DNA of 64,000 nucleotides from a virus (Duplodnaviria > Caudoviricetes): the IMG/VR virus record IMGVR_UViG_3300033066_000360, positions 1 through 64,000 of that record; one strand, given 5' to 3'. A program made the translations under genes and the position numbers. Below are positions 1-64,000 of this stretch, piece after piece; within the stretch, counting starts at the first letter, position 1; the number at the start of each line of letters is the position of its first letter. Under the pieces are notes generated by a model that did not search any database, was not told where the DNA came from, and saw only the letters and a program-made list of their open reading frames with translations.

Positions 1-815
1 ATCTTCTTCTGAGTTGTGATAGGACCACAGTTCCAAAGAATGTTTGCTGGAGTATTGAAATGACGAGAGTTGTGGTACGAACCAATCTCATACCTGTTGA
101 AAGGCGTTTGGCTTGTGTACTTCTGGAGTTCAATCCACTTGCTTGAAGAAGGGGCCTCTGTCATGATATCGAAGCCTTGACCCGGTGTACCAATGCACAT
201 TAGGTTCTGTGCGCCACCTGATGGGTTACTCCAAACATACTGAGACTGTGCACGAAGAATTGCGTCATCTACCATCTCAAGTTTGAACTTATCTGATGTG
301 TCCAGATCTCCCGCCGACGACTTGTCATTAGGAAGAGAAATATAAGGTGTGCTTAGGAAGGCATTGCGAATCAAAAGATCCAATGTTTCCTGTAGAGCAC
401 GACCTACGCGTTCCTGAATTAGGCCGCGAACCGCCGAGCGAGAATCACCACCATTGGCTGACGCATTGCGCCAGAATGTGATGTACTCATCGTACTTGTC
501 GTAGGCTGTTGCGAACGCATAGCGAGTGCTGCGAACACGAACCTGCTTTGAGTCAAGTCCGCTTGGAGCAACTGTTGTCATGCGCGGCTCTGAGATTTCC
601 CCAATTTCAGGCTCGAAGTCGAACACCATTGGGAATACCATTTCCTGCGCGTTCATTGGCAGCAATGGCTGAGTTACATAAGGAACCAGACCATTTGAAT
701 ATACCGTGTTTCGGCGGTATAGCATCTGGAGAGTTGGATCGTACCAAGTTCTCTGGTTCTTATCAATATTTGACCATGGATCCTGTCCATAGTAGGTAAG
801 AAAGGCTGTAGACAT
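1..815 (-). CDS. major capsid protein (runs off the window start)
   Basis: Not in the ORF track. Manual translation from ATG at 815 gives MSTAFLTYYGQDPWSNIDKNQRTWYDPTLQ...LIQERVGRALQETLDLLIRNA, stop-free over the part translated (815 to about 361). It lies downstream of portal and scaffold. Confidence 0.8.
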   Translation of the reverse strand, partial: MSTAFLTYYGQDPWSNIDKNQRTWYDPTLQMLYRRNTVYSNGLVPYVTQPLLPMNAQEMVFPMVFDFEPEIGEISEPRMTTVAPSGLDSKQVRVRSTRYAFATAYDKYDEYITFWRNASANGGDSRSAVRGLIQERVGRALQETLDLLIRNAFLSTPYISLPNDKSSAGDLDTSDKFKLEMVDDAILRAQSQYVWSNPSGGAQNLMCIGTPGQGFDIMTEAPSSSKWIELQKYTSQTPFNRYEIGSYHNSRHFNTPANILWNCGPITTQKK

Positions 816-828
816 TTAGAAGTCCTCG

Positions 829-1437
829 CTAGCGACTTAGGCTAGCTATATATTTCTCATTCAGGGCTTCCCATTCCGCAAATTTACCCGCACTCAATAG
901 TTTGTCCATCTGGGCAAGCAGTGCATCGGGGTCATTACCTGCATCTTTAGCAGGCGGTGGAGTCGAAGCTCCTGCCAAGTACTGCTTGATATTTCCAGTT
1001 CCGGCATCTGAGAGTGTGTCAACAAAATCCTTTAGGTAAGTATCTAGTTGCTCACCCTCCAGATCCTGTCTCAAGAGTCCCTTTGCGTCCAAAGCAAGAA
1101 GTGTTGGATTTACCTGTGCAATCTTTTGGACTCTGCTAAGCTGGCTCTGGAATTTGGCGGTTTCAGCTTGTGCCTTTTGTAGCTCAGCAGTAGTTTGTTC
1201 GAATTGCGACTTGTAAGTAACAGCCTCTTTCTCCTTGGCTTGCAACGTCTGTTTGAAGCCCTCAATTTCAGACATTGCGTTAACTAGAAGATTGGCTTTT
1301 GAGTTCCAAGCTTCGCGGTCGGTTTGGTACTTCTTATCAAGTCCCTTATAACGAGACTCCCAATCTACCTGTGGCGCACTCGGCTGAGCGGCGGGTGCGG
1401 ACGGTTCTTGTGTACCAATATTCGTATCTTCTGGCAT
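829..1437 (-). CDS. capsid scaffolding protein
   Basis: Coiled-coil, Ala/Gln/Glu-rich 202-aa protein between portal and capsid genes. Confidence 0.7.
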   Translation of the reverse strand: MPEDTNIGTQEPSAPAAQPSAPQVDWESRYKGLDKKYQTDREAWNSKANLLVNAMSEIEGFKQTLQAKEKEAVTYKSQFEQTTAELQKAQAETAKFQSQLSRVQKIAQVNPTLLALDAKGLLRQDLEGEQLDTYLKDFVDTLSDAGTGNIKQYLAGASTPPPAKDAGNDPDALLAQMDKLLSAGKFAEWEALNEKYIASLSR

Positions 1438-1508
1438 GTTAATTTCCTCGCTGTGTATCGGGTGAAAGCGCCGATACAGGCAAGAGAAATATTAACATAA
1501 CAATTTTG

Positions 1509-3089
1509 CTAACCTTTCAAATCACGAGACATTGTTTCGTTCGCTTTTGGAGAAACGCCACTTGTGCCATTCTGTGGTTTACCTGCGGCTTCAAGCTGCA
1601 TCAAAATAACCATATCCTTGGCAATGTCATCCAAGTGCTCGTTAATATCCTCTCCGACAGAAAGGCTTCGAACCGCATGCTTAATAGAAGCGGTGTGGTT
1701 GGCAACACGAAGAATCATTTCGTTTACCTGCTCCATCCTGTCTCTTGGCATAATATCTGTCCAATCGACAACGGGCATCAGAGTAAGCATTTTCGCGGAA
1801 ACGCCCTTCCCCTTTCTGGCTCCAATAATCAAGATCATCTTTGCCATTGTCATGAGAGCGGCTGTCCACTGTGCTCTTTCTTTCTTAATGTGGGAAGTAA
1901 GCGCCCATGTCCTAAATGCAAGAGTAAGAGATGATCTTTGAGAGCCTTCATCGGCTCCCCAGATAACAGAAGGAACAGAACCCATCTTCTCGATAAGGTT
2001 CCACAATTCCTCTGTGTATCCACTCATCCCATCACTTAGCGTTCCGGTTTCAAATCTTTCTAGTTGTGGACCTTCCTTGCTAAGAGAGTTGGTTCCAAGA
2101 TCTACCACGGCGGGGAACTTCTCGGAAAGCTTTCTTGTTCTTACCTGAGCAGACACATTGGCCATCCAGTATTCATTACCACTGGCCTGCTTCACGTTGT
2201 CCCCCCTGTCTGCCATTGCAGAGTTGAGTTCCATTGTGATTCCTTCTAGTGAAGGAACATGCGACTGTCCATAAAAACCGCCAAGACGAATATAGTGAGG
2301 GATATAGATAAACGGAACAAATCCAAACGGGTTTGGACCTTCCATGTCTACAGACACTTTCTCCATTGTGGCTTGAAGAATTGTGCCACCCACTTCAATC
2401 TTGTATTTGTCTCTTGTCCAATGCTCATGAAACTGGACAAGGCGCTCATCCGTTTCGACTCCAAATCTTGCTAACGCATCTTCTTTTGATATATCGTAAA
2501 TCACATGCGCTTCTAGAAGATCTAGAGGGTTCGCAGGATCATAGATTGGGATAAAGAAGTCGGGCAGAATTGGTTGTATCCGAATTGGATTAGGAGATAG
2601 CGCACTCACTTGTGGAGAGAACGCCACCTTGAATACTGCGCCACCAAGAATCTGAGATGTAAATCCAGCTTGGTGAAATAGTGTTCCAGCATTCGAGTCT
2701 CTTAGAACATTCGCAACAAAATCAGCAGCAACATCACACTCTGGAGTATGTTTGTTGTTTGCATCAACAAAGTTAATTCCGACAATCGAATTTGTATTCT
2801 CGCCATCGGCCTCTCCGAATAGCGCATTTGCGTGCTTCTCTGCAACAGCCGCAGGAACGTTGATTTTTAGCGGGAATATCCAAGCTGGCTGAACCTGAGC
2901 AGTTGTGTCCGTCTGGTCTAGCTTCCTGCGATCAATCCATCCCCACCAGTCACGATAACGCTGGACTTGTGAAAGCCACTCGTTATATGCGGCAGTATTC
3001 GATAAGCCGGGTATTACTCTTTGGCTACCGAATCCGTATGGGGCATTAAGCAGTCCCCAAGGGGTTGATGGAATTGGAACGTCTGTCAT
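1509..3089 (-). CDS. portal protein (SPP1 gp6-like)
   Basis: 526 aa directly after TerL; GPNPFGFVPFIYIPH motif typical of SPP1-like portals. Confidence 0.85.
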   Translation of the reverse strand: MTDVPIPSTPWGLLNAPYGFGSQRVIPGLSNTAAYNEWLSQVQRYRDWWGWIDRRKLDQTDTTAQVQPAWIFPLKINVPAAVAEKHANALFGEADGENTNSIVGINFVDANNKHTPECDVAADFVANVLRDSNAGTLFHQAGFTSQILGGAVFKVAFSPQVSALSPNPIRIQPILPDFFIPIYDPANPLDLLEAHVIYDISKEDALARFGVETDERLVQFHEHWTRDKYKIEVGGTILQATMEKVSVDMEGPNPFGFVPFIYIPHYIRLGGFYGQSHVPSLEGITMELNSAMADRGDNVKQASGNEYWMANVSAQVRTRKLSEKFPAVVDLGTNSLSKEGPQLERFETGTLSDGMSGYTEELWNLIEKMGSVPSVIWGADEGSQRSSLTLAFRTWALTSHIKKERAQWTAALMTMAKMILIIGARKGKGVSAKMLTLMPVVDWTDIMPRDRMEQVNEMILRVANHTASIKHAVRSLSVGEDINEHLDDIAKDMVILMQLEAAGKPQNGTSGVSPKANETMSRDLKG

Positions 3090-3113
3090 CTTGGATTCCT
3101 TCTAGTATATCTA

Positions 3114-4829
3114 TTAATATCCACGCGCTCGTCCCTGATGACGGGCGTATTGTGGTCGAGAGTATCGGCCAAATGCCGCAGCCATCGAGCCAAAGCTATT
3201 CGCAGTCGTATCATCAATTCCCTCCGGGTACTCTGCAATGAATAATGGAAACATGATATATGCAACCATTGCTAGTGATGATACTATGTCCTGAGGGAGC
3301 TTCTTGTCTGGGAGTTGATACTTCCTGAGTTGGTCTCTGATACCGAAAATTTCACTTGGCACTCTGAACCTGCCCTTACCCATCAAAAGCTTTAAGGCAG
3401 AGATATAAGTCATCTTCTTAGATCCGGAGAAGTCCATTGGATGAACCGCTATATCTCCCTGAGTAAAGGCTAGTTCTGCCAAGGACTTTTGTGTTCCGGT
3501 AGAGTCATATCCCCTGTAGTCCGCTGGAATGGCATACTTGGAACAGAGATAAGCAAACTGGTCAATGAACGTGCCATATTTGCCGCCAGAGTATCCCCAC
3601 CAAAAGGCGGCGAGTCTAGCTGGCTGCTTGGGGAAGTCGGTAACATCCATTACAACAATTACCGGAGCGTTGCGTGATGGAGGCTCACCAGTACCGGGAT
3701 CTCCCGCAATGGCATACACGCCCATTGGACGTTTCGGCTCTTCGTAGGTAACAACACCGGCTTCTGTCTCTTCAATGAGAACTTGATCGTTTCCTCTTGC
3801 GCGGCTTACCTGATCCTTCTCAAAAGCAACCTCCAGAAGAGAATCAGCAAACTCCTTCCCCATGCGTGGAGGCGGTTCTCCCCTAAGCCACATTCCCTCA
3901 AGTCCGGGCGGAATGTTCTGCCGAAGCATTCTCAAATACTCCGGAGTCAGGTATGGATTTTCCGAGTGGAAAACCTTGCGACTCCAAACTCTCTTCTGCA
4001 AATCGGGATCCTGCCCATTGTCGTAATACTGCCAGAGGGTGTCATTGGCATAAGCCATGGAGATAAGGGAGAGAAGTCCCATGCGCGGCCTTCCGTCTGG
4101 CCTTTCGCCTCTCATACGAGAAGCAAGGCCAATCATGATCTTGGAAAGCTGTGTCTGGCCGTTCTCGTCAATTACATCCAATAGACCGGCTTCGTCCAAG
4201 TTAATCCAGTCTCCGGACCACGACTGAATGTTATCCGCGTTATCCGACACGTTCATGAACTCCAGAGTAGAGCCATTAGTAAACGTGTATTGGATATATG
4301 GGCGGTATTTGATTCCGGCCTTACCCGGCTTAATGAACTTGGCCCTGAATTGGCTTTCGTCAATACGCTGTCTGATCTCTCTCTCCATCAGACCAGATTG
4401 ATACTGATTTGGGGCTACGTTCAGGAATCTAAAGAATGGAGTAGTTGCCGCCACATAGCAAGCGAGCATTCCAATGCCAAGTGTCTTGCCCGTTCCAGAA
4501 AGACCAATAACTGTCTTCTGCTTTTGCGGCTTTCTCCAGAAGTCAAGATGCCAAGGAAGACAGATGTATCCACGCTCTTCGAAAAACAGCAAAATCCCGT
4601 TCTCCATCTTTGGGTAGACGTAGAACGAGACTTCGGCTGTTTCTGCTAAGAACTTGTCTGGTTTGCCGAGAGAAGTCCAATGCTTTAGATATTGATTGTG
4701 TCTTACACTGTCTGGGTATACAAGCTGCCCACCCGATTGACTCTTGATGAAATAGTTGGTAAAGACAGACGGATTATTCGCCTGTTGCGCCGCCTGTATT
4801 ATCTGGAGGTCTGTTTTCGTTAACTGCAT
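3114..4829 (-). CDS. terL: terminase large subunit
   Basis: Walker A GLSGTGKT, Walker B INLDEAG, nuclease AIAGDPG and C-terminal QDIVSSLAM. Confidence 0.9.
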   Translation of the reverse strand: MQLTKTDLQIIQAAQQANNPSVFTNYFIKSQSGGQLVYPDSVRHNQYLKHWTSLGKPDKFLAETAEVSFYVYPKMENGILLFFEERGYICLPWHLDFWRKPQKQKTVIGLSGTGKTLGIGMLACYVAATTPFFRFLNVAPNQYQSGLMEREIRQRIDESQFRAKFIKPGKAGIKYRPYIQYTFTNGSTLEFMNVSDNADNIQSWSGDWINLDEAGLLDVIDENGQTQLSKIMIGLASRMRGERPDGRPRMGLLSLISMAYANDTLWQYYDNGQDPDLQKRVWSRKVFHSENPYLTPEYLRMLRQNIPPGLEGMWLRGEPPPRMGKEFADSLLEVAFEKDQVSRARGNDQVLIEETEAGVVTYEEPKRPMGVYAIAGDPGTGEPPSRNAPVIVVMDVTDFPKQPARLAAFWWGYSGGKYGTFIDQFAYLCSKYAIPADYRGYDSTGTQKSLAELAFTQGDIAVHPMDFSGSKKMTYISALKLLMGKGRFRVPSEIFGIRDQLRKYQLPDKKLPQDIVSSLAMVAYIMFPLFIAEYPEGIDDTTANSFGSMAAAFGRYSRPQYARHQGRARGY

Positions 4830-5160
4830 TTACATCTACTCGCGCTTTCGATGCTTCCGATGAAAATCCATCCGGATAGCGTGTTCGAAGCTTGAGTATA
4901 TTGTATTCCATAACTTCTTCGAAAGTTATGTTCATCAAACGCAGTGCTCCCGCGACATAGAACAGAAGATCTCCCAATTCGTTCTTTAGATCTCTGGAAG
5001 TGATCTCATGGCCATGGTAAATGGCCTTCTTCATCATATCTGCAAACTCACCGCCCTCTCCCGCGATTCCGAGCGCCCAGAATGCGAAATCTCCGTCCAT
5101 ACCGGGCTTGACTGTACGTCTCGATAGCTGGCGGTATTCTTCTGCTGTCATTGTTGTCAT
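4774..5160 (-). CDS. MazG-like nucleotide pyrophosphohydrolase
   Basis: LGIAGEGGEFADMMKK...ELGDLLFY...NILKLRTRYPDGF motifs. Confidence 0.85.
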   Translation of the reverse strand: MTTMTAEEYRQLSRRTVKPGMDGDFAFWALGIAGEGGEFADMMKKAIYHGHEITSRDLKNELGDLLFYVAGALRLMNITFEEVMEYNILKLRTRYPDGFSSEASKARVDVNAVNENRPPDNTGGATGE

Positions 5161-5409
5161 TTGTTACCTTTTTCCTGAAATTGAGAGCAAACTGCCACTT
5201 GTCTCTCATGATTAGTGTGCGTCTGCCTATTCTTGTCATTCGAATAAGTGATGGAGTAGTCATCTTTGCTAGAAACACCGAGAATCCGTTTCGTCGGTAG
5301 TTAAACACAATCCCCGCCACTCTCCACTCTCCAGAAACGAGCATCCACATCTTAAATAGACCATTCGGTAGGTCTGCATACCACTTTCCGGGCTTGCACC
5401 AATGCTGCT

Positions 5410-5943
5410 TCATAGTTTTAATCCATATTTGTCTCGAATCCAATGAAATATGTCGCTGATAGCCAATCCCACCACAAAAGCTAGCGACGGAAGAGCTAAT
5501 AGGTGAATCCACTGACTGCTATTCGGAATATTACTTAGCAACAGATAGATTATGTAAACAATGGGGCTGATGTATAAGATCCGCGTTAGTGTCCCGATGA
5601 TCGGTGTGTGACTGATACCTCTATGCTTCATTAGTAAAGCATAGGGCAACCAGTAAGTTACCCAAGGAATTCCCCACGCATAGGATACAGGTGGAAGCAT
5701 CTTGATAATCTTCCACTTTCCCCAAATAAGCATTTCTTGGTCATAGTCTGGGGACCAGTAAGCCCCGGCAATACATCCGAATGCCAAACACACACCAAGA
5801 CCCGGAAGTTCTAATGCTGACCCAATCAAAGTCCCAATAATCAATAGGGGAACCGATACTATGTACGAGATACGGGCATGTAGATACCCATCTATTTGCT
5901 TCATTAATTCATTATACAAAGGAGATGACGAAATTACAACCAA
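5410..5943 (-). CDS. membrane metal-binding protein (DUF2227-like)
   Basis: WSPDYD, KHRGISHTPIIGT, HWIRD motifs with hydrophobic segments. Confidence 0.65.
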   Translation of the reverse strand: MVVISSSPLYNELMKQIDGYLHARISYIVSVPLLIIGTLIGSALELPGLGVCLAFGCIAGAYWSPDYDQEMLIWGKWKIIKMLPPVSYAWGIPWVTYWLPYALLMKHRGISHTPIIGTLTRILYISPIVYIIYLLLSNIPNSSQWIHLLALPSLAFVVGLAISDIFHWIRDKYGLKL

Positions 5944-6435
5944 CGATCCAACAATCCACTACTTCAACAGATACTACATAGAGAATGGAGAGAAGAAGAC
6001 CCTGCTTTTTTGGTCCCCAGAAAACACCAGACTGGCAGATGTAGAACCAGAGAAGATTAAGGAGATGCGCCCACATATTATTCTGGATGGACATCCACCC
6101 TACGAACGTCTTGCAGAAGTGGCAGAAGTCCAACACCGTTTGTTTGTTAAATGGCTGGAAACGGAAGCATTAAAGGAACTAGAACTGGAAGCAGCCAATA
6201 GAACAACTATTGGCTTTTTGCCCAAGGAGAAAGATGGTCCTATCGACAAGAGCGCGTGAAATATTGGAAACCCTAAGAGACGAGCGAGATACCGCTCACT
6301 TTGCAGATATTGACCCGCCGTATTGGTATCTCGGAAATACTCAGCAAAGAATAACCGCAACAATCAACAGGCTAGAGAAAGAGGGATACATTAAGATCTA
6401 CTATAAGGGAACACAACTTGCGGTTGAGGTGCTAA

Positions 6436-6729
6436 ATGCCAAAGAGAATCCAAAGAAAGAGAACTAAGGGCTGGAAGATGCCAGAAGGCGCTGTCTATGT
6501 AGGAAGACCCACAATCTGGGGGAATCCCTACCGGGTTAGTAAGTATGTAACTCACGAGAAGGCGGTTAATGCATACAAGGCGCTTCTTCGCTCCGAGTTT
6601 GGCATCGAGTCGCTTAATACGACTCTTCCAAAGCTGAAAGAGGCGCTTGCTGGCAAGGATTTGGCCTGTTGGTGTCCACTAGATCAGCCTTGCCACGCAG
6701 ATATTTTGTTAGAAATCGCAAATTCCTAA
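6436..6729 (+). CDS. DUF4326-domain protein
   Basis: VYVGRPTIWGNPY...LAGKDLACWCPLDQPCHADILLEIAN. Confidence 0.85.
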   Translation: MPKRIQRKRTKGWKMPEGAVYVGRPTIWGNPYRVSKYVTHEKAVNAYKALLRSEFGIESLNTTLPKLKEALAGKDLACWCPLDQPCHADILLEIANS

Positions 6730-6745
6730 AGGGAATCATTACTTC

Positions 6746-7811
6746 ATGAAGAAAATCGTTATTTTCCACTCGCAAAGCGTAACTTTTGAGTTCGATCCGG
6801 ACGGAAATACCACTTCCGTCCGAACAAGAGTTGAATTTTCCAATACAGAACGAAAAATCAGCTATGTTGACGTAAAACCATGGCCAAAAGACGTTGAAGA
6901 CACCGAACTTTGGACCTATTTTCTGGCGGAAAGGCGTAAATTCGACTCAGAAATGAAAAAATACGCTGTGGAGGACTAATGGACATGAAACTCATCGATG
7001 GACATATGACACGTTTTTGGAGATAAATATGCTAAAACCAACAAAAGTAATGGACATTCCCGCCCCCTTTGTTTCTTATCAATGGAGAGCAGCCCTGCTA
7101 AGCGTCCCAGAACGCTACCATCCCCATGTCGGGAACGTTCAGTTAAAGGAATTCAGGACAGAATACACCGTATTCTGGGAATACGAGATGACTGTCCACA
7201 ACAAAAAGAGGAAAAAGGTGGGTGAAATTCGCGTAAAGGACGATAAGCCACAATTCCGCCTCCGCTGGCAGGATGCAGATGGACTATACAGATTCCATAC
7301 AGTTTCCGAAAGGGAATTTAGGTCACATATCCTAGGATGGTTCGCAAAATGAGCAGAATCTTTCAACTTCCCGATAAATATCAACGCTTCCTTATGGAAA
7401 CTCGTATCATCATGCCTAAATATGGCCCAGGAAGAGCCGAATACTACCTTGCAAAGTCTCCTGACTCCTCGGTGTGCGCCTATATCTCCCTCTCGGAAGA
7501 CAAAGGGATAGAATTTAATCTCTGGACTAAATTTGCTGATTCTGCTGGCTATCTTACTGTCTCTTGGGGGGTCTTTGATGAATATTTCGGATTTTAGCAA
7601 GAAAGAAATAGAGATTCTTGCTACTGCATGGCTGGCAGAACAAGAATTCTGGCTTCACTCCCAAAGATCCCCTCTCCTAAGAGAGAATCCTCATGACGGA
7701 AAGAGTTGGGAAGCGGACAGAAAGAAGTATATAGAAGAAGGACAGGCACTAGAAGCCGCCTTTAGAAACACGAGACTAGCCGCCTTTGCTCTCCTACCGG
7801 CCTCGCGTTAA
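6746..7811 (+). other. run of small hypothetical genes (6746-6979, 7017-7352, 7337-7597, 7533-7811)
   Basis: Tightly packed or overlapping plus-strand ORFs; no recognisable motifs. Confidence 0.5.
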
Positions 7812-7813
7812 TC

Positions 7814-8317
7814 ATGAATACTGAATGGAAAGAAATCAATGAAGATTATGTCGTTTCCAGCAACGGAAAGGTCATAAGCCGGAAGTTTGGAAGAATCCGA
7901 TACCTAAAACCTGCAACCAATAGGTGGGGCTATCAATACGTTGCTTTGTGTATGAATGGAGTAAAAACCTATCGCAGCATACACAGACTTGTCGCACTCG
8001 CTTTTCTTGGATCTGTGGAGGGAAAAGAAATCAACCACAAAAACGGAATCAAAAGCGATAATAATGTTGACAATCTGGAATGGGTTACATCTAGCGAGAA
8101 TAAGTATCATAGCTATAAATCCCTTGGACATAAACCGGCAACTGGCGAAACAAACGGCGCTTCAAAACTAAAAGAAAGCCAAGTACTCGATATTCGCAAA
8201 AGACACTCTTCCGGAGAATCAATAAAATCCATTGCTTCCCTCTATAGAATACATCCAAATCACGTTAGTAAGATAGCTAATTTCCAACGATGGGGATGGC
8301 TCACGCGAAGCTCCTAG
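7814..8317 (+). CDS. HNH homing endonuclease (NUMOD4-HNH type with C-terminal HTH)
   Basis: WKEINEDYVVSSNGKV, HRLVALAF, INHKNGIKSDNNVDNLEW, GETNGASKLKESQV. Confidence 0.9.
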   Translation: MNTEWKEINEDYVVSSNGKVISRKFGRIRYLKPATNRWGYQYVALCMNGVKTYRSIHRLVALAFLGSVEGKEINHKNGIKSDNNVDNLEWVTSSENKYHSYKSLGHKPATGETNGASKLKESQVLDIRKRHSSGESIKSIASLYRIHPNHVSKIANFQRWGWLTRSS

Positions 8318-8693
8318 AAAGTTTGTGGGGTATTAGTAATGATCCCAAGTCACTAAAAGTGAACAGGGGGGTCATAACCACACATTCATACAGGAGATAC
8401 ATGGAAATCAGAACCAAGAGCGGAAAGCTTGTCGAGATGCGCGGGACGAAGGTAATGGCAGCATATCGTCTCGCAAGCGACCTGCGCGCAACGGGGAAAG
8501 AGCCGAGTGCAGAGCAGGTGGAAGTGCTCCGGTGGGTTGAGACAACCACGGAGATGGACAGACTGGCCATGGCCGATATCGTCGGCAACAGCATGTTCAT
8601 GACCTACAGCCAGCAACTGGTGGCGGCGGTGTGGATTTGGTGTGATCGGGCCATTGAAGCACATGTGAACCGGCAGATGTAGTTCTGTCGGAT

Positions 8694-8731
8694 AAAAGGG
8701 CAGGGGAAACTCTGCCCTTTTATTTTTTTAT
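8694..8731 (+). terminator. intrinsic terminator with TTTTATTTTTTTA tail
   Basis: AAAAGGGCAGGG-GAAA-CTCTGCCCTTTT then ATTTTTTTA, after a stop codon. Confidence 0.75.
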
Positions 8732-9014
8732 TCTCTTACATTGACTGAATAGCAATTCAGCTATTCGTCTATATCCGTAGGAGGATAAAATGTTGGATCT
8801 AATCGTTTCGTTGGTTGAGTTCTTTCGTGACAATGGCGTGGGCGACGTGACGCGAGCAGTAGACGTTGCCAAGGTCACAATCTGGTGGAACAACAAGTTT
8901 GAAGGGGAGAAAGTCTCCTTCTCATCGGCACGCATGGCCAACTGCTGGTTCTGGAACAAGCAGGACAGCATCCATTGGGAGGCTGCTATCGAAGCCGCCG
9001 TTCAGTAGTCTCTA

Positions 9015-9055
9015 TAAAAGGGGGGAGAATGCCGATCCCCCCTTTTATTTTTTTA
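9015..9055 (+). terminator. intrinsic terminator
   Basis: TAAAAGGGGGGA...TCCCCCCTTTTA then TTTTTTTAT. Confidence 0.75.
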
Positions 9056-9330
9056 TCTCCTGTGATAGCAGTATCCCCGTGTGGGGGAGTGCATTAATAC
9101 ACTAGGAGGTGTATTGTGGCAGACAACACGAATGTCTGGAGGGCTTATCAGCTCTTCGATGGGACGATCATCCTTCAAGAAAAGGGATCTCCCAAGACGG
9201 ACGATGAGAAGACCTTTATCTCAATCGTTTATGGTGATCGCCATACGGCAACTCTTGCCGCAGAGGAGATCGTTGACCGGGCCATTGATGCCCTTGAGGA
9301 TCGCTACTGCGATTAGCATGGGCAATGACT

Positions 9331-9365
9331 GAGGGAGGACTGCCACTCCCTCTTTTATTTTTTTA
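9331..9365 (+). terminator. intrinsic terminator
   Basis: GAGGGAG-GACTGCCA-CTCCCTC then TTTTATTTTTTTAT. Confidence 0.75.
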
Positions 9366-9680
9366 TCTCTTTGGATAGCTGTGTCATTCAACATGGCCAA
9401 AGGAGAAATATGTATAAGTCCGTGTCCGTTCCCAACCCCAATGGTTGGATCTTCAGTCGCTTTAGCGGTAGGAAGCGCCACATCAACGGGATTGAGCATC
9501 ACTTCAAGACCTTCCCTGAGATTGAAGTGGTTGGTTCCCACTATTGGGGAAAGAATGATGGGATGAAGGACTATCCCATTGGCAACCGGCAACGGTGGGT
9601 GAAGCGCCGCACGCAGGAGCGCTGGCAAGCAAGGGTCATCAAGGCTCAGATCCGCGTCAGCGTCTCCCTCTAGTTGTCCA

Positions 9681-9715
9681 GGAGAGTGTAGAAATACACT
9701 CTCCCTTTTTTATTT
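9681..9715 (+). terminator. intrinsic terminator
   Basis: GGAGAGTGTA-GAAA-TACACTCTCC then a T tract. Confidence 0.8.
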
Positions 9716-10204
9716 CTATTCGGAAAGTCTGTGTATTTTATTTTTTTACATAGGCCATCCGGCCAGCGTAGTCCATGCGCTTCATGGACACAACATGATT
9801 ACTCTAGGAGGTATATCATGAGCTTCATTGATACAGAGGTCATTCTGAGCCGCACCGCGAAGGCTGAGTTCAACAGCAGCCGGAAGCCCAAGGGCGACCA
9901 CCGAGAGGTGGCGCTACCGGCCAAGCGGCGGTTCAAGCAGACCCCGCCCCCGCCCATCGAGGTTGAAGAGGACCTGCCGAGGTTCCAAATCTGGCGCAAG
10001 AACGAGAGCGGGGCTACGACATGGGTTCTGGCTCCGCTAGGCGAGGTCAGCGACACACTGGCCATTCAGTTAGGCTGGTGGTCATTCGGTGAACCATTTC
10101 CCGCCTTGGACATGGAGGATGGGAAGATCATCGCTCGCAAGATGATGCTGAATGAGGAGGAGGCTGAGCAGTCGGCTTGGCTCCAGAAGCTCCATTAGCA
10201 TGTC

Positions 10205-10252
10205 GGGAGAACTAGGTAGAAATACTTAGTTCTCCCCTTTTATTTTTTTATT
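10205..10252 (+). terminator. intrinsic terminator
   Basis: GGGAGAACTAGGTA-GAAA-TACTTAGTTCTCCC then CTTTTATTTTTTTAT. Confidence 0.8.
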
Positions 10253-11493
10253 TCCTTCATTGGTCAGAGGGACCAGTTTCCCTTGCACTCACCGTCTTGG
10301 TGTTGCATTGGTATAAATCTGGTTCCCGACCAATAGGAGGCATTCCAAATGTCTATCAAGAGCTTCTTCCGCCCCGCCAACACGAACAAGACCATCGCTG
10401 AGGGTCAGTCGGTGGAGGCGACGGAGCGGGTGCGCCGGTACGCAATCGGCGTTGATGGCCGCATGGCGATCTTGAAGGGTCAGAATGGTTACAATGCGAA
10501 GCAACTTCGCACCTACCGGACTGACAAGGATGTCACGGGGAACAAGGTTCTCACGCCCCTGTCCCGACATCTGGGCGTCCCCAGGAACGCGATTCTGGCT
10601 CGCGTGACTGGCTATGTCACGAAGCCGAATCCGGAGTTCCCCATGCCTGCCGCCCCCGAGGGTTTCGTGGCCCTGCTCGTGGGGATCAACGCGGTTTCGT
10701 TCTACGATGATGGGGAATGCGTCCCCGTTCACGACTCGACCGGCAAGTTCAAGAGCATCTGGACCTGGATGCTGGTGGCCAAGAAGACCGTGGAGGACTT
10801 CAAGGCGAACGAGAACGGGGGGTTCGACTTCACGCAACCCGGTACCAAGGTGAAGTTCTACCATGTGGGCGATTCGTCGGTGGTGGGCGCGATTGAGTTC
10901 AAGGCCCCCATCGGTGATCGCGTCCCCGGTATGGCGGCAGAGGTTGCCAAGCTCAAGACTGAGGGCGAGGTGGCCAAGCCGGAGAAGATGACCGGGGCTG
11001 ACTGGAAGGCTTTGGGCGAGTATCTGTCCGCCGAAGCCAAGAGCGCCAGCGGCTACACTTGGAAGTAGCCTAATCGGGGGAGAGGGCTAATAACTCTCTC
11101 CCCCACTCCCTATGCAAATCGAAAGCTCCGATCTAAGGAACATGACAATCAAAAGCGTCATGTTCTTCCCGGTACTTGGGTCTATCATCATCGATGGATC
11201 TAAGCACATCGAAGGATTTGTTTCCCCTGCTTTCTGGCAGGAAATCCGAAGCAGGCTGTGGATGAAAATCCCTATTTGTATTCAAGAGACAGCGAAAACA
11301 GTCCACGGTCCTAACGCGAACAAGGTCTTTCGCGCAATGGGACAATGGGTCCAATATGGTCCGCTCTCTTGGGTGGATGGGATGGTCTTGGCCACGGTCA
11401 AGGAGGACGTTCCATTTATCGAGATGAGTGAGCCGCAGAAGATGGCAGAAGCCGCTCGGATGGCGGGAAGAGTACGCATCATGGCTGAGTAGT

Positions 11494-11530
11494 AAATAGG
11501 TGGGCCAACAACCCACCTATTTATTTTTTA
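11494..11530 (+). terminator. intrinsic terminator
   Basis: AAATAGGTGGG-CCAACAA-CCCACCTATTT then ATTTTTTAT. Confidence 0.7.
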
Positions 11531-13346
11531 TGGCCGGGTCTGATTCCGGCCATGTCTAGGCCAACCTATTTGGACTAGCACATGAACCAAGTCAGATCCC
11601 TACCGGGCTTGCAAGAGTCTGGTTTGGCCATAAATGTGCAGGCTTTCGGCCTTATGTGCCCATTGGGGCTAAGGAGTTGTTCACATGATCGGCATATACA
11701 TCGAAGAGCAAAACATCGGGACTGTTTATTGGTTCCACCCCCATCAGGAGTGGAGAGGGGCAGTGGAGATGGCTCTCCAGCACCAAATGGCAATCGTCAC
11801 AGTTGTCAATGCTCCCGCCCTTTCCTTCGTCGGCCTTCTTCTCATGGCCCAGAAACTCCAGCAGAATGGGGAGTTTCTGGCCGGAAAGCTCCAGATCGAC
11901 ACAGAAGAGGGGCAGTACACCTTCCAAGGACGCATCTGCTGCCCATGCGGAGATCCATTCTGTCCCAATCGTTTCCTGCACATGCAACAGGAGCTTGGTA
12001 TTGAATAGAGGCGCGTAGGGAGAATGTGAGAGAGGGTGATACCACAAACATCCTCTCTCATGTATATCCTATGTGAGTAGTGGATTGTTGGTAGTGTTGT
12101 ATTTCCAAGGGATATCACAGATGTTTCTTGGAAATATTATGTAAAGTAGCGTGGTAATACACGCCATTAGGAGGTCAATCATGTTGATTAAGGTTGAGAT
12201 TTCATCAGAAGAGCGTGTGTACATTCCCATTGAGTTTGAGCAAGTTCAAACGTTTGCGGTCGATAACAAGGTAGTTGTGGTTGGGTATATCCGCGAAGAG
12301 AAGGACTTGGCGGATTGGCTTTGCGCGGAGGAAGATGACTCTCGTTTCCGGGTGGAAATCCATCTGAACGTTCGGCAGGCAAAGAACTTGATGGGCTTTC
12401 TTGAAGGACGGAAACCCCGAAAGCACGAGTTGGACATTAACTTCGATTGGATTGGTAACAGCTAGGAGGTAAATCATGAGATATGTGGAAAAGAGACTGA
12501 CCTGTTTGCTTTCTGTTGCGCGAATGAACGCTCATAGGAATGGGCTGTTCTTTGGTGCGCGTTCGAATACTCCTTATGCGAAGGAGGCAAGGGAGTATTT
12601 GGAAAACGCGGAGAACATGATGGCGTTGGGGCTTTGGGGAACTGGTCTTATGTTTCTCAAGAGAGTTAGTCATCTGATCTATTGATTTTCCAGCGGGAAA
12701 TAGGAGGTGAATCATGAATGCTTTGATTGGGTTTCTGATACTGACAATGATTGTGTGGGCCGTAGCATGGCTTATCCGCATGTTTGGCTTGCCCAAGGAA
12801 TAGTATGTGGACTATTCTTATTGTTGGTGGGCTGCTCCTAATTACCGTGATTGTCATTCCTTGCGTTGTGGAGGAACGTAAGGAACACAAGCGCCGCAAG
12901 ATCTTTTGCGAGTGGGACTTGGAGAAAGGTGCTCGCTGGCAAATGCTCGGTTTGATAAAGGAGGACAGAGAACAAAGCGATGCAGAGTGGATCATTTTCC
13001 GGCGGGAAATGTTGAGGGAGAACTTGGCTACCTTAAGGAGGTTGCAACGTGAATACGAACAAGCTGGCGGAGAATTTCCGCCTGACAGCAAGTATTGAAG
13101 ATGGTTGGGTAGTAATTCGTGATAAGTATGATCAGATTATTACCCAAAAGCCCGGAACAAGCTCTGCTTCAATTGCAGAGGCGTTCATCGAAGCAGATCT
13201 CATCATGCGTGGGGAATACGTTCCTACAATGGAGGAATAAATGATTTATGTGATTCTCGGATTGATTCTCGGTGCATTGGCTGTCATAGCGGGATTGATT
13301 CTGTGGACAGCTTTGAGCAACAGGAATTTCTAGTAAAGGAGGATAC

Positions 13347-14045
13347 ATGAGAACGTTTCTTGTGGGAGGTGCAGTTCGTGATAAGTTGATGGGCATCAAA
13401 CCCAAAGACTTGGACTTCGCTGTTGAGGCGGAGTCTTATGAGAAGATGAGGCAAGGTCTTTTGGATCAGGGATTCAAGATCTGGCTTGAGAGTCCTGCGT
13501 TCTTTACACTACGATGCTCTATTCCCAATGGGCATTGGGGCAGAGAGTACGGGAAAGACGCAGACTTTGTTCTGTGTCGGCGCGATGGGATCTACACCGA
13601 TGGGCGTAGGCCCGATAGCGTGGGAGTTGGGACCATTCTTGAAGATCTTAAGAGGCGAGACTTCACGATGAATGCAATGGCTATTGCGGAGGATGGCACA
13701 TTGCTTGATCCCCATGGCGGCAAGGGAGACTTGGAACTCAAGCTCATTCGCTTTGTGGGTAATCCTACTGAGCGTATCTTTGAGGATGGTTTGCGGGTGT
13801 TGAGAGCGCTCAGATTCAGCGTAACCAAAGAAATGAAATTCGCAGGAGCAACAAGGAGTGCTCTTGAGTCAGATGATGCTGCGCGTTGTTTGGCGCGAGT
13901 CGCAGACGAACGCATTTATGAGGAGTTGAAGAAGATGTTTGTCAAAACTCGCACATCCTTGTCCTTGCTGAATGAGTTCCCAAGGATTAGGCGTGTGTGC
14001 TTTCAGGGCAAGGTTCGCCTAATGCCCACAATGGAGACTGTATGA
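13347..14045 (+). CDS. cca: class II tRNA nucleotidyltransferase (CCA-adding enzyme-like), compact
   Basis: LVGGAVRD, DLDFAV, DLKRRDFTMNAMA, EDGLRVLRALRF, VADERIYEELKKM motifs. Confidence 0.9.
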   Translation: MRTFLVGGAVRDKLMGIKPKDLDFAVEAESYEKMRQGLLDQGFKIWLESPAFFTLRCSIPNGHWGREYGKDADFVLCRRDGIYTDGRRPDSVGVGTILEDLKRRDFTMNAMAIAEDGTLLDPHGGKGDLELKLIRFVGNPTERIFEDGLRVLRALRFSVTKEMKFAGATRSALESDDAARCLARVADERIYEELKKMFVKTRTSLSLLNEFPRIRRVCFQGKVRLMPTMETV

Positions 14046-14298
14046 GTCGGAATATCATCGTTGTTACTGAGCAGAATCGCAAGGATATTGAGCAGATCAT
14101 TCCCGTTCAAGTTGGTATTGGGCATGTGATTGCTTTTGGAAATGATCGCGCCCTTGGCTATTGGGCAGATGTGACAGACCCAATAGCGAAGATGATTGGG
14201 CCTATTGGGAAACCGATGAGGTCTTCAACAAACGGTTGCCCAAGTCAATCGAGACTGTCTTCAACCTTATGAAACTGCCACATCGTGTAATTGCATAG

Positions 14299-14554
14299 GG
14301 GCCTACCGGCCTTAAAGAGGAGGTAGTGTGACAACTGCTTTGAACAAAAGTATGGATACTGTCAAGCGAAAGCTTGACGAGTCTGTCGAAATGCGCTCTG
14401 CGTACAAAAAGAGCGTAACTGAAAGTAGGCCTACCGGCCTTAAAGAGGGAGTGAAAGCTCCATTGAAGCAGACAGAAACGCTTATTACGGATGATGCGGG
14501 GATCGACTTGGTTCCCGACTTGTCCGAATATGAATAGTGGCCTACCGGCCATTA
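14299..14554 (+). repeat. three copies of GGCC-TACC-GGCC hairpin followed by (C/A)TTAAAG
   Basis: Copies at 14299-14312, 14427-14440 and 14538-14551. Confidence 0.85.
14328..14537 (+). CDS. hypothetical protein
   Basis: GTG start after GAGGAGG RBS. Confidence 0.5.
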   Translation: MTTALNKSMDTVKRKLDESVEMRSAYKKSVTESRPTGLKEGVKAPLKQTETLITDDAGIDLVPDLSEYE

Positions 14555-14619
14555 AAGGGGATATTCCCCACAATTTGCCCGTAAGGGCGCAAAATCCCGT
14601 AATGGGAAAGGAGATACTA

Positions 14620-15396
14620 ATGGATATCAAGACTTTTACTGTGCCCGTTCTGGTTGACCTGCATGCTGAGCGCCAGCCCGGTTTGCCGCCCCTGTACACC
14701 AAGGGTGGCCCTGCCGGTGATGGCGTGAAGCCGCTCGGTCAGCGTGGCAACCTCTTCGCTGAGTTCTGGTGCTCAAGCACCAACAAGGGCGAAGATGGCA
14801 AGCCGATTCCTTCCCCGATGCAGACGGTGCTCGGCGTGAAGCATCTGGCATACGCCAAGGGTCTGGTTGTGGACAGCGGACGCTTGAAGATCGAGAATGT
14901 TCAGGCGATTGATGAGGACGGTGTGATTCGTCCCGCAGTGTCGATCCCGGTCAGCGTTACCACCATTCAGGTGGAGCTTGATCCGACTCCCAAGCAGATC
15001 GAAATGGGCGCGATTGCCGTTACGGGTTCCAGCGAGAGCGCCAAGATCCTGCGCCGGACCAATGGCCGCGCTGTCGGTTCGCTCAAGCCTGCTGATGCTA
15101 ATGGGAAGCGGTATGCCCACAGCTTTGTGGTGCATGTCGTTGTTCCGGCTGAACAGGCTCGGAAGTTCGATGTTGCGGCTCGTCGCCAGATCGAAGTTAC
15201 GGACATGCATGACATTGAGGGCGCTCCCGGCTATGTGCGCGGCACTTGGGTTCAGATCACGAACATTGATGCGACTCTCGATAAGAACAAGGGTGAAGTT
15301 GCTTCGCCTGAGAAGGGCATGAAGATCGGCAGCGAAGTGGACAACAGCGGCATCAAGGCGTTTACGGAGCCGGAGTTCGTTCCGGCACAGCAGTAG
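14620..15396 (+). CDS. hypothetical protein co-transcribed upstream of the RNA polymerase gene
   Basis: AAGGAG RBS before ATG 14620; strong GC3 codon bias; acidic C-terminal tail. Confidence 0.7.
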   Translation: MDIKTFTVPVLVDLHAERQPGLPPLYTKGGPAGDGVKPLGQRGNLFAEFWCSSTNKGEDGKPIPSPMQTVLGVKHLAYAKGLVVDSGRLKIENVQAIDEDGVIRPAVSIPVSVTTIQVELDPTPKQIEMGAIAVTGSSESAKILRRTNGRAVGSLKPADANGKRYAHSFVVHVVVPAEQARKFDVAARRQIEVTDMHDIEGAPGYVRGTWVQITNIDATLDKNKGEVASPEKGMKIGSEVDNSGIKAFTEPEFVPAQQ

Positions 15397-15403
15397 TGTA
15401 GTT

Positions 15404-15443
15404 GGCCGGTGGGTAGAAATATCCACCGGCCTTTTCCTCTTTT
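15404..15443 (+). terminator. intrinsic terminator
   Basis: GGCCGGTGGGTA-GAAA-TATCCACCGGCC then TTTTCCTCTTTT. Confidence 0.75.
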
Positions 15444-15487
15444 CCGGTCAGAAATGATCTATGTAGAGCGGTAGCTCAAGGAGAAAA

Positions 15488-17980
15488 GTGGCAAAGTTCC
15501 CCGATACGATGACGATTATCGTCAAAGATACGGAGCACGATGGCTTGGCCTTCTGGAAGTGGCCAAGGAAGAACTACTGCACGAATCTCTTCTTCCAACA
15601 CGGGATAGACCACATCTATCTCGATTTCGGAGCAATCAAGAATCGTGACGTGTGGGTTCCCAAGCATTGGGATCGGATTCTCAAGTGGTTGGGAGAGAAT
15701 GGATATGGGCGGTACGAGTTGCGTGGGCATGGTCAGAACGCAAAGACCGGACTCATGCTCATGATTAACAAGAAGCAGCGTCATATGTTCGAAGCGCATG
15801 AGGATGCAATCCGATTGGGCGGACTGTTCGGTGCGCCTCTTTGGTATGGAGTGCAGAAGCGGAAGGATGTGATCGTGCTTCTCGTTCCCGACAACTGGCC
15901 GGGATGCGGAGATGGATACGGTGGAGCGAAGTGGCTCAAGTCCCCATTCCAGTTCCGCGCAAGTGCCTTCATTGGCACGAAGTTCGAAGAGGGATTTGGT
16001 ATCAAGGGGCAAATCGGGAACACCGTATACATCCCTGATGGAATCGACATGGTTCTGCCAATTTCCACTGTGAAAGGCCCAACCTTGGCCCTACTCAAGA
16101 AGATGGTCAAGGAAGAGTCGAAGTACGGTGATATGGCGGAATATCCGGCGTTCAAATTGAACAATCTGCGGATTGGTTACATGGCGCAGGCGAACAAGGG
16201 CAACATGCGAATGGGCTACATGGTTGCTCAACACTGGCCCGATTACATCTATGATGCAATGCACGATGATGTAGCTGCCGCCGCAGAGCGTGTCCGCAAG
16301 TTCAAGGAGGATCCTCTGTCCTACCTTGAGAAGGAGCGTGTCAGGGACGAAAATGGGGAGTTGGTGGACTCCTATCTGCTAGAGGATGATGACGGTGAGG
16401 AGACACAGGGCATTGAAGCCATTCTGCCGCAATACGCAAAGTATGTGTTCCGGACTGGCGATAAGAGCCTGTTGTATACCAAGACAATTGCTCGCATCAT
16501 CCAGAATCAGATCGCGCAAATGTCGCAGGATGCGATTCTGACTGGTGGCAAGAAGCTGCTCAGTGCAGTTGCCATGCCCATTCCAGCCCAGATGTATGGC
16601 AAGGCGAAGCTTGGCGTGATCTATCTCCATCCGAAGATGATGGGACCGTTCCGCGCAACAGGTGTGGCTGGTGTTATCCGACACCCGTATCCGTCTGAAA
16701 ACGCTGGTGTAAGCGTGCGAGTTGAGGCGGATCCTAGCGTCCCACTCCTGAATGATGCGGGACAGGAAGTGCGGAATGTGTGCTTTATTCAGGAAACCTT
16801 GCGAGTTACCGGCGTGGACTTCGACATGGATTCGCTTGGTCTACTGTCTGTTCCTCACAAAGACTCGTGGGAGATGATGGTTCTGGATCGGTGGGCCATG
16901 TTGCCACCGATTGCTACTGGTGGTGAACGAGTAGCATCCAGCGTTCCGCCGAAAGACTACATGGAGGCGTGGTGCAACGCCGCTGCCGGAGACATTGGGC
17001 TTATCACGAACTTGAAGAGTCGGCTTGCTGCCGCTCGTCATTGGGTAGATAAGTCGTGGTGGCCTCTGATTCAGGAGACGGATGACAAGCTCTCTGTAGA
17101 ACTGCAAGCCGCCGTGGATCAGGCTAAGCATAACCAGAAACCCGACAAGCAGGTTATCAAGGATGCTCAGGAACTGTTGGTGAAATTGAACTCCATTCCC
17201 GAAGATAGCTCATACATCCGTCTGCTTGGCAACAAGCCGGAGCGATGGTGGGCGTTCAACAAGGCAGGGAAGTTCAATGCGCCAGATCCTGAGGCGTTGT
17301 CTCTGCGGACTCCACTCGGACGACATGTGCGGAAGCATCTTCCGCTCATTCCAAGCAAGGGGATGGAAGTATGGGCGAATAGCTTCTTCGTGAACAAGAT
17401 CAAGGAGCGCCCCGGTCCCGGCTATAACGCTGGAGTGGCGTTGTGGAAAGAGATGGGAACCCATCTGGAAGTTATTGCGAAAGCTGGCTTCTACTGGGAA
17501 GAGGCGAAGGAACGTCGCGCAGACGTTGGGAAGTGGTGGACTTCTGTATGGGCGGAGCTTGCAGAGGGAGATCAGACATTCCTTGAGCAAGCAACCAGTG
17601 CGATCTGGCGCTTGGCGTTCATGACAGACGAAAGCAATCAGAACCGGCTGTGGGGAGCGCATCTGCCCACGATCTTTCGGTTGCTTGAGCAGGATCTTCC
17701 GCGTCCGACAACTGGCGATCTTCCACCACCGGAGCCGATTGATGTTAAGGGCCGCTTGATTGGAATTGGTCTGAACAAGATCAAGTCTGATGCGATTCTT
17801 GAGGTTCGCGGACTTCGAAATGGCGTGAACGCGAGAGGAGAAGTCCATCAATATGTGCTGACTGACGACAATCCAGAAATGGGTTGGATGGTTGTTGACG
17901 CTACCTTGCCGGATGGATTCAAGGGGCGATTGCGTGTCAAGCCGCAATGGAATGCCTCTAGCTCGTTTCAAACTTGGTAG
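15488..17980 (+). CDS. single-subunit double-psi beta-barrel RNA polymerase (YonO / eukaryotic RdRP-like)
   Basis: Family motifs in correct order: GDGYG, PFQFR...GIKG, PISTVK, IRHP, DFDMD (codons 16817-16831), DIGLITN, AVDQAK. Confidence 0.8.
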   Translation: MAKFPDTMTIIVKDTEHDGLAFWKWPRKNYCTNLFFQHGIDHIYLDFGAIKNRDVWVPKHWDRILKWLGENGYGRYELRGHGQNAKTGLMLMINKKQRHMFEAHEDAIRLGGLFGAPLWYGVQKRKDVIVLLVPDNWPGCGDGYGGAKWLKSPFQFRASAFIGTKFEEGFGIKGQIGNTVYIPDGIDMVLPISTVKGPTLALLKKMVKEESKYGDMAEYPAFKLNNLRIGYMAQANKGNMRMGYMVAQHWPDYIYDAMHDDVAAAAERVRKFKEDPLSYLEKERVRDENGELVDSYLLEDDDGEETQGIEAILPQYAKYVFRTGDKSLLYTKTIARIIQNQIAQMSQDAILTGGKKLLSAVAMPIPAQMYGKAKLGVIYLHPKMMGPFRATGVAGVIRHPYPSENAGVSVRVEADPSVPLLNDAGQEVRNVCFIQETLRVTGVDFDMDSLGLLSVPHKDSWEMMVLDRWAMLPPIATGGERVASSVPPKDYMEAWCNAAAGDIGLITNLKSRLAAARHWVDKSWWPLIQETDDKLSVELQAAVDQAKHNQKPDKQVIKDAQELLVKLNSIPEDSSYIRLLGNKPERWWAFNKAGKFNAPDPEALSLRTPLGRHVRKHLPLIPSKGMEVWANSFFVNKIKERPGPGYNAGVALWKEMGTHLEVIAKAGFYWEEAKERRADVGKWWTSVWAELAEGDQTFLEQATSAIWRLAFMTDESNQNRLWGAHLPTIFRLLEQDLPRPTTGDLPPPEPIDVKGRLIGIGLNKIKSDAILEVRGLRNGVNARGEVHQYVLTDDNPEMGWMVVDATLPDGFKGRLRVKPQWNASSSFQTW

Positions 17981-17988
17981 GAGGATTT

Positions 17989-18363
17989 ATGTGGACACTG
18001 ATTTTCTGCAAGAAGGATGCTTGGGATAATCAAGAGGAGCGTGAGATAGCAAAAAGCAATCCTCATGTGCACAATGAATTTGAAGATATCCTGGAAATGG
18101 GAATAATCTGTAAAATTCAGTTGCATGTTTACCGGGCTGGTCGCGCAAGACTTGACCAGCCCAGTCATGCTCCAATGGAATGGAGTCATCCATATGTCCA
18201 GCGAACGGTCAGGGATCTCAAGAAAGATTACAAGGAGTCCATGAAGGATTTTATGTGGGCAGATTCTCAGGGATTTGCATCCGGGGATTTGGACTGTGAC
18301 AATGCATGGTATGAAATTAGAGATTCTAATGGAATACCTATTGACAGGTTCGTGCAGTTCTGA
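17989..18363 (+). CDS. hypothetical protein
   Basis: AGGAGG RBS then ATG 17989. Confidence 0.6.
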   Translation: MWTLIFCKKDAWDNQEEREIAKSNPHVHNEFEDILEMGIICKIQLHVYRAGRARLDQPSHAPMEWSHPYVQRTVRDLKKDYKESMKDFMWADSQGFASGDLDCDNAWYEIRDSNGIPIDRFVQF

Positions 18364-18369
18364 TACGAT
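18341..18369 (+). promoter_or_regulatory. sigma70-type promoter for the Y RNA array
   Basis: TTGACA-17 bp-TACGAT with extended -10 TGn; predicted +1 at 18376 coincides with the first Y RNA 5' end. Confidence 0.75.
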
Positions 18370-18375
18370 ACTAAA

Positions 18376-18461
18376 GGCGTGGTGTTAGGGATACCGCTAC
18401 TTCAAAAACTATCTTACAGGTTCTGCCGAAAGGCAAGCTGCGGTCCCGTAAATTTCCCGCC
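18376..18461 (+). ncRNA. Y RNA-like 1 (short type)
   Basis: GGCG-T-GG...CC-CGCC terminal helix, GGGATACCGC/GCGGTCCC second helix, TACTTC, TGCC-GAAA-GGCA hairpin. Confidence 0.7.
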
Positions 18462-18474
18462 GGAAAAGTAAAGT

Positions 18475-18607
18475 AGGGTGGTGTCAGTGGACGGTTACTT
18501 CACTTGTAATGACGAGTCCCAAGTTCGAATCTTGGCATCGCGGTGGAAACGCCCCGGTGTAGCTTAGTGGCAAAGCGCGAAAAATACTGTCTGCGTCCTT
18601 TCCCCCT
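18475..18607 (+). ncRNA. yrlA: Y RNA-like 2 (YrlA-like, tRNA mimic)
   Basis: AGGG-T-GG/CC-CCCT helix, TACTTC, T arm CCAAG-TTCGAAT-CTTGG, loop-closed acceptor stem, D arm TAGCTTAGTGGCAAAGC. Confidence 0.8.
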
Positions 18608-18620
18608 CAAAATGAATACA

Positions 18621-18759
18621 AGAAGTGGTGTTAGTGATCGGATACTTCATCCAAATCTTTTGGTCATTGGTTCAAATCCAATTTTCCCCGCTCTTGGGGA
18701 AATAGCTCAGCTTGGTAGAGCAAAGGACAAACAAGCCCGATTGCGATCATTTCCCTTCT
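18621..18759 (+). ncRNA. yrlA: Y RNA-like 3 (YrlA-like, tRNA mimic)
   Basis: AGAAG-T-GG/CC-CTTCT helix, TACTTC, T arm ATTGG-TTCAAAT-CCAAT, closed acceptor TTTCCCC/GGGGAAA, D arm TAGCTCAGCTTGGTAGAGC. Confidence 0.8.
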
Positions 18760-18772
18760 GAACAACAGAATA

Positions 18773-18859
18773 TGAGTGGTGCTAGTTCACTGTTACTTCA
18801 AAAGAATTAGGCTCTTTGCCGAAAGGCACGAAAAACAACAGTGGGCGCTCTTTCCCTCA
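18773..18859 (+). ncRNA. Y RNA-like 4 (short type)
   Basis: TGAG-T-GG/CC-CTCA helix, TTCACTGTT/AACAGTGGG helix, TACTTC, TGCC-GAAA-GGCA. Confidence 0.7.
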
Positions 18860-18871
18860 GAATGTAAATAC

Positions 18872-18948
18872 GCGGTGGTGTAGAGGACGGTTACTTCTAA
18901 CTTGAAAATGGATTGCCGAAAGGCTACCCGTTCTCGCTCTTTCCCCGC
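18872..18948 (+). ncRNA. Y RNA-like 5 (short type)
   Basis: GCGG-T-GG/CC-CCGC helix, GAGGACGG/CCGTTCTC helix, TACTTC, GCC-GAAA-GGC. Confidence 0.7.
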
Positions 18949-18956
18949 TAAATCTG

Positions 18957-18983
18957 AGGCTCTGCGAAAGCAGAGCCTTTTCT
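18957..18983 (+). terminator. terminator-like hairpin between Y RNAs and Ro60
   Basis: AGGCTCTGC-GAAA-GCAGAGCCT then TTTCT. Confidence 0.65.
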
Positions 18984-18996
18984 ATGGAGGTTACTC

Positions 18997-20397
18997 ATGG
19001 CTTCAATCAACAAGCGTGTAGTGTCAAAGGCTCCTGTTACCCATAATGGTGGACAGGCAGATCGAATCAGCAATTATGAAGCGCTTAAGCGCTCTGTTAT
19101 GACTGCAATGCTCGGAGAGAATAGTTTCTACGAGAGTGGCGAATCTTTGAAGGTTCGCATCATGGAACTGTCCAAGAAAGTGGATGCCATGAAGGTTGCG
19201 GAATTGGCGGTAGATGCTCGTGAGAACGGGAAGCTTCGCCACGTACCGCTCTGGTTGGCAGTATGTCTTGCTCGTAGGAGCAAGGAAATCAAGATCGCGC
19301 CACTCTTGGCGCGGATTATTCGTCGCCCAGATGAGATGGGTGAGTTTCTTGCTCTTCTCAAGGAAGCAAATGGCAGGGAAGTTCGTAAGCCATCTGGCGG
19401 CATCAAGCTTCCCTCACAGGTCCGCAAGGGTTTGGCGCTTTCTTTTGCTGGATTCAATGAATACCAGCTTGCAAAGTGGAAGGGTAACAGGGATCAGATT
19501 CGTCTGATTGATGTTCTCCGCATGGTTCGCCCAGTTCCCGACAATGAAGACATGGCGGCTCTCTGGAAGCGTCTCAAGGATGGCAAGCTAGCCCCACCAG
19601 ACACTTGGGAGCGTCGTCTCTCTGCGGGAGAGAAGAAGGAAAAGGTATGGACTGATCTCCTAAACGCTCCAAAGGACAAGGGACTTGGATACATGGCTCT
19701 CCTCATGAATCTACGAAACATGAAGAATGCCGGTGTTCCGAAGGATCTTGTTGCGGGGCAGTTGATTCCACGCGCTCGGAAGTCGTGGGCACTTCCATTC
19801 AGGTTCATTTCTGCAAGGGATGCTGTTCCTGAATGGAAGGACATTATTGACCTTGCAATGCAGGAGTCGGTAAAGGGATTGCCGCGTTTGATGGGTAAGA
19901 CCATTCTTCTTGTGGATCTTTCAGGAAGCATGGTTGGTCCAATCGTTGGTAAGAGCAAGCTGGATCGCCGTGATGCGGCTTGTGCTCTTGGCATTCTGGT
20001 TGATGGTGTTTGCGAAAATGCTGCGATCTACGGATTCAGCACAAATATCGCTCTCGCCAAGGGGCCAAAGAAGAATGCCAATCTTGCAGGTTTCGAGCTG
20101 TTTGACGCTATCCAGCGCTCAAATAGTGGTGGAACCAACGTTGGCTACTGCGTTGAAGCGGCGATTCGTGAGAATCCAGACGCAGATCGAATCATTGTCA
20201 TCACGGATGAACAGTCCAGTGATCGTGTGTCTTCTCCAAAGATGCGTGGTTACATGGTGAATGTTGCCAGCTACCAGAACGGTGTTGGTTACGGCGGCAA
20301 TTGGACTCATATCAATGGGTTCAGCGAAAACGTTTTGAGCTTCATTTCTGCTCTTGAGAATGGAGTTATCACAGGCACAGAGGATGAGGAGGAATAA
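18997..20397 (+). CDS. rsr: Ro60 / TROVE-domain RNA-binding protein with vWA domain
   Basis: THNGG, LRHVPLWL, FNEYQLAKW, TWE, YMALLMNLRN, LPFRF, VDLSGSM, GGTN, RIIVITDEQ. Confidence 0.92.
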   Translation: MASINKRVVSKAPVTHNGGQADRISNYEALKRSVMTAMLGENSFYESGESLKVRIMELSKKVDAMKVAELAVDARENGKLRHVPLWLAVCLARRSKEIKIAPLLARIIRRPDEMGEFLALLKEANGREVRKPSGGIKLPSQVRKGLALSFAGFNEYQLAKWKGNRDQIRLIDVLRMVRPVPDNEDMAALWKRLKDGKLAPPDTWERRLSAGEKKEKVWTDLLNAPKDKGLGYMALLMNLRNMKNAGVPKDLVAGQLIPRARKSWALPFRFISARDAVPEWKDIIDLAMQESVKGLPRLMGKTILLVDLSGSMVGPIVGKSKLDRRDAACALGILVDGVCENAAIYGFSTNIALAKGPKKNANLAGFELFDAIQRSNSGGTNVGYCVEAAIRENPDADRIIVITDEQSSDRVSSPKMRGYMVNVASYQNGVGYGGNWTHINGFSENVLSFISALENGVITGTEDEEE

Positions 20398-21129
20398 TGA
20401 CAACTTTTGCAAGGATCGACTTTTCGAAATTCAAAACTCAGTATGCCACGACCGAGAAACAGGTCAAGCGTACCGATGATCTCAAACAGAAGAAGGCGCG
20501 TATCGCTCTGGCGGCTATTAAAGCCGCACGAGCCAAGGAGCATAACAAGGCTCGTTTCCGGCATCTGCTTCCGCGCTACAAGGCGTACGTTAAGTGGTGC
20601 GAGAACGATCAGGAGCGAGTCTACACCGCAAGGTGGGTGATGCGTCTCTTTGATTACGTGGTTGAACTCGGTTACCAGCCGGAGAAGTGGGATCAGCCAA
20701 ACGACAGCCTTTGGGCGTGGAAAGAGTGCCTGCTTGCGTATTCTCGGCACCGCATCAAGGAACTGAGCTAGGTAAATTGGGGAAGAGGGGAAACTCTCTT
20801 CCCCTTTCCACAGGAGGAACATCATGAGTTACTATTCCAATACTTTCCGAACGGAAATTGAAGATGCTCGCAAAAGTGCGCGAAAGGCCATTCTGAAGGG
20901 AATCATTGACTGGTTCAATAAAAAGAGCGTGGTTTCGTTTTATTATCCCACCACCCGAGACATGGAAGAACTTCGCGCAAAGATGAAGCTCGCTGACTAC
21001 ATACATACACGTGATGGCGGAGAATGGTACACAAAGGCGCAACTCCGACAGGGTTCCCCTGAAATTATCTGCACATACCATGGACTCCAAGAGTTTGTGA
21101 CCAACGAGTATTGGAAGCTTAGCGCATAG
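20397..21129 (+). other. two hypothetical genes (20397-20771, 20824-21129) separated by a GAAA-loop hairpin at 20779-20807
   Basis: ORFs with GGAGG RBS. Confidence 0.55.
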
Positions 21130-21155
21130 CCCTACCGGACTTAAAGGAGGTTCCG

Positions 21156-21734
21156 ATGAGTAGACTTTGGTTTCTAGGTGACGTACATGCAAAGTTTGAC
21201 AAAATGGAGCCTCTTGTCCGGAAAATAAAGGCTCCGATTATCCAAGTCGGAGATTTTGGTTTTGGCTTTGCGCCACTGCCAGAGCAGCCCAATAATCTTC
21301 GAGTTGTCTGTGGCAATCATGACAATAGAGGAGATACCTATGGGTGGGATAATGTGTATCGGCATTGGGATTATGACTTTGTTGCCGGAAAGCCCGTGTT
21401 CGTGATTTCGGGTGGCTATTCTGTTGATCGAGACAGGAGAACAATAGGCATAGATCTTTGGGAAGATGAAGAAATGAATCTCCCGATGATGCAGAGATGC
21501 CTTGACTACTATCGAAAAGTCAAGCCCAAGTTGTTGGTGAGTCATGAACCGCCAACATGGGTCAAAGAGAGTCTTGGATTTAAAGGATCTAGAACATCGG
21601 ACCTAATTCAAGCGTGTCTTGAGATCAGCAGTCCAGAACTTCATGTTTTTGGACATCTACACAAGTCTTTCCAGTGGGAAAGGAATGGGTGTCAATTTAA
21701 GTCTCTTGGAGAGCTTGAGTTGTGGCATCCCTAG
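21156..21734 (+). CDS. calcineurin-like metallophosphoesterase
   Basis: GDVH, VGDFG, GNHD, SHEPP, FGHLH. Confidence 0.85.
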   Translation: MSRLWFLGDVHAKFDKMEPLVRKIKAPIIQVGDFGFGFAPLPEQPNNLRVVCGNHDNRGDTYGWDNVYRHWDYDFVAGKPVFVISGGYSVDRDRRTIGIDLWEDEEMNLPMMQRCLDYYRKVKPKLLVSHEPPTWVKESLGFKGSRTSDLIQACLEISSPELHVFGHLHKSFQWERNGCQFKSLGELELWHP

Positions 21735-21743
21735 GAGGATTTT

Positions 21744-23661
21744 ATGAACTACAGGGAGATCAGAAAGGACAAGGTAGCCGCTGCCCATTATGATCAGTGG
21801 ATTAAGGACAACCCCGACAAAGCTGATGCCATGGGAGAGTTGTCGGCTGATCTTGAGGCAACAATCGCGACAATCGCAGTCTTTCATGGAATGGGATTGG
21901 TTGCATTCATTAAGGATGAAGCCGAAAGAAACATTAACCAAATTCTGGAGAAGATGGAAGCTTTGGGATACAAGTTTCTGCTCAAGGAGGAGTGATGGGA
22001 ATGATGAATCAAAGGGAGGAGCAGATTGTTCATCTGCATCACTCACAGGTGCAGGACTTTTTTGCTATCGCAGAAGCGATTCGCAAAGATTATCGTGACT
22101 ACGCAACGGGTATTAAGTGTCCCGTTTTGACTCGCGGAGACATTGCGGATCGGTTTCGCGGGTTTTGGGATGTTCACAAGAATCAGTACTCGTTTCCTGG
22201 GTACACAAAAGTAACGGTAAAGAAGATCGCCCTAGAGGTGGTTCGCTATTACCATGGGGAGGTGGCAAATGTTTGATCTTGCACAAGCAAAGACGCTTAT
22301 TGAGACTATTGTGTTATTGATTATATCGTTGTGGACATTCAAAACACGATCCGATTGGAATCAAGATGGTCCAATCTGGCGGGTTCTCAATATCTTCATC
22401 ATCATATTCCTTATCTGGCAGTACGTCACTCTTCGCGGAATGAAGGTGACAGTAGGAGGTTAGTGTGGGCAATCTAAAGATGCTCGTCTGTGCCTTGATT
22501 GACGCAGGGCGTGAAGTCAAGGTTGTTCCAGATCATCGAAGATGGTTCGTTTCCTTTACTCTTGGTGGTGTTGCGGAGGAGAATCCCCGCTGGACTACTT
22601 ATGAGAAGTTTGTAGTTGAGTTTGCCGCCGACTGGATCTTCCTCTCCACCGAGCACTTCGGAGACGCAGATGGAGAGAGGCATCAGAGATGGCAGGAAAA
22701 AGATGATGAGGTATTCTCGGAAACAGAAGCTTGGAAGAAACTTTTGAGGAGGATCCAAAGTGGCCTCTAAAATCCCTGAGAATTATTTCCCGCTGGAAAA
22801 GGATGAGCGCGTTCAATGGTTTTCTTCTCCTCATGAAGATACGGTTCTCGTGAAAACAAGATATCCGGCAATCTTTGTGGAGGAAATATCGCTTTGGCAC
22901 ATCATTCTTGTCCCAATTCTTACGGAAAACGAATGGACTTGGTTCAAGATTACTCAGCGCGAAAATCCAGAATGGGTCGTGTTTCGATGGGAACTGGATC
23001 GGATGCTCATTGCAATCTGTAATGCACATCCTGATAAGGAGGTTGAATGAACAGGTGGGTCTTAATCCGCTTTGCTTGTTACTATACGGGATACCTTCTT
23101 TTTAAGATAGTGTTGGGATTTCAGTGGGAATGGATTATTGAGATCCCAGTTTGTCTGTTCTATCTAGTGTTGAGTGCAATTCTTTCTTGGGAAAAACAGG
23201 AGGCAAAATGATTCTCAAAAAGCTTTTCTGGGCGCTATTCTTTTTCTCTGGAGCACTTCTTGCCCACTGGATTATGAATCAGCTAATTGGAGTTCCACTG
23301 ATATTCATACCAATCTTTCACATTCCAATGTTTATCTTCTCTTTGGTGCTCTCAATAGTCAGTAAGGATGATTAAACAACCGCCCTACCCTATCGTGTTG
23401 CCCTACCGGGCTAGCAGAGTGGGTGTTTTTACTAGGAAATAATGTATGACAAATCGAAATGAACGGCTCAAACTTGTTGCGGCAGAGAAGCGTGCTCTTG
23501 GCTTTCCACCTGTTTCACCAAGCAAATATGCTTACTATGACCAGACTGAAGTAGCTCTAAAGTCAATGGAGCGTATCAAAGAGATTGCTAAGGACTTGAT
23601 GGCAGAGAAGAAGCGTCTTCGAAGCGCAGTTCGACAACTCGTAAAAATGAAGGTAGAATAA
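21744..23661 (+). other. run of small hypothetical genes (21744-21995, 21992-22276, 22254-22463, 22465-22770, 22760-23050, about 23208-23375, 23446-23661)
   Basis: Overlapping start/stop junctions and RBS; two are hydrophobic. Confidence 0.55.
23631..23659 (+). promoter_or_regulatory. sigma70-like promoter before the first tRNA
   Basis: TCGACA-17 bp-TAGAAT; +1 about 3 nt before tRNA-Arg at 23669. Confidence 0.5.
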
Positions 23662-23668
23662 TCTTCAT

Positions 23669-23742
23669 GCCCTTGTAGCTCATCGGACCAGAGCAGGAAG
23701 TTTCTACCTTCAAGGCAGGGGGTTCAATTCCCTCCAAGGGTA
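23669..23742 (+). tRNA. tRNA-Arg(TCT)
   Basis: Cloverleaf; loop TT-TCT-AC; no CCA. Confidence 0.85.
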
Positions 23743-23757
23743 TCCATAGGAGGATAT

Positions 23758-24187
23758 ATGAATTTGTATTGCGGAACAATTGTTGGTCGGATTAATGGCG
23801 ATGTAAAGAAAGTTGTTTCTTGCTATCGACTGGCAAAAACAGAAGAGAAAGCAAAGGCAAGCATAGCCAAAGATTACAAGGATCTTGATGAATTGTCTAT
23901 TTGCATAGATCTCATTGATCCTGAAGTAATTCGCGCTTGGTACGAGAAGGTTGTTATCGAGCCTATCGGGGAGGGTCTAGATGTTTCCTGATCCAGATGT
24001 ATGGCGGTGGGGTAGAGATGACTCCGAACCACCGGACAATCCGTATAAACATTTAGAAGAAGAAGACGATGAAGATGGTGATCCTGATCTTTGGGAGGAT
24101 GAAGAGGAGTTGATTGTGGAAGGTGAGCCAGTAAACGAAATGGATTGGCTTATTTCTTATGTCTCTCTAGTGCATCATCGTCTATAA
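23758..24187 (+). other. two small hypothetical genes (23758-23991, 23981-24187 acidic)
   Basis: AGGAGG RBS; overlapping junction. Confidence 0.5.
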
Positions 24188-24207
24188 TGTTTCCAATCGG
24201 AAACAGT

Positions 24208-24290
24208 GCAACCATGGTGAAATGGCAGTCACAGCAGGCTTAGAACCTGCCGCCCTAAAAAGCGTGGGGGTTCAAGTCCCTCTGGTTGTA
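24208..24290 (+). tRNA. tRNA-Leu(TAG)
   Basis: GCAGG-CTTAGAA-CCTGC; long variable arm. Confidence 0.9.
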
Positions 24291-24401
24291 TATGCAGAGC
24301 AGGCACTCCTGTAGACACGGCGCTATGCAGAAGGTGGCTATACCGGTAGGATCCTACTGGGACGAGCGGAAGCGAGAGATACCTCCCATTCTCTCTTAAA
24401 T

Positions 24402-24483
24402 GCAAGTATGGCGGAATGGCATACGCGGGAGCCTGAGAAGCTCTGCTCGAAAGGGCGTGAAGGTTCGAGTCCTTCTATTTGCA
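24402..24483 (+). tRNA. tRNA-Leu(GAG)
   Basis: GGAGC-CTGAGAA-GCTCT; long variable arm. Confidence 0.9.
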
Positions 24484-24582
24484 CTGCATTCGATGGTGTC
24501 TGCGCGGAGTCCGGAATCATCTGGCAGAACTAGAGAACCGGCCCACAACATGGCCAAGTTAGTGGGGAATCCGTAAATTCAT

Positions 24583-24655
24583 GGAGAAGTAGCCCAACGG
24601 CAGAGGCAACAGTCTCAAGAACTGTTTAGTGAGAGTTCGAATCTCTCTTTCTCTA
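24583..24655 (+). tRNA. tRNA-Leu(CAA), short variable loop
   Basis: ACAGT-CTCAAGA-ACTGT. Confidence 0.85.
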
Positions 24656-24722
24656 CTGACCGCTCCTTGTGGTTTCTTTTTGTTTTGTAGCTTTTTGTTT
24701 TCCACAAGGGGATGGTCTCCAT

Positions 24723-24797
24723 GCAAGTGTGAGGCAACCGGCAGACCTGATACACTTAAAATGTGTCGTTCTATGGGTTCAAATCCCATCACTTGTA
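24723..24797 (+). tRNA. tRNA-Leu(TAA), short variable loop
   Basis: ATACA-CTTAAAA-TGTGT. Confidence 0.85.
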
Positions 24798-24814
24798 TCT
24801 AATATGAATATAAT

Positions 24815-24888
24815 GGGGAAATGCGCTAATGGTTAACGCGAACAATCTTATAAATTGTTGATTGAACGTTCAAGTCGTTCTTTCCCTA
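24815..24888 (+). tRNA. tRNA-Ile(TAT)
   Basis: ACAAT-CTTATAA-ATTGT. Confidence 0.85.
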
Positions 24889-25083
24889 CTACCACAAAAG
24901 AAGAACTTTTTTGTGTATATACGGTCAAGGTGGCTAATGTGTTGGTTGATAGCTGCGAGAGTCTGGCGAGCACTTTCAATTGGCATCCACTACGTGGCGT
25001 ATGTCGGACGGTGAGCATGGTCATGTGTTGACCCAGAAGTACAGCATGAATCAGCCGTGGGAAGCCGATAGATTCCCAAATAC

Positions 25084-25156
25084 ACACTGTTAACTCATCG
25101 GTCAGAGTGCCTTTCTTACAAATAGGAAGCAGGGGGTTCAATTCCCTCACAGTGTA
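25084..25156 (+). tRNA. tRNA-Val(TAC)
   Basis: Acceptor ACACTGT/ACAGTGT; loop CTTACAA. Confidence 0.88.
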
Positions 25157-25207
25157 TAGATGGTTAGTAGATATATCGCGCGTTAGGTATCGAAAGCCAT
25201 CTTTCAT

Positions 25208-25280
25208 GCTCTATTGGGCAAGCGGCCAAGCCACCTCTCCTTCAAAGAGGCAATCGTGGGTTCGAATCCCACATAGAGTA
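25208..25280 (+). tRNA. tRNA-Glu(TTC)
   Basis: CCTCT-CCTTCAA-AGAGG. Confidence 0.88.
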
Positions 25281-25378
25281 CTGTTCCTAGTGAGTCCAAG
25301 GTTCGGTAAGGAACACATTCACTTTCGGTTGAAAGTGGTGTAAAGCAGGAATCCGACTTCTCACGTTTCCTGCGCTAT

Positions 25379-25450
25379 GCTTCGGAAGCCGAAGGGATAG
25401 GCGCTACTCTGTCTAAGTAGTTGAAGTGGGTTCAAATCCCATCCGGGGCG
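25379..25450 (+). tRNA. tRNA-Asp(GTC)
   Basis: CTACT-CTGTCTA-AGTAG. Confidence 0.88.
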
Positions 25451-25557
25451 CTAAATAGTAGGAGGATCAAAATAACGCTTGTTCTCGGTCTAAAATGACC
25501 AACCACTACTATGATGAAGATGTATTACTTGTAAGAGTGTCAACAATACGTCTTTAT

Positions 25558-25631
25558 GCTTCTTTCGGCAAGCGGCTTAAGCCACTTGGTTCTCAACCAA
25601 GAGATCGCCGGTTCGAATCCGGCAAGAAGCA
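25558..25631 (+). tRNA. tRNA-Glu(CTC)
   Basis: CTTGG-TTCTCAA-CCAAG. Confidence 0.9.
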
Positions 25632-25731
25632 CTTGGAGTGATGGATATAACTCCAGCGTAACAGCCATGGATGAAGCGTGTCCACGCATAGATTCTAGGT
25701 ATCATGTAGAATACGTGAAGTTCTACAAAGT

Positions 25732-25802
25732 AGCAGGGTAGAGTAGCGGCCACTCACCGGCCTCATAAGCCGTTTACACGGGTTCGATTCCCGTTCCTGC
25801 CA
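25732..25802 (+). tRNA. tRNA-Met(CAT), possibly initiator-like
   Basis: CGGC-CTCATAA-GCCG; 1:72 mismatch (A:C) as in initiator tRNAs. Confidence 0.82.
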
Positions 25803-25871
25803 TCACTATCTCTATGGCGCACATGAGATAGCGTCCCGTAAACGGGGGACCGTACGTGAACTGGTCATTAT

Positions 25872-25945
25872 CTGGGTATAGCTCAATCTGGAAGAGCACT
25901 TGCTTTGGGAGCAAGACGTTAGGGGTTCAAATCCCTTTACCTAGA
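25872..25945 (+). tRNA. tRNA-Pro(TGG) copy 1
   Basis: CTTGC-TTTGGGA-GCAAG. Confidence 0.9.
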
Positions 25946-26098
25946 CTCAGTTCATGTTTGGATTGGCTCGCCCGATTAAGCTACTAGTGGCTGTAATCGT
26001 ACCCCTCAACAGGGTAAAAGCGTCCCCTTCTGAATCCCCTGAACTGCCGTAAGAAAACTTGTTGAGAGTTTTCGTGGAGTACGTTAAAAGCTCCATAT

Positions 26099-26173
26099 AT
26101 AGGTGTATATCAGTCTGGTCAGATTGCTCCCCTTGGAAGGGAGTGGGCACAGGTTCAAATCCTGTCACCTATA
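26099..26173 (+). tRNA. tRNA-Pro(TGG) copy 2
   Basis: CTCCC-CTTGGAA-GGGAG. Confidence 0.87.
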
Positions 26174-26275
26174 CTCTGATGAATTTCGCTGAATCGTCTA
26201 AGGACGAAGGAGCGGGAAATCGAAGACGTAATCAATGTGTCATAGCATCGAGAGGCATACGATAAGTGCCAAAAC

Positions 26276-26358
26276 GGAAGGACGGCAATAGGCGTAGTAC
26301 ACTGTCTTGAAAACAGAAAGCCGTAAAAGGCTTGTGGGTTCGACTCCCACTCCTTCCT
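26276..26358 (+). tRNA. tRNA-Ser(TGA)
   Basis: CTGT-CTTGAAA-ACAG; long variable arm AAGCC/GGCTT. Confidence 0.85.
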
Positions 26359-26461
26359 CTGGATCCCTTGCTTTGGGCATGTAGCTACTAGGCGGCGGCA
26401 AGAAGTGGTCTGGATACATCTAGCTAATATAAGCTCTATGGCCCAATATGGTGTATCTTAT

Positions 26462-26547
26462 GGAAAGGTGACGGAATCTGGTAATCGTTCCTCTTTGCTA
26501 AAGAGTGAGTCCGTAAGGACACGCAGGTTCAAATCCTGTCCTTTCCT
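26462..26547 (+). tRNA. tRNA-Ser(GCT)
   Basis: CTCT-TTGCTAA-AGAG; long variable arm. Confidence 0.88.
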
Positions 26548-26551
26548 CTGT

Positions 26552-26624
26552 GCCGCTCTAGCTCAAATGGTAGAGCACTAGTCTGAAGAACTGGGGGCAA
26601 TGGGATCGTTACCCATGGGCGGCT
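26552..26624 (+). tRNA. tRNA-Phe(GAA)
   Basis: CTAGT-CTGAAGA-ACTGG; atypical T loop ATCGTTA. Confidence 0.8.
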
Positions 26625-26629
26625 TGTAT

Positions 26630-26713
26630 GAGCAGAAGTCAGATACGGTTTGCTTGTGACTGTCTGTAAAACAGTTCCCTTCGGGGGTGGGGGTTCGAAT
26701 CCCTCTCTGCTCA
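26630..26713 (+). tRNA. tRNA-Tyr(GTA)
   Basis: ACTGT-CTGTAAA-ACAGT; variable arm CCC-TTCG-GGG. Confidence 0.87.
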
Positions 26714-26714
26714 C

Positions 26715-26743
26715 TTGACAAATCTCCAAATGGAGAGTATTGT
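26715..26743 (+). promoter_or_regulatory. sigma70 promoter inside the tRNA array
   Basis: TTGACA-17 bp-TATTGT, just upstream of tRNA-Asn. Confidence 0.65.
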
Positions 26744-26753
26744 GTTTGTATGT

Positions 26754-26826
26754 TCCCGTGTAGCTCAGGGGTAGTAGCAGCGCACTGTTAATGCGCCAGT
26801 CGTTGGTTCAAATCCAGCCATGGGAG
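26754..26826 (+). tRNA. tRNA-Asn(GTT)
   Basis: CGCA-CTGTTAA-TGCG. Confidence 0.9.
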
Positions 26827-26860
26827 CCTATTTCCGACTGGAAATAAATAGGAGGAATAA

Positions 26861-27292
26861 ATGAAGAGGTTACTTGTGTTATGGGTCGCGCTCGGCTTGA
26901 TGTTTGCTGCATGTGGTGCGCCTACTGGCGATAGAAGCTATGGTGTTGCCAAGAGGCTTGGAGAGGGGCGGCATATCGTGTCGAATGTCGAGAAGCTCAA
27001 CAATGGCATGAATGTGATCTGGTTCTTTGGAGAGAACGATTACGTTTACTGTACGTTTGATGACAAATTGGCTGCAATGGCTCGTGCAATCAAGAACGAT
27101 CCGGGTCCAAATGACGGAATTGCTCTGTATGAATACAGAGATTTCATCACTGGAGATCCTGAGTTTGGGCTAGATCCATCTGGTTATTACTGGTGGTCTA
27201 CTTGTGGGGTTGGAATTACTGCCACATACAAGTCCAAGCTAATGTCCATCAAGCCATTGCGTCCACTAGTGAATGAAGTGGTTTTGAGATAA
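26861..27292 (+). CDS. putative lipoprotein
   Basis: MKRLLVLWVALGLMFAAC-G signal peptide and lipobox; AGGAGG RBS. Confidence 0.65.
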   Translation: MKRLLVLWVALGLMFAACGAPTGDRSYGVAKRLGEGRHIVSNVEKLNNGMNVIWFFGENDYVYCTFDDKLAAMARAIKNDPGPNDGIALYEYRDFITGDPEFGLDPSGYYWWSTCGVGITATYKSKLMSIKPLRPLVNEVVLR

Positions 27293-27325
27293 CTAAATAG
27301 TCGGGATGTTACAATCCCGGCATAC

Positions 27326-27399
27326 GCTAATGTAGCTCAATCCGGCAGAGCAACTCCTTTGTAACGAGAAGGTTGGAGGTTCAATTCCTCTCATTAGCT
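27326..27399 (+). tRNA. tRNA-Thr(TGT)
   Basis: Acceptor GCTAATG/CATTAGC; loop TTTGTAA; imperfect anticodon stem. Confidence 0.85.
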
Positions 27400-27403
27400 T
27401 TGT

Positions 27404-27458
27404 GGGTCTGGATGTAAAGGCTGTCCTAGGCGTGTCGGTTCAACTCCGATCAGATCCA
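27404..27458 (+). ncRNA. 55-nt tRNA-like RNA without an anticodon arm, G3-U70/A73
   Basis: Acceptor GGGTCTG/CAGATCC-A and T arm GTCGG-TTCAACT-CCGAT with only 23 nt between them. Confidence 0.6.
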
Positions 27459-27464
27459 CTAAAT

Positions 27465-27537
27465 GGGGACACATGTACCAAGGGGGCGACTGATACTTGC
27501 AATATCGGTGTGAGGAGTTCGATTCTCCTTGTTTCCA
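27465..27537 (+). tRNA. tRNA-Ala(TGC)
   Basis: CTGATA-CTTGCAA-TATCGG; G3-U70 pair. Confidence 0.85.
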
Positions 27538-27541
27538 CTAT

Positions 27542-27614
27542 GTATGCAGACTCAAACGGTGATGAGAACACTCTGATAAGGTGTCCGTGTGAGGTTCAAT
27601 TCCTCTTGCATACA
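27542..27614 (+). tRNA. tRNA-Ile(GAT)
   Basis: ACACT-CTGATAA-GGTGT. Confidence 0.82.
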
Positions 27615-27637
27615 CTACAGCCCTACCGGGCTAATAA

Positions 27638-27709
27638 GCACATATAGCTCAGTGGAAGAGTTAGCGCCTTCGAAGCGCGGGGTCGGGAGTTCGAATCTCT
27701 CTATGTGCT
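27638..27709 (+). tRNA. tRNA-Arg(TCG)
   Basis: GCGC-CTTCGAA-GCGC. Confidence 0.88.
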
Positions 27710-27797
27710 CTGGGAGAGGGACAAGCGGTGTTTGACTGTTCCTCCTAGCGGTAAGAGATCGTGTTCGGCGTAAGTTGTTCGGTCCCTCTCCCTTTAT

Positions 27798-27870
27798 GCG
27801 CGTGAAGCTCAACGGAAGAGCATTTCCCTGCGAAGGAAAAGGTTTAAGGGTTCAATTCCCTTGACGCGCT
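27798..27870 (+). tRNA. tRNA-Arg(GCG)
   Basis: TTTCC-CTGCGAA-GGAAA. Confidence 0.85.
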
Positions 27871-28015
27871 TAGCGTAAGGATGCATACCTGCGCTAACCT
27901 TGGGTAGTGAAGGGTTGTGCACTACTGCTATCTGGTGACGCTACAATACCAGCGCCTCTTGCCGACGAAAGACGCAAGGAGTTCTTGCTGGTTCTCTCCA
28001 AAAGAATCAGGTGAT

Positions 28016-28088
28016 GCGGATATGGCTCAGTTGGTAGAGCAGGATCTTGCCAAGATTCAGGTCGCGGGTTCAAGTCCCGCTATTCGCT
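28016..28088 (+). tRNA. tRNA-Gly(GCC)
   Basis: GGATC-TTGCCAA-GATTC. Confidence 0.92.
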
Positions 28089-28161
28089 TGAGCGGTTCGA
28101 CTTTTAGTTTTCCAAAGGTAAATCTAGGTCGTCCGCTCTTTTATGTTAAAAGGAGGTCGGA

Positions 28162-28680
28162 ATGAAGAATATCTTTGTCATCAGCGATACGCACTTCGGT
28201 CACGAGCTTATGACCACCGTACTGACAGATCAAGGCAAGCGTCTCCGGCCTTGGAATACGACTGAGGAGATGGATGAAGTTCTCATTGCCAATTGGAATT
28301 CTGTTGTTACTCCAAGTGACAAGGTTTACCATCTGGGAGACGTATTCTTCCCCCGTAAAGGGAGAATGCTCTTGTCTCGACTCAATGGAGATAAGGTTTT
28401 GATTCGTGGGAACCATGATGGTCATCCAATCAAGGATTACCTAATGGGATTCAGGGACATCCGGGCCTTACATGTGTTGGACGGAGTAATCATGACTCAT
28501 GTTCCAATCCATGAACAGAGTCTTTCCCGCTGGAAAGGCAACATTCATGGACATTTGCACGAGCATCGAATTCTTGATCGGCGTGGATTGCCTGATCCGC
28601 GTTATACTACTGTCTGTGTGGAACACATCAACTACACTCCTAAAGAGTGGTCGGTGGTTCGTAGTGAACTGGTAGCTTAG
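28162..28680 (+). CDS. calcineurin-like metallophosphoesterase
   Basis: SDTHFGH, YHLGDV, RGNHD, THVP, NIHGHLH. Confidence 0.9.
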   Translation: MKNIFVISDTHFGHELMTTVLTDQGKRLRPWNTTEEMDEVLIANWNSVVTPSDKVYHLGDVFFPRKGRMLLSRLNGDKVLIRGNHDGHPIKDYLMGFRDIRALHVLDGVIMTHVPIHEQSLSRWKGNIHGHLHEHRILDRRGLPDPRYTTVCVEHINYTPKEWSVVRSELVA

Positions 28681-28738
28681 TGGCTAAAGCAGCATGCTCT
28701 TAACATGCCTATCGTGGGTTCAAATCCCACCCGGTTCT
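28666..28738 (+). tRNA. tRNA-Lys(CTT)
   Basis: GCATG-CTCTTAA-CATGC; 5' end overlaps the phosphoesterase stop codon. Confidence 0.88.
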
Positions 28739-28739
28739 T

Positions 28740-28811
28740 GTACTCGTGGTGTAATGGTTAGCACGATAGGCTGTGGCCCTGTTAGAGCCGGTTCAAATCC
28801 GGTCGAGCACT
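28740..28811 (+). tRNA. tRNA-His(GTG)
   Basis: ATAGG-CTGTGGC-CCTGT. Confidence 0.85.
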
Positions 28812-28827
28812 TAAATAGGAGGATTAA

Positions 28828-29615
28828 ATGGAAACAATGTGGGTTATTAAGCGGGATCGAGCCATTGAAGGTTCATCCGATATTATCTTTATTTGCAAGA
28901 CGGAACATACAGCAAGGTATCTTGTTGAAATACTGAAAGGAGCCGAGCAAAAAGCTCGCAAGTTCAATAAGACTCAATCTGTTACCATTGATAAGACTTC
29001 ATGGACAGTTAGTAGAGGAGATTCGTTTGAATACGACAGTTATCCAGTTTATTAGAGATATAGTTCTTGTGTTTGTTATCACTCTCCCGTTCTTTGCTAT
29101 CGGGCTTCTAATACAAATGGTTCATAAATTCAGGAGGAAATAATGGAAATTACAAATACAACCTACATCATTACATTCATCACAAAGGGTGGGTCTTATA
29201 ACACCACAATGTTTGATCCTGTTGATGGTGGTTATCAAGCAATTGATAAGTTTATCGCTGCCTACATGAAGGCAAACCCAAGTATTGTTGAACATACAAA
29301 GAGAATGGTCATTGGAACACCGGTTTTTAGAGAGCGTGCCATTGGAAAGGACTTCAATGATGTTTATGAGGTGGTCAAGTGAAAACAGCGGTGCAGTATC
29401 TCAATGCCGCAGATCGAGTATTCAAAATACAACAGGACTACAGGTTTGTCGGAGTTGACTATGAGCGAAGAGTTGGTCTAATCACAGAGGCAAAGAATCT
29501 TGCCGCCGAGTTTGGACTAGATCAGTCCATATACTTGGCGAATTGTACTCCAGAAGAGTATTTCCTTGGATTGGAAAGACTTCTTGGGAGAGCGGCAGTA
29601 GACGCTGTAGAATAA
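28828..29615 (+). other. small hypothetical genes (28828-29055, 29143-29382, 29379-29615)
   Basis: AGGAGG RBS before the first two; overlapping junction for the third. Confidence 0.55.
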
Positions 29616-29624
29616 AAGAATAGT

Positions 29625-29696
29625 GGGTTTGTAGCTCAATGGCAGAGCGGGAGACTTTTAACCTCCGCGTCGTAGGTTCGATTCCTACCAGACTCA
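29625..29696 (+). tRNA. tRNA-Lys(TTT)
   Basis: GGAG-A-CTTTTAA-C-CTCC. Confidence 0.88.
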
Positions 29697-29712
29697 TATA
29701 AAATTGAATAAA

Positions 29713-29784
29713 GGGTGTGAAGCGTCATGGCGATGCACTGAACTCCAAATCCAGCAACAGCAGGTTCGATTCCTGCCACGCCCG
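29713..29784 (+). tRNA. tRNA-Trp(CCA)
   Basis: CTGAA-CTCCAAA-TCCAG; acceptor GGGTGTG/CACGCCC. Confidence 0.87.
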
Positions 29785-29887
29785 TAGAGACTAGTGGAGG
29801 TTTCCAACCATCACGAATGCTCGAAGAGAAGCTTGGCTCTTAATAATTCAAGCAGTTCCGTGGGGTCAGCTTCAAGACTCCACAAAT

Positions 29888-29960
29888 GGCTACTTGGCCA
29901 AGTGGAAAGGCGTCTCCCTGCAAAAGAGATACCGCGCTGGTTCGATTCCAGCAGTAGCCT
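29888..29960 (+). tRNA. tRNA-Cys(GCA)
   Basis: TCTC-C-CTGCAAA-A-GAGA; U73. Confidence 0.88.
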
Positions 29961-30121
29961 CTTGGGGTGGATGAGAGCGAAAGCTTAAGGATCCTCAACT
30001 GTATATCCAGAACAGTGATTATGGACGTTTCCGAAGCCCGATAGCTCGGACGAGAGCCGTTGCTCGTAATAATGTCGGGAGTTGTTATGGGACCATTCTC
30101 TCTAAAATGAACGGCCCATAC

Positions 30122-30192
30122 GCGAATATGGCCGATAGGCTAGGCTCCACGCCTCCAACGTGGCTAGACGGGTTCGATTCCTGTTATTCGCT
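30122..30192 (+). tRNA. tRNA-Gly(TCC)
   Basis: CCACG-CCTCCAA-CGTGG. Confidence 0.85.
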
Positions 30193-30411
30193 TTTGCCGC
30201 ACATGTTCAGAGTCAATTCCACACCTAGGCAATATGGATGCGATATGACATGCTTACGCAATCCTTCTCTCTCTTCGGATCAGTAAGTAGGGACGGACAC
30301 CAGCACCGGCAAGGCTAACGCTGGATTTTGCTAGTTACTACAAATTAGCTCTTATCCTTTCACTGTTGTAAAGGACGCTTTGGCCATTGTGCAACGTTAA
30401 CAATGGCACAT

Positions 30412-30483
30412 GATCTAGAAGCTCAATGGACGAGCAAGATTTTCCTAAAATCTGGGCTGTGGGTTCGAGTCCCATCTAGATCT
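30412..30483 (+). tRNA. tRNA-Arg(CCT)
   Basis: AGATT-TTCCTAA-AATCT. Confidence 0.9.
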
Positions 30484-30555
30484 TAGCCAACCGCGTGGTT
30501 GGTGAAGAGGGTAGAGGTTTTTATTCAGGGTTATCTTTCCAGCTGCCCGTGGTGA

Positions 30556-30849
30556 TTGAGCCTTTACCCTCTTAGTCTTTTTCAGGAGGAACTTATGAAT
30601 GACAGAACATGGGCATTTCTAGAAGCAATCAAGAACATGGCGCTTAGCATTATGCCGCTATATGTCGCGTTTGAGAATGATAAATTCCGCTTAGATCTTG
30701 TCGTAGAGATGAGACAAATGGAACAAACCCTCAAAAAGCTACATGCCAGTATCAAGAAGTCGGGGACTTGGGGGGCATCCGAGAGGGAACAGTACATTAC
30801 TATCGACAAGAGAATGGATGAGATACTGTATATCGGTGAAAGGGGCTAG
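30556..30849 (+). CDS. hypothetical protein
   Basis: Likely start at MNDRTW after GGAGG; its stop codon overlaps the 5' strand of mini-tmRNA A. Confidence 0.5.
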   Translation: MSLYPLSLFQEELMNDRTWAFLEAIKNMALSIMPLYVAFENDKFRLDLVVEMRQMEQTLKKLHASIKKSGTWGASEREQYITIDKRMDEILYIGERG

Positions 30850-30911
30850 AAAGGCATTCGACAGCGAGAGTGGGTTCAAACGGCCCAGTCTTATACCCGA
30901 TACTTTCGTTG

Positions 30912-31008
30912 GGGGAAGAAGGGTTTCGACGGTAAGTGATGGCATAAATGGACTTGTCTAAAACCCAGATGATCTTATCGGACGCAGGTTCAACTCCTGC
31001 CTTCTCCA
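30912..31008 (+). ncRNA. ssrA: mini-tmRNA B (97 nt, tRNA-like domain only)
   Basis: GGGGAAG-AAGGGTTTCGAC 5' end; P2 GGTAAG/CTTATC; 3' end GGACGCAGGTTCAACTCCTGCCTTCTCCA closely matches the tmRNA 3' consensus; G3-U70. Confidence 0.72.
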
Positions 31009-31412
31009 TATAAAGAGGAATATGTTGCAATTATTTTAAGCGCAAATTCATACGCATCTTTAGCGCGTATTCCTGATTTTGGGGGCTTTGTCCAAAGCTC
31101 AAGATTATCTGGAGAATTGTCATCACGAATGCCATTCTTATGATGAACCGTTTCTTCCGGAAGCAGATATCTTCCAATCATGGATTCCATGACCAAGATG
31201 TGTTCAAAAATATAATGTCCCTTTCGGGGATGTCCGGGTGGACGAAGAATGAGCTTGTAGCCCTTTTTATGCAAAGATCCTTTGCTTTTCTTTCTCTGAA
31301 AACTGGCTCTTTCTAGGTTAAAGCATCTAATACACGACTTGGCTCTAATTCCGCATTCCTGTCCACAAATCGGACAAGTCTTTTTGCGATTCCAACTCTT
31401 TTGTTTATTCAT
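30990..31412 (-). CDS. HNH homing endonuclease with N-terminal zinc finger, antisense to the RNA array
   Basis: CPICG...CIRC, EHILVMESMIGR, VHHKNGIRDDNSPDNLELW. Confidence 0.9.
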   Translation of the reverse strand: MNKQKSWNRKKTCPICGQECGIRAKSCIRCFNLERASFQRKKSKGSLHKKGYKLILRPPGHPRKGHYIFEHILVMESMIGRYLLPEETVHHKNGIRDDNSPDNLELWTKPPKSGIRAKDAYEFALKIIATYSSLYGEGRS

Positions 31413-31473
31413 ATAGGGAATTATACACGGATTAATGGGTTTGATTCCCCGCTAGTCCACTAATAGGAGGAAC

Positions 31474-31995
31474 ATGATCTTTGAGGTGGAGATCCGCAAG
31501 AAGGTCTTTGAATTCGGATATGTCCGAGTAGAAGCCAAGAATGAAGAGGAGGCTCTTCAAGTTGCCCAAGACATTGCAGATGGTGATGAAGATGGGATTG
31601 AATGGGATTCCATGACGGAAGCAATCGAAGACTCTCTAGAAGCAAGAAATCCTGCCGAGTGGACTAACAACGTCATGATTGGCGACAGAATGGCTGTCCC
31701 GGTCCTGCAAGAAAACGGCTCCTATATATTGGAGTAAGGAGGAGTGATGATCGAGTTTCTTAAACGCAAGGGCTTTGCTCTTGTTCCTGAGTGTGGCCCA
31801 GATTATTGGCACAAGACATTTCCAATCGGAAATATTGTCTGGAGAATCAGCGTCTCTTTTGACGATTGGGGAGTGCAATTCATCTCTATTGGCGGGACCG
31901 ATAGGGGATGTGTCACTCTTTTCAGGGAAGACATGAAGCTTCTTCTACCCATTCTTCGAACAATGACCCTTCTCATGGGAAAGAATGAAGTGTAG
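31474..31995 (+). other. two hypothetical genes (31474-31737, 31744-31995)
   Basis: AGGAGG RBS. Confidence 0.55.
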
Positions 31996-32004
31996 AATGG
32001 CCGT

Positions 32005-32077
32005 AGTCCTATGGTCAAATGGTATGACGGAATGCTCTGAACATTCAAGTCGTTGGGTTCAATTCCCCGTGGGACTG
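32005..32077 (+). tRNA. tRNA-Gln(CTG)
   Basis: GAATG-CTCTGAA-CATTC. Confidence 0.85.
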
Positions 32078-32228
32078 CTATAGGAGATAAATATGTTTCA
32101 ATGTATCGGAAGTGATGCGTATTGCTTGGCTGCAATCAAGCTTACGGAAAACATCTTTTGGGGCGTGGTTCTTGTAGTGGTTCTCTTCGGAGTTGGCTAC
32201 TGGTTCTACAGACTCATAAAGGATTTGT

Positions 32229-32301
32229 AGTCTCTTAGCTCAATTGGCAGAGCGGAACACTTTGAATGTTTAGGTTAGTGGTTCAAGTCCACTAGGGACT
32301 G
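32229..32301 (+). tRNA. tRNA-Gln(TTG)
   Basis: GAACA-CTTTGAA-TGTTT; acceptor AGTCTCT/AGGGACT. Confidence 0.88.
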
Positions 32302-32329
32302 TAAATAGGAGGAAATATGTATAAGATCT

Positions 32330-32707
32330 ATGGAGAAATGCACAGAGCCTTCCCTTATTAATTATGATGATCGCTTTAAGCTTTACCATCTGAGTGATGA
32401 CTTTGCATGGTTTACGACCGGAGATCCATACGAGTATTGTTCTACGGAGGACGTTGGTCGGGGAAGGGATCCAATAATTCCCAAGGATTCTCAAGATGAG
32501 TTCTTGAGAATTGCCTTTGATGTTCCATATGGAATATTCTTTTCAGAACGCAATACAATGGATTGTGTCAATGGAACTGCCAATTGGCTTGAAACGGAGG
32601 ATGAAACAGAAGTGCTTAGGGGGAAGGATATCCCAGTAAGCAAGTTTTGCGGGGCCATTCTTGCCAGCGGTGGTGAGCTTTGGTTCCCATTGGGGAAGCA
32701 ACTTTAG
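32330..32707 (+). CDS. hypothetical protein
   Basis: Similar in-window to 49269-49670 (AWFTTGD..Y vs AYFTTQ..W; ASGGELWFP vs KSGGMVYLP). Confidence 0.55.
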   Translation: MEKCTEPSLINYDDRFKLYHLSDDFAWFTTGDPYEYCSTEDVGRGRDPIIPKDSQDEFLRIAFDVPYGIFFSERNTMDCVNGTANWLETEDETEVLRGKDIPVSKFCGAILASGGELWFPLGKQL

Positions 32708-32715
32708 GGAGGACT

Positions 32716-33699
32716 ATGGGATTAGCATATATTGGAAAAGTGATTCAAGTTCGCCCAATTGAGGGTGCAGACAGGATCCATTCCGTTCAAGTTGTGTGTG
32801 GTAAGGGTGGGATTTGGAATGGTGTTGCAAGTAAAGAAATAGTAGAAGGCAATCTTGTAGAAGTTTATCTTCAAGACGCAATTCTTCCAGATGGAGAAAG
32901 ATTCGACTTCATGGATAAATATCACCGTAGAGTATCTATGAAGAGATTCAAGGGCGCTCCTAGCGATTGTTTGATTATGTCTTTGGCAGATAGTACTGCT
33001 GATTTACTTGCTAAAAGCGCGCCTCTTTGGGTGGGATTCGACTTGACCGATCTTCTTGGCGTTAAGAAGTACGAGAAAGAGGTTATCTATGGACAGGGAG
33101 AGATTATGGGCGGATTCACTACTCTCCTTCCCAAGACAGATGAACCCAACTTCCAGTCTGTTCCAGATATCGTAAGGGAAACTTTTGCGTATCCATGGAG
33201 TGCAACTCTTAAGTACGATGGAACTTCTTGTACTATTCTAAAGACCGATGAGGGTGAATTGCAGGTCTTTTCTCGAAATATGCGCATTCGAGAGGGATCC
33301 AATAATTACTGGCGTATCGTAGATAAATATGATTTACGAAATGCCATTCTCCCCGGAGAAGCTTTCCAGATGGAAATTGTCGGACCTGGAATTCAGAAGA
33401 ATCCCCTTGGTCTCAAGGAGATTGATGCTTTTGTCTTCAATGCCTTTTGGGAATGGAAACCGGTCCATTATGTTAGGAATTTCCAGAGAATATTGATTCC
33501 GGCAGCAGAGGAAGTGTGTCGATATGGCCCAAGAGATGTTCCAAGCAACGAAGAGCTATGGAAACTTGCAGAAAGAACATATAAGAATGGGACTATTGCC
33601 GAAGGGGTTGTCATTCGGCCACAGCATGCAGACTTTCCAAGAAGCACAATGGGAGAACGGCTGTCTTTTAAGGTAATCAATCTTCTTTACGGGAAATAA
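32716..33699 (+). CDS. RNA ligase (Rnl2 / DRB0094 family)
   Basis: N-terminal IRPIEGADRI-type OB module, PKTDE, motif I KYDGTS, VFSRN, MEIVGPGIQKNP, motif IV EGVV, motif V FKVIN. Confidence 0.9.
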   Translation: MGLAYIGKVIQVRPIEGADRIHSVQVVCGKGGIWNGVASKEIVEGNLVEVYLQDAILPDGERFDFMDKYHRRVSMKRFKGAPSDCLIMSLADSTADLLAKSAPLWVGFDLTDLLGVKKYEKEVIYGQGEIMGGFTTLLPKTDEPNFQSVPDIVRETFAYPWSATLKYDGTSCTILKTDEGELQVFSRNMRIREGSNNYWRIVDKYDLRNAILPGEAFQMEIVGPGIQKNPLGLKEIDAFVFNAFWEWKPVHYVRNFQRILIPAAEEVCRYGPRDVPSNEELWKLAERTYKNGTIAEGVVIRPQHADFPRSTMGERLSFKVINLLYGK

Positions 33700-33700
33700 T

Positions 33701-34021
33701 ATGGGCTGGATTGGTGTTGACTTAGATGGAACACTTGCGGAATATGGGGGCTGGAAGGGGCCAAACAACATCGGCCTGCCGGTTCCTAAGATGTTAAAGC
33801 GTGTCCAGAAATGGCTGAAGGAGGGCGCAGACGTAAGAATCTTCACGGCCAGAGCCTATATTCCTGAGCAGATTCCGCCGGTTCAGGCGTGGTGCGAGAA
33901 GCATCTTGGTGTGATTCTTCCCGTCACGAATGTAAAGGATTTCGGTATGTCCGAACTTTGGGATGACCGCGCCATACAGGTTATTCCGAATACCGGCGAA
34001 AGAGTGGACGGAAAGATATGA
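33701..34021 (+). CDS. HAD-superfamily phosphatase (PNK 3'-phosphatase-like)
   Basis: IGVDLDGTL, IFTAR, LWDDRA. Confidence 0.8.
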   Translation: MGWIGVDLDGTLAEYGGWKGPNNIGLPVPKMLKRVQKWLKEGADVRIFTARAYIPEQIPPVQAWCEKHLGVILPVTNVKDFGMSELWDDRAIQVIPNTGERVDGKI

Positions 34022-34242
34022 AAGAGTATAAAGATACCGGATATTTCGTAACAAGAGCGGGCGTCGTTGTCGGAAAGCGGGGAAAGATACTGAGCCAGTT
34101 TTTTGACTCGCGAAAGAAACTTTGCGTGGAAATCTTCTACGGCAACGGAATGAGCCGACAGACACGGGTGCAGGATATGGTCTATGAACTTTATGGGACA
34201 GGAAAGAAACCTAAGACCAGGAAGCGCAGAATAACACTATGA
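34018..34242 (+). CDS. small protein resembling an HNH-endonuclease N-terminal fragment
   Basis: YFVTRAGVVVGKRGKIL...RVQDMVYELY resembles NUMOD4-HNH N-termini but has no HNH motif. Confidence 0.35.
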   Translation: MKEYKDTGYFVTRAGVVVGKRGKILSQFFDSRKKLCVEIFYGNGMSRQTRVQDMVYELYGTGKKPKTRKRRITL

Positions 34243-34658
34243 AAGAAAAGTGGAAACTTGCGATGGAGAAAAGAGACACAAGAAACCGGCACAAGATATT
34301 CGTGTATGGGAGTAATCTGGCGGGAAGAAACGGAGCCGGAAGCGCCTTGCACGCCAAGAAGTATTTCGAGGCTAAAAATGGCGTCGGATTTGGTAGGACG
34401 GGAAACGCATACTCGATTCCGACGAAGGATAGTTCCCTTAACCCGCTTTCCCTAAAAACTATCCGGGAATACGTTACCGAGTTTCTACGCTACGCTTCCG
34501 AACACCCCGAACTGGAATTCTTTGTGGTCGCCATCGGAACGGGTCTGGCGGGTTATTCCCACGAACAAATCGCGCCGATGTTTAAGTACGCTCCGCCAAA
34601 CTGCGAGTTACTGCCGGAATGGATAAGGATCAATAACAATGGAAAAGTGGGAAATTGA
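34239..34658 (+). CDS. A1S_2505-like phage protein (macrodomain-like)
   Basis: IFVYGSNLAGRNGAGSA, GRTGNAYSIPTK, IGTGLAGY, IAPMF. Confidence 0.8.
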   Translation: MKEKWKLAMEKRDTRNRHKIFVYGSNLAGRNGAGSALHAKKYFEAKNGVGFGRTGNAYSIPTKDSSLNPLSLKTIREYVTEFLRYASEHPELEFFVVAIGTGLAGYSHEQIAPMFKYAPPNCELLPEWIRINNNGKVGN

Positions 34659-34697
34659 GGAGCGAAGGAACAAAGAGCGAACGGACAGAAAGCATAG

Positions 34698-34868
34698 ACA
34701 GCGTGCATTCCAGAGCAAATCCCCGCTGTTGAAGCATGGTGCTTTAATTGGCTTGGAGTTCGACTTCCGGTAACAAATGTCAAGGATATTGCAATGATTG
34801 AATTGTTGGATGACAGAGCAATACAGATTATTGCGAATACCGGACTAAGAGCAGATGGAAAAGAATAG
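34698..34868 (+). pseudogene. start-less C-terminal copy of the HAD phosphatase
   Basis: Translates TACIPEQIPAVEAWCFNWLGVRLPVTNVKDIAMIELLDDRAIQIIANTGLRADGKE*, homologous to the end of 33701-34021; preceded by an in-frame TAG. Confidence 0.8.
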
Positions 34869-34939
34869 CCCTACCGGGCAGAGTGAGGCTAGGATTCGTA
34901 TTCGACTAGCCTTATTCTTATTAATGGCGAATACAATAG

Positions 34940-35578
34940 GTGATTATGACATTAACTCGACTTGAGCGGCTTTCCCTTGTTTATAGTCTCTTGACAAAGA
35001 CATTTGGACCTACTGCTCATAGATTTGTTGGGCCTGTCTGCTGGTATACGAATCCACAAAGCAGCTTGCCTCAGATTATCAAAGTATGCCCTGATCCACT
35101 CGACAGAGAGACAATTTCTCTCGTGGCCCATATTCTTGGAGTGTCTCCTACAAGACAAATGGTAAACGAGCCTCGCGTCTGGGCCTCAGAAAAAATTGTC
35201 GAAAGAGGATTGCTAGAACCAGACGTTCTGGCATTTGGGATCGGTGAGGGATTGGGGATGGCGCGTTCAGTGGGATACGAACTTACCGATGTAGATGCTC
35301 TTGTTTTACATGATAAAGTCCGCCCACTTTACAGCAAGAACACAGAGACAGATGTTATTAGAGAGGCTTGGCTTTCTGCTGTACCCGGCATGGCTGGATA
35401 TGCTTCTTGGCATTTACTTTCTTTTCTTTATTCCCCCTATCTTGGTGCAGATAAGACCATGACAATGATTGATTGCAGGGAGATTACAAAGGGAAGTTTT
35501 GAAAGACTTGAAAGGGTGGATCCCTTTGCCAAGGGATTGACTGTCCAAAAAACTGTTGATATACTTGTGGGCAGGTAG
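34940..35578 (+). CDS. hypothetical protein
   Basis: 212-aa ORF with RBS. Confidence 0.55.
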   Translation: MIMTLTRLERLSLVYSLLTKTFGPTAHRFVGPVCWYTNPQSSLPQIIKVCPDPLDRETISLVAHILGVSPTRQMVNEPRVWASEKIVERGLLEPDVLAFGIGEGLGMARSVGYELTDVDALVLHDKVRPLYSKNTETDVIREAWLSAVPGMAGYASWHLLSFLYSPYLGADKTMTMIDCREITKGSFERLERVDPFAKGLTVQKTVDILVGR

Positions 35579-35920
35579 AGGGAAACCTTGGCCTATTTAT
35601 TTCGGAGCGGGAGACAAGGTTCACTCCTTACTTGTCTCCCGTTTCCATTAGGAGAGATATGAACAAAGAGGCAAAAAGAATACTGATCGAGATACTACAG
35701 GACTACTATGATGGTGGAGACTCTAGCATATTCAATTTCTACGTCCCCTGGACTCCAGAGAGAGAGGAGTTTTTGAGGAGTATTAAGTCGGATACTGAAT
35801 GCGACTTTGAGTTGGTGATAGAAAGAGAGCAATCTCATATGAATCCTGAATCAATAATTATTCAGGGCATTGATACGGTAGTTCGATACTTTATTAAAGT
35901 GTTGAAAAAGGAGATTAAAG

Positions 35921-36670
35921 ATGAAATCAATAGTAAGGATGGGACTGGTGTTCTTCGCGTTGATATGCCTGTCGGGGATCCAAACCGCATCGGCACAGAG
36001 CGATTGTGATGGAATTCCATCGCAGCAATGTGCTCCACCATGCCCTGATGGATATGTATGTATAGACAATTGGATTCTGGAGAGGACGTATTATCGGCAT
36101 ACGGCAACACCAACTTCAACCCCGACCGATACCCCTACGCCAACCCCGACCGAGACCCCTACTCCAACCGACACGCCAACGGCATCACCGACCGCGACAT
36201 CTACGAACACACCTACAAACACGCCTTCGGCTACACCGACAAATACAAATACCCCCACGGCGACATGGACCGCTACCCCAAGCTCAACCCCAAGCCCAAC
36301 GCCTACATCCACCCATACGCCGACAAATACATCTACTTCGACCCCGACTCAGACGCCAACCGCTACCCCGACCAAGACCCCTACAGTGACTTCTACTCCA
36401 ACGAACACTGCAACGGCCACTCAGACACCTACTAATACTCCTTGGCCAACACCAACACCAACAGCGACATGTCTACCCAATCCATGGCCTGCTACGCCAG
36501 TCCCCGGACTGTTCTATTGCACTACTGGGATCTACGATGTAACCCCGTTGCCACCGTTGAATACTCCAACATCTACACCGGCTATGCTTGTGCCAAACTG
36601 CATGAACATTTACTGCGAGACGATTATTCCGCCCAAGGAAAAGGTATATCTACCTAAGGAGACAAAATAA
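35921..36670 (+). CDS. exported Cys-containing Thr/Pro-rich surface protein
   Basis: Signal peptide, Cys-rich N-terminus, about 100-aa TP/TPT repeat, C-terminal KVYLPK. Confidence 0.75.
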
Positions 36671-37711
36671 TGGCACAGAAATTCGAAAAGTTGTACGTGA
36701 TCGCATACTATAAAAAGCGTTCTGGCATTTGGAGCACAGCGATACTGCATGATGCTAGCATTGATGATGCCCATGCATGGAACCAATACCAAACTCAAGA
36801 AGCCGAAGAGGAAACCACTCTCTGCCTTCCCTCCTTCAAGTCGTGGAAGAGAAAGGATCCGAGTGATTTCAAGGCTAATTTCTATCAAGCATCTGGAGAA
36901 TAATGGGCAAAACAATTGTTGCAGCGTATTTCCCAACGGAAATATACAATAAAGACAATCCTATCTACGCGATGGAGATTATTGATTCCGATATCCCTTC
37001 GCACGAATGGTTGACGTACATGAGAGAGAAGTCGGGGATTCCTGACCTAAAACTCTGTCATACCGGATGGATCGAGTCGTGGGTTCCCAGAAAGCCAAAG
37101 GCTCCAAAGTGGGAAGACAAGTATCAGCGAGAATCAACAGATGAGTAACTGGATTGAAGTGCAGGATGTAATCAACAATACCATTGGACGAACATACCAA
37201 GAGGGGCTAAACGTTGGTTCCGCTGTCCTAGCAAAAAGACGAGAGGGGATAGTGGATCTATCGTTCCTCAATGTGAAGTGGATTACTGTTGATTTCATGG
37301 CAGGGTTCCAGAATTCTTTGAATGGATCGTTCGAGAATATCCAGTTCCATTACATGGTTGAAGCAGTAAGAACCATTCTAGGAGCTAAGTATGTTCACAG
37401 TAACGCGAACGCCAGAAGGGTTGTATCGAGCCAAGGGCGCGACTCACGAAGTAGTGGATCGAACTTGGGTAGAAGCTCTCGGAAAGTTGACATTTCTGGA
37501 GGGTAGTGCTAGACTAGATATCGAAGGAATAGTTCTTGACCCATCCGAAATGGATAGTGGGCAGCAGGAACTACGAGACTCCATCTTGCAGGCAGAAGCA
37601 GAACTGTCCGCAGAAGAAGATGACTATATTCTGTTTCAAAAACTGGGGAAGTTGGACTACTTAATGTTTGAGTGGGTGCAACGGTATCCAGATGTTCAAT
37701 TCAAGAGGTAA
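36670..37711 (+). other. small hypothetical genes (36670-36903, 36903-37148, 37141-37506, 37391-37711)
   Basis: Coupled TAATG/ATGA-type junctions. Confidence 0.5.
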
Positions 37712-37712
37712 C

Positions 37713-38132
37713 ATGTTAACAATTGTTGTAAACTCCCCGAAAGCTTTCAAAGGCGTTGAACAGGTGTTTCTTCCAAGCGGGGATCCAGTGTTCACTTTCC
37801 GTGGGTTCCGGCCCGGAACAGGTGTACGTATTAAGAAGCCAGACGGAACCTACGAGAACGGCAAGGATATGGTTGTCACCGTCAAGGCTTTCGGAGAAAG
37901 ATTTGAGAAGCTGTTAACCAGCTTTGGTGAGGGCTTTATCGCTCAGGTGGACGGAGAGTTTGAGATTGATTCCGAGACTGGTGGTCCTAGGCTCTGGACA
38001 AACAAAGAGGGCAAGACTGGATGCAATTTCGTCTTCAGGGCGGAAAGGATTACTCCGGTTGTCTGGGGTGCAAAGAACAAAGAAGAGGCCAAGGAGGACA
38101 AGGGTGGGTCTACAGATGAAGTCCCCTTCTAG
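37713..38132 (+). CDS. ssb: single-stranded DNA-binding protein
   Basis: OB-like beta pattern and acidic tail GGSTDEVPF. Confidence 0.7.
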   Translation: MLTIVVNSPKAFKGVEQVFLPSGDPVFTFRGFRPGTGVRIKKPDGTYENGKDMVVTVKAFGERFEKLLTSFGEGFIAQVDGEFEIDSETGGPRLWTNKEGKTGCNFVFRAERITPVVWGAKNKEEAKEDKGGSTDEVPF

Positions 38133-38528
38133 GGACATGACTTTGCAAGAGGCCAGTACGTATCTAATGAAGGAGGAGAGCGAAGCGGAGACATTGCTTC
38201 GCTCTCGCCCTTTTACCTACGGATCTATTAGGCAAATAGATATCGGAGTAACAGTAAATGGAGTTAGCATGACTCTCATGGAGGCAGCTAACAAATTTTC
38301 CGACCAGAAAATGCGCCCATTTATTGTCTGGAGTGACTGATGAAAGAGATAAAAGACTTTTTCTTTATGCTAACTAATACCCTTGGATATATTGGCATTG
38401 TGGTACTCGTTCTTCTTGCAATACAGTTTGCGGTGTTGGCAGCAAAAGCAATAGGAGGGTGGTAATGGGATTTCTTGACAAGTATCTTATGCTTCCAAGT
38501 GGTGAACCGAACATGGTTCTTTGGATCA

Positions 38529-39218
38529 TTATTCTTGGGATGGTTGTGGTTGTGTCGGTATTGATTCGAGTGGGGATGAATAAGAAATAATTTCTCCTTC
38601 AAGAGGGCTGTCAAGACGGAGTGGCTTAGCTTCCCCAAGGATCTTAGCTGTATTCTCAAGGACTTCATCAGATGAATCAGAATCTAATCGACCGGCAAAA
38701 ACCAACTGAAGGTACGCGGTGGCAACTGGGGATTGCATTAGGACGTTTCCTGCTTGAACTGCATCCCGGTCCAATACAGGACGACCTGTCCCATCAGGCA
38801 CTGATGCTCCTATACGCATTAGATTTTCTAATAGTGGAGGGAAGCCAGCTTGGAGGATACTCATTATTTGATGTCGTACGTCTAGGACAGATTCATCGGC
38901 AAGAATTCTGGCTAGTACAATCTGACTTGCGACACCAATATAGCCCTTCTGCCTCCAATCGACAAGAGCTTCTACAGATACTCCAACAAGCTCTGCAAGC
39001 TCTTTCTCCGTCCGACGTTTTCCCGGCTCATACTTAAGGGTGCAATACTTAATTGCGCCTAGTAGCTGGCGAACATGAGAGGAGTTGGACACATCAATCC
39101 CAAGCTCTTTGGCCTTAGCAATATAGGCCCAAGACTTGTTAACCGATTGCCACTCCTCTTTGGTAATACCATAGGGAGCACCGCGCTCTACTTCTTCTTT
39201 ACTAAGTGGGTCTGACAT
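38529..39218 (-). CDS. HTH protein, candidate terminase small subunit
   Basis: TEKELAELVGVSVEALVDWRQKG helix-turn-helix followed by helical region; antisense to its neighbours. Confidence 0.45.
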   Translation of the reverse strand: MSDPLSKEEVERGAPYGITKEEWQSVNKSWAYIAKAKELGIDVSNSSHVRQLLGAIKYCTLKYEPGKRRTEKELAELVGVSVEALVDWRQKGYIGVASQIVLARILADESVLDVRHQIMSILQAGFPPLLENLMRIGASVPDGTGRPVLDRDAVQAGNVLMQSPVATAYLQLVFAGRLDSDSSDEVLENTAKILGEAKPLRLDSPLEGEIISYSSPLESIPTQPQPSQE

Positions 39219-40207
39219 ACCCTTATTATGTCACAAGGAGACACATGCAAAAACTATTTTGCGCTTACATCAAGTCAATTAACTACACAAAAGACCCTGT
39301 TACCGGCATGGTGGGCAGCAAAGAAAGTCGCGGAATCCTTACGACATGTACTGCCAAGACTCAGGCGGAGGCTAATCGCAAGTTCACCCAAATGGCCAAG
39401 ACAATCTGGCCGCAGACTGGCGATAATGCCAAGTGGTCACGAGTCGATGTGCAAACACATGAGGTTCCACTCATTGATGTGTTTGTTGTTTCTGCGAGCT
39501 TGAGGTGAGAAGCCTGTATGCTATTGAATGGGGGGCGCAACGAGTGGAGGATGACGCGCGAGTTAGCAGTCTAGGCATTCTCTTGGCAGGATCCATCGAA
39601 GATGCCCGAAATAAATCTTTTGATAAGGCTCATAGAGACTTTCCACAGAGAGACGGATACTGCAAACACTTTGTTAGGACGGATGTAGGACATGAACTTC
39701 AAGAGATTGTTAGGTTTATGGACACTGAAATGAAATGAAAACATTCATTTGCCATGCTTCATGTCAGGGGGATCTTACGGGTGAATCGCGGACAACCCTT
39801 GTACCATTCCCCGCTTATGAAGCAAAGACTAAAGAGGAAGCGGAATTTTGGGGATTAAAAACGGTCAAGTATTGGTTCCCAGAAGATCATTACTCTGATT
39901 ACAAGGTAGAAGTGGAGGTAATAAATGAAATATTGGGCAGTGCAAATACTGGGGCGTAAGGGAGGGGATGATTCGGAATGCTACGAACTGCATCTAACAG
40001 CTACAAGCGCCCCAACAAGAGAGCTTGCAATCGAAAGGATGACCCTTGAACTAAAAAAAACCAAAAGGGATCTCATGGCGCAAGGGAATGGCAGTTGGAA
40101 TTTCATTTTTGAGGTCAGGGAGGTTACCATAAAGGCTCACAATCTAATCATAAAGTTGAACGAAGCTCTTGGTCATGCAGGCTTTTCTTTTGAGAGAAAG
40201 GAGGATT

Positions 40208-40816
40208 GTGGGGACGCATGAATCCCTTTTCAGGGAGAACTTTGCCAAGTTAATTAACTCGCAGGGATGTATGGAGTGGGTTCCAAATCCAAACATTGTC
40301 TGGAGGGTGGCCAAGAAAGAAGGCGCAGACAGAAGTGCGACAGCCAACGGCAAGCCGGATGGCTATATCCTTACCATGGGCAGACACTATGACGTAGAGC
40401 TAAAGGCATCAGGAGCCAACGGGCTATACGACATGGGCAATCCCACGCTTCCTGAGGACAACAGTGATGGGCCGGGATGGAGGCAGAACCAGCGCGGTTA
40501 TTGGATTAAGCACAATCTGAATACTGGGACTCCATACTGGATTGGTATCGCCTTGTGGGGAGGCGGGAAGCCTTACTCTCCATGGGGGAGGTATATTCTG
40601 ATGAAGGCTGAGACATACATTGATCTTGAGTCATGGATCTATACCAATACTGGTCTAAGGGTACTAGCCTATAGTCCAGAAACCGGGATTGGATCCCGCA
40701 AGAACTTCTCATGGACCTCGTATCTGCGTGAATTCCCCCACCAAAAGAATCGCTCCGTTGAACTCGTATGGGAGAAAGGCGGATTGCGATTCGTTGATTA
40801 CATACCTTTCACATGA
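40208..40816 (+). CDS. PD-(D/E)XK nuclease, Holliday junction resolvase-like
   Basis: KPDGYILTMGRHYDVELKAS; GTG start after AAGGAGG. Confidence 0.6.
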   Translation: MGTHESLFRENFAKLINSQGCMEWVPNPNIVWRVAKKEGADRSATANGKPDGYILTMGRHYDVELKASGANGLYDMGNPTLPEDNSDGPGWRQNQRGYWIKHNLNTGTPYWIGIALWGGGKPYSPWGRYILMKAETYIDLESWIYTNTGLRVLAYSPETGIGSRKNFSWTSYLREFPHQKNRSVELVWEKGGLRFVDYIPFT

Positions 40817-42037
40817 TAGACCCAGCATACTTCAATTTCCTATTAGAAACCAACCCGAAGTCTGCCGCGAGCTTAGTGGCAGAACTTATATCAGAAGGGG
40901 TAATTCCCCACATTCCGCCAGATCAATTGCCGGGAGAATCGGATGAAGAATACAGCAAGCGATGGCAGGCCGATATCCAAGAAGTTACTGCGATTGCGCT
41001 ATCTAAGGGCGCAAGCTCGTTCCGTGAGGCTACTGCGGTCACTCTCTTGGCTGTCATCAAACAGGGATCTCACCTTGAGACAACGGAAGCGCGACAAATT
41101 GAGGCAGAGGGAGAAGATCCTCTTGAACTATTTCTTGGCAAGGTGTCGAGAGCGTTCAGTGCGCCCACTGTCAGCCGAATTCGAACGTTTCTACGCCTTA
41201 CTCTTCCAGCCCTACAAGCTGCGGGTGTTGAAGTTACCACCGCACATATCATGGCTGTTGTTAGAGGAGATGGCGATTTCACGGTGGCAGGACCCATCAG
41301 GGCAATCAATGATGCAGTTCGGCGTGATGGGAAACTATCGGAAGAGGATGCCAAGTATGCTTCCGGAGTTATAACCGGAGACATTAAAGACAATGAGGAG
41401 CAAGTGCGCGAGCACTTTTCCGACGGGAAATCCGAGAAGCGTAAGCCCATTGAAGCGGTCTATAATATAGCCACAGATGACAGAGTAGATGTTCTATTCA
41501 TCGGCATCACAGAAGACGAATGGAGAGTTCTCCAAAACCGTACAGAGGGTTATGTCAACTACAGACTCAAGTAAAGTAACAATAGAGTTCGACAACTACA
41601 AGGAAGAGACAACGAGCGCCATTGAATTGCGTCAGTGCAAAGTCTTTGGACCGTGGTATCAGGAGACAGATTGGGATGAAGCTGTTCGTATCCCACACAG
41701 CGGGTTCTCGCATCGTGGGATAACCTTTACACTCTCCGGCTTTGGCAAGCTGGACAAGAAGCCATCCATGCAGCCCTCCGCCAAAGTAAAGGACAAGTTC
41801 AACCTTATCTTTGGCAAGGGGTATATGCTTATCAAGTCCCACCATTGGGAAGCCATTTACTATCTGGAAAAGAAGGGACTTGTAGACGATCTACTCAAGC
41901 GAATGAAACGGCAGATGGACGCAGGCTCTAACAGACTAGACGCCCTGTCCACAGCCTTATCAGAGATGGGAGCTACCGCTCTAGAAGAACCAACAGTTAC
42001 GAAGCACATTGATACAGATACGCGACCAGAATTTTAA
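40813..42037 (+). other. two hypothetical genes preceding the helicase (40813-41574, about 41551-42037)
   Basis: Long uninterrupted coupled ORFs. Confidence 0.55.
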
Positions 42038-42039
42038 TC

Positions 42040-42225
42040 ATGGACAAGAGCAAATCAAGACCCGGCGAAATGAACGGCAATGCAGTACTAACCAAAGATA
42101 TGGTGAGAGCCATTAGGCGTCTTTGGAAGTCCGAAAAACTCACCCAATCCGAGATTGCATACGCATTTAGCGTCTCACGATCTGCCGTTAAGCATGTCGT
42201 GAACAAAACAACATGGGATAACTAA
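42040..42225 (+). CDS. small HTH protein (homing-endonuclease-type DNA-binding domain)
   Basis: GEMNGNAVLTKDMVRAIR...TQSEIAYAFSVSRSAV. Confidence 0.6.
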   Translation: MDKSKSRPGEMNGNAVLTKDMVRAIRRLWKSEKLTQSEIAYAFSVSRSAVKHVVNKTTWDN

Positions 42226-43631
42226 TGGCGTTCGTGCAAATGGAGAGATACCTTACGGGGTATCTCTCCGATCATCCGGACCAACTCAAAACTTATCCGG
42301 AATTGGGCAAGCTTCTTAATGATAGGCTTGCCCAAGCCATTTTAGGGGCTACGAACAGCGGGATAAGTGGAGATATTCAGGTCTTACTTACTGAGGTTAA
42401 CAAGAGGCTTAAGGAGCCTGTCGATGAGGCAACCCTAGCCCAAGTCCTAAACATGACTCGTCATACCAATGAGTATGACAAGCCGGATCCAGAGGGCGCA
42501 TATGTAATCATACGCACTTCATGGATTAAGGAGCATGGGGAGCGGGAATACAAGCGCATCACCCGCGATTACGATTCTCAGAAGCTTACATTTGAAGAGA
42601 TGAGTTCCCAGATGAAAGCCGTAGCTGAACAGCTAATGGCCCTCAAGGAAACTCAGTCTATGGCTACTGAGAACTGGGATGTTATTGGCCAGCAGATGGC
42701 GGAAGAAAGCAAGAAGAAGTTCGCATCGAAGGACTTCTTGACATTCGGGCCATTGTTCCCAATGATTTCAGAGGCTATTCCTCAGATCTCAGATGGTATT
42801 TTGGTCTCTCTATTGATGAGGACTGGAACAGGAAAGACTTCCGTTGCCATGTATCTTGCCCACTGGTGGGGCAGGTCTAGCGGGAAGCGTATTACTTATT
42901 TCAATACAGAACTAACCGAAGCGCAGATATTGCGCCGATGGATTACCCGCAGGCATAGTAGCGCAACATTCTCCATGTTGGAGGAGGGATTCTGGGACGA
43001 AGAATGCCAGAGGATTACCACAGAAGCCAAGAGGGATAACGTGGTGTATGTTTCTGCTGGAAACTGGACTACGGATCAGATCATTGACTTTGCATCTAAA
43101 ACTGGTGGCCCAATCATCATTGACTACCATGCCATGTTAAATCTTGCCCCAGAGATGAAACTCTTTGGGACGGAGACAAATGCAATTGGTGAGTCATTAA
43201 GAAAGCTAAAGGCTTATGCACAGACAAACAAATCTGTAGTTCTTATTCTTTGGCAGACAACTAAGGCAGGTGAGGACAAGCAAGTTCTTTCCGGCGCTGA
43301 TGCCGCTGGTTCGAAGCAAATCGAGAACAAGTCAAACGTCATTCTGAGCGTGGATTTCCGAAGGGTTGAAGCTAATACCTCTATTCAACATCCTTTTAAG
43401 AATGCTACGATCATGATTGACGAAGGAAACTATCTACCCGTCGGCAGGATGAGGATTGCCAAGGGTAACTTCTATCCGCCTAAGACGGAGTGGGTGTTCT
43501 TGGACGACAAGTTTACGGTTCGCGCTGTTCCAGCAACGTATCGTGAGTATGCCTTTAATACCTTCAAGTCCGCCGCTCCAAAACCAAAGGAGGCATGGAA
43601 GGACTGGAAGACTAAGAGCAAGGAGGAATAA
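42225..43631 (+). CDS. dnaB: DnaB-like replicative helicase
   Basis: MRTGTGKTS Walker A, YFNTEL, IIIDY Walker B, ILWQ, GSKQIENKSNVIL. Confidence 0.8.
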   Translation: MAFVQMERYLTGYLSDHPDQLKTYPELGKLLNDRLAQAILGATNSGISGDIQVLLTEVNKRLKEPVDEATLAQVLNMTRHTNEYDKPDPEGAYVIIRTSWIKEHGEREYKRITRDYDSQKLTFEEMSSQMKAVAEQLMALKETQSMATENWDVIGQQMAEESKKKFASKDFLTFGPLFPMISEAIPQISDGILVSLLMRTGTGKTSVAMYLAHWWGRSSGKRITYFNTELTEAQILRRWITRRHSSATFSMLEEGFWDEECQRITTEAKRDNVVYVSAGNWTTDQIIDFASKTGGPIIIDYHAMLNLAPEMKLFGTETNAIGESLRKLKAYAQTNKSVVLILWQTTKAGEDKQVLSGADAAGSKQIENKSNVILSVDFRRVEANTSIQHPFKNATIMIDEGNYLPVGRMRIAKGNFYPPKTEWVFLDDKFTVRAVPATYREYAFNTFKSAAPKPKEAWKDWKTKSKEE

Positions 43632-43662
43632 ATGCTTGAACTGATTCTGATTCTGATATACC

Positions 43663-44256
43663 TTGGTCCGGGGATCTTGCTTTTACTGGCTGCATTGTCT
43701 TTGGCGAATGTGGCAGACGGTGACGAGTAGAATGCTCAGGATGTTTCCTACACCACTGATTGGGCTTGCGCTACTCGTCGCATGTTCATCTCCTCTCCCA
43801 CCGTCCAAGCCAGATCTAGCAAAGGAGTTAACCACAACAAAGGTTAACTCTTCTGTCATCGTTAAACACTATCCCAAGTGCGTTCCCTACTTGGAGAGAA
43901 TAAGACAAGAGGCCAATCGTGTTGGTGTAAGGCCCAACATGTTCCTTGGACTAATCATCTACGAAAGTGGATGTAATACCAATGCCGTGTCCAGTGCTGG
44001 CGCTGTTGGTCTTGGACAGGTAATGCCAGACACAGCCATCAGAGGAAGGCCCAGTGCTACCGCACTAAGAGAGCCTAACTTCAATCTCAAGTGGTCCGCT
44101 GACATTCTAAGGGGAGCACTAAATCTCTACAAGGGTAATGAGGCCATGGGATTAGCTAGGTATAACGGATCAGCCGGAAGTGCGGCAGGTCAAAGGTATG
44201 CCAACATGGTATACACAATGGAGGCGAAAGTAAAGGAATGGAAAGTCTTCCCGTAA
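43663..44256 (+). CDS. lytic transglycosylase (SLT domain), putative lipoprotein
   Basis: IYESGCNTNAVSSAGAVGLGQVMP, ARYNG; LLVAC lipobox after the probable start at 43741. Confidence 0.85.
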   Translation: MVRGSCFYWLHCLWRMWQTVTSRMLRMFPTPLIGLALLVACSSPLPPSKPDLAKELTTTKVNSSVIVKHYPKCVPYLERIRQEANRVGVRPNMFLGLIIYESGCNTNAVSSAGAVGLGQVMPDTAIRGRPSATALREPNFNLKWSADILRGALNLYKGNEAMGLARYNGSAGSAAGQRYANMVYTMEAKVKEWKVFP

Positions 44257-44439
44257 AGAAGGTGTGTGGCACTTGCTACCATCTAGATAGAACTCGAAGA
44301 AGCTGGTCAAGAGTGGCCATTGGGAAACCAGACATGTTCCAATGCTGTGCCCCTACTCCAATGTGGGTATATGGACATGGAGAAGACAACTTTGTGGAAG
44401 AGAACGAGAATGCAGAAACGTGTTTGTTCCACATAGGGA

Positions 44440-45324
44440 GTGATGATGAGCAGCAGCCCAAGGTGCAGGGGGACAGGACCGGAGATACCTGACATAATCC
44501 CCAACGCGAAGAAGAAGGGCAACCATTGGGTTGCTCCTTGTCCTTTTCAGGGCGGGGAAGATCGAATGCAGATCTACGATGACCATACGTGGTGTAGAGC
44601 CTGCGGCGCATACAAGAGAACACGGGTAATACCCGGACGACAGATAAAGCGCAAGGGTGTTTATGTGATACCAGATAAGCCTCCAGTTGGCCAGTCTCTT
44701 GCGGCGGAATATCATGACAATCTTCGACCCGGAGACTATGATTACTTCGCTGGCAGAGGAATAAGCCGAATCTGGGCAGATCTGGGAATGTTAGGGTGGA
44801 AGAAGAAGTGGGAACGATACTCAATCCCATGCTTTTATCAGGGGCAATTGTGGGCCTTGCAGTACCGCGCAAGCAAGTACGGGCAAACTCCACGATATCT
44901 TAGCGAAAGCGGATCCTTTTCCGATCTCCTCTATGGCTATGACTTTTATGTAAAGATCAAGCCGCAAGCAGTGGTAATCGTAGAGGGTCCGCTTGACGCT
45001 TTGGCATTGTGGAGCCATGGGTATCCCGCTGTCTCAAGATTCTGCGGCAATAACACAGGTGTTCCTTGGCACGTAGAATTCTCGCATCTGCTTTCTTGTT
45101 CTAATGAGAAAGTAATAGTTGCGGACAATGATGAACCAGAGAAGGGTTTAACATTTGCAAAACTAAAAGCGGGTTTTATGCCCGGATCCAGAGTGGTTGT
45201 TCCACAGAGAGCCAAGGATGTTGGCGAGATGTTACAACAGGGCAGAGCAAAGGAACTGCCTCAGCTATTGGGACTGTTTCCCAACAAGTTAATCCAAAAT
45301 GGATTCAAGGAGAAGAATGCTTAA
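44440..45324 (+). CDS. DNA primase (zinc finger plus TOPRIM)
   Basis: CPF...CRACG, VEGPLDAL, ADND, KDVGE. Confidence 0.85.
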   Translation: MMMSSSPRCRGTGPEIPDIIPNAKKKGNHWVAPCPFQGGEDRMQIYDDHTWCRACGAYKRTRVIPGRQIKRKGVYVIPDKPPVGQSLAAEYHDNLRPGDYDYFAGRGISRIWADLGMLGWKKKWERYSIPCFYQGQLWALQYRASKYGQTPRYLSESGSFSDLLYGYDFYVKIKPQAVVIVEGPLDALALWSHGYPAVSRFCGNNTGVPWHVEFSHLLSCSNEKVIVADNDEPEKGLTFAKLKAGFMPGSRVVVPQRAKDVGEMLQQGRAKELPQLLGLFPNKLIQNGFKEKNA

Positions 45325-46480
45325 TAAGTTTGAGGATGTGGATTTCGAGACGGTTAAGACCATGATTGAGGCTGCCACCGCTCCCAATCAAGGGATGGAT
45401 CTCGATGTAAAGGCGAGTGATTTTCAGGCGATTGACTCCGAGACACGGACTGTTAGGTTCGGAAATAGTCTGTTTCGCCTTGAGGATCTGGCCGCGAAGG
45501 ATCTCTACAAGAAGGCTGGCGCTCCATACTTCGCAGAGAAGTCTTCCAAGGTTCTGGATCCCCTGCTGATGGAGTCTGAACTGTTTGCTCCCTATTGGGG
45601 GCCGGTTCTGACCACTGGCATGCAGGCGCTAAACAACAGGGTTGGCTCCATCTTTGTTCGTGGAACAAGGGGAATGGATGGAAATGTCTACGCTCGGAAG
45701 CTGTTCTCTTCAAGGGTCTACAAGCCATTCGATGGCATGGACATTCTTGAGGTCGCTGACAACTACAAGGACAAGCTCCCCGGCTTGGTCTTTAAGCATG
45801 TAAGTGCCGGACGAGACTACACCGGAATTGACATGTATTTCACAGGGCTGGATGAGACAATCCTTCCGCCTGAACTACAGGGACATTATCGTGTTGGCAT
45901 TCGTATCGCAACAGGAGAGATTGGAAACGCTGCTACGTCTCTTCGCCCATGTGTCTGGAGAACTCAGTGCCAGAATAGCTTTGCTCTTCGCGCTGGTGGT
46001 GTTAATGTTCGCGCTCTCTACAGCAAGCATACGGTTCATCGTCTGTTTGCGGAGACTGTGAACAACACCTTTCAGTTTGGCGTAGCGCTTGTCAATGAGA
46101 TTGAGGCTTCCAAGGAATTCCCAATCCCCGATCTGGACGATGTTCTCTGGGGATTCTGCGCTGTCAAGGGCTTTGGGAAGAATGTCTACGAAGCTGCTAG
46201 GGCTGGAACAGAAGGTAGCCGAACGCTCTTTGGGATCATCAATGGCATCACCCATGCCGCGAAGACTCAGGAGCCGGTTCTTGCGGATCAGATGCAGACA
46301 AAGGCCGTTGATGCCCTGTTCACCCGCATGAAGCAGAACAGGGATGAAGAGGGCGGTGTTTACACTTGGGACATGACTTCTCTTACCAGAGAGGAAATGG
46401 TGGAACGTGTGGATCATTGGCGCTCATTTTCCGATAGGAAACTAAAGGAAGAGACGGTTGCCGAAGAGCTTGGAGACTAG
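45299..46480 (+). CDS. DUF932-like protein
   Basis: YRVGIRIATGEIGNAA...VWRTQCQNSF...H pattern. Confidence 0.5.
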   Translation: MDSRRRMLNKFEDVDFETVKTMIEAATAPNQGMDLDVKASDFQAIDSETRTVRFGNSLFRLEDLAAKDLYKKAGAPYFAEKSSKVLDPLLMESELFAPYWGPVLTTGMQALNNRVGSIFVRGTRGMDGNVYARKLFSSRVYKPFDGMDILEVADNYKDKLPGLVFKHVSAGRDYTGIDMYFTGLDETILPPELQGHYRVGIRIATGEIGNAATSLRPCVWRTQCQNSFALRAGGVNVRALYSKHTVHRLFAETVNNTFQFGVALVNEIEASKEFPIPDLDDVLWGFCAVKGFGKNVYEAARAGTEGSRTLFGIINGITHAAKTQEPVLADQMQTKAVDALFTRMKQNRDEEGGVYTWDMTSLTREEMVERVDHWRSFSDRKLKEETVAEELGD

Positions 46481-46489
46481 GAGGTAATA

Positions 46490-48237
46490 ATGGAAAAAGA
46501 AATCAGCGTGCTAATTGGACGCTTTAAGGCGGTAATCTCTGATTTGAATGTGGCGTCGTCTGCGCCTAATATGGCTCCGTGGCAGACAAAGGGGATTCTA
46601 GAAATGCTTGGCAACGTTCAGCAGGGAGTGTCTCGTCTGATACTTCTTTCTGCAATTGCCGGTAGTCTTTCTGGGCAAAATGCCAATTTGGTTAAGGAGG
46701 CGCTTCCCAAGTACGCGAGTTACATCACGGGGGCAGAGTTGGACACGCAGATGGTTAAGCTTCTTGTGGACATGGCAAAAGAAGTGGACATGAGCAACAT
46801 GCCGGAGCCGCCACAGGATGATAACTTCGCTAAGTTCAAGAAGGCTCTAGAAGCGTAGTTCTGTAATGGGAGAGGGGAATGCCAACCCTCTCCCTATAAG
46901 GAGTGATATGGATGATGATAACGATGTGCTCAAGGTTGGGTGTGGATGCCTTATCTACATTCTGGCTTATGCATTCGCAATTGGTTGGGCTGTTCTTTGG
47001 TGGAATATTGGCACAATGGCAACGGATGGAATGGGGACCGGAGCATTGATTTGCTTGTATCCCATACTAGTTATCTGGTGCGCCAGTCCATTCATTAGTG
47101 TTACAGGATCATTACTCAAATGAAATATGTAGGTGGATTTGTTGTTGCGCTTCTCGCGCTATCGTTTCTGATTGGGTGGACTTGGATTGTCATAAGCACT
47201 GCTTTCAATCTTCTAAATGGTCTTCCAATTCAATGGATCATGGTTGGAGTCCCGGCAGCATTCTTTGTTGCTTTACTGCCATGGCTATGGATTGGGAAGC
47301 AAATGAAGGATGATTAATGAAATACACAATCATTGCTACGCCCGGACCTGAAAGATATGAAGTAGCCAAGTTCTTTTGGCTTGAGGATGCTTTTGAGTAT
47401 CACGTCGCCCATGGCGATACAGAGCTTTTCTACAGCGGCGAACGCATGTGTCGTATAACACAAGACGATAGGGTTGGCTTTGTTAGAGACCCATCCGAGA
47501 AGATTGAATTCCTCAATCGTTTGTCGGAGCAATGCATTGGAGTGGACGAGAGAGAATGGAAGAGAACACATCCCCAACCATGGGAGGGACCGAACTGGCA
47601 AGCCCCACCGATGCGGAGCTTTGGGGATCCGAATTGGTATCCGCAAGGGACAACAGCGCCAAAGGAATACTATCGGTATGTGACGGTTGGCGATTCCGTT
47701 ATGAAAAAAGAGGACAGTACTGGTGGACCCAGTTCTATTGCCAACACGTAACAACTCCATGGAGAGAGAGTCATAATGGTGCAAAGATTGAATGGGAAAG
47801 ACTACACCGAAAGGATGGAGATCCTACGGAAAGATCTAAACTCCCTGAGGAAAGTGACTTCGCCACAGCCCCGGAATGTGACCCATTTAGCGATAAGTAT
47901 GTCCCAGAACGGAATTTCCAATCGGAAAGCACGACTCCTCTGGCTCTCGGACTTGCTCCAAAGGGAACTCTTGACGACAAAAGACCTGAGCGAAAGCGAG
48001 CTAGAGAGTCTTTACACGCTCTGGGACGGAGAGACAAGGGAACTTATACTCCTATGCTATTCGGAAGCTCTCTTGAAATGGATAGAACAGGGGACAATCA
48101 AAGTGAGGAAGAAAGTTGACACCCAAACAGATGAGAGTGAAAGAGAAAGTGGCGAAGAGGGACAAGTTCCGATGTGTGGTGACGGATTGGGATTCAGTCT
48201 CGGAGACATGGAAGAATACTTTTACACAGGGGACTGA
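46490..48237 (+). other. hypothetical genes, two small membrane proteins (46490-46858, 46866-47123, 47120-47317, 47317-47751, 47776-about 48140)
   Basis: Coupled ORFs; hydrophobic segments in two. Confidence 0.5.
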
Positions 48238-48484
48238 TGGTGGACATGTCTTTGTTCCCCGCGCTCTCTTGCCCGGACGAGATGATACATACCACGAGTA
48301 CAACATTGTGCTTATGTCAAACACCGCGAACTTGAACTTTCACCGGTCAAAACGCTTGACAGCGGCCAAGTATTTGGTTAAGATGTATGGTGTAGAAGCG
48401 ATCCAAAATTGGATCAACAGCCTTGGGATGAAATATCCCGTTCAAGTTCTACGCTGGATGTCCAGCTTAGAGGAGTCAAAATGA
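48116..48484 (+). CDS. HNH-like nuclease
   Basis: RDKFRCVV...GGHVF...YNIVLMS...FH. Confidence 0.45.
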   Translation: MTPKQMRVKEKVAKRDKFRCVVTDWDSVSETWKNTFTQGTDGGHVFVPRALLPGRDDTYHEYNIVLMSNTANLNFHRSKRLTAAKYLVKMYGVEAIQNWINSLGMKYPVQVLRWMSSLEESK

Positions 48485-49272
48485 CAGAAGATGAGATGAA
48501 GGAAGCCTTCAACAAGAAGAAGGCAGAAGTGCATGCCTTGGCCCGAAAGGAAGTCAAATATAAGGTCCAAACCTTTAAGGCAACTACAGGCAAAGCACTA
48601 TTGGCCCCATACATTGATGCTCGTGACGTATTCCGCTTTTTGGATATGCTCTTTGGTATGGGGAACTGGCAGACAGAACTGGAGCCAGTAATGTTTGGCA
48701 AGGACGCTACGTCCCTTGCATTCGTTGGAACCATTAAGATCCGTTATCCGTGGATGACCGAATGGGTTTCCTACACGGATGTTGGCATGCTTGAAGGAGC
48801 CGATGATGACGTAGAAATGTCGGTAAAGGGAACTGCTTCTGGCGCTTTTAAGAGAGCCGCAGTTCAGATTACGGATGTTCTTGGCAGATTTCTTTATGAT
48901 CTTCCGATGGTTTGGATGGATGCTGTATCGCGTGATCCAAAAGACCCAAGCAAGTGGAAGGCCCCAATGCCTTGGGAAGTGGATGCCTTCATCAAAGGTG
49001 GCATGAAGCCTGCTCCAAAGATCAAGGATAACTCACCATCGGTTCAGTCCAAGACTGCTGCTCCCAATGTAACAGCCGAAAAGGTTTCAGAGAATGTAGT
49101 TGTTTCACCGCCCACTGAAAGCGAAGAAAAGCCTGAAAAGGCTATGGACTGGACGGAGTTCTGGGGACGATTTAAGAACGATGCTGATGGACGCAAGACA
49201 GCAAAGGACTTGAAGGACAAGAATCCGAAGCTTACTCCACGTGAGCTATTGGATCTTCTGAATAAGAAATGA
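48481..49272 (+). CDS. Rad52/Rad22-family (Sak-like) ssDNA annealing protein
   Basis: LAPYIDARDVFRFLDMLFGMGNWQ, KGTASGAFKRAAVQ, GRFLYDLP. Confidence 0.85.
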   Translation: MTEDEMKEAFNKKKAEVHALARKEVKYKVQTFKATTGKALLAPYIDARDVFRFLDMLFGMGNWQTELEPVMFGKDATSLAFVGTIKIRYPWMTEWVSYTDVGMLEGADDDVEMSVKGTASGAFKRAAVQITDVLGRFLYDLPMVWMDAVSRDPKDPSKWKAPMPWEVDAFIKGGMKPAPKIKDNSPSVQSKTAAPNVTAEKVSENVVVSPPTESEEKPEKAMDWTEFWGRFKNDADGRKTAKDLKDKNPKLTPRELLDLLNKK

Positions 49273-49670
49273 CATATAGACTTTGTTACATAGATGAACC
49301 TTGGGCTTATTTCACAACACAAGAGCTTGTAGATCAAACCGGCGATGACTGGGACGATGCTCCCTATAAATCCAATGCGGGAGAGCCTTACGAATACAAC
49401 GATCATGACCGCAAGGCGCTCAAGAAGCCTTGGAGTATCTACAAGCTTGCGTGGGATTCGCCTGAGTTGGAAACACCAGACGAGCAATGGTCCGTCGATA
49501 GGATCAATAGCGGAGCGGTCGCTTGGCTTTCTACTTCCAGATGGGTGAAGAAGGACAAAATTATCAATATTCATGCTGGTATTACCTTGCAGAAGTTCAA
49601 GGAAGCCATCTTGAAATCGGGCGGTATGGTTTACCTGCCCACAAAGGAGAAGAATGAACATCAAGATTGA
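49269..49670 (+). CDS. hypothetical phage protein
   Basis: GDDWDDAPY..NAGEPY, INSGAVAWL. Confidence 0.6.
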   Translation: MTYRLCYIDEPWAYFTTQELVDQTGDDWDDAPYKSNAGEPYEYNDHDRKALKKPWSIYKLAWDSPELETPDEQWSVDRINSGAVAWLSTSRWVKKDKIINIHAGITLQKFKEAILKSGGMVYLPTKEKNEHQD

Positions 49671-51765
49671 CAACAATCTGTACGTGACAGTTGACCAGAT
49701 CCCAATGGATGCTCGTGAGACTGTCGTTGAAGTTCCTACACACAGGATCCTTATCTATGATCGGTCTGGGAGTATGTACAGTGTTCTCGGACAGGTTGCC
49801 GAAGACATGTGCGCCTTGGTAGATGCCTTTAGTCCAAAAGATATTCTGTCCATTGGGTGGTTCTCTGGCGAAGGACAGTTCCGCTTCATGTGCAAGGGAA
49901 TGTCCTGCGACAAGAAGGGTGATATCAAGCGAGCGATCCGCGAGAATGCTTCTACCGTTGGAATGACATGCTTCTCCGAGATTTCGGCTGATGCCGCTAC
50001 TGTCGCAGAGGAAATGAGGGCGTTTAAGCCAATGCCAACTGCTCTCACTTTCCTGACCGATGGAAACCCGGTTGTGAGCAACTACCAGAGGGAAATGACG
50101 AATCTCAAGTCTGCTCTCAATCGCCTTGGTGGAGTGGTTGAAACCGCAGTGTTTGTGGGATACGGCTCTTGGTACAACCGCGAGACGCTTTCTAGCATGG
50201 CGTGGTGGACAGGCGGCACGTTTGTTCACGCCTCTTCCATTAACGATGTAAGGAAGATCTACTCTAAGTATCATGTCGATACTCAGGCAGAGAAGAGGTT
50301 TCCATACCGTGTTCCAAAGGTGAAGAATCCGATTGCGATTTACACTCTTCATCGTGGCAGCGTCTCACTCTTTGATCCTAATGAGACACAAATTCTTGCT
50401 CCACAGGGAGCGATTGTTGGCATTATTCAAGAGGCTAACGATGTTGCTGCGACTCGTGGTGTTCTTCCGAAGGAAACAATCGAGAATGCCATGTATGCTG
50501 GCGCTCTTGCAGCCTCTCAGAATGCTCGTGCAGATGTGGCTATGGCTATTCTTGGGACTCTTGGTGATGTTGGACTTGCTCAGCTTGTCTCAAACTGCAT
50601 TACTCAAGATGAGGTAGGACATGCAGAGAAATGGCTTATCAGTGCCGTAGAGGGCAAGGAGCGATACGCTCAGGGCAAGAAGGTTGGTTGTGTTCCAACG
50701 GAAGATGCAACAAGCGTCTTCGATATCCTAGAGGTGCTTGTCAACGGCGATGCCAAGTTCTATCCCTATCATGAGGAATTTGAATACAAGCGCACTGGAG
50801 TCAAAACAACTGTCGCCGAAGGCTATTCTAAGTTCACCGCCGATAAGGAGGTTGCTTGCCCAATCTCTGCTTTGGTGTTCCACTCCAAGAGGCTAAATGC
50901 TTCTTTGCAGGTCACTATTCCTGGCACGATTGAGCTTGGGAAGGGAGCGAAGAAGATTGGTCTGCCAGAGACGTATCCGACTAAGCAGATCAGGACATAT
51001 ACCATCATCAAGGATGGGCGGCTGAATGTCACTCGTATTCCCGTTACTCTCAACAAAGAGACATGGAACAAGCTTTACAAGCTCGGCGTCTTCGATAGGA
51101 CTTGGACTCGAATGGACGAGAACACTATCGTCACGATACCTCTTTCTGATTACCCTGTGATGAACAGAGCGATGGGAAAGCGGTATCTCAGCACGAAGAT
51201 TCTTGGTGGTCTAGTGCTGAATGAGCTTGGTCTTGAGGCGGAGCTAAAGGCTATCAAGGCTCGTCTTGCCGAGTATGACACGACTCCTGAGCCAACTCCG
51301 TTCCAGACCGCAGAGCAGATTCAGTTCTTGCTTGAGGCTGGTATTAGCGAGAAGGGCATCTACTCTCCTCCGTCAGAAGCGGGAGAGACAAATGATGTAT
51401 ATGAGGCTCGCGGAGTAGAAGTTGTAATCAAGGGATTGTCTTCTCTTCCGTCAGTCAATGATGTAAAGAAGAAAATTTCCAGCGGGAAACCTTTCACTCG
51501 CGGAGAGAAGATTGTTAGTAGCGCCATGGAACAGATTGACTCTGTTATCAGGGGAGAGCCGGACAAGCTTGCTCGGTTGCAGGAGCTTGAGAGGAGTGTC
51601 AAAGACGAGCTTCGTCAGGTTCGCTACGAGATGGCGAAGACTCGTGCAGCGGTCATTCTTGGTGGGCGCTGGTTCACTGAGCTTGGATCTCGCAACAACA
51701 CTATGTTCACGCATGGAGATTACGAAATCGAACTAAAGGATAGGCTAGAGCGGGTAGCCTATTAG
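49654..51765 (+). CDS. large vWA-domain protein
   Basis: MIDAS DRSGS, FLTDG, FVGYG; long uncharacterised C-terminal region. Confidence 0.75.
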   Translation: MNIKIDNNLYVTVDQIPMDARETVVEVPTHRILIYDRSGSMYSVLGQVAEDMCALVDAFSPKDILSIGWFSGEGQFRFMCKGMSCDKKGDIKRAIRENASTVGMTCFSEISADAATVAEEMRAFKPMPTALTFLTDGNPVVSNYQREMTNLKSALNRLGGVVETAVFVGYGSWYNRETLSSMAWWTGGTFVHASSINDVRKIYSKYHVDTQAEKRFPYRVPKVKNPIAIYTLHRGSVSLFDPNETQILAPQGAIVGIIQEANDVAATRGVLPKETIENAMYAGALAASQNARADVAMAILGTLGDVGLAQLVSNCITQDEVGHAEKWLISAVEGKERYAQGKKVGCVPTEDATSVFDILEVLVNGDAKFYPYHEEFEYKRTGVKTTVAEGYSKFTADKEVACPISALVFHSKRLNASLQVTIPGTIELGKGAKKIGLPETYPTKQIRTYTIIKDGRLNVTRIPVTLNKETWNKLYKLGVFDRTWTRMDENTIVTIPLSDYPVMNRAMGKRYLSTKILGGLVLNELGLEAELKAIKARLAEYDTTPEPTPFQTAEQIQFLLEAGISEKGIYSPPSEAGETNDVYEARGVEVVIKGLSSLPSVNDVKKKISSGKPFTRGEKIVSSAMEQIDSVIRGEPDKLARLQELERSVKDELRQVRYEMAKTRAAVILGGRWFTELGSRNNTMFTHGDYEIELKDRLERVAY

Positions 51766-51766
51766 C

Positions 51767-53515
51767 ATGTGCTTTCAGGGTGGGGGACTACATTACGTGG
51801 TCCCCCACGGGAGGAAGATGTCAAGGGAAAAAGGAAAAGCTCCAGTAAGCGACATTGTTACTATGCTTTTTATGGGCGGGATTACCGTTGGTCTAGTCTG
51901 GTGTGTCGCGTGGTCCCTTAAGCAAACTATTGACTTCACTGTTTATGCCCTAAAAACAAATGAAGTTGGTGTTCCTGTTGGAGTGATCGTTCAGTTCTGG
52001 CAACAGCTAGCCCTGTTCGCAAGAAAGAGAGTCACCACAAAACAGGAATGGTATATCTGGAATGGATCCTTCATTGGATCCTACTTTCTAGACGCTGGAA
52101 CCAATGTGGGCCAATGGCTTCGCACACACCCAATCGAAGGGAATCCATTGCAGGATCTTAACGACTGGTCTATTGGCGCAATTGGGTGGCTATTTGGTCT
52201 TGCTATCGTTTTGATTATGCCGTGGTTCGAAGAGGCTCTTACTGTATCTCTTGCCGCTACTCTTCATCACCTCAACATTGTTCTTGTTTATATGGACAAG
52301 GATACAGAGTTTCTGCACTGGGCAGAAGAGAATGTCAAAGGACTTTCTCCGTTCGATAGGGCAGTAAAGCCGCGTGATATCGGACAGCGACCGCCACAAC
52401 AGCAGCAGAAACAGCAGCAACCATTCGCAAAAAAACCGCCGTTCCCGGTGAAGGAAGATGACTAATGACAATTGTAGTAACACTTAAAAAGAATATTATT
52501 GGGCCACTCCTCTTGATTGATGGGGTGCGTAGGATTGAAACCATGCTTGAAACCAAAGACACAATGGATGTAATGTTTCAGGTAGAGGAGTCAAAGGAGA
52601 GAGCATTCTATCGCCTGCTCCAGAGGTCAGAACAGGTAGAGACTTGGAGTCTGGTTCCGGAGAAGAACAAGTGAATCCTTGGTATACAGACCTAATCCTT
52701 TCGGACGACAATCCCAACCCTACCCTACAGGTAAGATGGACATGCACTGCGGATCAAGCAAAGAGTTGCGCTAGACATATTGAATATATTGCCAAGAGAG
52801 AAGGGGTTGAGCTTATCTACCATGGTACAAACGAGAAGCCAGTTTATAGCAACTGGTTCATTGCTGTTCCACCCAACCCCTCTCTCGGAGAGGTAATGAA
52901 GTTTGTTGATAGTGGCATATATGCCTATCAAGAGTCAACCAAGACTGATGATGAATCAGACTGGGTAGCGGATCTGTAATGGGACTAAATCTGATACAAA
53001 GACACCTCAGGGAGATTAAAGCTCACGAGTTTGTCTATGAGTTCGCCGGACTTGGATTGAAGATCTCCCCAAAGTTTTCCTTTCGGAAAATGAGGAAAGA
53101 GAAAATCATGGGCGTAAGAATCAACCAAAGGCTGTGGACTCTTTGTACGGATTTCCTACAGGAGATTGGCGGAATAGACAAGAGAGAGAAGGAGGAAACT
53201 CTTTCTCTCTCTTTAAAGGAGATCAGGGAACTAATCTCTTGGTATGGATTTGCAATTGAGCGTCTGGATCTTGTCCAGACTTTCTATGACAACACTGAGG
53301 GCGCTGAATTCAGAGAAGCCATCAGGTGGACTCTAGAAGAGGCAACCATAGGCCAGATGCAAAAGGCGATTAACCACCCTTCTTGTCGCCGTAGAGGTTT
53401 ACACTCGCAAACACTGCCGCCTCAATTGCAGCGTCAATACGGTTTACGTCAATCCCTTGAAGCCCCTTCTCATTCAAGAAGTTCTGAACAAGCTTCAACG
53501 CAAAGTCCTTCTTAG
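51767..53515 (+). other. hypothetical genes (51767-52465 membrane protein, 52465-52674, 52644-52979, 52979-53515)
   Basis: Coupled ORFs. Confidence 0.5.
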
Positions 53516-53732
53516 CCTTTCCTTCATTCAGGATGGCTCCAGATAGACCGGATTGCTCTGCCGCAAGAACCGCAAGATCAATGAACTGAGTAATCATTCT
53601 CCAGTTCTGGTCCCCAATCTGAATCTGGATCTTGGCTGTCTGGGCATTGATCCAGCGCACAAGGAATCCTACAAGAGCAGTAGCTAGGATCGGAAGAAGA
53701 GTAACAAGTAGGGTATTAAGTAGTTCGTTCAT
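53370..53732 (-). CDS. holin (LL-H family-like)
   Basis: N-terminal TM, AVLAAEQ, GKAKKDFA, IDAAIEAAVFA. Confidence 0.75.
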   Translation of the reverse strand: MNELLNTLLVTLLPILATALVGFLVRWINAQTAKIQIQIGDQNWRMITQFIDLAVLAAEQSGLSGAILNEGKAKKDFALKLVQNFLNEKGLQGIDVNRIDAAIEAAVFASVNLYGDKKGG

Positions 53733-53757
53733 ATCTACATTTTACCCCCGGAGGAAT

Positions 53758-55349
53758 ATGACACTAGAAGAGCGAAGAGCTTTCGCTAAGGAATTGATTA
53801 GCTCGGTAAGCGATGAAGTAAATATCATGCTTAAGAATGTTCCAGATCACTGGACTGGGCATATGCTTAGGGCGTTCATCTCTGACTGGTTTGCTTCCCA
53901 GGCATTTTTTGGCATGATGGATCCCAAAAGACAAGAAGAATACAGGGAGTCTGCATTGGTTGAGTGGTGGATGCCACCCTCAAGGAGATAGATGGTTCAA
54001 TACACAAAAGGAATCGTAAACTTCATTCGACACCCATGGGACGACCGAAGACTAAACGAGATATGGGTGGAGGGAAGTGGATTGTTTGTTTTCCGAAAGC
54101 CGCAAGGGTATGTAAACCCAGAGGACGCACGATTTGAGGCGGGCAGCAGGGTTCTCACCAAGGACGACATTCCATTTATGGTATTCCCATATCCGAATCT
54201 CACCGAAAGGAGACTCGATCTTATGGGGCAGGTCAAGAATCTAGATTGGATCTTGGCAAGGATTAAGAATAGACGATATGACCATCCCAAGATTTAAGCG
54301 ATGGGATGGATTCAAAGTGGTTAATGGAGTAGTTAAAACCATTACTTCTCCATGGACTGGCGGCTTTGTATCCAGAGTCTTCGTAACAGGCAAGGACTGG
54401 TATTTCTTTAATACTGTCTATCGGACCTATAACTCCGTCAAGGGCAATGAACTTTTAATGGATAGAGACATTCCGAACATCTGGTATCCAGAACCGGAGT
54501 ATGCGGAAGAGCGTCTTTGGGCTATGAGCAAGACCATCAACCTTGATAGTGTTCTTAAGCGTATTAAGGAAGGAACCAATGGACTCTTGCCGGAAGTGGA
54601 ACAAGAAGATCCGTTTCTTGAGGAGGATAAAAATTCAGATGACGAATGAAAAATATGAGGATGATGGATTTAGCTACTTGCCCGACTACATGCAAGAAGC
54701 AATTCAACATGATCCGCAACTCCGAGAAGAGGTAATCAGAGTGGGCAAGATCATAAGGCATTGGGAGCCAAATGAAGAGGGTTATCCCCGCTTCTGCACA
54801 TGCGCCGTAGCGTTGGCCATCGAGATCTATGACCTTAAGAAGGAGAACCGGTCTTTCCGAAGATCACTTTTTAATCAGGAGCCAAATGTCTACCTTTAGG
54901 ATGTTCTTCACCAAGACCGTAGAACTACGTGCCTACGCAGAAGTGGAATGCATAGGTCTGGATGACGCTAGGTCCACGGCAATAGCTATTGCCAAGGAAC
55001 AGGGTGGAGAGGCGGCATATGATCTGGACTGGCACATTCAAAAACCTAGCCCAGTTCGTGTAGTTAAAGTGGAGGAGGTTAAGAAAGAGTAATGATTTTT
55101 TATCTAACAACCCCAAAAGATCGGAATCTAACAATGCCACAATATATCCAAGACTATATTGTGGACTTTTACTTTATCGACAACACAAACACCCAAGAAA
55201 CCTACGCCTATTGGATTAACGCCAGTGATGCTATGGACTTTGAAGCCTGGGTTCTTTGCGACGATGCAATAATTAAGTGGAGAACTAAAGATGTTGTTCC
55301 ACTCCAGATTGTTAGCTCTTCCACCCGCCCATCCAGCCAAACTTCCTAG
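53758..55349 (+). other. small hypothetical genes (53758-53991, 53992-54297, 54278-54649, about 54639-54899, about 54886-55092, 55092-55349)
   Basis: Coupled ORFs. Confidence 0.5.
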
Positions 55350-56250
55350 TATGCCAATACGGATGGTATACACCCTTATGAAACATCGAGAAACCAGTGC
55401 ACCACTCAGGGAAACCATTGGTTACGAGAGCTTTGTAGGGGGTCTTACTAGCGTCACACAAACACCCATTGTCAGCAATCATGTATTTACCGTTGAGGGA
55501 TATACCTACTGCTTGGTGGTGTTGGTGATGGGTGAGAACGCTACATTCATATTTCTGGGAAAGCTGTTGGCCTACATTGAGCTTGGACTTGGAGTACATA
55601 ATCTGATGAGCCAAGAGCCACTTAGGGTTCTTTAGCCACATCCGGTCAAGCATGGTCACGCGGATCCTTTCCGGGGCCATGTTTGCCGGTCGGAAAAGAT
55701 CTACAAGGTTGTCTGGTCCAAGCTCTCCCTGAACCTTCCCCATTAGTCTAAGGTCATGGTTCCCCATGCACATGTAGAACTGATTGAACTGTGCTCCCCA
55801 AAACTCTAGGATGGCACGAGCCGCCTTTAGCTCTTCTGAAACAGTTGGCTCTCTTACGACTGTAGGCCACTTGGACAGGGAGGAGAACGAGAACATATCT
55901 CCAACAATTGCTAGCTGTTTGATATTGTGAGTCTCTGCAATCTCATTAACAAGAGCAACCAGCTTCCAGTCCGTATAGGGAACATGGACATCACCCACAA
56001 CCATGACATCGCCAGAGATCTTGATCTCAGCCGTGTTATTCATTACTGGGGGCTTGATGTTTGGTGCTCTAACGTAGAGTCCGCGTGCCTGATCTTTTGT
56101 GATTCCAAGCTTCGTCCCAATCTGGGAGAACGACATTGAAGGATTACCCTTCTTAAGTTTTACCACTTCGGTTTTCAAGTCCATATATCTTTTCCTCAAG
56201 TTCTTTGATTCGCTTATTAGCATTGGATAGTGCTTCTTGCAAGTCTGCAA
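55312..56250 (-). CDS. metallophosphoesterase with N-terminal HTH
   Basis: VVGDVH, IVGD, MGNHD, HHQH, DNGCLC. Confidence 0.8.
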   Translation of the reverse strand: MQTCKKHYPMLISESKNLRKRYMDLKTEVVKLKKGNPSMSFSQIGTKLGITKDQARGLYVRAPNIKPPVMNNTAEIKISGDVMVVGDVHVPYTDWKLVALVNEIAETHNIKQLAIVGDMFSFSSLSKWPTVVREPTVSEELKAARAILEFWGAQFNQFYMCMGNHDLRLMGKVQGELGPDNLVDLFRPANMAPERIRVTMLDRMWLKNPKWLLAHQIMYSKSKLNVGQQLSQKYECSVLTHHQHHQAVGISLNGKYMIADNGCLCDASKTPYKALVTNGFPEWCTGFSMFHKGVYHPYWHTRKFGWMGGWKS

Positions 56251-56892
56251 TCTTGCCGTCGCGCTGAACCCTCTCGATTATAAGCGCATTACGCTCATTT
56301 ACAAGGTTCTCTACCTTAATTTCTAGTGCTTGTATCTTCACTTGAAGTTCATGCCGAAATGCTTTAAACTCTTCGTCTGCACCTATAGCGAACTTGCCAC
56401 TTAGGGTAAGGCGAAAGAGCAGCCACCTGCCGATATAGCCGACAATTACTGTCCCAAGTGATGAAATTAAAGCTAGAAGAACCTGATCTGACATTATTTA
56501 TCCCCCAATCTGAGTATGACGTACATTGCTCCAATTGCAGGGACAAACATGATATTGCCAAAGCCTCCGTAGAAAATACTAATAGAGGCATACCCCATAA
56601 AGAAGTAAATGATTGCAGCGAGTGTGGCTGATATTGTTCTTATTCTCCTGCTATTCTGAAAAAGCATTCCCGCCGTTTGAAGCACGAGAAGAATTATAAG
56701 CACCCCTATAGGGACTATATCTGGGATTCCTGCTAGGCCATAGTAGCCCGATGTATCGAGTGGAGCCAGAAAGATAAAGATCAACCAGAATGTGGTTGTC
56801 GCAAGTCCTGCTTCAACCGCAATTGGATCTGCTCTTAGCAGCCGGGCCAACCATTTACCTAGGATTTGCATATTGACACCCCGGTAAACCAT
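56153..56892 (-). other. two lysis-module membrane proteins (56153-56494 TM plus coiled coil; 56494-56892 multi-TM)
   Basis: Hydrophobic segments; adjacent to cell-wall hydrolase genes. Confidence 0.55.
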
Positions 56893-57536
56893 GTGTTAAA
56901 GTCATTTATATGGGCATCTTTATTCGCACCCTTGAACGTATCGTTACCCCAAAAGTCTGGATCGTGGTAGATAACCCTGTCGCCGGAAAGCCGCGTAACC
57001 AGAACCCAGTGCAGCCCCATGAACCCAGTATCCTGTTTCATGTAGGCGGGAACTTTCCCATAATTGATGAGGCAGATACTCTGGTCCTTGATGACATTGG
57101 ACTCGATAAGTGGAAGTCCAAGAAGCTTCCCAAGGACTACAAGATCTGCTGAACTTGTCCAGCCCTCACTGTTATTTAAGAGGGTCACACAATCATCTAC
57201 TGTCTTGTCTTTAGCCAGTCCACTTCCCTGAGCCAGCATGAGGACGCATGCTTCTCCACAATCTGCTGTAGTGATGTTGGCGGTCATGGACCACTGAGAG
57301 ATATATGGTATCTCCGAGTCTGGGACCACCATTGTCTTGTGGATCCAAACTGTAAGTGGGAGGAAGTCATTCTCCGGTGGGCCATCTATTCGTAGAACAT
57401 CTCCCGGCTTAGCATAGAACAAGATGTTGCTGGCGAACTCTGGAGTAGAACGTATGTTCGCTCCGCCCGGATTTGACACCCTGCTCTTTGTAGAAGGATT
57501 GGCTTCTTCCCACTTAGCGTCCATTATGCCCACCAA
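56859..57536 (-). CDS. SH3 plus C39-like cysteine peptidase
   Basis: GANIRSTP SH3b-like, DCGEAC, HWVLV, YHDP. Confidence 0.75.
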   Translation of the reverse strand: MVGIMDAKWEEANPSTKSRVSNPGGANIRSTPEFASNILFYAKPGDVLRIDGPPENDFLPLTVWIHKTMVVPDSEIPYISQWSMTANITTADCGEACVLMLAQGSGLAKDKTVDDCVTLLNNSEGWTSSADLVVLGKLLGLPLIESNVIKDQSICLINYGKVPAYMKQDTGFMGLHWVLVTRLSGDRVIYHDPDFWGNDTFKGANKDAHINDFNTWFTGVSICKS

Positions 57537-58678
57537 GCCTTTAGAGTATCTTTGTATCCCCTAACATCGTATCCAGCCCACGAATTGTCCTTTCCATACT
57601 GGAAGATTGTGCTTCCTACGAATGGAGAAGGCCATACTCCGGGGAATGGGGAGGGTGGAACCTGTCCCGAAACGATTAGAGGATGCTTGTTGTCGATAAC
57701 AATTGGCCTACTCTGCTCCTTTTCGTTATAAACAAGCCAGTCCCTAAAGGTTGCCTGATCTACTCCATGGGCTGGAAAGCCGCCCACTCCGCCCTCATCT
57801 AAGCCGGTTTCCGTAGCCCACACATTACGTACTCGTGGATCAAATCCACAAAGGGTAAACAGGAAGTGCCAACGGGTTAGCCACCACGGAGACTTTCCAT
57901 CGGTGTTCCACCCAAGAGTGGGACTGTAGTTGTGATTGTCCCATCCCATGATGCCGTTGTTGTAAGGTTCGCTATAGTAGTTTCTAATGGCATTGCAAAC
58001 GCTTGGGTCTGTGTAATCTGGTGTTCCCATTGAGTAAGATCCCGCCAAGTAGAAGGCGCTAGGGTGGAACCTTCTGATTCCCTTAGCCACCTCAGTATCA
58101 AACCAAGCCCGTCTCTTAATCCCATCAGGATCGCATCCAATACCATCGTCATTCTCATTTCTCCCTACATACCCAATCCTTGGATCGTTTCTTGAACCTT
58201 CGCTTACTTCCAGTCTCTGGAGCATTTGATTCGGATCTGGATTCAGCCCATTCAACCACGCTCTGTAGATAATCACCGTGTTTGGAGCTTGCTGCGCCAG
58301 TTGAATGGAAAGAAGCTTGTTGTGCATAATCGTGACAATTGGAGCTTTCAACTGCGTTACTGCTTCAATTGCTGCGTCCCCATCCCCAATTGCATGCACT
58401 CCAATAAGGGGCTTTGTGGAAGCTGGTGGTGGAGGAGGCGGTGGAGTTTCCACTGTAATCAGCGAAGACATTACCCATCCCTCTGTCGGTGGAGTCCCCG
58501 ATGTAATAAACACATCGTCTGGGCTTACCAATATCCTAGACCAACCGTCCAATCTCTCCTCTAGAACACTAATCTTTGCGCCATTTCGAATAGCGCCCAT
58601 TACATTGTCTGGTGTTCGTTGAGGAGTTCTTCTGAGTCTCAAAAACCATAGGTCTGATGTTACCGTTGCACTTGTCAT
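57524..58678 (-). CDS. SH3b plus glycoside-hydrolase-like protein, candidate endolysin
   Basis: LRLRRTP...WSRI SH3b, Pro linker, TIM-barrel-like RNEND and WATETG motifs. Confidence 0.6.
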   Translation of the reverse strand: MTSATVTSDLWFLRLRRTPQRTPDNVMGAIRNGAKISVLEERLDGWSRILVSPDDVFITSGTPPTEGWVMSSLITVETPPPPPPPASTKPLIGVHAIGDGDAAIEAVTQLKAPIVTIMHNKLLSIQLAQQAPNTVIIYRAWLNGLNPDPNQMLQRLEVSEGSRNDPRIGYVGRNENDDGIGCDPDGIKRRAWFDTEVAKGIRRFHPSAFYLAGSYSMGTPDYTDPSVCNAIRNYYSEPYNNGIMGWDNHNYSPTLGWNTDGKSPWWLTRWHFLFTLCGFDPRVRNVWATETGLDEGGVGGFPAHGVDQATFRDWLVYNEKEQSRPIVIDNKHPLIVSGQVPPSPFPGVWPSPFVGSTIFQYGKDNSWAGYDVRGYKDTLKAWWA

Positions 58679-58693
58679 AACACAGATTATAAT

Positions 58694-58924
58694 ATGGACA
58701 TGAAAGCCAGAATCAAATACTCCCTCAATAACGAGACAAAGTTCGTTGAACTAAAGGTTCAAGCCATGCTTTATGATGCCGTTCAATCCGCACTTCATAC
58801 CGCGCTTCCGGGCTCAAAGATGATTGGATACAGTAGGGTTGTAGAACCCGTTGCGAAGCAAACCGCCGAGACTCCTGCGGAAGCTCCTGCCGAGAAACCA
58901 AAGAAAGAAACAAAAGCTCTCTAA
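58694..58924 (+). CDS. hypothetical protein
   Basis: Lone plus-strand ORF ending at a bidirectional terminator. Confidence 0.5.
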   Translation: MDMKARIKYSLNNETKFVELKVQAMLYDAVQSALHTALPGSKMIGYSRVVEPVAKQTAETPAEAPAEKPKKETKAL

Positions 58925-58927
58925 ATT

Positions 58928-58954
58928 AAAAGCCCCCCAAATCGGGGGGCTTTT
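58928..58954. terminator. bidirectional intrinsic terminator
   Basis: AAAAGCCCCCC-AAATC-GGGGGGCTTTT between convergent genes. Confidence 0.85.
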
Positions 58955-58955
58955 G

Positions 58956-60416
58956 TTATTCTAGCTTCTCTGCTAACTCAGCTATTTGAATTGCCGCTCC
59001 GAACGGCCAGTTCTCGAATTCGCTGACTTTGGATTTGAGCCACTTCCAGTCCTCCGGTTCAAAGAAGAGGCTTGTTGAAATATCCTTGTCCCACGACGCT
59101 CCTGTATCGGTTACACGGAAACCGAATGCTTCCTTCTCTGGTTCTGAGATTGCAAGCTCCTTTAGGATTCTTGCGGCTGTAACAATCTCAGACATTTTCC
59201 CACCGGGAAGACCGCCGATAAGAGAGATGAGCGTGGTTCTGTCCCACACTCCTAGAGATACTTCGTGTTTCATATTACCTAGTTACGTTTCTAACTGTGC
59301 AAACAACTGAACCTGTGATTGGGTTAAATGAGTTTCCTACTACCTGAACTAAGCGAATATACTGACCATAAAGTGTTGTGTGTGTGAATGCTACGCCAGT
59401 AGTTACCTGTCCAGTAGCTCCAAACGATGTCAGGTCAGACCAAATCACGGCGTTAGGAGAGTGCTGAATCTTATTTGTAACAGTTGTTGCTCCTGTTGTT
59501 GTGATTGGAGACATTGCAGTTACTGAACTGTAGCAGTCCGCCTCACCATAGCTTGCTGAGAAGAAGCTCGGAGAAGTTGTTGTTGCCGCAGTTGTTCCAG
59601 CAAAGTTAAAGAGAGTAACATTGCGTGTTCCAATAACCACTTCTGCGCCTACTGGCTGTGGGGCGGTTAGGAATGCGGAGCTTACTGTCATAACAGCTAG
59701 TGCCGCAATAGAAAGGATTGTGATAACGAGACGGGATTTAGTTAGTCTGTTCATGTCTTTTATTATACCTATACCATTGGCGTAATCTCACGCCATTCAA
59801 CCATTACGGACAATTGCCACGTACCGGCAGCATCAAAAGCTTGACCGGCCCTAATGCCAAGAACTTCTCCAGCCCTTAGTGTAAGTGGGTGGTCTTGGAA
59901 ATCCATCACTTGCTCATAGTATGCGCCAGCAGCGCCTACATGTGCGAGAGGCATGATCTTTAGTGGAACAGCTTCGTATGTAACGTTTGTTGTCGTGAGA
60001 GCGGCAGTAGTGGCGATTCTTGTGTCTCCACCACCAGCAGAATCAAAGACAGACGCCCCCATAACAAGATGCTTTGGTGGGTTTGGATCAATCGCGCTAC
60101 CACCAGAAGTAACGGGAGAGGAGCTTACTCCACGGAAAATTGCAAGCCTTCTTCCTACGGTTAGAGGAGTCGTGTATACAACAAGTGTCGTATATTGGAG
60201 ACGAATCCTATCAATTTGCGCTATTCGAGAACCAGCAGTTGTCGATGACCTCATTAGAAATACTGTAGCGAGAGACGCTAGAGCAGCGGCCATTGTTCCT
60301 GTGATACCAGAGGTTGCATATGCCTCTCCAATCGGATACACGGATGTTCTAGATACTCCACCGGAGTCGATACGCTGGATATTTGCGGGGTTAACTGGAT
60401 CTTGTTGTATTGCCAT
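58956..60416 (-). other. tail-region hypothetical genes (58956-59273, 59275-59754, 59769-60416)
   Basis: Coupled minus-strand ORFs; beta-rich Thr/Ser/Gly composition. Confidence 0.6.
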
Positions 60417-61316
60417 TTAGAGTCCTACTGAATAAGCTATTTTAACATTTCCAATCATCAATCCATAGGATGACCAGTAGAAGGTTATTTCTGTGGAAGA
60501 TGTGACGACTCCACTTATTTGGATTTGTCCATACTCGATCTCATCTGCCAGAGTTCCCTTGTCCGTGTAGGCATCTGGAACCATGAATGCGTGAACGAAT
60601 TTCCCGGTGGAAAGTCCAGCAAGGCCAGAAAGAACCACAACGCCATCATATCTAGCTCTGTCGCACAAGTTAATCATGGCTGTTGACCAAGTGGTTCCAG
60701 AGGATCCTGTTGGACCTTGAGGCCCAGTATCTCCAGTCGGACCCTGAATCCCCTGTATGCCTTGTGGCCCCTGTATTCCCTGAGGCCCAGTGCTGCCAGC
60801 AGGACCAGTGTTTCCAGTGGCTCCTTGCGGACCAGTCGCTCCTTGTGGACCAGTAGAACCGGTGGCCCCCTGTGGACCCTCAACACCCTGAGGGCCTTGC
60901 GGACCTGTTGCGCCTTGTGGACCCTGAGATCCGGTATCTCCTTTGGGCCCAATTGGACCCTGAGGGCCGGTTAATCCCTGTGGACCAGTTGATCCAGTCG
61001 GACCTTGTGGACCTGTAGCTCCTTGCGCTCCTGCCGCACCAGCGGCTCCAGCAGCACCCGGAGATCCAGCCACCCCATCGGCGCCAGCAGGACCAGTAGC
61101 TCCTGTGGCTCCAGTTGCGCCTGTAAGTCCTCTTGGGCCAGTAAGTCCAATTGGCCCTTGTGGACCCTGAGGACCAGCGGGGCCAGCAAGTGTTCCTTCC
61201 GTGGGGACTGTTACAGAAACAATAGCTGATGGATTGACAGCAACGGCAATATCATTCTCTGAGACGAGAGTAACAGTCACACTCGGGAGCACTACTGGTT
61301 CAATTGTGATGTCCAT
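60417..61316 (-). CDS. collagen-like tail/fibre protein
   Basis: Long G-X-Y repeat ([10 protein letters not shown]). Confidence 0.85.
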
Positions 61317-61980
61317 TAGATCCCCTTATCTACAATTGCAAATGATCCCGCAAGGATTGTCCTTGTCAATCCACCGCTTGTCATGTCAAGGTTCCAATCA
61401 TATTTCCCAACACCCATTGCAGTGCTGTTTGCCGAAGTAAAGGTTAGCTTTATTGATCCAGTGGGAGCATCCACAACCGTTGGGGTTATTGACAATGCTC
61501 CATACTTTGCCGTGAATGTAACATTGGTAATATCCTGATTGATAGATATATTGAGAACGTAATCATCGCCCAGAAATACAGTGTGATTAAAAATGGCGGG
61601 AAGTTGGTATAGATTTGTAGTCATTATCCTAAGTCTCCAATAGTATCTGACCCCAGTAGAAGAGTTGCGGCAGGGAGAGTCTTGACGGTATGAACTCTAT
61701 GCCCACCGGACATGACAAGGAACTTTTCCCTGAGCTTGCTTTTTACCAGCGCACGTATGGCAGCTTTCTTCTCGGCGGCAGTTCCAGAGGAGTTGATCTG
61801 GTCATACTCGTATGGAGTCACATAGACCTCTATAAGTCGGCAGTTGTTATTCCCATCTCCTGCCTCAAAAGGATTGATAACACTGTCCCACACCTTGAAT
61901 TCAACACTCAGGGCAACAATGTCGCCGCCTTCGTTTTTGTGCTCAAATACATTCGAGCGGATTGCTTTTTGAAATGCCAT
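61316..61980 (-). other. tail-associated genes (61316-61624 BppU-like baseplate domain; 61624-61980 hypothetical)
   Basis: GDDY...GKYDWNLDM...RTILAGSF pattern in 61316-61624. Confidence 0.5.
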
Positions 61981-64000
61981 TACGCTATCCTCACCCAGTT
62001 TGTACCATCACTCTTAATTATTACTCTAGACCATTGGGCTGTGCCAACATTAAGAGTCGTAGCTCCGTTAATTGTATCTGAGCCAGCCCTTGTAATCACA
62101 ATATCCTTTGTTCCGGAGTCTACCTTCACAAAGATATACTCTCTGCCATTGCATGTTGAAGCCGCCACGAGTGTTGCTGTAATGTCCGCAGCACTACCAG
62201 TTGTCACATAGTAGGCACTAGCATTGGCATCCACAGTGAAGTTTGCACTCTTGGCTGTCCCTGTTGTTGCAAAAGAACCATCTACATGGAGCCTGCTTGT
62301 CGGAGTTAGGTTGGATCCAAATCCGGCATATCCGCCACCGGCATTGTCCAGAATGTTCATGTGATACGTTCCCGATCCACCGAACCACTTAAGCTTCCCG
62401 GTTCCACCAGCGTTGTTATTAAGCTCCATGTCGTAGTTTCCGCCACCAGCGGCAGTAGAAATACGACCAGTTGCATAAAACGACAAGGAGTAGAGATTGG
62501 TTATCCCTTGGTTACCCATAGAGAAACCAGCGCCGAAGTTAATACCAGAAGCACCTACCCCAAGAACGTTCACATATCCATCCCCGGTAGAGTTCATACT
62601 CTGTATGTTCTGGCTGTATGGGAATGTAAAGTATCCGCCAGGAAGGGATCCGGCTCCAATTGTCAACCCTGACACAACAACGCCTGCCTGATGGAGCCAC
62701 ATTACATCAGTAGTGCCAGATGGACCAGTTGAGAACTTGCCACCAGTTGTGTTGAACGCGCCAATTGCCCCACCCAGAGATGCATCAGCCGTATTGTCCT
62801 GATAGGTTGTTGTCGTATTGTCGTTGATTGTGGCAACAAATTTGTAAACACCAAGACCATTTGCGTTCCTGTAAATAGATCTAGAGGTCACCACCCCTGT
62901 AGTCCCTGTCGGGATTCCAGTCAAGTTGATCTTCTTGGAGGTGACTGTTATGCTGTTTGATAGGTTTGCATACCATCCGGTGTTACCCTGAGCAGTATTA
63001 AGAGTTACCTTGTATCTATATGTTCCATTCGGATTTCCCGCTACGCCACTATCAGCAGCCGTTGGGCCTGCTGGAGTCGTCTCCTGCTTAAACTTGAAGT
63101 TGGTATATCCCCAGTCCCAAGATGGAGTAGATGTGCTATACGCAAAAGATGGAAGACCGCTAGAGCCGATTGTTAAAGCAACCCAGTTAGAGGTATCGTA
63201 CCGCCATCTCATTTGCTCGGTTGTAAGCGTCAGCATGGCGCTACCGCCGATTGTAAGTGCGCTTCCAGACTCAGAGAGGATTGAGTCTCCCTGAGATAAT
63301 GCTCCGGTCCACTTGACAATCTTCCCGTTAGTTCCGGTCCCCGTATGGCTTGTTGGAATATCACTCAATAGAGCAATTGTTCCACTGGCATAGGGGAGAT
63401 AGATGATGTTATTCCCCGCAACATCTGGTGGCCATAGATTGATTTGACCAGATGTTAGACCTGCCAAAAGCAGGGGACCGCGATGCTGTAGTGAGTAGTT
63501 ACCCGCAATAATATCCATGTACGCGGCTGATGGAGTAACCGGTATCTCTGGCATGTTATATGTAAGAGGTTCGCCATCCCACTCCACATTCCCAATATCG
63601 TAAACAAAGGTTCCTGTCGATGTTGAATACCAGTAAAAGCCAGTTAGCCCAGACCCATAATTCCACGTTTCATCTATTAGCCTAATGTAATAGCCATCTG
63701 CTCCGGTTACCGGATTCAGCGTCACATCCATGTGATACCAACTGCCGCCAACGCCATTGTCGGTTCCAGATAATTCCAGATATCCAGCACTAAATATCTG
63801 CCTTCCACCGACAACCTTATATGCCCAGATCCTGACTTTCTGATCGTAACTGCCGTTATCTGGACCGCCCCACGAATAGTTAAACGCCCAACTCCCCGTG
63901 GGTGTCGCAAGGGCGAGATCGGCTGTTTTTATGTCTAGACTGTATGCCGTATTCCTATTTGACCCGGACCCCGCATTAAGTGTTGTTGTGGCCTTTAGAC
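61980..64000 (-). CDS. tail fibre / receptor-binding protein (5' end beyond the window)
   Basis: Frame of 61980-63731 stays open to 64000 (checked manually); Gly/Thr/Ser-rich; C-terminal LVAASTCNGREYIFVKVD domain. Confidence 0.75.
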   Translation of the reverse strand, partial: LKATTTLNAGSGSNRNTAYSLDIKTADLALATPTGSWAFNYSWGGPDNGSYDQKVRIWAYKVVGGRQIFSAGYLELSGTDNGVGGSWYHMDVTLNPVTGADGYYIRLIDETWNYGSGLTGFYWYSTSTGTFVYDIGNVEWDGEPLTYNMPEIPVTPSAAYMDIIAGNYSLQHRGPLLLAGLTSGQINLWPPDVAGNNIIYLPYASGTIALLSDIPTSHTGTGTNGKIVKWTGALSQGDSILSESGSALTIGGSAMLTLTTEQMRWRYDTSNWVALTIGSSGLPSFAYSTSTPSWDWGYTNFKFKQETTPAGPTAADSGVAGNPNGTYRYKVTLNTAQGNTGWYANLSNSITVTSKKINLTGIPTGTTGVVTSRSIYRNANGLGVYKFVATINDNTTTTYQDNTADASLGGAIGAFNTTGGKFSTGPSGTTDVMWLHQAGVVVSGLTIGAGSLPGGYFTFPYSQNIQSMNSTGDGYVNVLGVGASGINFGAGFSMGNQGITNLYSLSFYATGRISTAAGGGNYDMELNNNAGGTGKLKWFGGSGTYHMNILDNAGGGYAGFGSNLTPTSRLHVDGSFATTGTAKSANFTVDANASAYYVTTGSAADITATLVAASTCNGREYIFVKVDSGTKDIVITRAGSDTINGATTLNVGTAQWSRVIIKSDGTNWVRIA

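Follow-up and report, generated by a model that had tools for sequence, protein, structure and literature searches.

The recurrent CCTACCGG element of this phage genome is best explained as a DNA promoter that is conserved in sequence, and not as a hairpin, and that would be read by the 830-aa non-virion RNA polymerase of the phage, a reading to which we give a probability of roughly 0.55. The promoter role, the reader enzyme and the position of the start site are those that we infer from the location of the copies and from analogy with Thermus phage P23-45. A preliminary description of the same DNA had presented the element as a hairpin with an invariant loop, and had considered promoters for a phage RNA polymerase comparable to those of phage N4, boxB-like antitermination sites or RNA processing signals. 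The evidence favours the first of these options, but the comparison with N4 has to be given up.

Occurrence and consensus of the element

Within the 84,153-bp phage genome no 8-mer is more over-represented than CCTACCGG, which occurs 13 times on the plus strand and twice on the minus strand where 0.96 copies were expected from an order-3 Markov model (p 4e-11). In the window, by which is meant the whole stretch of 64,000 nt that was analysed, 12 copies were found, 11 of them on the plus strand, against 0.71 expected; this number was reached in 0 of 100 dinucleotide shuffles. The remaining copies lie beyond the window at genome positions 68581 (+), 83484 (+, with the full motif) and 67377 (-). 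The strand bias announced in the preliminary description was thus upheld genome-wide, and all eight of the copies it listed were recovered, with cores starting at 11599, 14302, 14430, 14541, 21131, 23402, 27622 and 34870. These eight are all on the plus strand, as it had stated. It had missed the sole minus-strand copy in the window, at 24350, as well as core-only copies on the plus strand at 6527, 7793 and 10512.

Eight strong copies, all on the plus strand, share about 24 bp of the form (TAG)-G-[G/C]-CCTACCGG-[G/C]-C-(TTAAAG/TAG..)-purines and score 27-36 bits with a position weight matrix (PWM), compared with a background of 15 bits or less. The 8-mer core is invariant, and the flanks are conserved and asymmetric. 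The copies are followed by TTAAAG (four of them, as previously described), TAGCAG or AGAGTG and by no T-run, and no sigma-70-like match adjoining them was found. Counting 16 nt on from the first C of the core, a purine is reached in 8/8 strong copies, and downstream of this putative +1 there is either a purine-rich stretch or a 5' hairpin. The mostly intergenic placement noted earlier was also confirmed: six or seven of the seven strong copies in the early plus-strand block are non-coding, six of them falling in the 18% of this block that stays free of genes even when ORFs are called maximally (p 2e-4). They sit 6-70 nt upstream of a start codon or tRNA 5' end. A Chi-like recombination site was rejected as an explanation because the flanks are conserved and the positions non-coding. 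A literature search for the motif returned nothing relevant, and a 16-mer scan of IMG/VR gave three matches, which were taken as chance because they showed no clustering of the motif.

Three of the strong copies stand in tandem; these and all the copies described after them are on the plus strand. The first (14294..14321; 34 bits) reads cATAGGGG-CCTACCGG-CCTTAAAG-AGGAGG and lies 16 nt upstream of a GTG at 14328, and the second (14422..14449), within a possible 69-aa ORF at 14328-14537, is probably a duplicate of it, as about 35 nt of the two are alike. The third (14533..14560) is followed by small 5'-UTR hairpins and then by the Shine-Dalgarno-supported ATG (14620) of a 258-aa ORF, for which an ESM Atlas search gave only weak YorF leads (score 0.84). 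Further downstream, a strong copy with a C.A mismatch in its stem (21123..21150) is located 15 nt upstream of the ATG (21156) of a metallophosphoesterase gene, and another (23394..23421) precedes both an ORF at 23446-23661 and the start of an array of 33 tRNAs. Within that array, the copy at 27614..27641 fills the entire 22-nt spacer between tRNA-Ile (end 27615) and tRNA-Arg (start 27638), the putative +1 fitting the 5' end of the latter. The copy at 34862..34889 is directly followed on its 3' side by a 16-bp hairpin and then by a gene at 34940. Stop codons overlap or directly precede several copies, as had been reported (TAG 14535-14537 and TAG 21127-21129). An intermediate copy (11591..11618; 15 bits) comes directly after the last of the T-rich terminator modules discussed below, 86 nt upstream of a Shine-Dalgarno-supported ATG at 11685. 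The core-only copy at 7793..7800 lies 13 nt upstream of the ATG (7814) of an HNH homing endonuclease gene, while those at 6527..6534, within a DUF4326 gene, and at 10512..10519, within an ORF at 10349-11068, are possibly due to chance.

Polymerases of the phage

The gene at 15488..17980 (+) encodes, by its predicted fold and signature, the 830-aa polymerase. An earlier structure model built from five sequences was of no use (pLDDT 45), whereas the AF2 model used here reached a pLDDT of 86.5 and matched 8F5M and 8F72 (P74-26 gp62 / P23-45 gp64) in Foldseek with an E-value of 1e-11 and a TM-score of 0.57; further matches were QDE-1, RDR2, gp96 and 8H2M. On the basis of this model, the enzyme belongs with P23-45 gp64 among the single-chain two-barrel RNA polymerases and is not T7/N4-like. 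The earlier comparison with the N4 virion RNA polymerase therefore fails, since the fold is that of gp64/gp62, QDE-1 and RDR2. An RxP...DxDxD signature is invariant in the family. The protein had no match in Pfam, RNA_pol included, and its family was not recognised by Pfam or PHROGs. Sequence similarity to gp64 was not detectable (hhalign probability 0.2%), and PDB sequence searches gave nothing significant, the only stretch aligned in these searches, including that against gp64, being the DxDxD motif. The clade is rare: a set of 1.8 billion representative proteins contained 16 clusters of it. The two-barrel signature is also present in the tape measure protein, which would be a second polymerase of the phage.

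The preliminary description had further stated that three copies of the element precede the RNA polymerase operon. This is true of their order, but needs the qualification that the polymerase gene is separated from the three tandem copies by a strong intrinsic terminator (15404..15431, +).

A second motif class was also found. Six modules on the plus strand (8690..11530), with T-runs starting at 8720, 9045, 9355, 9738, 10240 and 11521, have the form [GC-rich hairpin]+TTTTATTTTTTTAT(C/T)TC, that is, a terminator hairpin followed by TTTTATTTTTTTATYTC. These modules form a cluster, whereas the copies of CCTACCGG are scattered from 11.6 to 34.9 kb. In P23-45, gp96 uses TTATTCCTTTA, which overlaps conserved terminators (Chaban et al. 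2024, PMC10770324); the module at 10240 reads TTATT(T)CCTTCA and matches this overlap of terminator and gp96 promoter. When TTATTCCTTTA was searched in the present genome with up to two mismatches, no strand bias was seen apart from the six T-rich modules. Scans for intrinsic terminators find genuine and conserved ones here, at places other than the CCTACCGG copies. The T-rich modules resemble the terminator/promoter modules of the P23-45 virion polymerase, and we propose, by analogy, that they serve the tape-measure-fused polymerase, so that two motif classes would correspond to two polymerases as in P23-45.

Comparison with known phage promoters and proposed layout

The P23-45 enzyme gp64 uses seven GC-rich sites spread over 2.4-37.7 kb, with a core at -16 to -9 (PMC10770324), and both P23-45 polymerases were examined by ChIP-seq. 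Promoters of this type would be recognised by transcripts that begin 8-10 nt past the core (cappable-seq) and by occupancy of the sites by the polymerase (ChIP-seq). The present elements are similar in that a polymerase of the same fold is available, in that the early and middle genes are interspersed with only seven to eight GC-rich cores, each some 8 bp long and strand-specific, in that the core is predicted at a compatible distance from the start (near -16 to -9), and in that a clustered T-rich class overlapping conserved terminators accompanies a tape-measure-fused second polymerase. They differ in that the core is invariant and hairpin-capable, and in that the P23-45 sites have been mapped in experiments while those described here are predicted from sequence. 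The cores themselves, tCTAGRGGC for gp64 and CCTACCGG here, have only YCTA in common, and CTAGRGG is not enriched in this genome (seven on the plus strand, five on the minus strand).

Promoters of the T7/T3/SP6 type likewise consist of some 20 conserved bp with an A/T-rich end and a purine-rich initial transcript, as can be seen in the T3 promoter (...CACTAAAGGGAGA), but this phage encodes no T7-like polymerase.

In the proposed layout, for which P23-45 is the model, the roughly 8-bp GC-rich core (C)CTACCGG would lie near -16 to -9 and be followed by a short A/T-rich stretch for melting (CTTAAAG, CTAATAA), and transcription would begin at the purine about 16 nt past the first C of the core. 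The resulting short leaders would begin with a Shine-Dalgarno sequence, a 5' hairpin or a tRNA. The units driven would be early and middle modules of RNA metabolism, namely the 258-aa ORF behind its three tandem copies, the gene for the phosphoesterase, the array of tRNAs and the block that begins at 34.9 kb. A further copy lies within the late operon in antisense orientation. The tape-measure-fused virion polymerase would have a terminator/promoter class of its own in the six T-rich modules at 8.7-11.5 kb. Against the promoter reading count the two full or near-full copies antisense to the late block (genome 83484 and 68581), the terminator at 15404-15431 which separates the tandem copies from the polymerase gene, the small overlap between this core and that of gp64, and inverted repeats of TCTACCG in a relative (see below), for which promoters of a simple kind would not account. 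Only P23-45 has provided experimentally defined promoters for a phage polymerase of the single-chain two-barrel type, that of YonO being still undefined as of a 2017 paper. The P23-45 strategy, in which an injected tape-measure polymerase is succeeded by a free one and the two respond to separate signals, may extend beyond Thermus phages. As the phage pairs a short, sharp candidate promoter with a compact 830-aa enzyme, minimal sigma-free promoter recognition could be tested directly in vitro.

A distant relative

Comparative support comes from a single relative with readable DNA, a prophage-like island in a Chloroflexota genome whose polymerase is 25% identical (GTDB scan, query P0009). The island has one two-barrel polymerase, and neither a tape-measure polymerase nor the T-rich motif. 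Its top strand-specific word, ATCTACCGTTT, occurs six times on the polymerase strand and not at all on the other, and the same holds for its top strand-specific 9-mer, CTACCGTTT (six and zero, 0.07 expected). The sequence CTACCG is common to ATCTACCGTTT and the phage motif, which hints at a conserved recognition code. Six single sites of the relative's motif are without a hairpin, a T-run (CTACCGTTTTTG) follows the motif, and three TCTACCG copies form the 5' arms of long inverted repeats. Searches of IMG/VR, JGI metagenomes and INPHARED, with single proteins or with alignment A1, yielded no relative of the 830-aa protein, nor did A1 detect any in GTDB genomes; among 401 Chloroflexota genomes searched, this island was the only find. 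Closer polymerases, 47-69% identical, exist in 82-84 kb genomes of Logan/ENA.

The hairpin and alternative explanations

A GC hairpin of 4-5 bp can form at the core in seven of the eight strong copies (-7 to -11 kcal/mol), the stem being broken in the copies at 21131 and 68581. Compensatory stem changes had been claimed for it. Only one pair switches, from CG in six copies to GC in three, and the C.A mismatch of the copy at 21131 falls on this pair. The claim is weak and not significant against shuffles: the covariation score was reached by 52/500 shuffles, and stem cells were paired in 80% of cases compared with 73% in shuffles, 19/500 of which were as high. The switched copies all belong to the tandem cluster at 14.3-14.5 kb, where two look like duplicates. 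That the core can fold into a hairpin is probably incidental or accessory.

A function of the element in RNA is considered unlikely; here a C(UACC)G hairpin in read-through transcripts would govern their processing or stability, or would be bound, like boxB/put, by an RNA-binding or antitermination protein of the phage. It would suit a phage rich in RNA biology (Ro60, a CCA-adding enzyme, an RNA ligase and 33 tRNAs), the copy in the tRNA-tRNA spacer and the three copies upstream of the strong terminator before the polymerase gene, in addition to the hairpin and its switched pair. These points are outweighed by the lack of significant covariation, with the switch confined to probably duplicated tandem copies, by the two broken stems, by the six hairpin-less sites of the relative and by the full copy at genome position 83484, which is antisense to late mRNAs. 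UACC is not known to be a stable tetraloop. Neither boxB-like antitermination nor RNA processing, as offered in the preliminary description, found any specific support: Rfam 15 at gathering score gave no match in the window other than tRNAs and one tmRNA, no consistent terminator lies downstream, and only the cluster at 14.3-14.5 kb precedes a strong terminator. No N-like family was recognised in 30 proteins scanned, such proteins being small and poorly modelled.

An equally doubtful alternative is that the hairpin is an extruded or single-stranded form of the DNA read by the enzyme, an N4-like mechanism arisen independently in an unrelated polymerase fold, with the CTACCG core kept between the phage and the Chloroflexota prophage. 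The resemblance to N4 virion RNA polymerase promoters lies in a short hairpin-capable element with an invariant loop and in three tandem copies near the early region of a phage that encodes a polymerase. The N4 enzyme, however, is T7-like and that of the present phage two-barrel, N4 stems of 5-7 bp with 3-nt loops compare with 4-5 bp and a 4-nt loop here, and hairpin potential is lost in the relative while stem covariation in the phage is not significant.

It is improbable that the elements are promoters of the tape-measure-fused virion polymerase and the T-rich modules only its terminators. In P23-45 it is the virion polymerase that has the more strongly conserved promoter and that transcribes the gene of the non-virion polymerase, which would agree with the invariant core and with three copies upstream of the polymerase gene. 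The terminator blocks the path to that gene, however, the CTACCG motif persists in a relative that lacks a tape-measure polymerase, the terminator/gp96-promoter overlap of P23-45 recurs in the T-rich modules, and the dispersed distribution matches that of gp64 sites. The assignment of the promoters to the 830-aa rather than the tape-measure enzyme draws on the one relative and on the P23-45 analogy.

Still less probable is a sequence-specific pause or termination signal without a U-tract, marking the ends of transcription units, as might be suggested by the stop codons at several copies, the T-run behind the relative's motif and the unusual conserved terminator motif of P23-45; in the phage no U-tract follows the element, classical, conserved terminators are already present, and a 22-nt tRNA-tRNA spacer or three copies in 240 nt near a small ORF fit promoters better. 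Least probable is that a DNA-binding regulator of the phage or its host uses the element as an operator, or that it carries some other DNA-level signal, since, despite partly palindromic arms (GSCC...GGSC) and the TCTACCG inverted repeats of the relative, a scan of 30 early proteins revealed no regulator and the strict strand orientation and asymmetric flanks are unlike a symmetric dimer site.

Other hairpins with a TACC loop and unrelated stems (41974, 44058 and 46384) were set aside, as they lie in coding sequence and occur in near-chance numbers.

Distribution of the CCTACCGG motif

The recurrent TACC-loop core CCTACCGG is real and non-random. It occurs 12 times in the window, with 11 copies on the plus strand, against 0.71 in dinucleotide shuffles; across the genome of origin (84,153 bp, circularly assembled, its first 64 kb being the window) 13 copies lie on the plus and 2 on the minus strand, against 0.96 expected. 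A k-mer scan identified it as the top over-represented 8-mer of the genome, rivalled among longer words only by tRNA T-arm words. The places listed in the preliminary description were all correct when coordinates were re-checked, as was the TTAAAG reported after four copies. Alignment separated the copies into two grades. Eight strong copies (core starts 14302, 14430, 14541, 21131, 23402, 27622, 34870 and genome 83484) have about 24 bp in common, of the form (TAG)-(0 or 2 nt)-G-[G/C]-CCTACCGG-[G/C]-C-(TTAAAG / TAGNAG / TAATAA)-purine-rich. With a scoring matrix built from these eight copies themselves they score 27-36 bits, the copy at 11599 being next best (15 bits) and all others falling below 13 bits. 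Core-only copies start at 6527, 7793, 10512 and genome 68581 (plus strand) and at 24350 and genome 67377 (minus strand). That at 7793 lies 13 nt upstream of the ATG of an HNH_3 + NUMOD4 homing endonuclease gene (7814-8317); a DUF4326 protein is encoded at 6436-6729. Most copies had been described as intergenic, and six of the seven strong copies of the plus-strand block do fall within the non-coding 18% (p = 2e-4, with deliberately maximal ORF calls), while 14541 is coding only if a 301-aa ORF starts at 14491 and not at the Shine-Dalgarno-bearing ATG at 14620.

Hairpin potential

Together with its flanks, the core could fold into a hairpin with TACC as the loop and a GC stem of 4-5 bp, or up to 8 bp at 14541, the predicted RNA folding energy being -7 to -11 kcal/mol in seven strong copies and only -0.7 at 21131. 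Two of the five stem pairs are without variation. One pair is CG in six copies, GC in three and unpaired in four, and it is precisely the members of the tandem cluster at 14.3-14.5 kb that are of the GC type; two of them have about 35 nt in common and therefore look like duplicates. Stem cells were paired in 80% of cases versus 73% in shuffles, 19 of 500 being equally high, and the covariation score was matched by 52 of 500. The hairpin potential is thus real, but the compensatory changes initially claimed amount to about one event. A GAGC-GGTA-GCTC hairpin at 15462-15473, directly upstream of the Shine-Dalgarno of the polymerase gene, is a TACC-loop hairpin in opposite orientation, possibly by chance; GAGC-TACC-GCTC is also present on the plus strand at about 41970.

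A role of the motif in RNA, through processing, stability or antitermination, would suit a phage rich in RNA biology, in which one motif cluster lies upstream of a terminator. It is nevertheless unlikely, since covariation is weak, the stem is broken in two copies, one full copy runs antisense to the late operon, the sites of a distant relative lack the hairpin and no Rfam family was matched.

Two phage polymerases and their candidate signals

Minus-strand genes (1-6.4 kb and 55.3-84 kb) form a late block including the portal gene (1509-3089) and a tape measure gene (3002 aa), and plus-strand genes extend from 6.4 to 55.3 kb. The free polymerase, an 830-aa protein encoded at 15488-17980 (+), had no match in Pfam or PHROG, and its family is tiny (16 representative clusters among 1.84 billion proteins). 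Its structure model (pLDDT 86.5, built on a 19-sequence alignment) matches gp62 of Thermus phage P74-26 and the gp64 polymerase of Thermus phage P23-45 (8F5M, 8F72) with E ~1e-11 and TM 0.57 on target, with further fold matches to plant RDR2, Neurospora QDE-1, P23-45 gp96 and the crAss-like phi14:2 virion polymerase. No family member departs from R398-x-P400 and D444-x-D446-x-D448, and residues 861-902 of the tape measure protein carry the same signature, [RK]xPx{20,100}DxDxD, by which Chaban et al. found such enzymes (PMC10770324). In its two-barrel 830-aa protein and signature-bearing tape measure protein, the phage thus resembles P23-45. Close matches to the sigma-70 promoter consensus, with an extended -10 TG, were also seen at 18341-18369 (directly upstream of a Y-RNA-like array), 35537-35565 and 37487-37515, and the phage apparently uses the host polymerase as well.

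In P23-45, transcription by the tape-measure-fused gp96 initiates at 14 clustered TTATTCCTTTA promoters overlapping conserved terminators, and that by the free gp64 at 7 dispersed GC-rich sites with the core tCTAGRGGC at about -16 to -9 (PMC10770324). Pre-early termination there occurs inside a T-tract already belonging to the next promoter, as in "ccccccctTTATTCCTTTA", with TTS1 at 340 and TSS2 at 346 (PMC10770324). The k-mer scan revealed a second plus-strand-only motif class in our phage, comprising six modules at 8690-11530 (T-run starts 8720, 9045, 9355, 9738, 10240 and 11521), each coming after a small ORF and made up of a GC-rich terminator hairpin with TTTTATTTTTTTAT(C/T)TC(C/T)T immediately behind it. 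These reproduce the P23-45 layout of a terminator overlapping a gp96 promoter, "ctccccTTTTATTTTTTTATTTCCTTCA" at 10240 being likened to the P23-45 module, and may serve the tape-measure-fused polymerase as its signals. Read in this way, they leave the 830-aa enzyme with the dispersed CCTACCGG sites, and it is improbable that CCTACCGG is itself the promoter of the virion polymerase. Slighter still are the chances that it is a sequence-specific terminator or, lowest of all, an operator. The strong terminators at 9681-9704, 10205-10236 and 15404-15431 have the apex sequence GTAGAAATA in common, pointing to a terminator type that is conserved and perhaps polymerase-specific.

A shared core in a distant relative

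Closer polymerase relatives, 47-69% identical and on contigs of up to 84 kb, are confined to Logan/ENA. The distant relative P0009 (25% identical) comes from a Thermoflexales MAG, where its gene sits on a contig of 85.6 kb, in a phage-like, low-GC island about 29 kb long that adjoins a tRNA-Asn. Among strand-specific 9-mers in the 22.6 kb around the gene, CTACCGTTT ranks first (six on the polymerase strand, none on the other, 0.07 expected), with the fuller consensus cATCTACCGTTT(T); exact TCTACCGTTT occurs 13 times in the 5.6-Mb MAG, five of these inside the island. CTACCGTTT and CCTACCGG share the hexamer CTACCG in identical orientation relative to genes, the chance of which for two unrelated top motifs of such lengths is, by our own rough count, well under 1%. 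All six single sites are close to gene boundaries (e.g., 48 nt upstream of a Shine-Dalgarno-bearing ATG) and none has hairpin potential, which argues that the sequence is conserved and the hairpin is not. The contig contains the two-barrel signature only once, and no giant tape measure gene or T-rich module, which parallels the reasoning of Chaban et al., in whose data relatives lacking the fused polymerase also lack the AT-rich motif (PMC10770324). The presence of CTACCG alongside only a free polymerase would therefore tie the core to the free polymerase family.

A promoter, probably with no need of the hairpin, is the best supported of the three functions first proposed (hairpin promoters for the phage RNA polymerase, boxB-like antitermination and RNA processing), although the comparison with N4 vRNAP does not hold for enzyme class, this polymerase being two-barrel. 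We infer that CCTACCGG adds a new promoter consensus, that of a new clade within a kind of system already known. The promoter reading does not account for three further TCTACCG copies in the relative's island. Each is the 5' arm of a long inverted repeat (TCTACCG-N24-31-CGGTAGA, -24 to -38 kcal/mol) in intergenic DNA between small ORFs upstream of the polymerase gene (L008 6598-7405, on MAG contig DAOUFG010000093.1). The polymerase strand of L008 also carries 6-7 copies of a near-palindrome, (G)TTGGGAGCCCAAC (5829, 6956, 10078, 11239, 11378, 17220 and 21823), and the other strand none, three sites being within the polymerase gene.

Proposed promoter architecture

The 22-nt tRNA-Ile/tRNA-Arg spacer is wholly occupied by the motif, so any start there would lie at or just before the tRNA-Arg +1, placing the core roughly between -16 and -9, the position it has for gp64. 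With the spacing taken from this site, all eight strong copies have A or G at the putative +1, followed by AGGAGG, AGGGAG, GGGGAT, GAGGTT, AGTGGG or similar, and the A/T-rich stretch between core and +1 (CTTAAAG, CTAATAA) would be the expected melting region. A stable hairpin begins at the putative +1 in three copies (14541, 34870 and genome 83484) and would provide transcripts with 5'-terminal stem-loops; the genome 83484 copy would yield an antisense transcript within the late operon. Long stable hairpins right after motif copies, at genome 83495-83525 and window 34882-34920, could be 5'-terminal stem-loops of the proposed transcripts or a short antisense transcript within the late operon. 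Transcripts from the three tandem copies would cover the 69-aa and 258-aa ORFs and end at the strong terminator at 15404-15431, so that the polymerase gene is probably served from elsewhere; the preliminary description correctly placed these copies before the polymerase operon, but they would probably not serve that gene.

Two genome-wide word biases were also observed. GTAC is strongly under-represented (105 observed vs 240 expected, a ratio of 0.44), pointing to pressure exerted by restriction in the host, and ACTGGTGG, comparable to E. coli Chi GCTGGTGG, is strand-biased 10 to 2.

Follow-up and report, generated by a model that had tools for sequence, protein, structure and literature searches.

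A predicted single-chain two-barrel RNA polymerase of a new, rare family encoded among early-type genes of an uncultured tailed phage

Introduction

Among living enzymes, single-chain two-barrel RNA polymerases (RNAPs) come closest to modelling the ancestral form of cellular RNAP, and to our knowledge few of their families have been studied: YonO, gp64/gp96, gp66 and QDE-1/RDR. YonO, from the Bacillus prophage SPbeta, is a demonstrated DNA-dependent phage RNAP (Forrest et al. 2017, PMC5467207) that transcribes late genes. For Thermus phage P23-45 a two-polymerase scheme has been shown (PMC10770324), in which the phage first injects a tape-measure-fused RNAP and, once infection is under way, a free RNAP is produced as the second enzyme. 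P23-45 gp64, encoded among early genes, and P74-26 gp62 are non-virion single-chain two-barrel RNAPs of long-tailed phages (PDB 8F72, 8F5M; PMC10770324). [quoted passage not shown] The eukaryotic enzymes RDR2 and QDE-1 (PDB 7W82, 7EU1, 2J7N; PF05183) have extra N-terminal domains and a role in RNA silencing.

Here we describe a polymerase gene from an uncultured tailed phage (84-kb record, 47% G+C, 33 tRNAs), of which a stretch of 64,000 nucleotides, referred to as the window, was analysed. A first-pass annotation had read the gene as a compact YonO/RdRP-like phage transcriptase of an unusual subtype, possibly auto-inhibited or activated by a partner.

Results

Conserved motifs form the core of a new and rare family

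The gene is an open frame of 830 codons with a GTG start, and its product, P0001, is 830 aa long.

15478..15483, plus strand: ribosome-binding site AAGGAG, 4 nt ahead of the GTG
15488..17980, plus strand: RNAP gene, encoding the single-chain two-barrel RNA polymerase P0001, stop codon included (ORF, 14-sequence alignment, AF2 model, structure matches)

The GTG start agrees with the homologues, whose alignments begin at residue 1-3. All motifs listed by the first-pass annotation were found, in the order given there: GDG (residues 141-143, nt 15908-15916), FQFR (154-157, nt 15947-15958), KG (173-174, nt 16004-16009), STVK (193-196, nt 16064-16075), RHP (398-400, nt 16679-16687), DFDMD (444-448, nt 16817-16831), GLITN (504-508, nt 16997-17011) and AVDQAK (542-547, nt 17111-17128). 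We aligned 14 sequences of the P0001 family (alignment A2), with identities down to 20% (20-33% for the most distant members), and nearly all residues of these motifs proved to be invariant. The invariant columns are K86, R109, G141-D142-G143, K173-G174, K196, G354, R398 and P400 in the first half of the protein, and D444, D446, D448, G504, V543-D544, K547, G643, G645, G759 and F827 in the second half, while R157 and N508 are nearly invariant. Conservation across homologues down to 20% identity shows that these motifs make up a family's conserved core and are not chance strings. The size of P0001, however, is ordinary rather than compact, being nearly equal to that of YonO (839 aa) and exceeding that of gp64 (616 aa).

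P0001 gave nothing significant in Pfam, PHROGs, NCBIfam or a PDB sequence search, and unlike RDR2 and QDE-1 it has no match to the Pfam RdRP family PF05183; the family member P0012 scored 20.6 bits against PF05183, below the cut-off of 23.8. The family is rare, with 10 matches among 1.84 billion representative proteins. No relative was found by tblastn of P0001, P0012 and P0015 against 50,697 GenBank phage records (SPbeta included), and no further members by profile word-index searches with alignments A2 and A3, by IMG/VR scans with A1, P0013 and P0009, or by a JGI metagenome scan.

The longest collinear profile alignment was that of A2 with YonO (hhalign E 7e-4, 312 columns), which passes through GDG, FR..K, K, RxP, DxDGD and IG..N, although its probability is only 26%. 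Against gp64 the similarity was not significant (E 5e-3, probability 7%), but 155 columns were collinear, including DYDGD and AVDRQK, and the two proteins share the order RxP, DxDxD, G..N and AVDxxK. The A2 profile also matched P23-45 gp96 (E 1.3e-4) and, weakly, the Rpb1 active site. D444, D446 and D448 align with DYDGD in gp64, DFDGD in gp96 and Rpb1, and DNDGD in YonO. Taken together, P0001 and its homologues are a new, rare, metagenome-only sequence family of an already known enzyme kind, roughly equidistant from P23-45 gp64, YonO and the eukaryotic RdRPs.

The predicted fold is that of single-chain two-barrel RNAPs

AF2 run on five close homologues gave a pLDDT of 45; run on the 14-sequence alignment, it gave a confident model (pLDDT 85.7, pTM 0.81). 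The model contains two double-psi beta-barrels (DPBBs) in one chain, the beta-like barrel first and the beta-prime-like barrel second, and its parts are as follows.

15488..15841, plus strand: N-terminal alpha/beta domain, residues 1-118, with invariant K86 and R109 (model secondary structure; covered by the RDR2, QDE-1 and gp64 alignments)
15842..16222, plus strand: first double-psi beta-barrel, beta-subunit-like (DPBB-B), residues ~119-245 (model, YonO collinearity, 14-sequence alignment)
16223..16543, plus strand: helical connector or clamp element, residues ~246-352 (model, homologue alignment)
16544..16897, plus strand: second double-psi beta-barrel, beta-prime-like (DPBB-A), residues ~353-470 (alignment, profile matches, model)
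16817..16831, plus strand: catalytic motif D444-F-D446-M447-D448 (three Asp invariant in 14 of 14, position 4 variable)
16898..17407, plus strand: post-DPBB-A region, residues ~471-640 (alignment, model, gp64 AVDRQK match)
17408..17707, plus strand: C-terminal helical region, part of the clamp, residues ~641-740 (covered by the gp64, RDR2 and QDE-1 alignments)
17708..17977, plus strand: family-specific C-terminal beta-rich domain, residues ~741-830 (alignment, model, structure alignments)

DPBB-B carries GDG, FQFR, K173-G174 and K196. Its basic residues, K173 and K196 (invariant) and R157 (nearly so), have counterparts in YonO at FR..K and K in the profile alignment and probably contact substrate and RNA. 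The connector includes an acidic loop of low confidence (281-308) whose length varies among homologues. DPBB-A carries R398-H-P400 together with the putative metal-binding motif, and the DPBBs of the CDC48/p97 N-domain and of Rpb1 align there (p97 to residues 235-470, Rpb1 to 355-617 in VIA-align). The post-DPBB-A region is modelled as G504..N508, a long helix (522-548), and then a loop and helices; the long helix bears A-V543-D544-x-A-K547 at the position of the bridge helix, where it aligns with gp64 AVDRQK. In the C-terminal beta-rich domain, G755, G759 and F827 are conserved. This domain, covered by no PDB match in the structure alignments of the AF2 model, is additional to what gp64 possesses.

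The YonO/RdRP-like assignment was borne out by the structural matches. All 28 significant Foldseek matches in the PDB (E <= 0.001) are single-chain two-barrel RNAPs, with maize RDR2 (4e-13), P74-26 gp62 (1e-12) and P23-45 gp64 (4e-12) as the best, followed by QDE-1 (2e-11), P23-45 gp96 (2e-8) and, far more weakly, crAss-like gp66 (2.6e-4). A solved YonO structure was not among the PDB matches. In VIA-align, the single-chain RNAPs reached Z 12-15.7 and covered P0001 residues 3-738, with gp62 at 15.7 (455 aa, 3.7 A), RDR2 at 15.7 (580 aa), gp64 at 15.6 (525 aa) and QDE-1 at 12.8. P0001 resembles RDR2 and QDE-1 in overall architecture and also in motif order, down to an AVDxxK-type motif that follows the catalytic loop, and has its best structural match among phage enzymes in gp64/gp62. 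In BFVD, gp64 ranked third among phage proteins, some of which are annotated as RdRP, and the ESM Atlas neighbours are clusters named RdRP. The structural neighbours include RNA-dependent or dual enzymes (RDR2/QDE-1) and DNA-dependent ones (gp64/gp62/gp96/gp66) at equal Z, so that the nature of the template cannot be read from the fold.

Position 4 of the catalytic motif varies within the family

A survey of DxDxD in the homologues, as the first-pass annotation had proposed, showed the three Asp residues in 14 of 14 sequences and a variable position 4: Gly in ten, Met in two (the window gene and P0003), Ala in one (P0007) and Ser in one (P0011). The DFDMD motif is present as annotated, but it is not special. 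P0001 lacks the position-4 Gly found in the DYDGD of gp64 and the DNDGD of YonO, a feature that is typical and not strictly defining. This Gly was described as universal in the enzymes studied before crAss-like gp66, which, like P0001, has a bulky residue there (DFDID in gp66; bioRxiv 10.1101/2020.03.07.982082), and other viral two-barrel RNAPs have DLDMD, DSDFD and DDDPD variants (Chaban et al. 2024 supplementary table, PMC10770324). Between the two Met-bearing genes, that of the window and that of locus L013, pS is 0.77 (saturated) and pN 0.20. These values speak against a decaying or inactive polymerase gene, and both genes are under strong purifying selection. In our reading, Met447 has taken the place of the usual Gly in this lineage and is tolerated there, with no sign of a new mechanism.

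The polymerase gene lies in early-type gene arrays

At eight loci the polymerase gene lies within one-directional arrays of small early-type genes. The 6-22 kb region held 15 sigma-70-like promoters against 14.2 expected, which is no enrichment. In the closest three phages, represented by the window, L013 and L002, the gene sits inside an RNA-metabolism block, with the order CCA-adding enzyme, ~250-aa gene, polymerase, small gene and Ro60/TROVE; an RNA ligase and 33 tRNAs, also part of the block, lie downstream. Around the distant members in loci L010, L012, L015 and L016, small early genes were present and no TROVE or CCA gene was found within 10 kb, so that an association with Ro60 was rejected as a family-wide property.

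Two kinds of hairpin and one further gene lie upstream of the polymerase gene in the window.

14300..14311, plus strand: TACC-loop hairpin, copy 1 of a tandem set of 3
14427..14440, plus strand: TACC-loop hairpin, copy 2
14538..14551, plus strand: TACC-loop hairpin, copy 3
14620..15396, plus strand: 258-aa gene of unrecognised family, candidate accessory protein (syntenic in the close clade)
15404..15431, plus strand: intrinsic-terminator-like element (12-bp G+C-rich hairpin, then a T-run) between the 258-aa gene and the RNAP gene

The three TACC-loop hairpins stand in tandem ahead of the pair formed by the 258-aa gene and the RNAP gene. This type of hairpin is strand-specific and has an invariant loop. 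It is present in all four of the polymerase family's largest loci and is a candidate cognate signal. The terminator-like hairpin is kept in L013 and L002, where the stems differ and the AGAAAT loop core is the same. Conservation of the 258-aa protein was detectable in the close clade only. In the ESM Atlas this protein scored 0.84 to YorF-domain clusters, a value under the reliable range.

Elsewhere in the 84-kb record, a tape measure protein of 3002 aa (70769-79777, minus strand) has REPG...GDSDGD in its N-terminal third. Its N-terminus showed no sequence similarity to the polymerase family or to P23-45 gp96, gave nothing in a PDB sequence search, and had no match in the genome behind L012. 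For a DnaB-like helicase (42225-43631), the similarity to primase-helicase families is limited to their helicase portion. A 703-aa ORF (49654-51765) was rejected as a DNA polymerase, since it begins with a vWA-like DxSxS, lacks polymerase motifs and found no match in the PDB.

Discussion

We consider it probable (roughly 60%) that P0001 is an active single-chain two-barrel RNAP of a new family, most likely the phage's own non-virion DNA-dependent transcriptase, comparable to P23-45 gp64. The role of phage transcriptase, as proposed in the first-pass annotation, is the best reading of the genomic context. In such an enzyme the beta-like barrel would supply the basic residues R157, K173 and K196, the beta-prime-like barrel would supply the Mg-binding triad D444/D446/D448, and the bridge-helix-like helix with V543-D544-x-x-K547 would come next. 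The polymerase would transcribe part of the long plus-strand block of early/middle genes, including the RNA-metabolism and tRNA module, and phage transcription would thereby be independent of the host enzyme. The scheme would probably be that of P23-45, with a putative tape-measure-fused RNAP entering first and P0001 as the free RNAP made after infection. Against this reading of P0001 stand the bulk of Met at position 4 and, in the close clade, the setting of the gene in an RNA-metabolism block. The phages themselves are unrelated, that of P0001 having 47% G+C, 33 tRNAs and a Ro60 module, and P0001 also differs from YonO, a late-gene transcriptase, in that its gene belongs to an early-type block.

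Several observations could instead point to an RNA-templated or dual polymerase of the QDE-1/RDR2 kind, which would serve the adjacent RNA module rather than act as a general transcriptase, and would make copied or extended Y-like RNAs, tRNAs or transcripts, or dsRNA. RDR2 is tied for the best structural match, P0012 comes close to the Pfam RdRP threshold, the ESM Atlas neighbours bear the RdRP name, and in the window, L013 and L002 the gene lies between the CCA enzyme and Ro60, with the ligase and tRNAs downstream. However, only the close clade has this neighbourhood, and every phage enzyme of the single-chain two-barrel kind that has been assayed to date is DNA-dependent; we regard an RNA template as unlikely. 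A role as a primase substitute, making RNA primers for phage DNA replication without transcribing genes, would suit a 64-kb window in which no primase or DNA polymerase was recognised, the helicase matches the helicase part only, and the neighbouring 703-aa product resembles vWA proteins and not a polymerase. Yet the replication genes lie ~25 kb from the polymerase gene, many window ORFs have no annotation and may include an unrecognised primase, and we know of no two-barrel single-chain RNAP that is a primase, which leaves this role highly improbable.

The auto-inhibition or partner requirement that the first-pass annotation had seen signalled by DFDMD would mean that Met447, like the Ile of gp66, locks the catalytic loop in an inactive state until a rearrangement or a partner, for example the upstream 258-aa protein, releases it. 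In the close clade a ~250-aa gene does always precede the polymerase. Nevertheless, nothing supports such a signal, given the purifying selection, the variants known elsewhere and a position 4 that varies freely in relatives keeping all else. Moreover, gp66 is a virion-packaged enzyme with its own blocking domain, the upstream proteins of distant members have no detectable similarity, and between the 258-aa gene and the polymerase gene stands a terminator-like hairpin that is conserved. A locked enzyme is thus quite improbable, and we retain the reading of P0001 as an active transcriptase.

How this transcriptase would find its genes is a more tentative matter. The virion RNAP of phage N4, which is T7-like and unrelated to the two-barrel enzymes, uses a hairpin promoter. 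It is conceivable, though doubtful, that the polymerase family uses as promoter the small, G+C-rich DNA hairpin whose invariant core is C-TACC-G, perhaps via the C-terminal beta domain. If so, an N4-like mechanism would have arisen independently in a two-barrel enzyme, and the three tandem copies before the polymerase's own operon would result in autoregulated or staged expression. In any case, the co-distribution of the TACC hairpin with the polymerase family makes it a concrete candidate signal. Should the putative RNAP in the tape measure protein of this genome prove real, the two-polymerase strategy of P23-45 would also operate in an unrelated, tRNA-rich phage. Altogether, P0001 adds a rare family to which all annotation tools are blind, with a confident model and clear invariant residues, and by carrying G, A, S or M where Gly was held to be 'universal', its members provide a natural experiment on the tolerance of that position.

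The polymerase gene and its family

The window's RNA polymerase, P0001, is encoded and organised as follows:

15478-15483, AAGGAG ribosome-binding site, 4 nt before the GTG
15488-17980, plus strand, polymerase ORF, 830 codons, GTG start
residues 141-143, motif GDG
residues 154-157, motif FQFR
residues 173-174, motif KG
residues 193-196, motif STVK
residues 398-400, motif RHP
residues 444-448, catalytic motif DFDMD
residues 504-508, motif GLITN
residues 542-547, motif AVDQAK

Every motif listed by the first-pass annotation was found in P0001, in the order claimed. Only 10 relatives emerged when 1.84 billion representative proteins were searched in full with HMMER, and a word-index search gave four close ones (47-69% identical). 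A 14-sequence family alignment (A2; lowest identity about 20%) showed invariant columns at K86, R109, G141-D142-G143, K173-G174, K196, G354, R398 and P400 in the N-terminal half, and at D444, D446, D448, G504, V543-D544, K547, G643, G645, G759 and F827 in the remainder. Since nearly all the motif residues are invariant, the motifs represent a conserved family core rather than chance strings. P0001 had no match in Pfam, PHROGs, NCBIfam or PDB sequences. We conclude that the gene is real and that its family is new, rare and metagenome-only, of a known kind.

P0001 is predicted to adopt a two-barrel fold

The A2 profile matched the Rpb1 active-site segment (R.P...NADFDGD) at only E 0.2-0.7, the homologue P0012 scored 20.6 bits against Pfam RdRP (cut-off 23.8), and the polymerase's ESM Atlas feature neighbours were clusters named RdRP; these weak sequence signals are consistent in direction. 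The A2 profile was also collinear with YonO (E 7e-4, 312 columns, DG / FR..K / K / RxP / DNDGD / IG..N), with P23-45 gp96 through the motifs (E 1.3e-4), and with P23-45 gp64 (E 5e-3), taking in DYDGD and AVDRQK.

AlphaFold2 gave pLDDT 45 with five close sequences, and pLDDT 85.7 with pTM 0.81 when A2 was supplied. All 28 Foldseek matches in the PDB at E <= 0.001 were single-chain two-barrel RNAPs, including maize RDR2 (4e-13), P74-26 gp62 (1e-12), P23-45 gp64 (4e-12), QDE-1 (about 2e-11), Arabidopsis RDR2, P23-45 gp96 (2e-8) and crAss-like gp66 (2.6e-4). VIA-align returned Z 15.7 for gp62 (455 residues, 3.7 A), 15.7 for RDR2 (580 residues), 15.6 for gp64 (525 residues), 13.4 for gp96 and 12.8 for QDE-1, and these alignments covered model residues 3-738. 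In BFVD, P23-45 gp64 ranked third amid uncultured-phage proteins, some annotated RdRP. The double-psi barrel proposed from the motifs was thus borne out by prediction, and the model lets us assign P0001 with confidence to the two-barrel single-chain RNA polymerases. Domain limits were taken from model secondary structure and the alignments:

residues 1-118, N-terminal alpha/beta domain
residues about 119-245, beta-like barrel
residues about 246-352, helical connector
residues 281-308, disordered acidic loop within the connector, its length differing between homologues
residues about 353-470, beta-prime-like barrel containing RHP and DFDMD
residues 522-548, long helix with AVDxAK at the bridge-helix position
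up to residue about 740, further helices
residues about 741-830 (window 17708-17977), beta-rich C-terminal domain, family-conserved

The C-terminal domain was covered by none of the PDB structural matches, and is possibly a nucleic-acid- or promoter-binding module.

Met447 is a variant within the family

Position four of the catalytic motif is Gly in 10 of the 14 A2 sequences, Met in P0001 and P0003 (69% identical to it), Ala in P0007 and Ser in P0011. The nearest Gly-bearing clade carries DADGD; thus Gly is ancestral and Met arose once. The two Met-bearing genes differ by pS 0.77 (saturated) and pN 0.20, and their catalytic barrels are 78% identical, values that place the lineage under purifying selection. 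According to the crAss-like gp66 paper, Gly occupied this position in every RNAP studied earlier, and the odd catalytic-loop state of gp66, a virion-packaged enzyme, is maintained by a dedicated cleft-blocking domain (bioRxiv 10.1101/2020.03.07.982082). Other viral two-barrel variants, including DLDMD, DSDFD and DDDPD, are tabulated in the supplement to Chaban et al. 2024 (PMC10770324). Therefore DFDMD is real and rare, and the suggestion that it signals auto-inhibition is not upheld; on the family alignment, Met447 is a lineage-specific variant.

Recurrent hairpins accompany the polymerase family

The coding strand is strongly enriched for a G+C-rich hairpin whose 4-nt loop is invariably TACC. 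The whole record contains 11 plus-strand copies and one minus-strand copy where 0.69 are expected, and a count of 11 was not reached in any of 100 Markov shuffles. Across four phage loci sharing the polymerase family, copy numbers exceed the Markov expectation 15-25-fold, with 5 copies against 0.19 expected in L002 and 4 against 0.15 in L013 (both close-clade loci), and 5 against 0.20 in L010, whose polymerase is only about 20% identical. Loops start at 6529, 11601, 14304, 14432, 14543, 21133, 23404, 27624 and 34872 in the window and at 83486 in the record. A tandem triplet lies directly upstream of the pair formed by a gene of about 250 codons and the polymerase gene in the window (14300-14551), L013 and L002, and a single copy precedes the equivalent pair in L010. 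At matching positions the stems differ between phages (e.g. GGCC, GCGC, GGGC, ACCC), and C-TACC-G is invariant in 25 of 25 aligned copies. Of 24 distinct copies, 22 form the fifth pair, which lay outside the selection criteria, and they do so with five pair types; covariation scored 0.48, compared with 0.16 for shuffled sequences. In most cases the hairpin stops 5-16 nt short of a start codon or ribosome-binding site; one copy sits between two tRNAs. The element is a candidate promoter, 5' stabiliser or processing site, and its positions fit all three. An inverted copy at 15470-15481 reads gagcGGTAgctc on the plus strand, placing the TACC loop on the minus strand, and directly precedes the polymerase ribosome-binding site.

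Terminator-like hairpins with T-runs were also found:

8690-8731, 9022-9056, 9331-9366, 9681-9712, 10205-10251 and 11491-11531, plus strand, cluster at the left of the early block
15404-15431, strong hairpin between the upstream gene and the polymerase gene

Such sites are overrepresented between 6 and 22 kb (33 against 14.4 expected). The tail, TTTATTTTTT(T)AT, is almost the same in all cluster members, and a TAGAAATA loop is common to two of these and the hairpin at 15404; the cluster is reminiscent of the conserved termination motif near the genome end of P23-45. Among distant-member loci, L015 carries intergenic hairpins with an invariant AGC loop (1250, 4840, 7376, 8194), and L012 hairpins with an invariant GAGC loop (5829, 10078, 11239, 17220), some inside the polymerase ORF.

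Genome context and probable role

The source is an 84,153-bp IMG/VR record, the window being its first 64 kb. Minus-strand structural genes flank the long plus-strand block that contains the polymerase, whose neighbours are:

13347-14045, CCA-adding-type nucleotidyltransferase
14620-15396, 258-aa protein, family not recognised
17974-18363, 129-aa protein
18997-20397, Ro60/TROVE
21156-21734, metallophosphoesterase
23.7-32.3 kb, 33 tRNAs and a mini-tmRNA
32680-33699, RNA ligase

The order CCA enzyme, gene of about 250 codons, polymerase, small gene and TROVE recurs in L013 and L002. Around the distant members (L010, L012, L015, L016) no TROVE or CCA gene was found within 10 kb, and the polymerase gene lies within one-directional arrays of small unannotated genes of early-region type. 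What characterises the family is therefore being an "early-region polymerase" rather than a "Ro60 partner".

The small protein at 17974-18363 and its counterpart at L013:5927-6301 match at 100% identity over 124 residues, against 69% for the polymerase and 55% for the upstream protein, a pattern suggesting that the gene was exchanged recently or is under very strong constraint; a cupin gene occupies this position in L002. Sigma-70-like promoters showed no enrichment at 6-22 kb (15 against 14.2 expected). The sole strong one there (18341-18369, TTGACA-17-TGnTACGAT) separates the polymerase operon from Ro60, a module that may be read by host RNAP. A 703-aa protein at 49654-51765 matches phrog_2426 (function unknown; E 2.5e-109) and has a vWA-like DRSGSM start. 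A DnaB-like helicase (42225-43631) and a Rad52-like protein (48409-49272) are present in the window, but neither a DNA polymerase nor a primase was recognised in it.

Partner dependence, which the first-pass annotation had raised for the 258-aa upstream product, is a lesser rival to a transcriptase role. This protein matches its counterparts in L013 (55% identity, E 2e-80) and L002 (25%, E 1e-14), showed no detected similarity outside the close clade and was assigned to no family in family searches; its sole ESM lead, to YorF-domain clusters, was below threshold. L013 and L002 carry a terminator-like hairpin at the place equivalent to 15404-15431, with different stems and an identical AGAAAT loop core, and such conservation between the genes indicates that upstream gene and polymerase are not simply co-expressed. 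An RNA-templated role and a primase-like role are likewise ranked lower.

The 3002-aa tape measure protein (record 70769-79777, minus strand) carries REPG...GDSDGD in its first third; comparisons of its N-terminus with the polymerase family, P23-45 gp96 and PDB sequences gave no match. P23-45 is the one phage for which a tape-measure-fused RNAP plus a separate non-virion RNAP has been shown (PMC10770324), and by analogy this two-polymerase scheme would be the best template for the window's phage. The proposal of a phage transcriptase thus stands for its polymerase fold and early-region context, and from these we infer, with a probability of about 0.6, that the polymerase serves as the phage's non-virion transcriptase.

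What the first reader, a model, noticed from the sequence alone, without database searches (positions are those of the whole stretch)
18341..20397. Phage-encoded array of five Y-RNA-like genes with a non-canonical stem, directly upstream of Ro60
Seen: five tandem units of 77-139 nt share N4-5-T-GG-TG(T/C) at the 5' end and TTT-CC-N4-5 at the 3' end. The outer pairs differ in every copy yet always pair (GGCG/CGCC, AGGG/CCCT, AGAAG/CTTCT, TGAG/CTCA, GCGG/CCGC), and each has an invariant TACTTC after a second helix. A TTGACA-17-TGnTACGAT promoter puts +1 on the first unit. Two units carry tRNA-like domains and three carry a GCC-GAAA-GGC hairpin. Known: bacterial Ro60 (Rsr) loci usually encode one or two Y RNAs (YrlA, sometimes YrlB). 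Inference: a five-member, two-class Y RNA set with a bulged-U helix is a new Y RNA family that could route one Ro60 to different partners or act as decoys.
Basis: partly seen in the sequence, partly recalled or inferred. Interest (0 to 1): 0.9.

Follow-up and report, generated by a model that had tools for sequence, protein, structure and literature searches.

The report
Phage Ro60 with five Y-RNA genes
An uncultured phage carries five small RNA genes in a row in front of its Ro60 gene; they are real, conserved Y-RNA-type partners, but similar rows of 2-8 such genes lie unannotated beside Ro60 in many phages, so this is one more example, not a new family.

Summary
Five units (86, 133, 139, 87 and 77 nt) lie between a strong sigma-70-type promoter and a terminator hairpin, 18 nt upstream of an intact Ro60 (TROVE + vWA) gene.

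All five are recovered end to end by covariance models built only from units of other phages. U2 and U3 score 76 and 67 bits, U5 and U4 49 and 35-37 bits, and U1 is weak at 16 bits. The shared two-helix "handle" shows strong covariation in two sets of 26 and 34 units: 94% of cells are paired against 63-67% in shuffles.

- **The handle is not special to this phage.** The bulged U, GG/CC pair, UG(U/C) loop and UUACUUC recur in Xanthomonas, Caulobacter, Brevundimonas, Microcystis, Rhizobium, Streptomyces and crAss-like phages and in many IMG/VR contigs.
- **It grades into the published motif.** GGUG and literal GGCGAAG units sit in the same arrays.
- **Five is ordinary.** Arrays hold 2 to 8 units.

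U2 and U3 have YrlA architecture but score below Rfam's threshold (38 and 22 bits against 69). The three short units match no Rfam family.

Expression and Ro60 binding could not be tested. This scan has already noted phage Ro60 RNA arrays on other DNA (632 notes). Verdict: new variant of a known kind, moderate interest.

The parts
18341..18369 (+). Sigma-70-type promoter: TTGACA (18341-18346), 17-nt spacer, extended -10 TG-n-TACGAT (18362-18369). Predicted +1 at about 18376, the first base of U1.
   Evidence: 10 of 12 matches, TG present; sequence. It overlaps the stop codon of ORF 17974-18363.
18376..18461 (+). U1, a short Y-RNA-like unit of 86 nt. It has the handle (GGCG-U-GG ... CC-CGCC; CUACUUC) and an interior GCCGAAAGGC hairpin at 18425-18434.
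   Evidence: Fold. Model R1, built from other phages, matches it end to end but weakly (16.3 bits, E 0.04).
18475..18607 (+). U2, a YrlA-type unit of 133 nt. It has the handle, UUACUUC, a hairpin with an anticodon-loop-like CUUGUAA, a T arm (18523), a GAAA-capped acceptor-like stem and a D arm (18560).
   Evidence: Model R2, built from other phages: 76.4 bits, E 1e-14, full length. Rfam YrlA 22.5 bits and tRNA 23.1 bits, both below threshold. ARAGORN makes no call.
18621..18759 (+). U3, a YrlA-type unit of 139 nt. It has the handle, AUACUUC, a V hairpin, a T arm (18670), a 7-bp closed acceptor-like stem and a D arm (18703).
   Evidence: R2: 66.9 bits, E 1e-12. Rfam YrlA 38.3 bits, E 9e-7, below the gathering score of 69.
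18773..18859 (+). U4, a short unit of 87 nt, with the handle and a GCCGAAAGGC hairpin at 18818-18827.
   Evidence: R1: 35.2 bits, E 1.5e-7. R2: 37.2 bits. Fold.
18872..18948 (+). U5, a short unit of 77 nt, with the handle and a GCCGAAAGGC hairpin at 18915-18924.
   Evidence: R1: 48.6 bits, E 2e-11. R2: 48.8 bits. Fold.
18956..18984 (+). Terminator-like hairpin (10 bp, GAAA loop) followed by a U-rich tail. It probably sets the ratio of Y RNAs to Ro60 mRNA by partial read-through.
   Evidence: RNAfold gives -20.3 kcal/mol. The simple terminator scan did not list it. The read-through function is inferred.
18997..20397 (+). Ro60 / Rsr-type protein of 466 aa (TROVE ring plus vWA with a MIDAS DLSGS motif), preceded by the ribosome-binding site GGAGG at 18986-18990.
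   Evidence: Nearest solved structure is Thermus phage phiLo Ro60 (9KOP / 9L5Y), E 2e-18 over residues 15-456.
13347..14045 (+). Context: tRNA nucleotidyltransferase (CCA-adding enzyme), part of the same RNA-maintenance island.
   Evidence: Pfam PolyA_pol 6e-24; PHROG tRNA nucleotidyltransferase 1e-50.
21156..21734 (+). Context: metallophosphoesterase. This could be an RNA end-healing enzyme, but that is inference.
   Evidence: Pfam Metallophos 1.8e-10; PHROG 1649.
23668..32302 (+). Context: array of 33 tRNA genes downstream on the same strand.
32680..33699 (+). Context: RNA ligase at the end of the tRNA array.
   Evidence: Pfam RNA_ligase PF09414, 3.3e-10.

Best explanation
The locus is a phage Ro60 / Y-RNA module. 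One host-type promoter drives a ~610-nt transcript that holds five Y-RNA-type units separated by 12-13 nt A-rich spacers.

Each unit folds locally into a constant 'handle':
- a 4-5 bp terminal stem;
- a bulged U;
- a G-G/C-C pair;
- an internal loop, UG(U/C)U(A)G opposite a U-rich strand ending in UUU;
- a 7-8 bp helix;
- single-stranded (U/A/C)UACUUC.

The handle is the docking site for the Ro60 ring encoded just downstream. The interior of each unit is a variable module. In U2 and U3 it is a circularly permuted tRNA mimic (YrlA type). In U1, U4 and U5 it is a short segment with a GAAA-capped hairpin.

Host nucleases probably cut in the spacers, and Ro60 binding probably protects the mature RNAs. 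The hairpin after U5 probably stops most transcripts, so Ro60 mRNA arises by read-through and the RNAs outnumber the protein.

By analogy with Deinococcus/Salmonella Rsr and with Thermus phage phiLo Ro60, the RNPs probably tether or gate a host 3'-5' exoribonuclease (PNPase). They would do so within a phage RNA-maintenance island holding a CCA-adding enzyme, a phosphoesterase, 33 tRNAs and an RNA ligase.

Shown here: the anatomy, conservation, covariation and linkage to Ro60. Inferred: transcription, processing, Ro60 binding and partner recruitment.
For: - **Anatomy.** Five units of one design lie inside one promoter-terminator frame, immediately 5' of an intact Ro60 gene.
- **Recognition by outside models.** R1 was built from 4 short units of Xanthomonas and Microcystis phages and IMG/VR locus L005. 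It finds U5, U4 and U1 at exactly my coordinates and nothing else real in 64 kb. R2 was built from 10 long units of Xanthomonas, Brevundimonas and Caulobacter phages. It finds U2 (76.4 bits) and U3 (66.9 bits) full length, plus U5 and U4; the next hit is 21.8 bits.
- **Covariation of the handle.** In 26 units, 94.2% of cells pair against 62.6% in shuffles, 13 of 14 pairs show compensatory change, and the score is 0.854 against 0.223 (0 of 500 shuffles reach it); slid controls give 0.12-0.21. A second set of 34 units, none used to build the model, gives 93.9% against 67.2% and 0.733 against 0.214. RNAalifold predicts de novo on the long units the outer stem, helix 2, T arm and acceptor-like stem, with 22 of 26 pairs compensatory.
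- **Linkage to Ro60.** All 11 IMG/VR relatives found through the protein carry such units beside Ro60 on the same strand. A DNA-pattern search blind to Ro60 returned 80 loci. 26 of them have a Ro60 homologue within a few hundred nt, and 15 of the 17 loci with R1 hits carry Ro60.
- **YrlA architecture of U2 and U3.** They run T arm, closed acceptor-like stem, D arm, with YUAY after the helix (PMC4201824).
- **Precedent.** Polycistronic Y RNAs lie upstream of rsr in M. smegmatis and D. radiodurans. Thermus phage phiLo has two Yrl RNAs upstream of its Ro60; they bind it and host PNPase.
Against: - There is no RNA evidence.
- No binding data exist for this Ro60.
- None of the five units has the literal published motif GNCGAA/CGAA. 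They have GGUGUU, GGUGUC, GGUGCU and GGUGUA.
- Rfam YrlA scores are far below the gathering score.
- The terminal stems are short (4-5 bp plus 2). In the minimum-free-energy fold of the whole 610-nt precursor only U3 keeps its terminal stem.
- U1 is a weak match (16.3 bits).
- Two contigs (L071, L073) have handle units without a Ro60 gene on the fetched contig.
Confidence: 0.8

Rival explanations
1. The units are decayed or rearranged tRNA genes, relics of tandem tRNA duplication at the edge of the phage tRNA island. They would have no dedicated link to Ro60.
For: - U2 gives a sub-threshold tRNA hit (23.1 bits) that uses the handle 5' strand as acceptor and D region.
- GenBank annotators called overlapping units tRNA-Thr (Xanthomonas 10KY502B), tRNA-Arg(tct) (Gordonia VanLee) and tRNA-Arg(cct) (Streptomyces GiJojo).
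- The handle's GGUGUAG resembles the end of a tRNA acceptor strand plus U8-A9-G10.
- A 33-tRNA array lies 5 kb downstream.
Against: - Three of the five units have no tRNA-like part at all yet keep the handle.
- The handle covaries and is conserved across distant phage groups.
- The units track Ro60 rather than tRNA arrays, for example in 43-kb Xanthomonas phages whose only annotated tRNA in the stretch examined overlaps a unit.
- ARAGORN calls none of them.
- A tRNA origin of YrlA is already the published view and does not contradict a Y-RNA function.
Confidence: 0.06
2. The handle is read by something other than Ro60. It could be a processing signal for a host or phage RNase that releases the interior modules, or a site for another phage protein. 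Its proximity to Ro60 would then reflect only a shared RNA-maintenance island.
For: - Two contigs have units without Ro60 on the fetched contig.
- Regular 12-13 nt spacers suggest a processing register.
- The literal CGAA motif is missing in all five units.
- An 830-aa protein with no Pfam or PHROG match lies just upstream.
Against: - Ro60 is the one neighbour common to loci whose other genes differ, whether the array lies upstream or downstream of it. I did not tabulate neighbouring genes systematically.
- The stem / internal-loop / stem layout matches what phiLo Ro60 binds.
- GGUG units coexist with GGCGAAG units in the same arrays.
Confidence: 0.08
3. The region is a long structured 5' leader that regulates Ro60 expression in cis (attenuator or riboswitch-like), not a set of separate RNAs.
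For: - A terminator-like hairpin lies 18 nt before the Ro60 start.
- No separate promoter for Ro60 was found between it and the ATG.
Against: - Five repeats of one complete module with different interiors are not what a leader needs.
- In crAss-like, Microcystis and several IMG/VR phages the units lie downstream of Ro60.
- Known homologues (YrlA/YrlB, Yrl1/Yrl2) are trans-acting RNAs.
Confidence: 0.03

Closest known systems
YrlA-type bacterial and phage Y RNAs (Rfam RF02553; Chen et al. 2014, PMC4201824)
   Same: - Encoded on the same strand next to Ro60/Rsr.
- A terminal stem carries a conserved purine-rich motif, followed by a second helix and YUAY.
- The interior then runs V hairpin, T arm, closed acceptor-like stem and D arm, as in U2 and U3.
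- More than one Y RNA per locus, made from one precursor.
- Already reported in 22 phages.
   Different: - The window units score 38 and 22 bits against a gathering score of 69.
- The published motif GNCGAAN0-1G is replaced by GGUG(U/C)(U/A).
- A bulged U lies 5' of the GG pair.
- UUACUUC is nearly invariant here.
- Three of the five units lack the tRNA-like domain altogether.
Thermus phage phiLo Ro60 with Yrl1/Yrl2 (PMC12135203; PDB 9KOP, 9L5Y)
   Same: - It is the closest solved protein (E 2e-18).
- Its Y-RNA-like genes lie upstream of the phage Ro60.
- The RNAs have a stem / internal bulge / stem layout with the recognition motif in the bulge.
- It offers a tested model in which the RNP engages host PNPase.
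   Different: - phiLo has two RNAs, not five.
- Its motif is the literal CGAA.
- The paper's text never uses the term tRNA-like (0 hits in a term search).
- Single U substitutions in CGAA weakened binding only 3-4 fold, so a UGUU-type loop may still bind.
Polycistronic Y-RNA loci of Deinococcus radiodurans (RNAs a-e, Yrn1/Yrn2) and Mycobacterium smegmatis (YrlA + YrlB)
   Same: - Several small RNAs lie upstream of rsr and are processed from one precursor.
- One class carries tRNA-like modules and the other is a simple hairpin.
   Different: Those RNAs differ from each other in design. Here all five share one strict handle and regular spacing, so the array looks like a cassette system.
Unannotated arrays beside Ro60 in cultured phages
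   Same: - They have the same handle and the same mix of long and short units.
- They are detected by, or were the source of, models R1 and R2.
- Unit counts: Xanthomonas 10KY502B and relatives 5, Brevundimonas vB_BpoS 5, Caulobacter CcrPW/CcrColossus 8, Rhizobium RHph_Y65 7, Streptomyces GiJojo at least 5, and crAss cr106_1 about 4 (the last two counted partly by eye or by a heuristic scan).
   Different: - The interiors differ. The GCCGAAAGGC hairpin of the window's short units was not seen in the others.
- Loop letters differ: GGCG in the Caulobacter group and UUGCGA in the Rhizobium group.
- Terminal stems are longer (8 bp or more) in the Caulobacter and Brevundimonas phages.
Metazoan Y RNAs
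   Same: - The 5' and 3' ends pair.
- A conserved G-G-pyrimidine-rich 5' strand (GGUCCGA) with a bulged nucleotide is bound by Ro60.
- Several paralogues (hY1, 3, 4, 5) share the stem but differ in the loop.
   Different: - The bulge is a C placed 3' of the GGUC, not a U placed 5' of the GG.
- Metazoan Y RNAs have no tRNA-like module.
- They are separate Pol III genes, not a polycistronic array.

Membership tests
Y RNA (Ro60-associated small RNA, broad sense) | Encoded next to a Ro60/Rsr orthologue on the same strand (bacterial and phage members) | tested here: met
   The array ends 48 nt before the start of a TROVE + vWA_Ro60 protein.
Y RNA (Ro60-associated small RNA, broad sense) | 5' and 3' ends pair into a stem that carries a conserved Ro60-recognition element | tested here: met
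   The terminal stem and GG/CC pair covary. Pairs 1-4 take 3-5 pair types each and 94% of cells are paired. The conserved loop sits between two helices.
Y RNA (Ro60-associated small RNA, broad sense) | Physically bound by Ro60 and stabilised by it | not testable with these tools
   Needs RIP, EMSA or a structure.
Y RNA (Ro60-associated small RNA, broad sense) | Accumulates as a discrete small RNA | not testable with these tools
YrlA (Rfam RF02553) | Score at or above the Rfam gathering threshold (69 bits) | tested here: not met
   U3 scores 38.3 bits and U2 22.5 bits; U1, U4 and U5 have no hit. The best cultured-phage unit of the same handle type scores 55.9 bits.
YrlA (Rfam RF02553) | Permuted tRNA-like domain: T arm, closed acceptor-like stem, D arm | tested here: met
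   Met for U2 and U3 only. Not met for U1, U4 and U5.
YrlA (Rfam RF02553) | GNCGAAN0-1G motif near the 5' end (Chen 2014) | tested here: not met
   The literal motif is absent from all five units. At the aligned position they have GGUGUUAG, GGUGUCAG, GGUGUUAG, GGUGCUAG and GGUGUAG, where the Microcystis phage unit and an L046 unit have GGCGAAG. Homology of position is inferred, at about 65%.
YrlA (Rfam RF02553) | Conserved YUAY after the stem, opening the V region | tested here: met
   CUAC, UUAC, AUAC, UUAC and UUAC in U1 to U5. U3's first letter is A, not a pyrimidine.
tRNA | Cloverleaf detected by ARAGORN, or Rfam tRNA at or above 29 bits | tested here: not met
   ARAGORN makes no call in 18341-18996. 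The best Rfam tRNA score is 23.1 bits, on U2.

The most novel reading that the evidence does not exclude
Phage Ro60 arrays may be a cassette system. One constant handle would load any of several interchangeable cargo modules onto a single Ro60 ring, and the cargo would decide what the particle does. tRNA-mimic cargos (U2 even carries an anticodon-loop-like CUUGUAA) could act as decoys or sensors for host anticodon nucleases and tRNA-directed defences. Alternatively they could recruit the phage's own CCA-adding enzyme and RNA ligase to damaged tRNAs. GAAA-hairpin cargos would address a different partner. That would make Ro60/Y RNA a programmable counter-defence or tRNA-repair hub, not only a PNPase adaptor.
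Probability: 0.12. Interest if true: 0.8.

Novelty: new variant of a known kind. Interest (0 to 1): 0.45.

Why it matters
Ro60/Y-RNA particles are conserved from bacteria to humans, where Ro60 is a major lupus and Sjogren autoantigen. What the variable parts of Y RNAs do is still poorly understood.

Phage arrays give a natural comparison set: one strictly conserved, covarying handle joined to many different interiors, next to one Ro60. It can be used to separate the Ro60-binding determinants from the effector modules.

This window adds a clean five-unit example with its own promoter and terminator, inside a tRNA and RNA-repair island. In practical terms:
- The Rfam YrlA model misses this phage branch.
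- The short units have no Rfam family.
- GenBank annotates none of the units examined as ncRNA, and in three phages a tRNA call (tRNA-Thr, tRNA-Arg) overlaps a unit.

Models R1 and R2 could seed a proper family. On its own merits this locus is one more member of a recurrent, largely unannotated class, not a new kind of system.

Tried and rejected
- **Rfam at gathering thresholds.** Nothing was found in the array. At E-value thresholds only two weak YrlA hits appeared. A 28-bit CC3552 hit merely reflects the GAAA hairpin plus the terminator.
- **Rfam's own alignment.** It places the units' second helix on YrlA helix 1. I judge this a probable mis-registration, because units in other phages carry the literal GGCGAAG at the outer position and YUAY follows the second helix. 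The alternative is that CGGUUACUU corresponds to CGAAUGCUU, and it is not excluded.
- **MAFFT alignments of short units.** They were off by one column at the 3' end, so I seeded R1 from only four sequences that were in register.
- **R1 with filters off.** It could not span the 100-nt interiors of U2 and U3. This was solved with R2.
- **DNA pattern scan of IMG/VR.** By my rough estimate many of the more than 115 matches are chance, since only 15 bases are specified. 26 of 80 fetched loci have Ro60 nearby, so I used the scan only as a Ro60-blind sampling of loci.
- **Whole-array MFE fold.** It does not keep most terminal stems. I treat this as a caveat, not as evidence of absence, because repeated handles can cross-pair in silico.
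- **Reviews.** Sim et al. 2020 and Boccitto & Wolin 2019 are not held, and the supplementary tables of Chen 2014 are not held. I therefore could not see how many YrlA copies were listed for CcrColossus.
- **Nucleotide search of GenBank phages.** No close relative of this phage was found.


Full report
**What is there.**

The stretch 18341-18996 holds no long ORF consistent with coding. It contains five units of one design:

| Unit | Coordinates | Length |
|---|---|---|
| U1 | 18376-18461 | 86 nt |
| U2 | 18475-18607 | 133 nt |
| U3 | 18621-18759 | 139 nt |
| U4 | 18773-18859 | 87 nt |
| U5 | 18872-18948 | 77 nt |

- Each unit starts with 4-5 variable bases, then U, GG, UG(U/C). It ends with UUU, CC and the complement of the first 4-5 bases.
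- Each has a second helix followed by (C/U/A)UACUUC.
- The composite motif occurs five times in the window and in the whole 84-kb virus record, always on the + strand.
- Folded alone, every unit gives the same outer stem, bulged U, GG/CC pair and second helix.
- Spacers are 13, 13, 13 and 12 nt and A-rich.
- The promoter TTGACA-17-TGnTACGAT (10 of 12 matches, extended -10) places +1 at or near the first base of U1.
- A 10-bp GAAA-capped hairpin (-20 kcal/mol) with a U-rich tail follows U5.
- Eighteen nt later, behind GGAGG, starts a 466-aa protein with TROVE and Ro60-type vWA domains and an intact MIDAS motif.
- Its nearest solved relative is the Ro60 of Thermus phage phiLo.

**Surroundings.**

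The record is a phage: it has an SPP1-type portal, a DnaB helicase and Rad52. The array sits in an RNA-maintenance island:
- CCA-adding enzyme, 13347-14045
- Ro60 module
- metallophosphoesterase, 21156-21734
- 33 tRNA genes, 23668-32302
- a 100-nt tmRNA-like element at 30912-31011
- RNA ligase, 32680-33699

This recalls the bacterial rsr-yrlBA-rtcBA RNA-repair operon.

**Is it a conserved RNA family?**

Eleven IMG/VR relatives found through the Ro60 protein (38-45% identity) all carry 2-3 or more similar units beside Ro60 on the same strand. The 96 GenBank phage records with a homologue include Xanthomonas, Caulobacter, Brevundimonas, Rhizobium, Microcystis, crAss-like, Streptomyces and Gordonia phages. 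In every one I opened except Ralstonia phage RsoM2USA, where I found no unit, the unannotated gap next to Ro60 holds an array:

| Phage or contig | Units |
|---|---|
| Caulobacter CcrPW | 8 |
| Rhizobium RHph_Y65 | 7 |
| IMG/VR L032 | 6 |
| Xanthomonas 10KY502B | 5 |
| Brevundimonas Papperlapapp | 5 |
| Streptomyces GiJojo | at least 5 (by eye) |
| crAss cr106_1 (downstream of Ro60) | about 4 (heuristic scan) |
| IMG/VR L060 | 4 |
| several other contigs | 2-3 |

I then built two covariance models without any window sequence.
- **R1** has 63 positions and 14 pairs, from four short units of other phages. It hits U5 (48.6 bits, E 2e-11), U4 (35.2 bits) and U1 (16.3 bits, weak) at exactly my coordinates, and nothing else real in 64 kb.
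- **R2** has 130 positions, from ten long units of cultured phages. Its structure was predicted de novo by RNAalifold, with 22 of 26 pairs compensatory. It hits U2 (76.4 bits, E 1e-14) and U3 (66.9 bits, E 1e-12) full length, plus U5 and U4. The next hit is a tRNA T arm at 21.8 bits.
- R2 also reaches actinophage units in Gordonia VanLee and Streptomyces GiJojo. This ties the family to phage groups related to those in which YrlA was first reported.

Covariation of the handle is strong.
- In 26 units, 94.2% of cells pair against 62.6% in shuffles, 13 of 14 pairs show compensatory changes, and the score is 0.854 against 0.223. Slid controls give 0.12-0.21.
- A further 34 units from contigs found by a Ro60-blind DNA pattern give 93.9% against 67.2% and 0.733 against 0.214.
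- These alignments were fitted to the model structure and so lean towards it. The slid controls and the de novo RNAalifold result argue that the signal is real.

**Link to Ro60.**

Of 80 loci returned by the pattern TGGTG-N7-10-CGGTTACTTC, 26 have a Ro60 homologue within a few hundred nt on the same strand. By my rough estimate most of the rest are chance matches of a 15-base pattern. Of the 17 loci with R1 hits, 15 carry Ro60. Two short contigs, L071 and L073, have units but no Ro60 on the piece held.

**How 'non-canonical' is the stem?**

Not very.
- The bulged U is present in 57 of 60 aligned units, and the second G-C pair in essentially all of them. Set A7 was ascertained with TGGTG, so it over-represents GGUG.
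- At the columns where the window has GGUGUAG, GGUGCUAG or GGUGUUAG, the Microcystis phage unit has GGCGAAG, the literal published motif GNCGAAN0-1G.
- Contig L046 has a GGUGAAG unit and a GGCGAAG unit in one array. L060 and L032 mix GGUG and GGCG units.
- Caulobacter phages use GGCGUAG, Streptomyces phage GiJojo uses UGCGUAG, and the Rhizobium phage uses UUGCGAA.

So the window's loop is most simply a drifted form of the known Ro60-recognition motif. It lies in an internal loop between two helices, as in phiLo Yrl2, where single U substitutions in CGAA cost only 3-4 fold in affinity. UUAC after the second helix fits the conserved YUAY of YrlA.

Rfam's own alignment instead puts the second helix plus AUACUU on YrlA's first helix plus AUGCUU. 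I favour the first mapping at about 65%, but the tools cannot settle it. Either way, (C/A)GGUUACUUC is the most widely conserved element and is a second candidate contact.

**Mechanism (inferred).**
- One transcript runs from the promoter and the units fold locally.
- Host nucleases cut in the A-rich spacers.
- Ro60 docks on the handle.
- The terminator limits read-through into Ro60, so the RNAs are in excess.
- The interiors differ. Two are permuted tRNA mimics and three are short modules with a GNRA hairpin. They presumably address different partners or gate the ring differently, as proposed for bacterial and human Y RNA paralogues.
- PNPase tethering is the tested precedent.
- U3's exactly 7-bp acceptor-like stem recalls M. 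smegmatis YrlA, which is cut by RNase P and receives CCA. The phage encodes its own CCA-adding enzyme. This is a lead, not a finding.

**Rivals.**
- **tRNA relics.** This fails for the three units that lack tRNA parts, and for the covarying handle.
- **A handle read by another factor.** Possible but less economical, since Ro60 is the neighbour common to the loci I examined.
- **A cis-acting leader.** This does not fit arrays that lie downstream of Ro60 in other phages.

**Known or new?**

Already published:
- phage Ro60 genes and phage YrlA RNAs (22 phages);
- two or more Y RNAs per locus made from one precursor;
- two classes, tRNA-like and hairpin;
- a phage Ro60 bound to two upstream Yrl RNAs (PMC4201824, PMC12135203).

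I found no paper describing arrays of five to eight units with a strict common handle, or the short handle-only units. The two main reviews and the supplementary tables of Chen 2014 were not available to me. Rfam does not capture this branch.

This scan has flagged phage Ro60 RNA arrays repeatedly on other DNA: 632 notes in about 545 genomes, with arrays of 4-9 units. Those are unchecked notes, but my own results on GenBank phages show directly that the pattern is common.

**Verdict.** The feature is real and well supported. It is a new variant, or member, of a known kind, and of moderate interest.

Noticed in passing
window 30912-31011 (+): A 100-nt element inside the tRNA array matches Rfam tmRNA above threshold (57.7 bits against a gathering score of 47), but only through the tRNA-like ends; the mRNA-like middle is missing. 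ARAGORN does not call it. A narrower rescan gave only a 17-bit partial match to the 3' T-arm and acceptor end. It may be a phage mini-tmRNA or tRNA-like domain.
   Followed up: partly
window 13347-14045, 21156-21734, 23668-32302, 32680-33699: The Ro60 module lies in an RNA-maintenance island: a CCA-adding enzyme, a metallophosphoesterase, 33 tRNA genes that cover all 20 amino acids by ARAGORN's calls, and an RNA ligase (PF09414). All are on the + strand.
   Followed up: partly
window 15488-17980 (+) and 17974-18363 (+): An 830-aa ORF and a 129-aa ORF directly upstream of the array have no Pfam or PHROG match. The array promoter overlaps the stop codon of the 129-aa ORF.
   Followed up: no
L017 1295-1362 (Xanthomonas phage 10KY502B); L145 1045-1116 (Gordonia phage VanLee); L146 1254-1328 (Streptomyces phage GiJojo): GenBank tRNA annotations (tRNA-Thr, tRNA-Arg(tct), tRNA-Arg(cct)) overlap full-length Y-RNA-type units found by R2. 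These 'tRNAs' use the handle 5' strand as acceptor and D region, and are probably mis-calls or alternative folds.
   Followed up: partly
window 18496-18520 (U2); L017 about 1318-1340: The hairpin in the V position of U2 has a 7-nt loop, CUUGUAA, identical to that of Xanthomonas phage unit 5 and shaped like a tRNA-Thr(UGU) anticodon loop. Caulobacter CcrPW unit 6 has CUGUUAA (Asn-like). The handle's GGUGUAG also resembles the end of a tRNA acceptor strand plus U8-A9-G10. This suggests the units arose from tandem tRNA genes.
   Followed up: no
L071 4987-5225 (-); L073 2473-2532 (-): Good R1 matches (38-52 bits) lie on short IMG/VR contigs with no Ro60 gene in the piece held. One lies near a large terminase gene and the other near an SMC/AAA protein. 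Ro60 may be elsewhere in those genomes, or the handle may occur without it.
   Followed up: partly
L046, L060, L032 (IMG/VR contigs): Single arrays mix handle variants: GGUGAAG with GGCGAAG, GGUGUAG with GGCGUAG, GGCGCAG and GGCGUAAG. One Ro60 evidently tolerates C or U at that position.
   Followed up: yes
window 7814-8317 (+); 60417-61316 (-): An HNH/NUMOD4 homing-endonuclease-like ORF, and a protein with collagen triple-helix repeats (probably a tail fibre).
   Followed up: no

Follow-up and report, generated by a model that had tools for sequence, protein, structure and literature searches.

A phage mini-tmRNA gene interrupted by a cassette that carries a divergent second copy and a putative HNH homing endonuclease gene

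A mini-tmRNA gene that is intact in related phages is split, in the phage DNA studied here, at the 5' edge of its T stem by a cassette that holds a second, divergent mini-tmRNA gene and an antisense HNH gene. The locus lies within a 64,000-nucleotide stretch of an IMG/VR virus record (IMGVR_UViG_3300033066_000360), referred to below as the window. We favor the view, at a probability of roughly 0.72, that a cassette with a homing HNH endonuclease split the resident gene (A) and that the second gene (B) is its replacement; the cleavage of A and the immunity of B we infer from sequence. The features of the locus are collected in Table 1. An earlier note on this DNA had described a nested order, the front of A, all of B, the antisense HNH gene, and the back of A, and each of these elements was recovered at the coordinates claimed.

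Table 1. Features of the interrupted mini-tmRNA locus (positions in the window)
Feature	Position	Strand	Remarks
Upstream ORF, 84 aa	30595..30849	+	Stop codon (TAG) is part of A's 5' acceptor strand
A-5', front piece of mini-tmRNA gene A, left orphaned	30843..30912	+	Acceptor, D-loop analogue, P2, GG
B, complete mini-tmRNA, tRNA-like domain only	30912..31008	+	Rfam RF00023, 57.7 bits
Insert relative to intact A, 524 bp	30913..31436	.	Takes the place of four bases, ACCG, at the T-stem 5' edge
HNH_3 endonuclease gene, 140 aa	30990..31412	-	Convergent with B; Pfam PF13392, 1.6e-9
Remnant of B's native 3' flank (RBS and ATG)	31009..31030	+	Resembles the flank that follows the mini-tmRNA in relatives
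A-3', rear piece of gene A, displaced	31437..31459	+	Three of five nt of the T-stem 5' strand, T loop onward
Downstream ORF, 87 aa (ORF87)	31474..31737	+	RBS 3' of A-3' serves ORF87

The front of A opens with the acceptor strand GGGCTAG (30843-30849), followed by a D-loop analogue that ends in TTCGAC (30857-30862). The complete 9-bp P2 that had been claimed is borne out by the sequence; it is formed by AGCGAGAGT (30863-30871) and ACTTTCGTT (30902-30910) and includes two G-U pairs. The displaced back end consists of GGG (31437-31439), the T loop TTTGATT (31440-31446), CCCCG (31447-31451), and CTAGTCC (31452-31458), with A73 at 31459. Also as described, the partner of A-5' is A-3' (7 bp, G3-U70 included) and not the 3' end of B, which it matches at only 5 of 7 positions. 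The description of A-3' as a T arm plus CTAGTCC-A held for the acceptor strand but not for the T arm as a whole, of which three of the five stem pairs are left and two are gone. The T loop carries a C-to-T change at 31442, a position occupied by C in all seven intact sequences aligned, and a search of the window with RF00023 does not detect the split gene. In this phage lineage the resident mini-tmRNA gene is A, which is present here as a split pseudogene with A-5' and A-3' as its debris. Removal of ACCG and the change in the leftover T loop indicate that A is dead, leaving B as the presumed working copy. The product of an intact A is predicted to be an alanine-accepting RNA of about 97 nt, whose sole part is the tRNA-like domain.

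B exceeds the Rfam gathering score of 47, and the intact A genes of related phages give 54 to 56 bits with the same model (56.2 for contig L139 and 54.0 for L137). Its acceptor stem, GGGGAAG/CTTCTCC, contains G3:U70 and is followed by A73; G30912 is common to the start of B and the end of A-5'. The alanine identity set (7-bp acceptor stem, G3:U70, and A73) is invariant in seven of seven aligned alleles. A D-loop analogue without a stem that ends in TTCGAC, the GAC...GGAC that closes P2, and a TTC-type T loop are all present. Compensatory changes among the aligned alleles fall at acceptor pairs 4 and 5, P2 pairs 21, 23, and 24, and T-stem pairs 75-77, and every helix is preserved through such changes when B is compared with the A alleles. 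Judged by these alignments, the mini-tmRNAs are an RNA family under selection; B has kept all the structural hallmarks, in keeping with its presumed role. Neither an mRNA-like domain with a tag reading frame nor pseudoknots were found, 33 nt standing where the model has 306 positions, and ARAGORN called no tmRNA at the locus; the gene is therefore a reduced form, as for that of mycobacteriophage DS6A. CCA is not encoded in the mini-tmRNA gene, and no SmpB gene was found across the 84-kb phage record. A generic mini-tmRNA pattern gave at least 118 matches in IMG/VR, mostly paired neighboring tRNA genes; about eight of the loci are plausible reduced tmRNAs, none of them related to A or B.

The HNH reading frame is intact and scores 37.7 bits with Pfam HNH_3, against a cut-off of 24.8. 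Its TGA stop is the complement of 30990-30992 and falls inside the T loop of B (30989-30995), as expected from the claimed overlap of the stop with B's T arm; over 19 nt, the last codons and the stop are antisense to the 3' end of B. The catalytic core (H90, H91, N93, D97, D98, N99, and N103) is invariant in comparison with nine homologues, the closest of which, gp182 of the Streptomyces phage MulchMansion, shares 48% identity; the nearest homologues reach only about 50%. The first, N-terminal Cys knuckle seen in the longest homologues is missing. No Shine-Dalgarno sequence or convincing promoter was found for the HNH gene, and a scan for sigma-70 promoters and terminators gave nothing usable for B or HNH. 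With these elements missing, the enzyme may be inactive today. Shorter HNH calls of 66 aa in contigs L129 and L134 were considered as signs of decay and rejected, since the DNA is the same as in the window and the difference is one of gene calling.

Relatives of the locus were obtained solely via a large protein index and contig look-ups; a blastn search of 50,697 phage records with the locus gave no match, and IMG/VR searches with single proteins (ORF87, ORF84, and the RNA ligase) returned no relatives. Eleven related metagenomic contigs carry a mini-tmRNA gene at this locus without the HNH gene. Seven have an unbroken A, in five sequence variants and without B (L137/L138, L139, L141, L143, L148, and L153), and four have a hybrid allele, in which the resident gene contains a B-type P2 (L145-147 and L159). 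The earlier note had named an intact A without the cassette in related phages as its decisive test, and the seven contigs supply it; the order A-5', B, A-3' was seen in none of the HNH-less relatives. BLAST alignments to L137, L139, L141, L143, L148, and L153 all end at 30912 and start again at 31436/31437, and the same six contigs have an uninterrupted gene with the 3' end found in A-3', so this match is one of homology and not of chance. A-5' matches the unbroken gene of L139 at 70 of 70 positions and that of L143 at 69 of 70; over 31437-31476, which includes A-3', identity to L139 is 95%. The upstream 84-aa protein is shared; in L143 and L153 it is followed by an intact A, in L159 by the hybrid allele. 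Because this protein is identical in L143 and L153, both represent exact empty sites, and the HNH gene is present or absent at one locus among close relatives. We conclude from these alignments that the cassette was inserted into an intact A, in that direction and at that exact site. The empty sites support the earlier proposal of a homing endonuclease inserted in a noncoding RNA gene together with a divergent replacement.

The nested arrangement is reproducible. Ten contigs from ten samples are 100% identical over 30556-31739 (one spans 30849-31739 only), and the same gene order occurs in two further assemblies, which makes at least 12 independent assemblies in all. The exact ORF87 protein is encoded on 14 contigs, with HNH in 10 of 10 among the matches listed; other ORF87 alleles are 63 to 85% identical, and HNH is absent wherever their upstream DNA is available. 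The left flank is 97 to 100% identical to relatives (97% in L143 across 1,200 nt, reaching 30912), as against about 80% for the right flank with ORF87 in every sampled relative. At the insert, identity falls from 97% to a level near 80%, and the ORF87 allele is seen with the cassette only, a pattern that may or may not reflect co-conversion of flanking markers.

The P2 of B and that of the hybrid allele share about 90% identity. Downstream of B, GAGGAATATGT (31015-31025) is identical to the flank of L137, and the BLAST alignment of B's flank to L145 extends to 31026. These likenesses lead us to conclude that B derives from the homologous locus of a related phage, and contig comparison documents that mini-tmRNA alleles are swapped piecewise among related phages. 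Exact patterns for the 3' end of B, the P2 of B, and a 20-mer from the 5' end of A gave no matches in IMG/VR and the JGI metagenomes, and the donor of B plus HNH was thus not found there. No remnant of the 91- to 94-aa ORF of the relatives was found in the cassette or elsewhere in the window.

HNH_3 genes of this kind are frequent neighbors of tmRNA genes. Among the best 80 HNH homologues in GTDB genomes, 56 have a convergent tmRNA gene directly downstream; the commonest gap between the two is 7 nt, and they overlap in 22 of 58 family loci. MulchMansion gp182 and the homologues at L169 and L250 likewise lie tail-to-tail with tmRNA genes, and eight more distant phage homologues are without an adjoining tmRNA (Thibault, BRock, GAL1, GiJojo, SlimJimmy, Weasels2, Comrade, and CeilingFan). 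The tmRNA genes of L169 and L250, at least, escape detection by ARAGORN. In a quick tree, the window HNH pairs with MulchMansion gp182 (SH-aLRT 90), although the window branch is long and its placement uncertain; the pair sits in a group of 64 rows, 45 of them tmRNA adjacent, and the tmRNA-adjacent label clusters. By its layout, the window HNH is one of a group of nuclease genes arranged tail-to-tail with tmRNA genes, for which we found no published name. A displaced 3' remnant beyond the HNH gene is seen at only 2 of the 58 family loci and is therefore an occasional, not a constant, feature.

An independent instance is provided by MulchMansion and its HNH-free relative LilMartin: insertion was at the same point, a new T arm took over, and the native one was displaced. 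LilMartin reads ...CAGGAC/GCGGGTTCGACTCCCGCCATCTCCA, and MulchMansion reads ...CAGGAC/GGGGGTTCGAATCCCCCCATCTCCA, then the antisense HNH gene, and then an intact native T arm. The layout of MulchMansion tmRNA gene 181 and its 48% identical HNH protein gp182 (judged against LilMartin and Angela) is convergent, as here. In both cases, insertion was at the T-stem edge, the stem of the imported T arm shows compensatory changes, and the native arm was pushed beyond the HNH gene. In contrast to the window, MulchMansion has a full-length tmRNA of which only the last ~25 nt are replaced, and it has no orphan 5' half; replacement could be limited to these nucleotides because imported and native acceptor strands are the same. 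The pair and the tmRNA-tied nuclease group both fit the idea, raised in the earlier note, of a homing endonuclease that is aimed at a noncoding RNA gene and supplies a replacement.

According to the mechanism we propose, the HNH protein would be a homing endonuclease whose recognition site is the T-arm DNA of tmRNA-type genes and whose cut falls at the P2/T-stem junction. An A-type genome would be cut during co-infection. Since A and B differ too much for ordinary homologous repair, the break would probably be repaired by short-homology capture of a donor segment that extends from the first base of B to the HNH start. Ordinary homing would replace A rather than nest B within it, so an illegitimate repair step must be assumed; the junction homology visible is 1 to 2 nt at most. 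The cassette contains B, about 20 nt of its downstream flank, and the convergent HNH gene. Between the altered T arm of B and the mutilated A-3', the carrier would be left with no cuttable site, and no intact A-type T-arm site remains within the window. The element would in this way occupy an RNA gene without an intron, by importing a replacement. We also lean, by a small degree, toward a joint reading in which these cases reflect a general, unpublished "split-and-replace" strategy for structured RNA genes, with a large HNH group specialized on tmRNA. Its hosts would be Actinomycetota, candidate-phyla bacteria, and phages; the cut would fall at the P2/T-stem junction, no intron would be involved, and the immune replacement would be the T arm in full-length tmRNA or the whole gene in the 97-nt phage form.

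A different account treats the mini-tmRNA gene as a recombination hotspot in the population, at which short-homology or illegitimate recombination between co-infecting relatives introduced B, the HNH gene being uninvolved and merely next to B. The upstream gene is identical ahead of three different alleles (intact A, hybrid, and split A), which implies frequent crossovers within the mini-tmRNA gene even without HNH; the strongly mosaic flanks and the scant junction homology fit this account. Against it, the independent MulchMansion/LilMartin pair, with a homologous HNH, uses the same structural position, the P2/T-stem junction, the nuclease group is tied to tmRNA 3' ends in 56 of 80 bacterial loci, and the insert holds little besides B and the HNH gene. 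We regard this account as unlikely.

Could A still function, its transcript folding over the 524-nt insert, or B being excised by tRNA-processing enzymes to give a two-piece RNA? The earlier note had offered folding across the insert as an alternative. Both the 7-bp acceptor pairing, G3-U70 included, and all of P2 do survive, and natural two-piece tmRNAs are known (PMC11915505), but with two of five T-stem pairs missing and the conserved T-loop C now T, the folding alternative finds no support, and a functional A in either form seems to us very improbable. After excision of B, the pieces would pair via the 7-bp acceptor stem alone, the 3' piece would be burdened with about 420 nt of antisense HNH, and the gene order is unlike that of a permuted tmRNA. 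No group I intron was detected either: Intron_gpI gave no match at E values up to 10 over 30700-31600, and the site is the T-stem 5' edge. A circularly permuted two-piece tmRNA was likewise rejected; RF04321 scores 20.7 bits against 47, in a sub-threshold match that spans from the T arm of B into the HNH ORF, and the order here is 5' then 3'. Duplication of an integrase att site, or an island, was discarded, as the insert is B and HNH only and A-3' matches A, not B. A last possibility, that the cassette was there from the start and has been lost in the relatives, or that the nesting is an assembly artefact, can appeal to nothing beyond the fact that the polarity comes from comparison. Ten base-identical independent assemblies and two more with the same gene order contradict it, as do the alignments to intact A, which is found in five variants that span 63 to 85% ORF87 identity; loss would also require exact restoration of ACCG and of the T-loop C. 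We give this possibility practically no weight.

Selfish endonuclease genes in essential genes are thought to persist by splicing, as introns or inteins, or by an intergenic position. Insertion of the cassette by its own nuclease would make this locus a third route for an RNA gene, in which the target is broken and a spare supplied. The before and after alleles found in nature fix the insertion to one structural position, reused in the cultured MulchMansion/LilMartin pair. The event would explain why phage tRNA arrays contain orphaned halves of tRNA-like genes, which annotation would otherwise miss or misread, and offers a likely target for the very common small HNH gene that adjoins bacterial tmRNA genes. 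If the reading is correct, the drive also shuffles the alleles of a phage RNA whose probable effect is to disturb ribosome rescue in the host.

The closest parallels in design are mobile endonuclease ORFs of fungal mitochondria that bring a foreign gene end, in atp6 of Allomyces macrogynus and in atp6, atp9, cox2, and nad3 of Glomus (PMC3630166). There too, an endonuclease gene lies within a host gene, accompanied by a divergent copy of the displaced part, and the native end is an unused downstream remnant, closer to relatives than the import is. The fungal targets are protein coding, however, and only the C-terminal part is replaced, to give a hybrid gene, whereas here the target is a noncoding RNA gene; since the whole gene was imported, both 5' and 3' orphans remain. 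The nuclease differs as well, an in-frame GIY-YIG or LAGLIDADG ORF in the fungi and a convergent HNH gene here (PMC3630166).

SegB of T4/T6 is a free-standing GIY-YIG homing endonuclease of a tRNA gene cluster (PMC2330249, PMC13096335). It resembles the present case in being a free-standing phage nuclease among tRNA genes, with a site that includes the conserved T-psi-C stem-loop motif, and in that homing carries neighboring RNA genes along and rearranges the cluster; unlike the window HNH, it is intergenic, splits no gene, belongs to another nuclease family, and has proven rather than predicted activity (PMC2330249, PMC13096335). The tmRNA of mycobacteriophage DS6A is, like A and B, reduced to a tRNA-like domain with no tag frame; no interruption or nuclease linkage is reported for it, and its kinship to A and B is one of molecule type (PMC4131195, PMC11915505). 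Group I introns interrupt tmRNA genes in the T loop, some of them with LAGLIDADG endonuclease genes, and these are likewise selfish endonuclease elements in the T-arm region of tmRNA (PMC11915505). They are spliced at the RNA level, whereas the site here is the T-stem 5' edge with no intron detected, the nuclease gene is antisense, and function would be rescued through a spare copy (PMC11915505).

The locus was read in plus-strand order over positions 30500-31800 of the window, which comes from an 84-kb record of an uncultivated phage and carries 33 tRNA genes spanning 23.6-32.3 kb. The order described in the earlier note is confirmed, and every part of it is present: the 5' part of a resident mini-tmRNA gene (A-5'), a second, complete mini-tmRNA (B), an HNH gene on the minus strand, and the 3' part of the resident gene (A-3'). 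The P2 helix of A-5' is complete, AGCGAGAGT pairing with ACTTTCGTT, and the TAG within its GGGCTAG motif is the stop codon of the upstream 84-aa ORF. The partner of A-5' is indeed A-3' (7 bp, including G3-U70) and not the 3' strand of B, with which only 5/7 positions pair. The HNH stop overlaps the T arm of B as described, its TGA being the complement of 30990-30992, within the T loop. An RNA ligase gene (32680-33699, plus strand; Pfam RNA_ligase, 3.3e-10, with a weak OB-fold match), also conserved in relatives, follows directly after the tRNA array and suggests a function in tRNA repair.

Features of the nested mini-tmRNA locus and of related loci (window positions unless a contig is named)
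Feature	Position	Strand	Details
84-aa ORF	30595-30849	+	
A-5'	30843-30912	+	GGGCTAG, AAAGGCA, TTCGAC, full P2 helix
B	30912-31008	+	Rfam tmRNA
HNH_3 endonuclease ORF	30990-31412	-	Pfam 1.6e-9
A-3'	31437-31459	+	GGG, TTTGATT, CCCCG, CTAGTCC, A
87-aa ORF (ORF87)	31474-31737	+	preceded by RBS
Hybrid mini-tmRNA allele	L145:666-763, L146, L147, L159:388-485		resident locus of related contigs
Displaced tmRNA T arm and acceptor strand	L160:1349-1396		Streptomyces phage MulchMansion (MT897905.1), beyond HNH gp182; unannotated

DNA searches of phage collections and single-protein IMG/VR scans returned no match to relatives of the locus; a large protein index gave eight homologues of the 87-aa protein (63-85% identity), whose contigs were fetched. 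The intact A without the cassette of B and HNH, which the earlier note had suggested seeking in related phages, is present in seven contigs (L137, L138, L139, L141, L143, L148, L153), uninterrupted and with the same flanking genes; none of these HNH-less relatives keeps the A-5', B, A-3' order. They hold five distinct A sequences (L137 and L138 are identical over the region compared), which score 54-56 bits with Rfam; that of L139 reads ...ACTTTCGTT GGAC CGGGG TTCGATT CCCCG CTAGTCC A. Four other contigs (L145, L146, L147, L159), likewise without the HNH, carry a hybrid allele. L143 and L153 encode a protein exactly matching the window's 84-aa protein, and A directly adjoins ORF87 in both; these two are exact empty sites. 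The left flank of L143 is 97% identical to the window over 1,200 nt, ending at 30912. All BLAST alignments to relatives break at 30912 and restart at 31436/31437, and the insert is therefore 30913-31436 (524 bp); the ACCG that it replaces lay at the T stem's 5' edge. The reading of A-3' as a T arm followed by CTAGTCC and A holds for the acceptor strand and the A, but two of the five T-stem pairs are lost; position 31442 is T, where every intact allele has C. Several relatives have a 91-94-aa ORF between the mini-tmRNA and ORF87 (L139:2720-3004, L137:2729-3004, L145:779-1057). It is missing, start codon to start codon, in the window (31460-31474), L143, and L153, and in L141 and L148 its place is taken by another small ORF, which resembles the window's gene at 31744-31995.

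Assembly error does not account for the nested order: ten contigs from ten samples match the window at every base of 30556-31739 (one of them only over 30849-31739), and two further assemblies have the same nested gene order. Group I introns are known to occur in the T loop of tmRNA genes (PMC11915505); no intron is present at this locus.

B is recognized as a tmRNA at 57.7 bits (Rfam gathering score, 47) and, because only 33 nt stand in place of 306 model positions in the Rfam alignment, it retains only the tRNA-like domain of a tmRNA, like the phage tmRNA already known from DS6A (PMC4131195). Comparison of the five A alleles with the hybrid allele and B shows double substitutions in the acceptor stem (pairs 4 and 5) and changes in P2 (pairs 21, 23, and 24) and the T stem (pairs 75-77); G3:U70, TTCGAC, and GGAC are invariant. 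The mini-tmRNA family is thus under selection, and the structural features kept across alleles argue that B has not decayed but is a working homologue and full family member. Split A does not pass the structural test that B passes, and its function has, by all indications, been lost. Unrelated phage RNAs of 85-95 nt on other IMG/VR contigs (L013/L038, L037/L048, L041, L045, L049, L064) have a 7-bp acceptor starting GGG, TTCGAC, GGAC plus a T arm, and a terminal TCCA; they look like further tmRNAs with a tRNA-like domain only, a form that may be common in phages. The window also holds a 58-nt alanine-type minihelix at 27404-27461 (plus strand), between tRNA-Thr and tRNA-Ala, with acceptor GGGTCTG/CAGATCC including G3:U70, T arm GTCGG-TTCAACT-CCGAT, A73, no anticodon arm, and a weak tmRNA match (18 bits), which could be a third alanine-accepting mimic of this phage.

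The hybrid allele bears on the origin of B. Its acceptor and D region are of the A type, its P2 is of the B type (about 90% identity to that of B), and its T arm (TTGGG/CCCAA) is of a third type, with CTGGTCC as the acceptor 3' strand; L159 shares 100% identity with the window as far as TTCGAC. From this mosaic it follows that alleles of the mini-tmRNA have been exchanged piecewise. Directly 3' of B lies TATAAAGAGGAATATGT, which aligns with the RBS and start codon 3' of the relatives' mini-tmRNA, and GAGGAATATGT in the same flank matches L137 at 11/11 bases. The B-type P2 of the hybrid residents and this remnant show that B was once the resident gene of a related phage at the corresponding locus, from which it moved with a few bases of its own flank. 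A search of HNH homologues and exact DNA pattern scans of IMG/VR and JGI metagenomes did not find the B-HNH donor.

The window's HNH has a conserved catalytic core, but the first Cys knuckle present in its longest homologues is missing; a sequence scan of the locus recognized no expression signals for this HNH. Its best cultured-phage homologue, MulchMansion gp182 (48% identity over 96% of the protein), lies tail to tail with that phage's own tmRNA gene, as do the metagenomic homologue P0018 (L169; tmRNA Rfam score, 82.7 bits) and the best IMG/VR homologue (L250). A convergent tmRNA lies directly downstream of the HNH in 56 of the 80 best matches in one-per-species prokaryote genomes (GTDB, L170-L249; ARAGORN); assuming about one tmRNA gene per genome, the chance of finding one within 700 nt of a random locus is well under 1%. 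Between the HNH stop and the tmRNA 3' end, 7 nt is the most frequent spacing (19/58 loci), and in 22/58 the ORF runs into the tmRNA gene, as in the window. A quick tree shows clustering of the tmRNA label (14 changes versus 32.7 with shuffled labels), and in it the window's HNH pairs with gp182 (SH-aLRT 90), on a long branch. This HNH group is associated with tmRNA genes; more distant phage homologues have unrelated gene contexts. The tmRNA-flanking HNH_3 genes, which are small and form a large group, were seen in the GTDB genomes and in L160, L169, L250, L257, and L281; their hosts are mainly Actinomycetota, many of them Acidimicrobiia, and also include some candidate-phyla bacteria and phages. 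We found no description in the literature of such a group, nor of an HNH cassette splitting a tmRNA-type gene. The window's phage has a second HNH_3 gene at 7814-8317 (plus strand, 167 aa, 55 bits).

MulchMansion provides a second before/after pair. Phages LilMartin and Angela are 99% identical to it around the tmRNA gene, without the HNH. In RNA sense, LilMartin reads ...CAGGAC GCGGG TTCGACT CCCGC CATCTCC A, and MulchMansion reads ...CAGGAC GGGGG TTCGAAT CCCCC CATCTCC A, followed by the antisense HNH and, beyond it, an intact GCGGG TTCGACT CCCGC CATCTCC A. The imported T arm has compensatory stem changes, and the native one is displaced beyond the HNH, as a remnant identical to the native tmRNA 3' end in LilMartin. 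The insertion point is the P2/T-stem junction, as in the window, and the same site thus recurs in the two phages. A replacement of ~25 nt was enough in MulchMansion because the imported acceptor strand equals the native one; in the window, by contrast, A and B have incompatible acceptor stems and the whole 97-nt gene was imported, which leaves a 5' orphan besides the 3' orphan. A displaced remnant is detectable in 2 of the 58 family loci (L160, L215), against a control rate of 2 in 1,160.

The main interpretation of the earlier note, that an HNH cassette inserted into the resident RNA gene while bringing a divergent replacement, is supported by the empty sites in L143 and L153 and by B as a structurally intact homologue; the comparisons establish that an insertion took place, in which direction, and at which site. 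SegB recognizes the T-arm DNA of tRNA genes in T4 (PMC2330249), and the HNH would likewise recognize T-arm DNA and cut at the P2/T-stem junction. The break in an A-type genome would be repaired from a B-HNH donor, presumably through a short-homology join, since A and B diverge too much in P2 and the T arm for homologous invasion; G30912 is common to A-5' and B. The window retains no intact A-type T-arm site; self-immunity would require this, though it is no proof. The ORF87 allele of the window is distinct and was seen only together with the cassette; it would fit co-conversion of the right flank, and because of it the lineage of the insertion event cannot be named.

The interest of the locus is that invasion with replacement can be tested directly, thanks to the empty sites that occur in nature and to a cultured phage pair. 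Endonuclease-driven gene invasion with a carried replacement is known, and at this locus it appears to extend to an entire non-coding RNA gene. In genomic setting, the nearest parallel is SegB of the T-even tRNA cluster (PMC2330249, PMC13096335). In logic, the nearest are the mobile endonuclease ORFs of fungal mitochondria, whose insertion brings along a foreign C-terminal part of a gene and leaves the native part behind as a remnant (PMC3630166).
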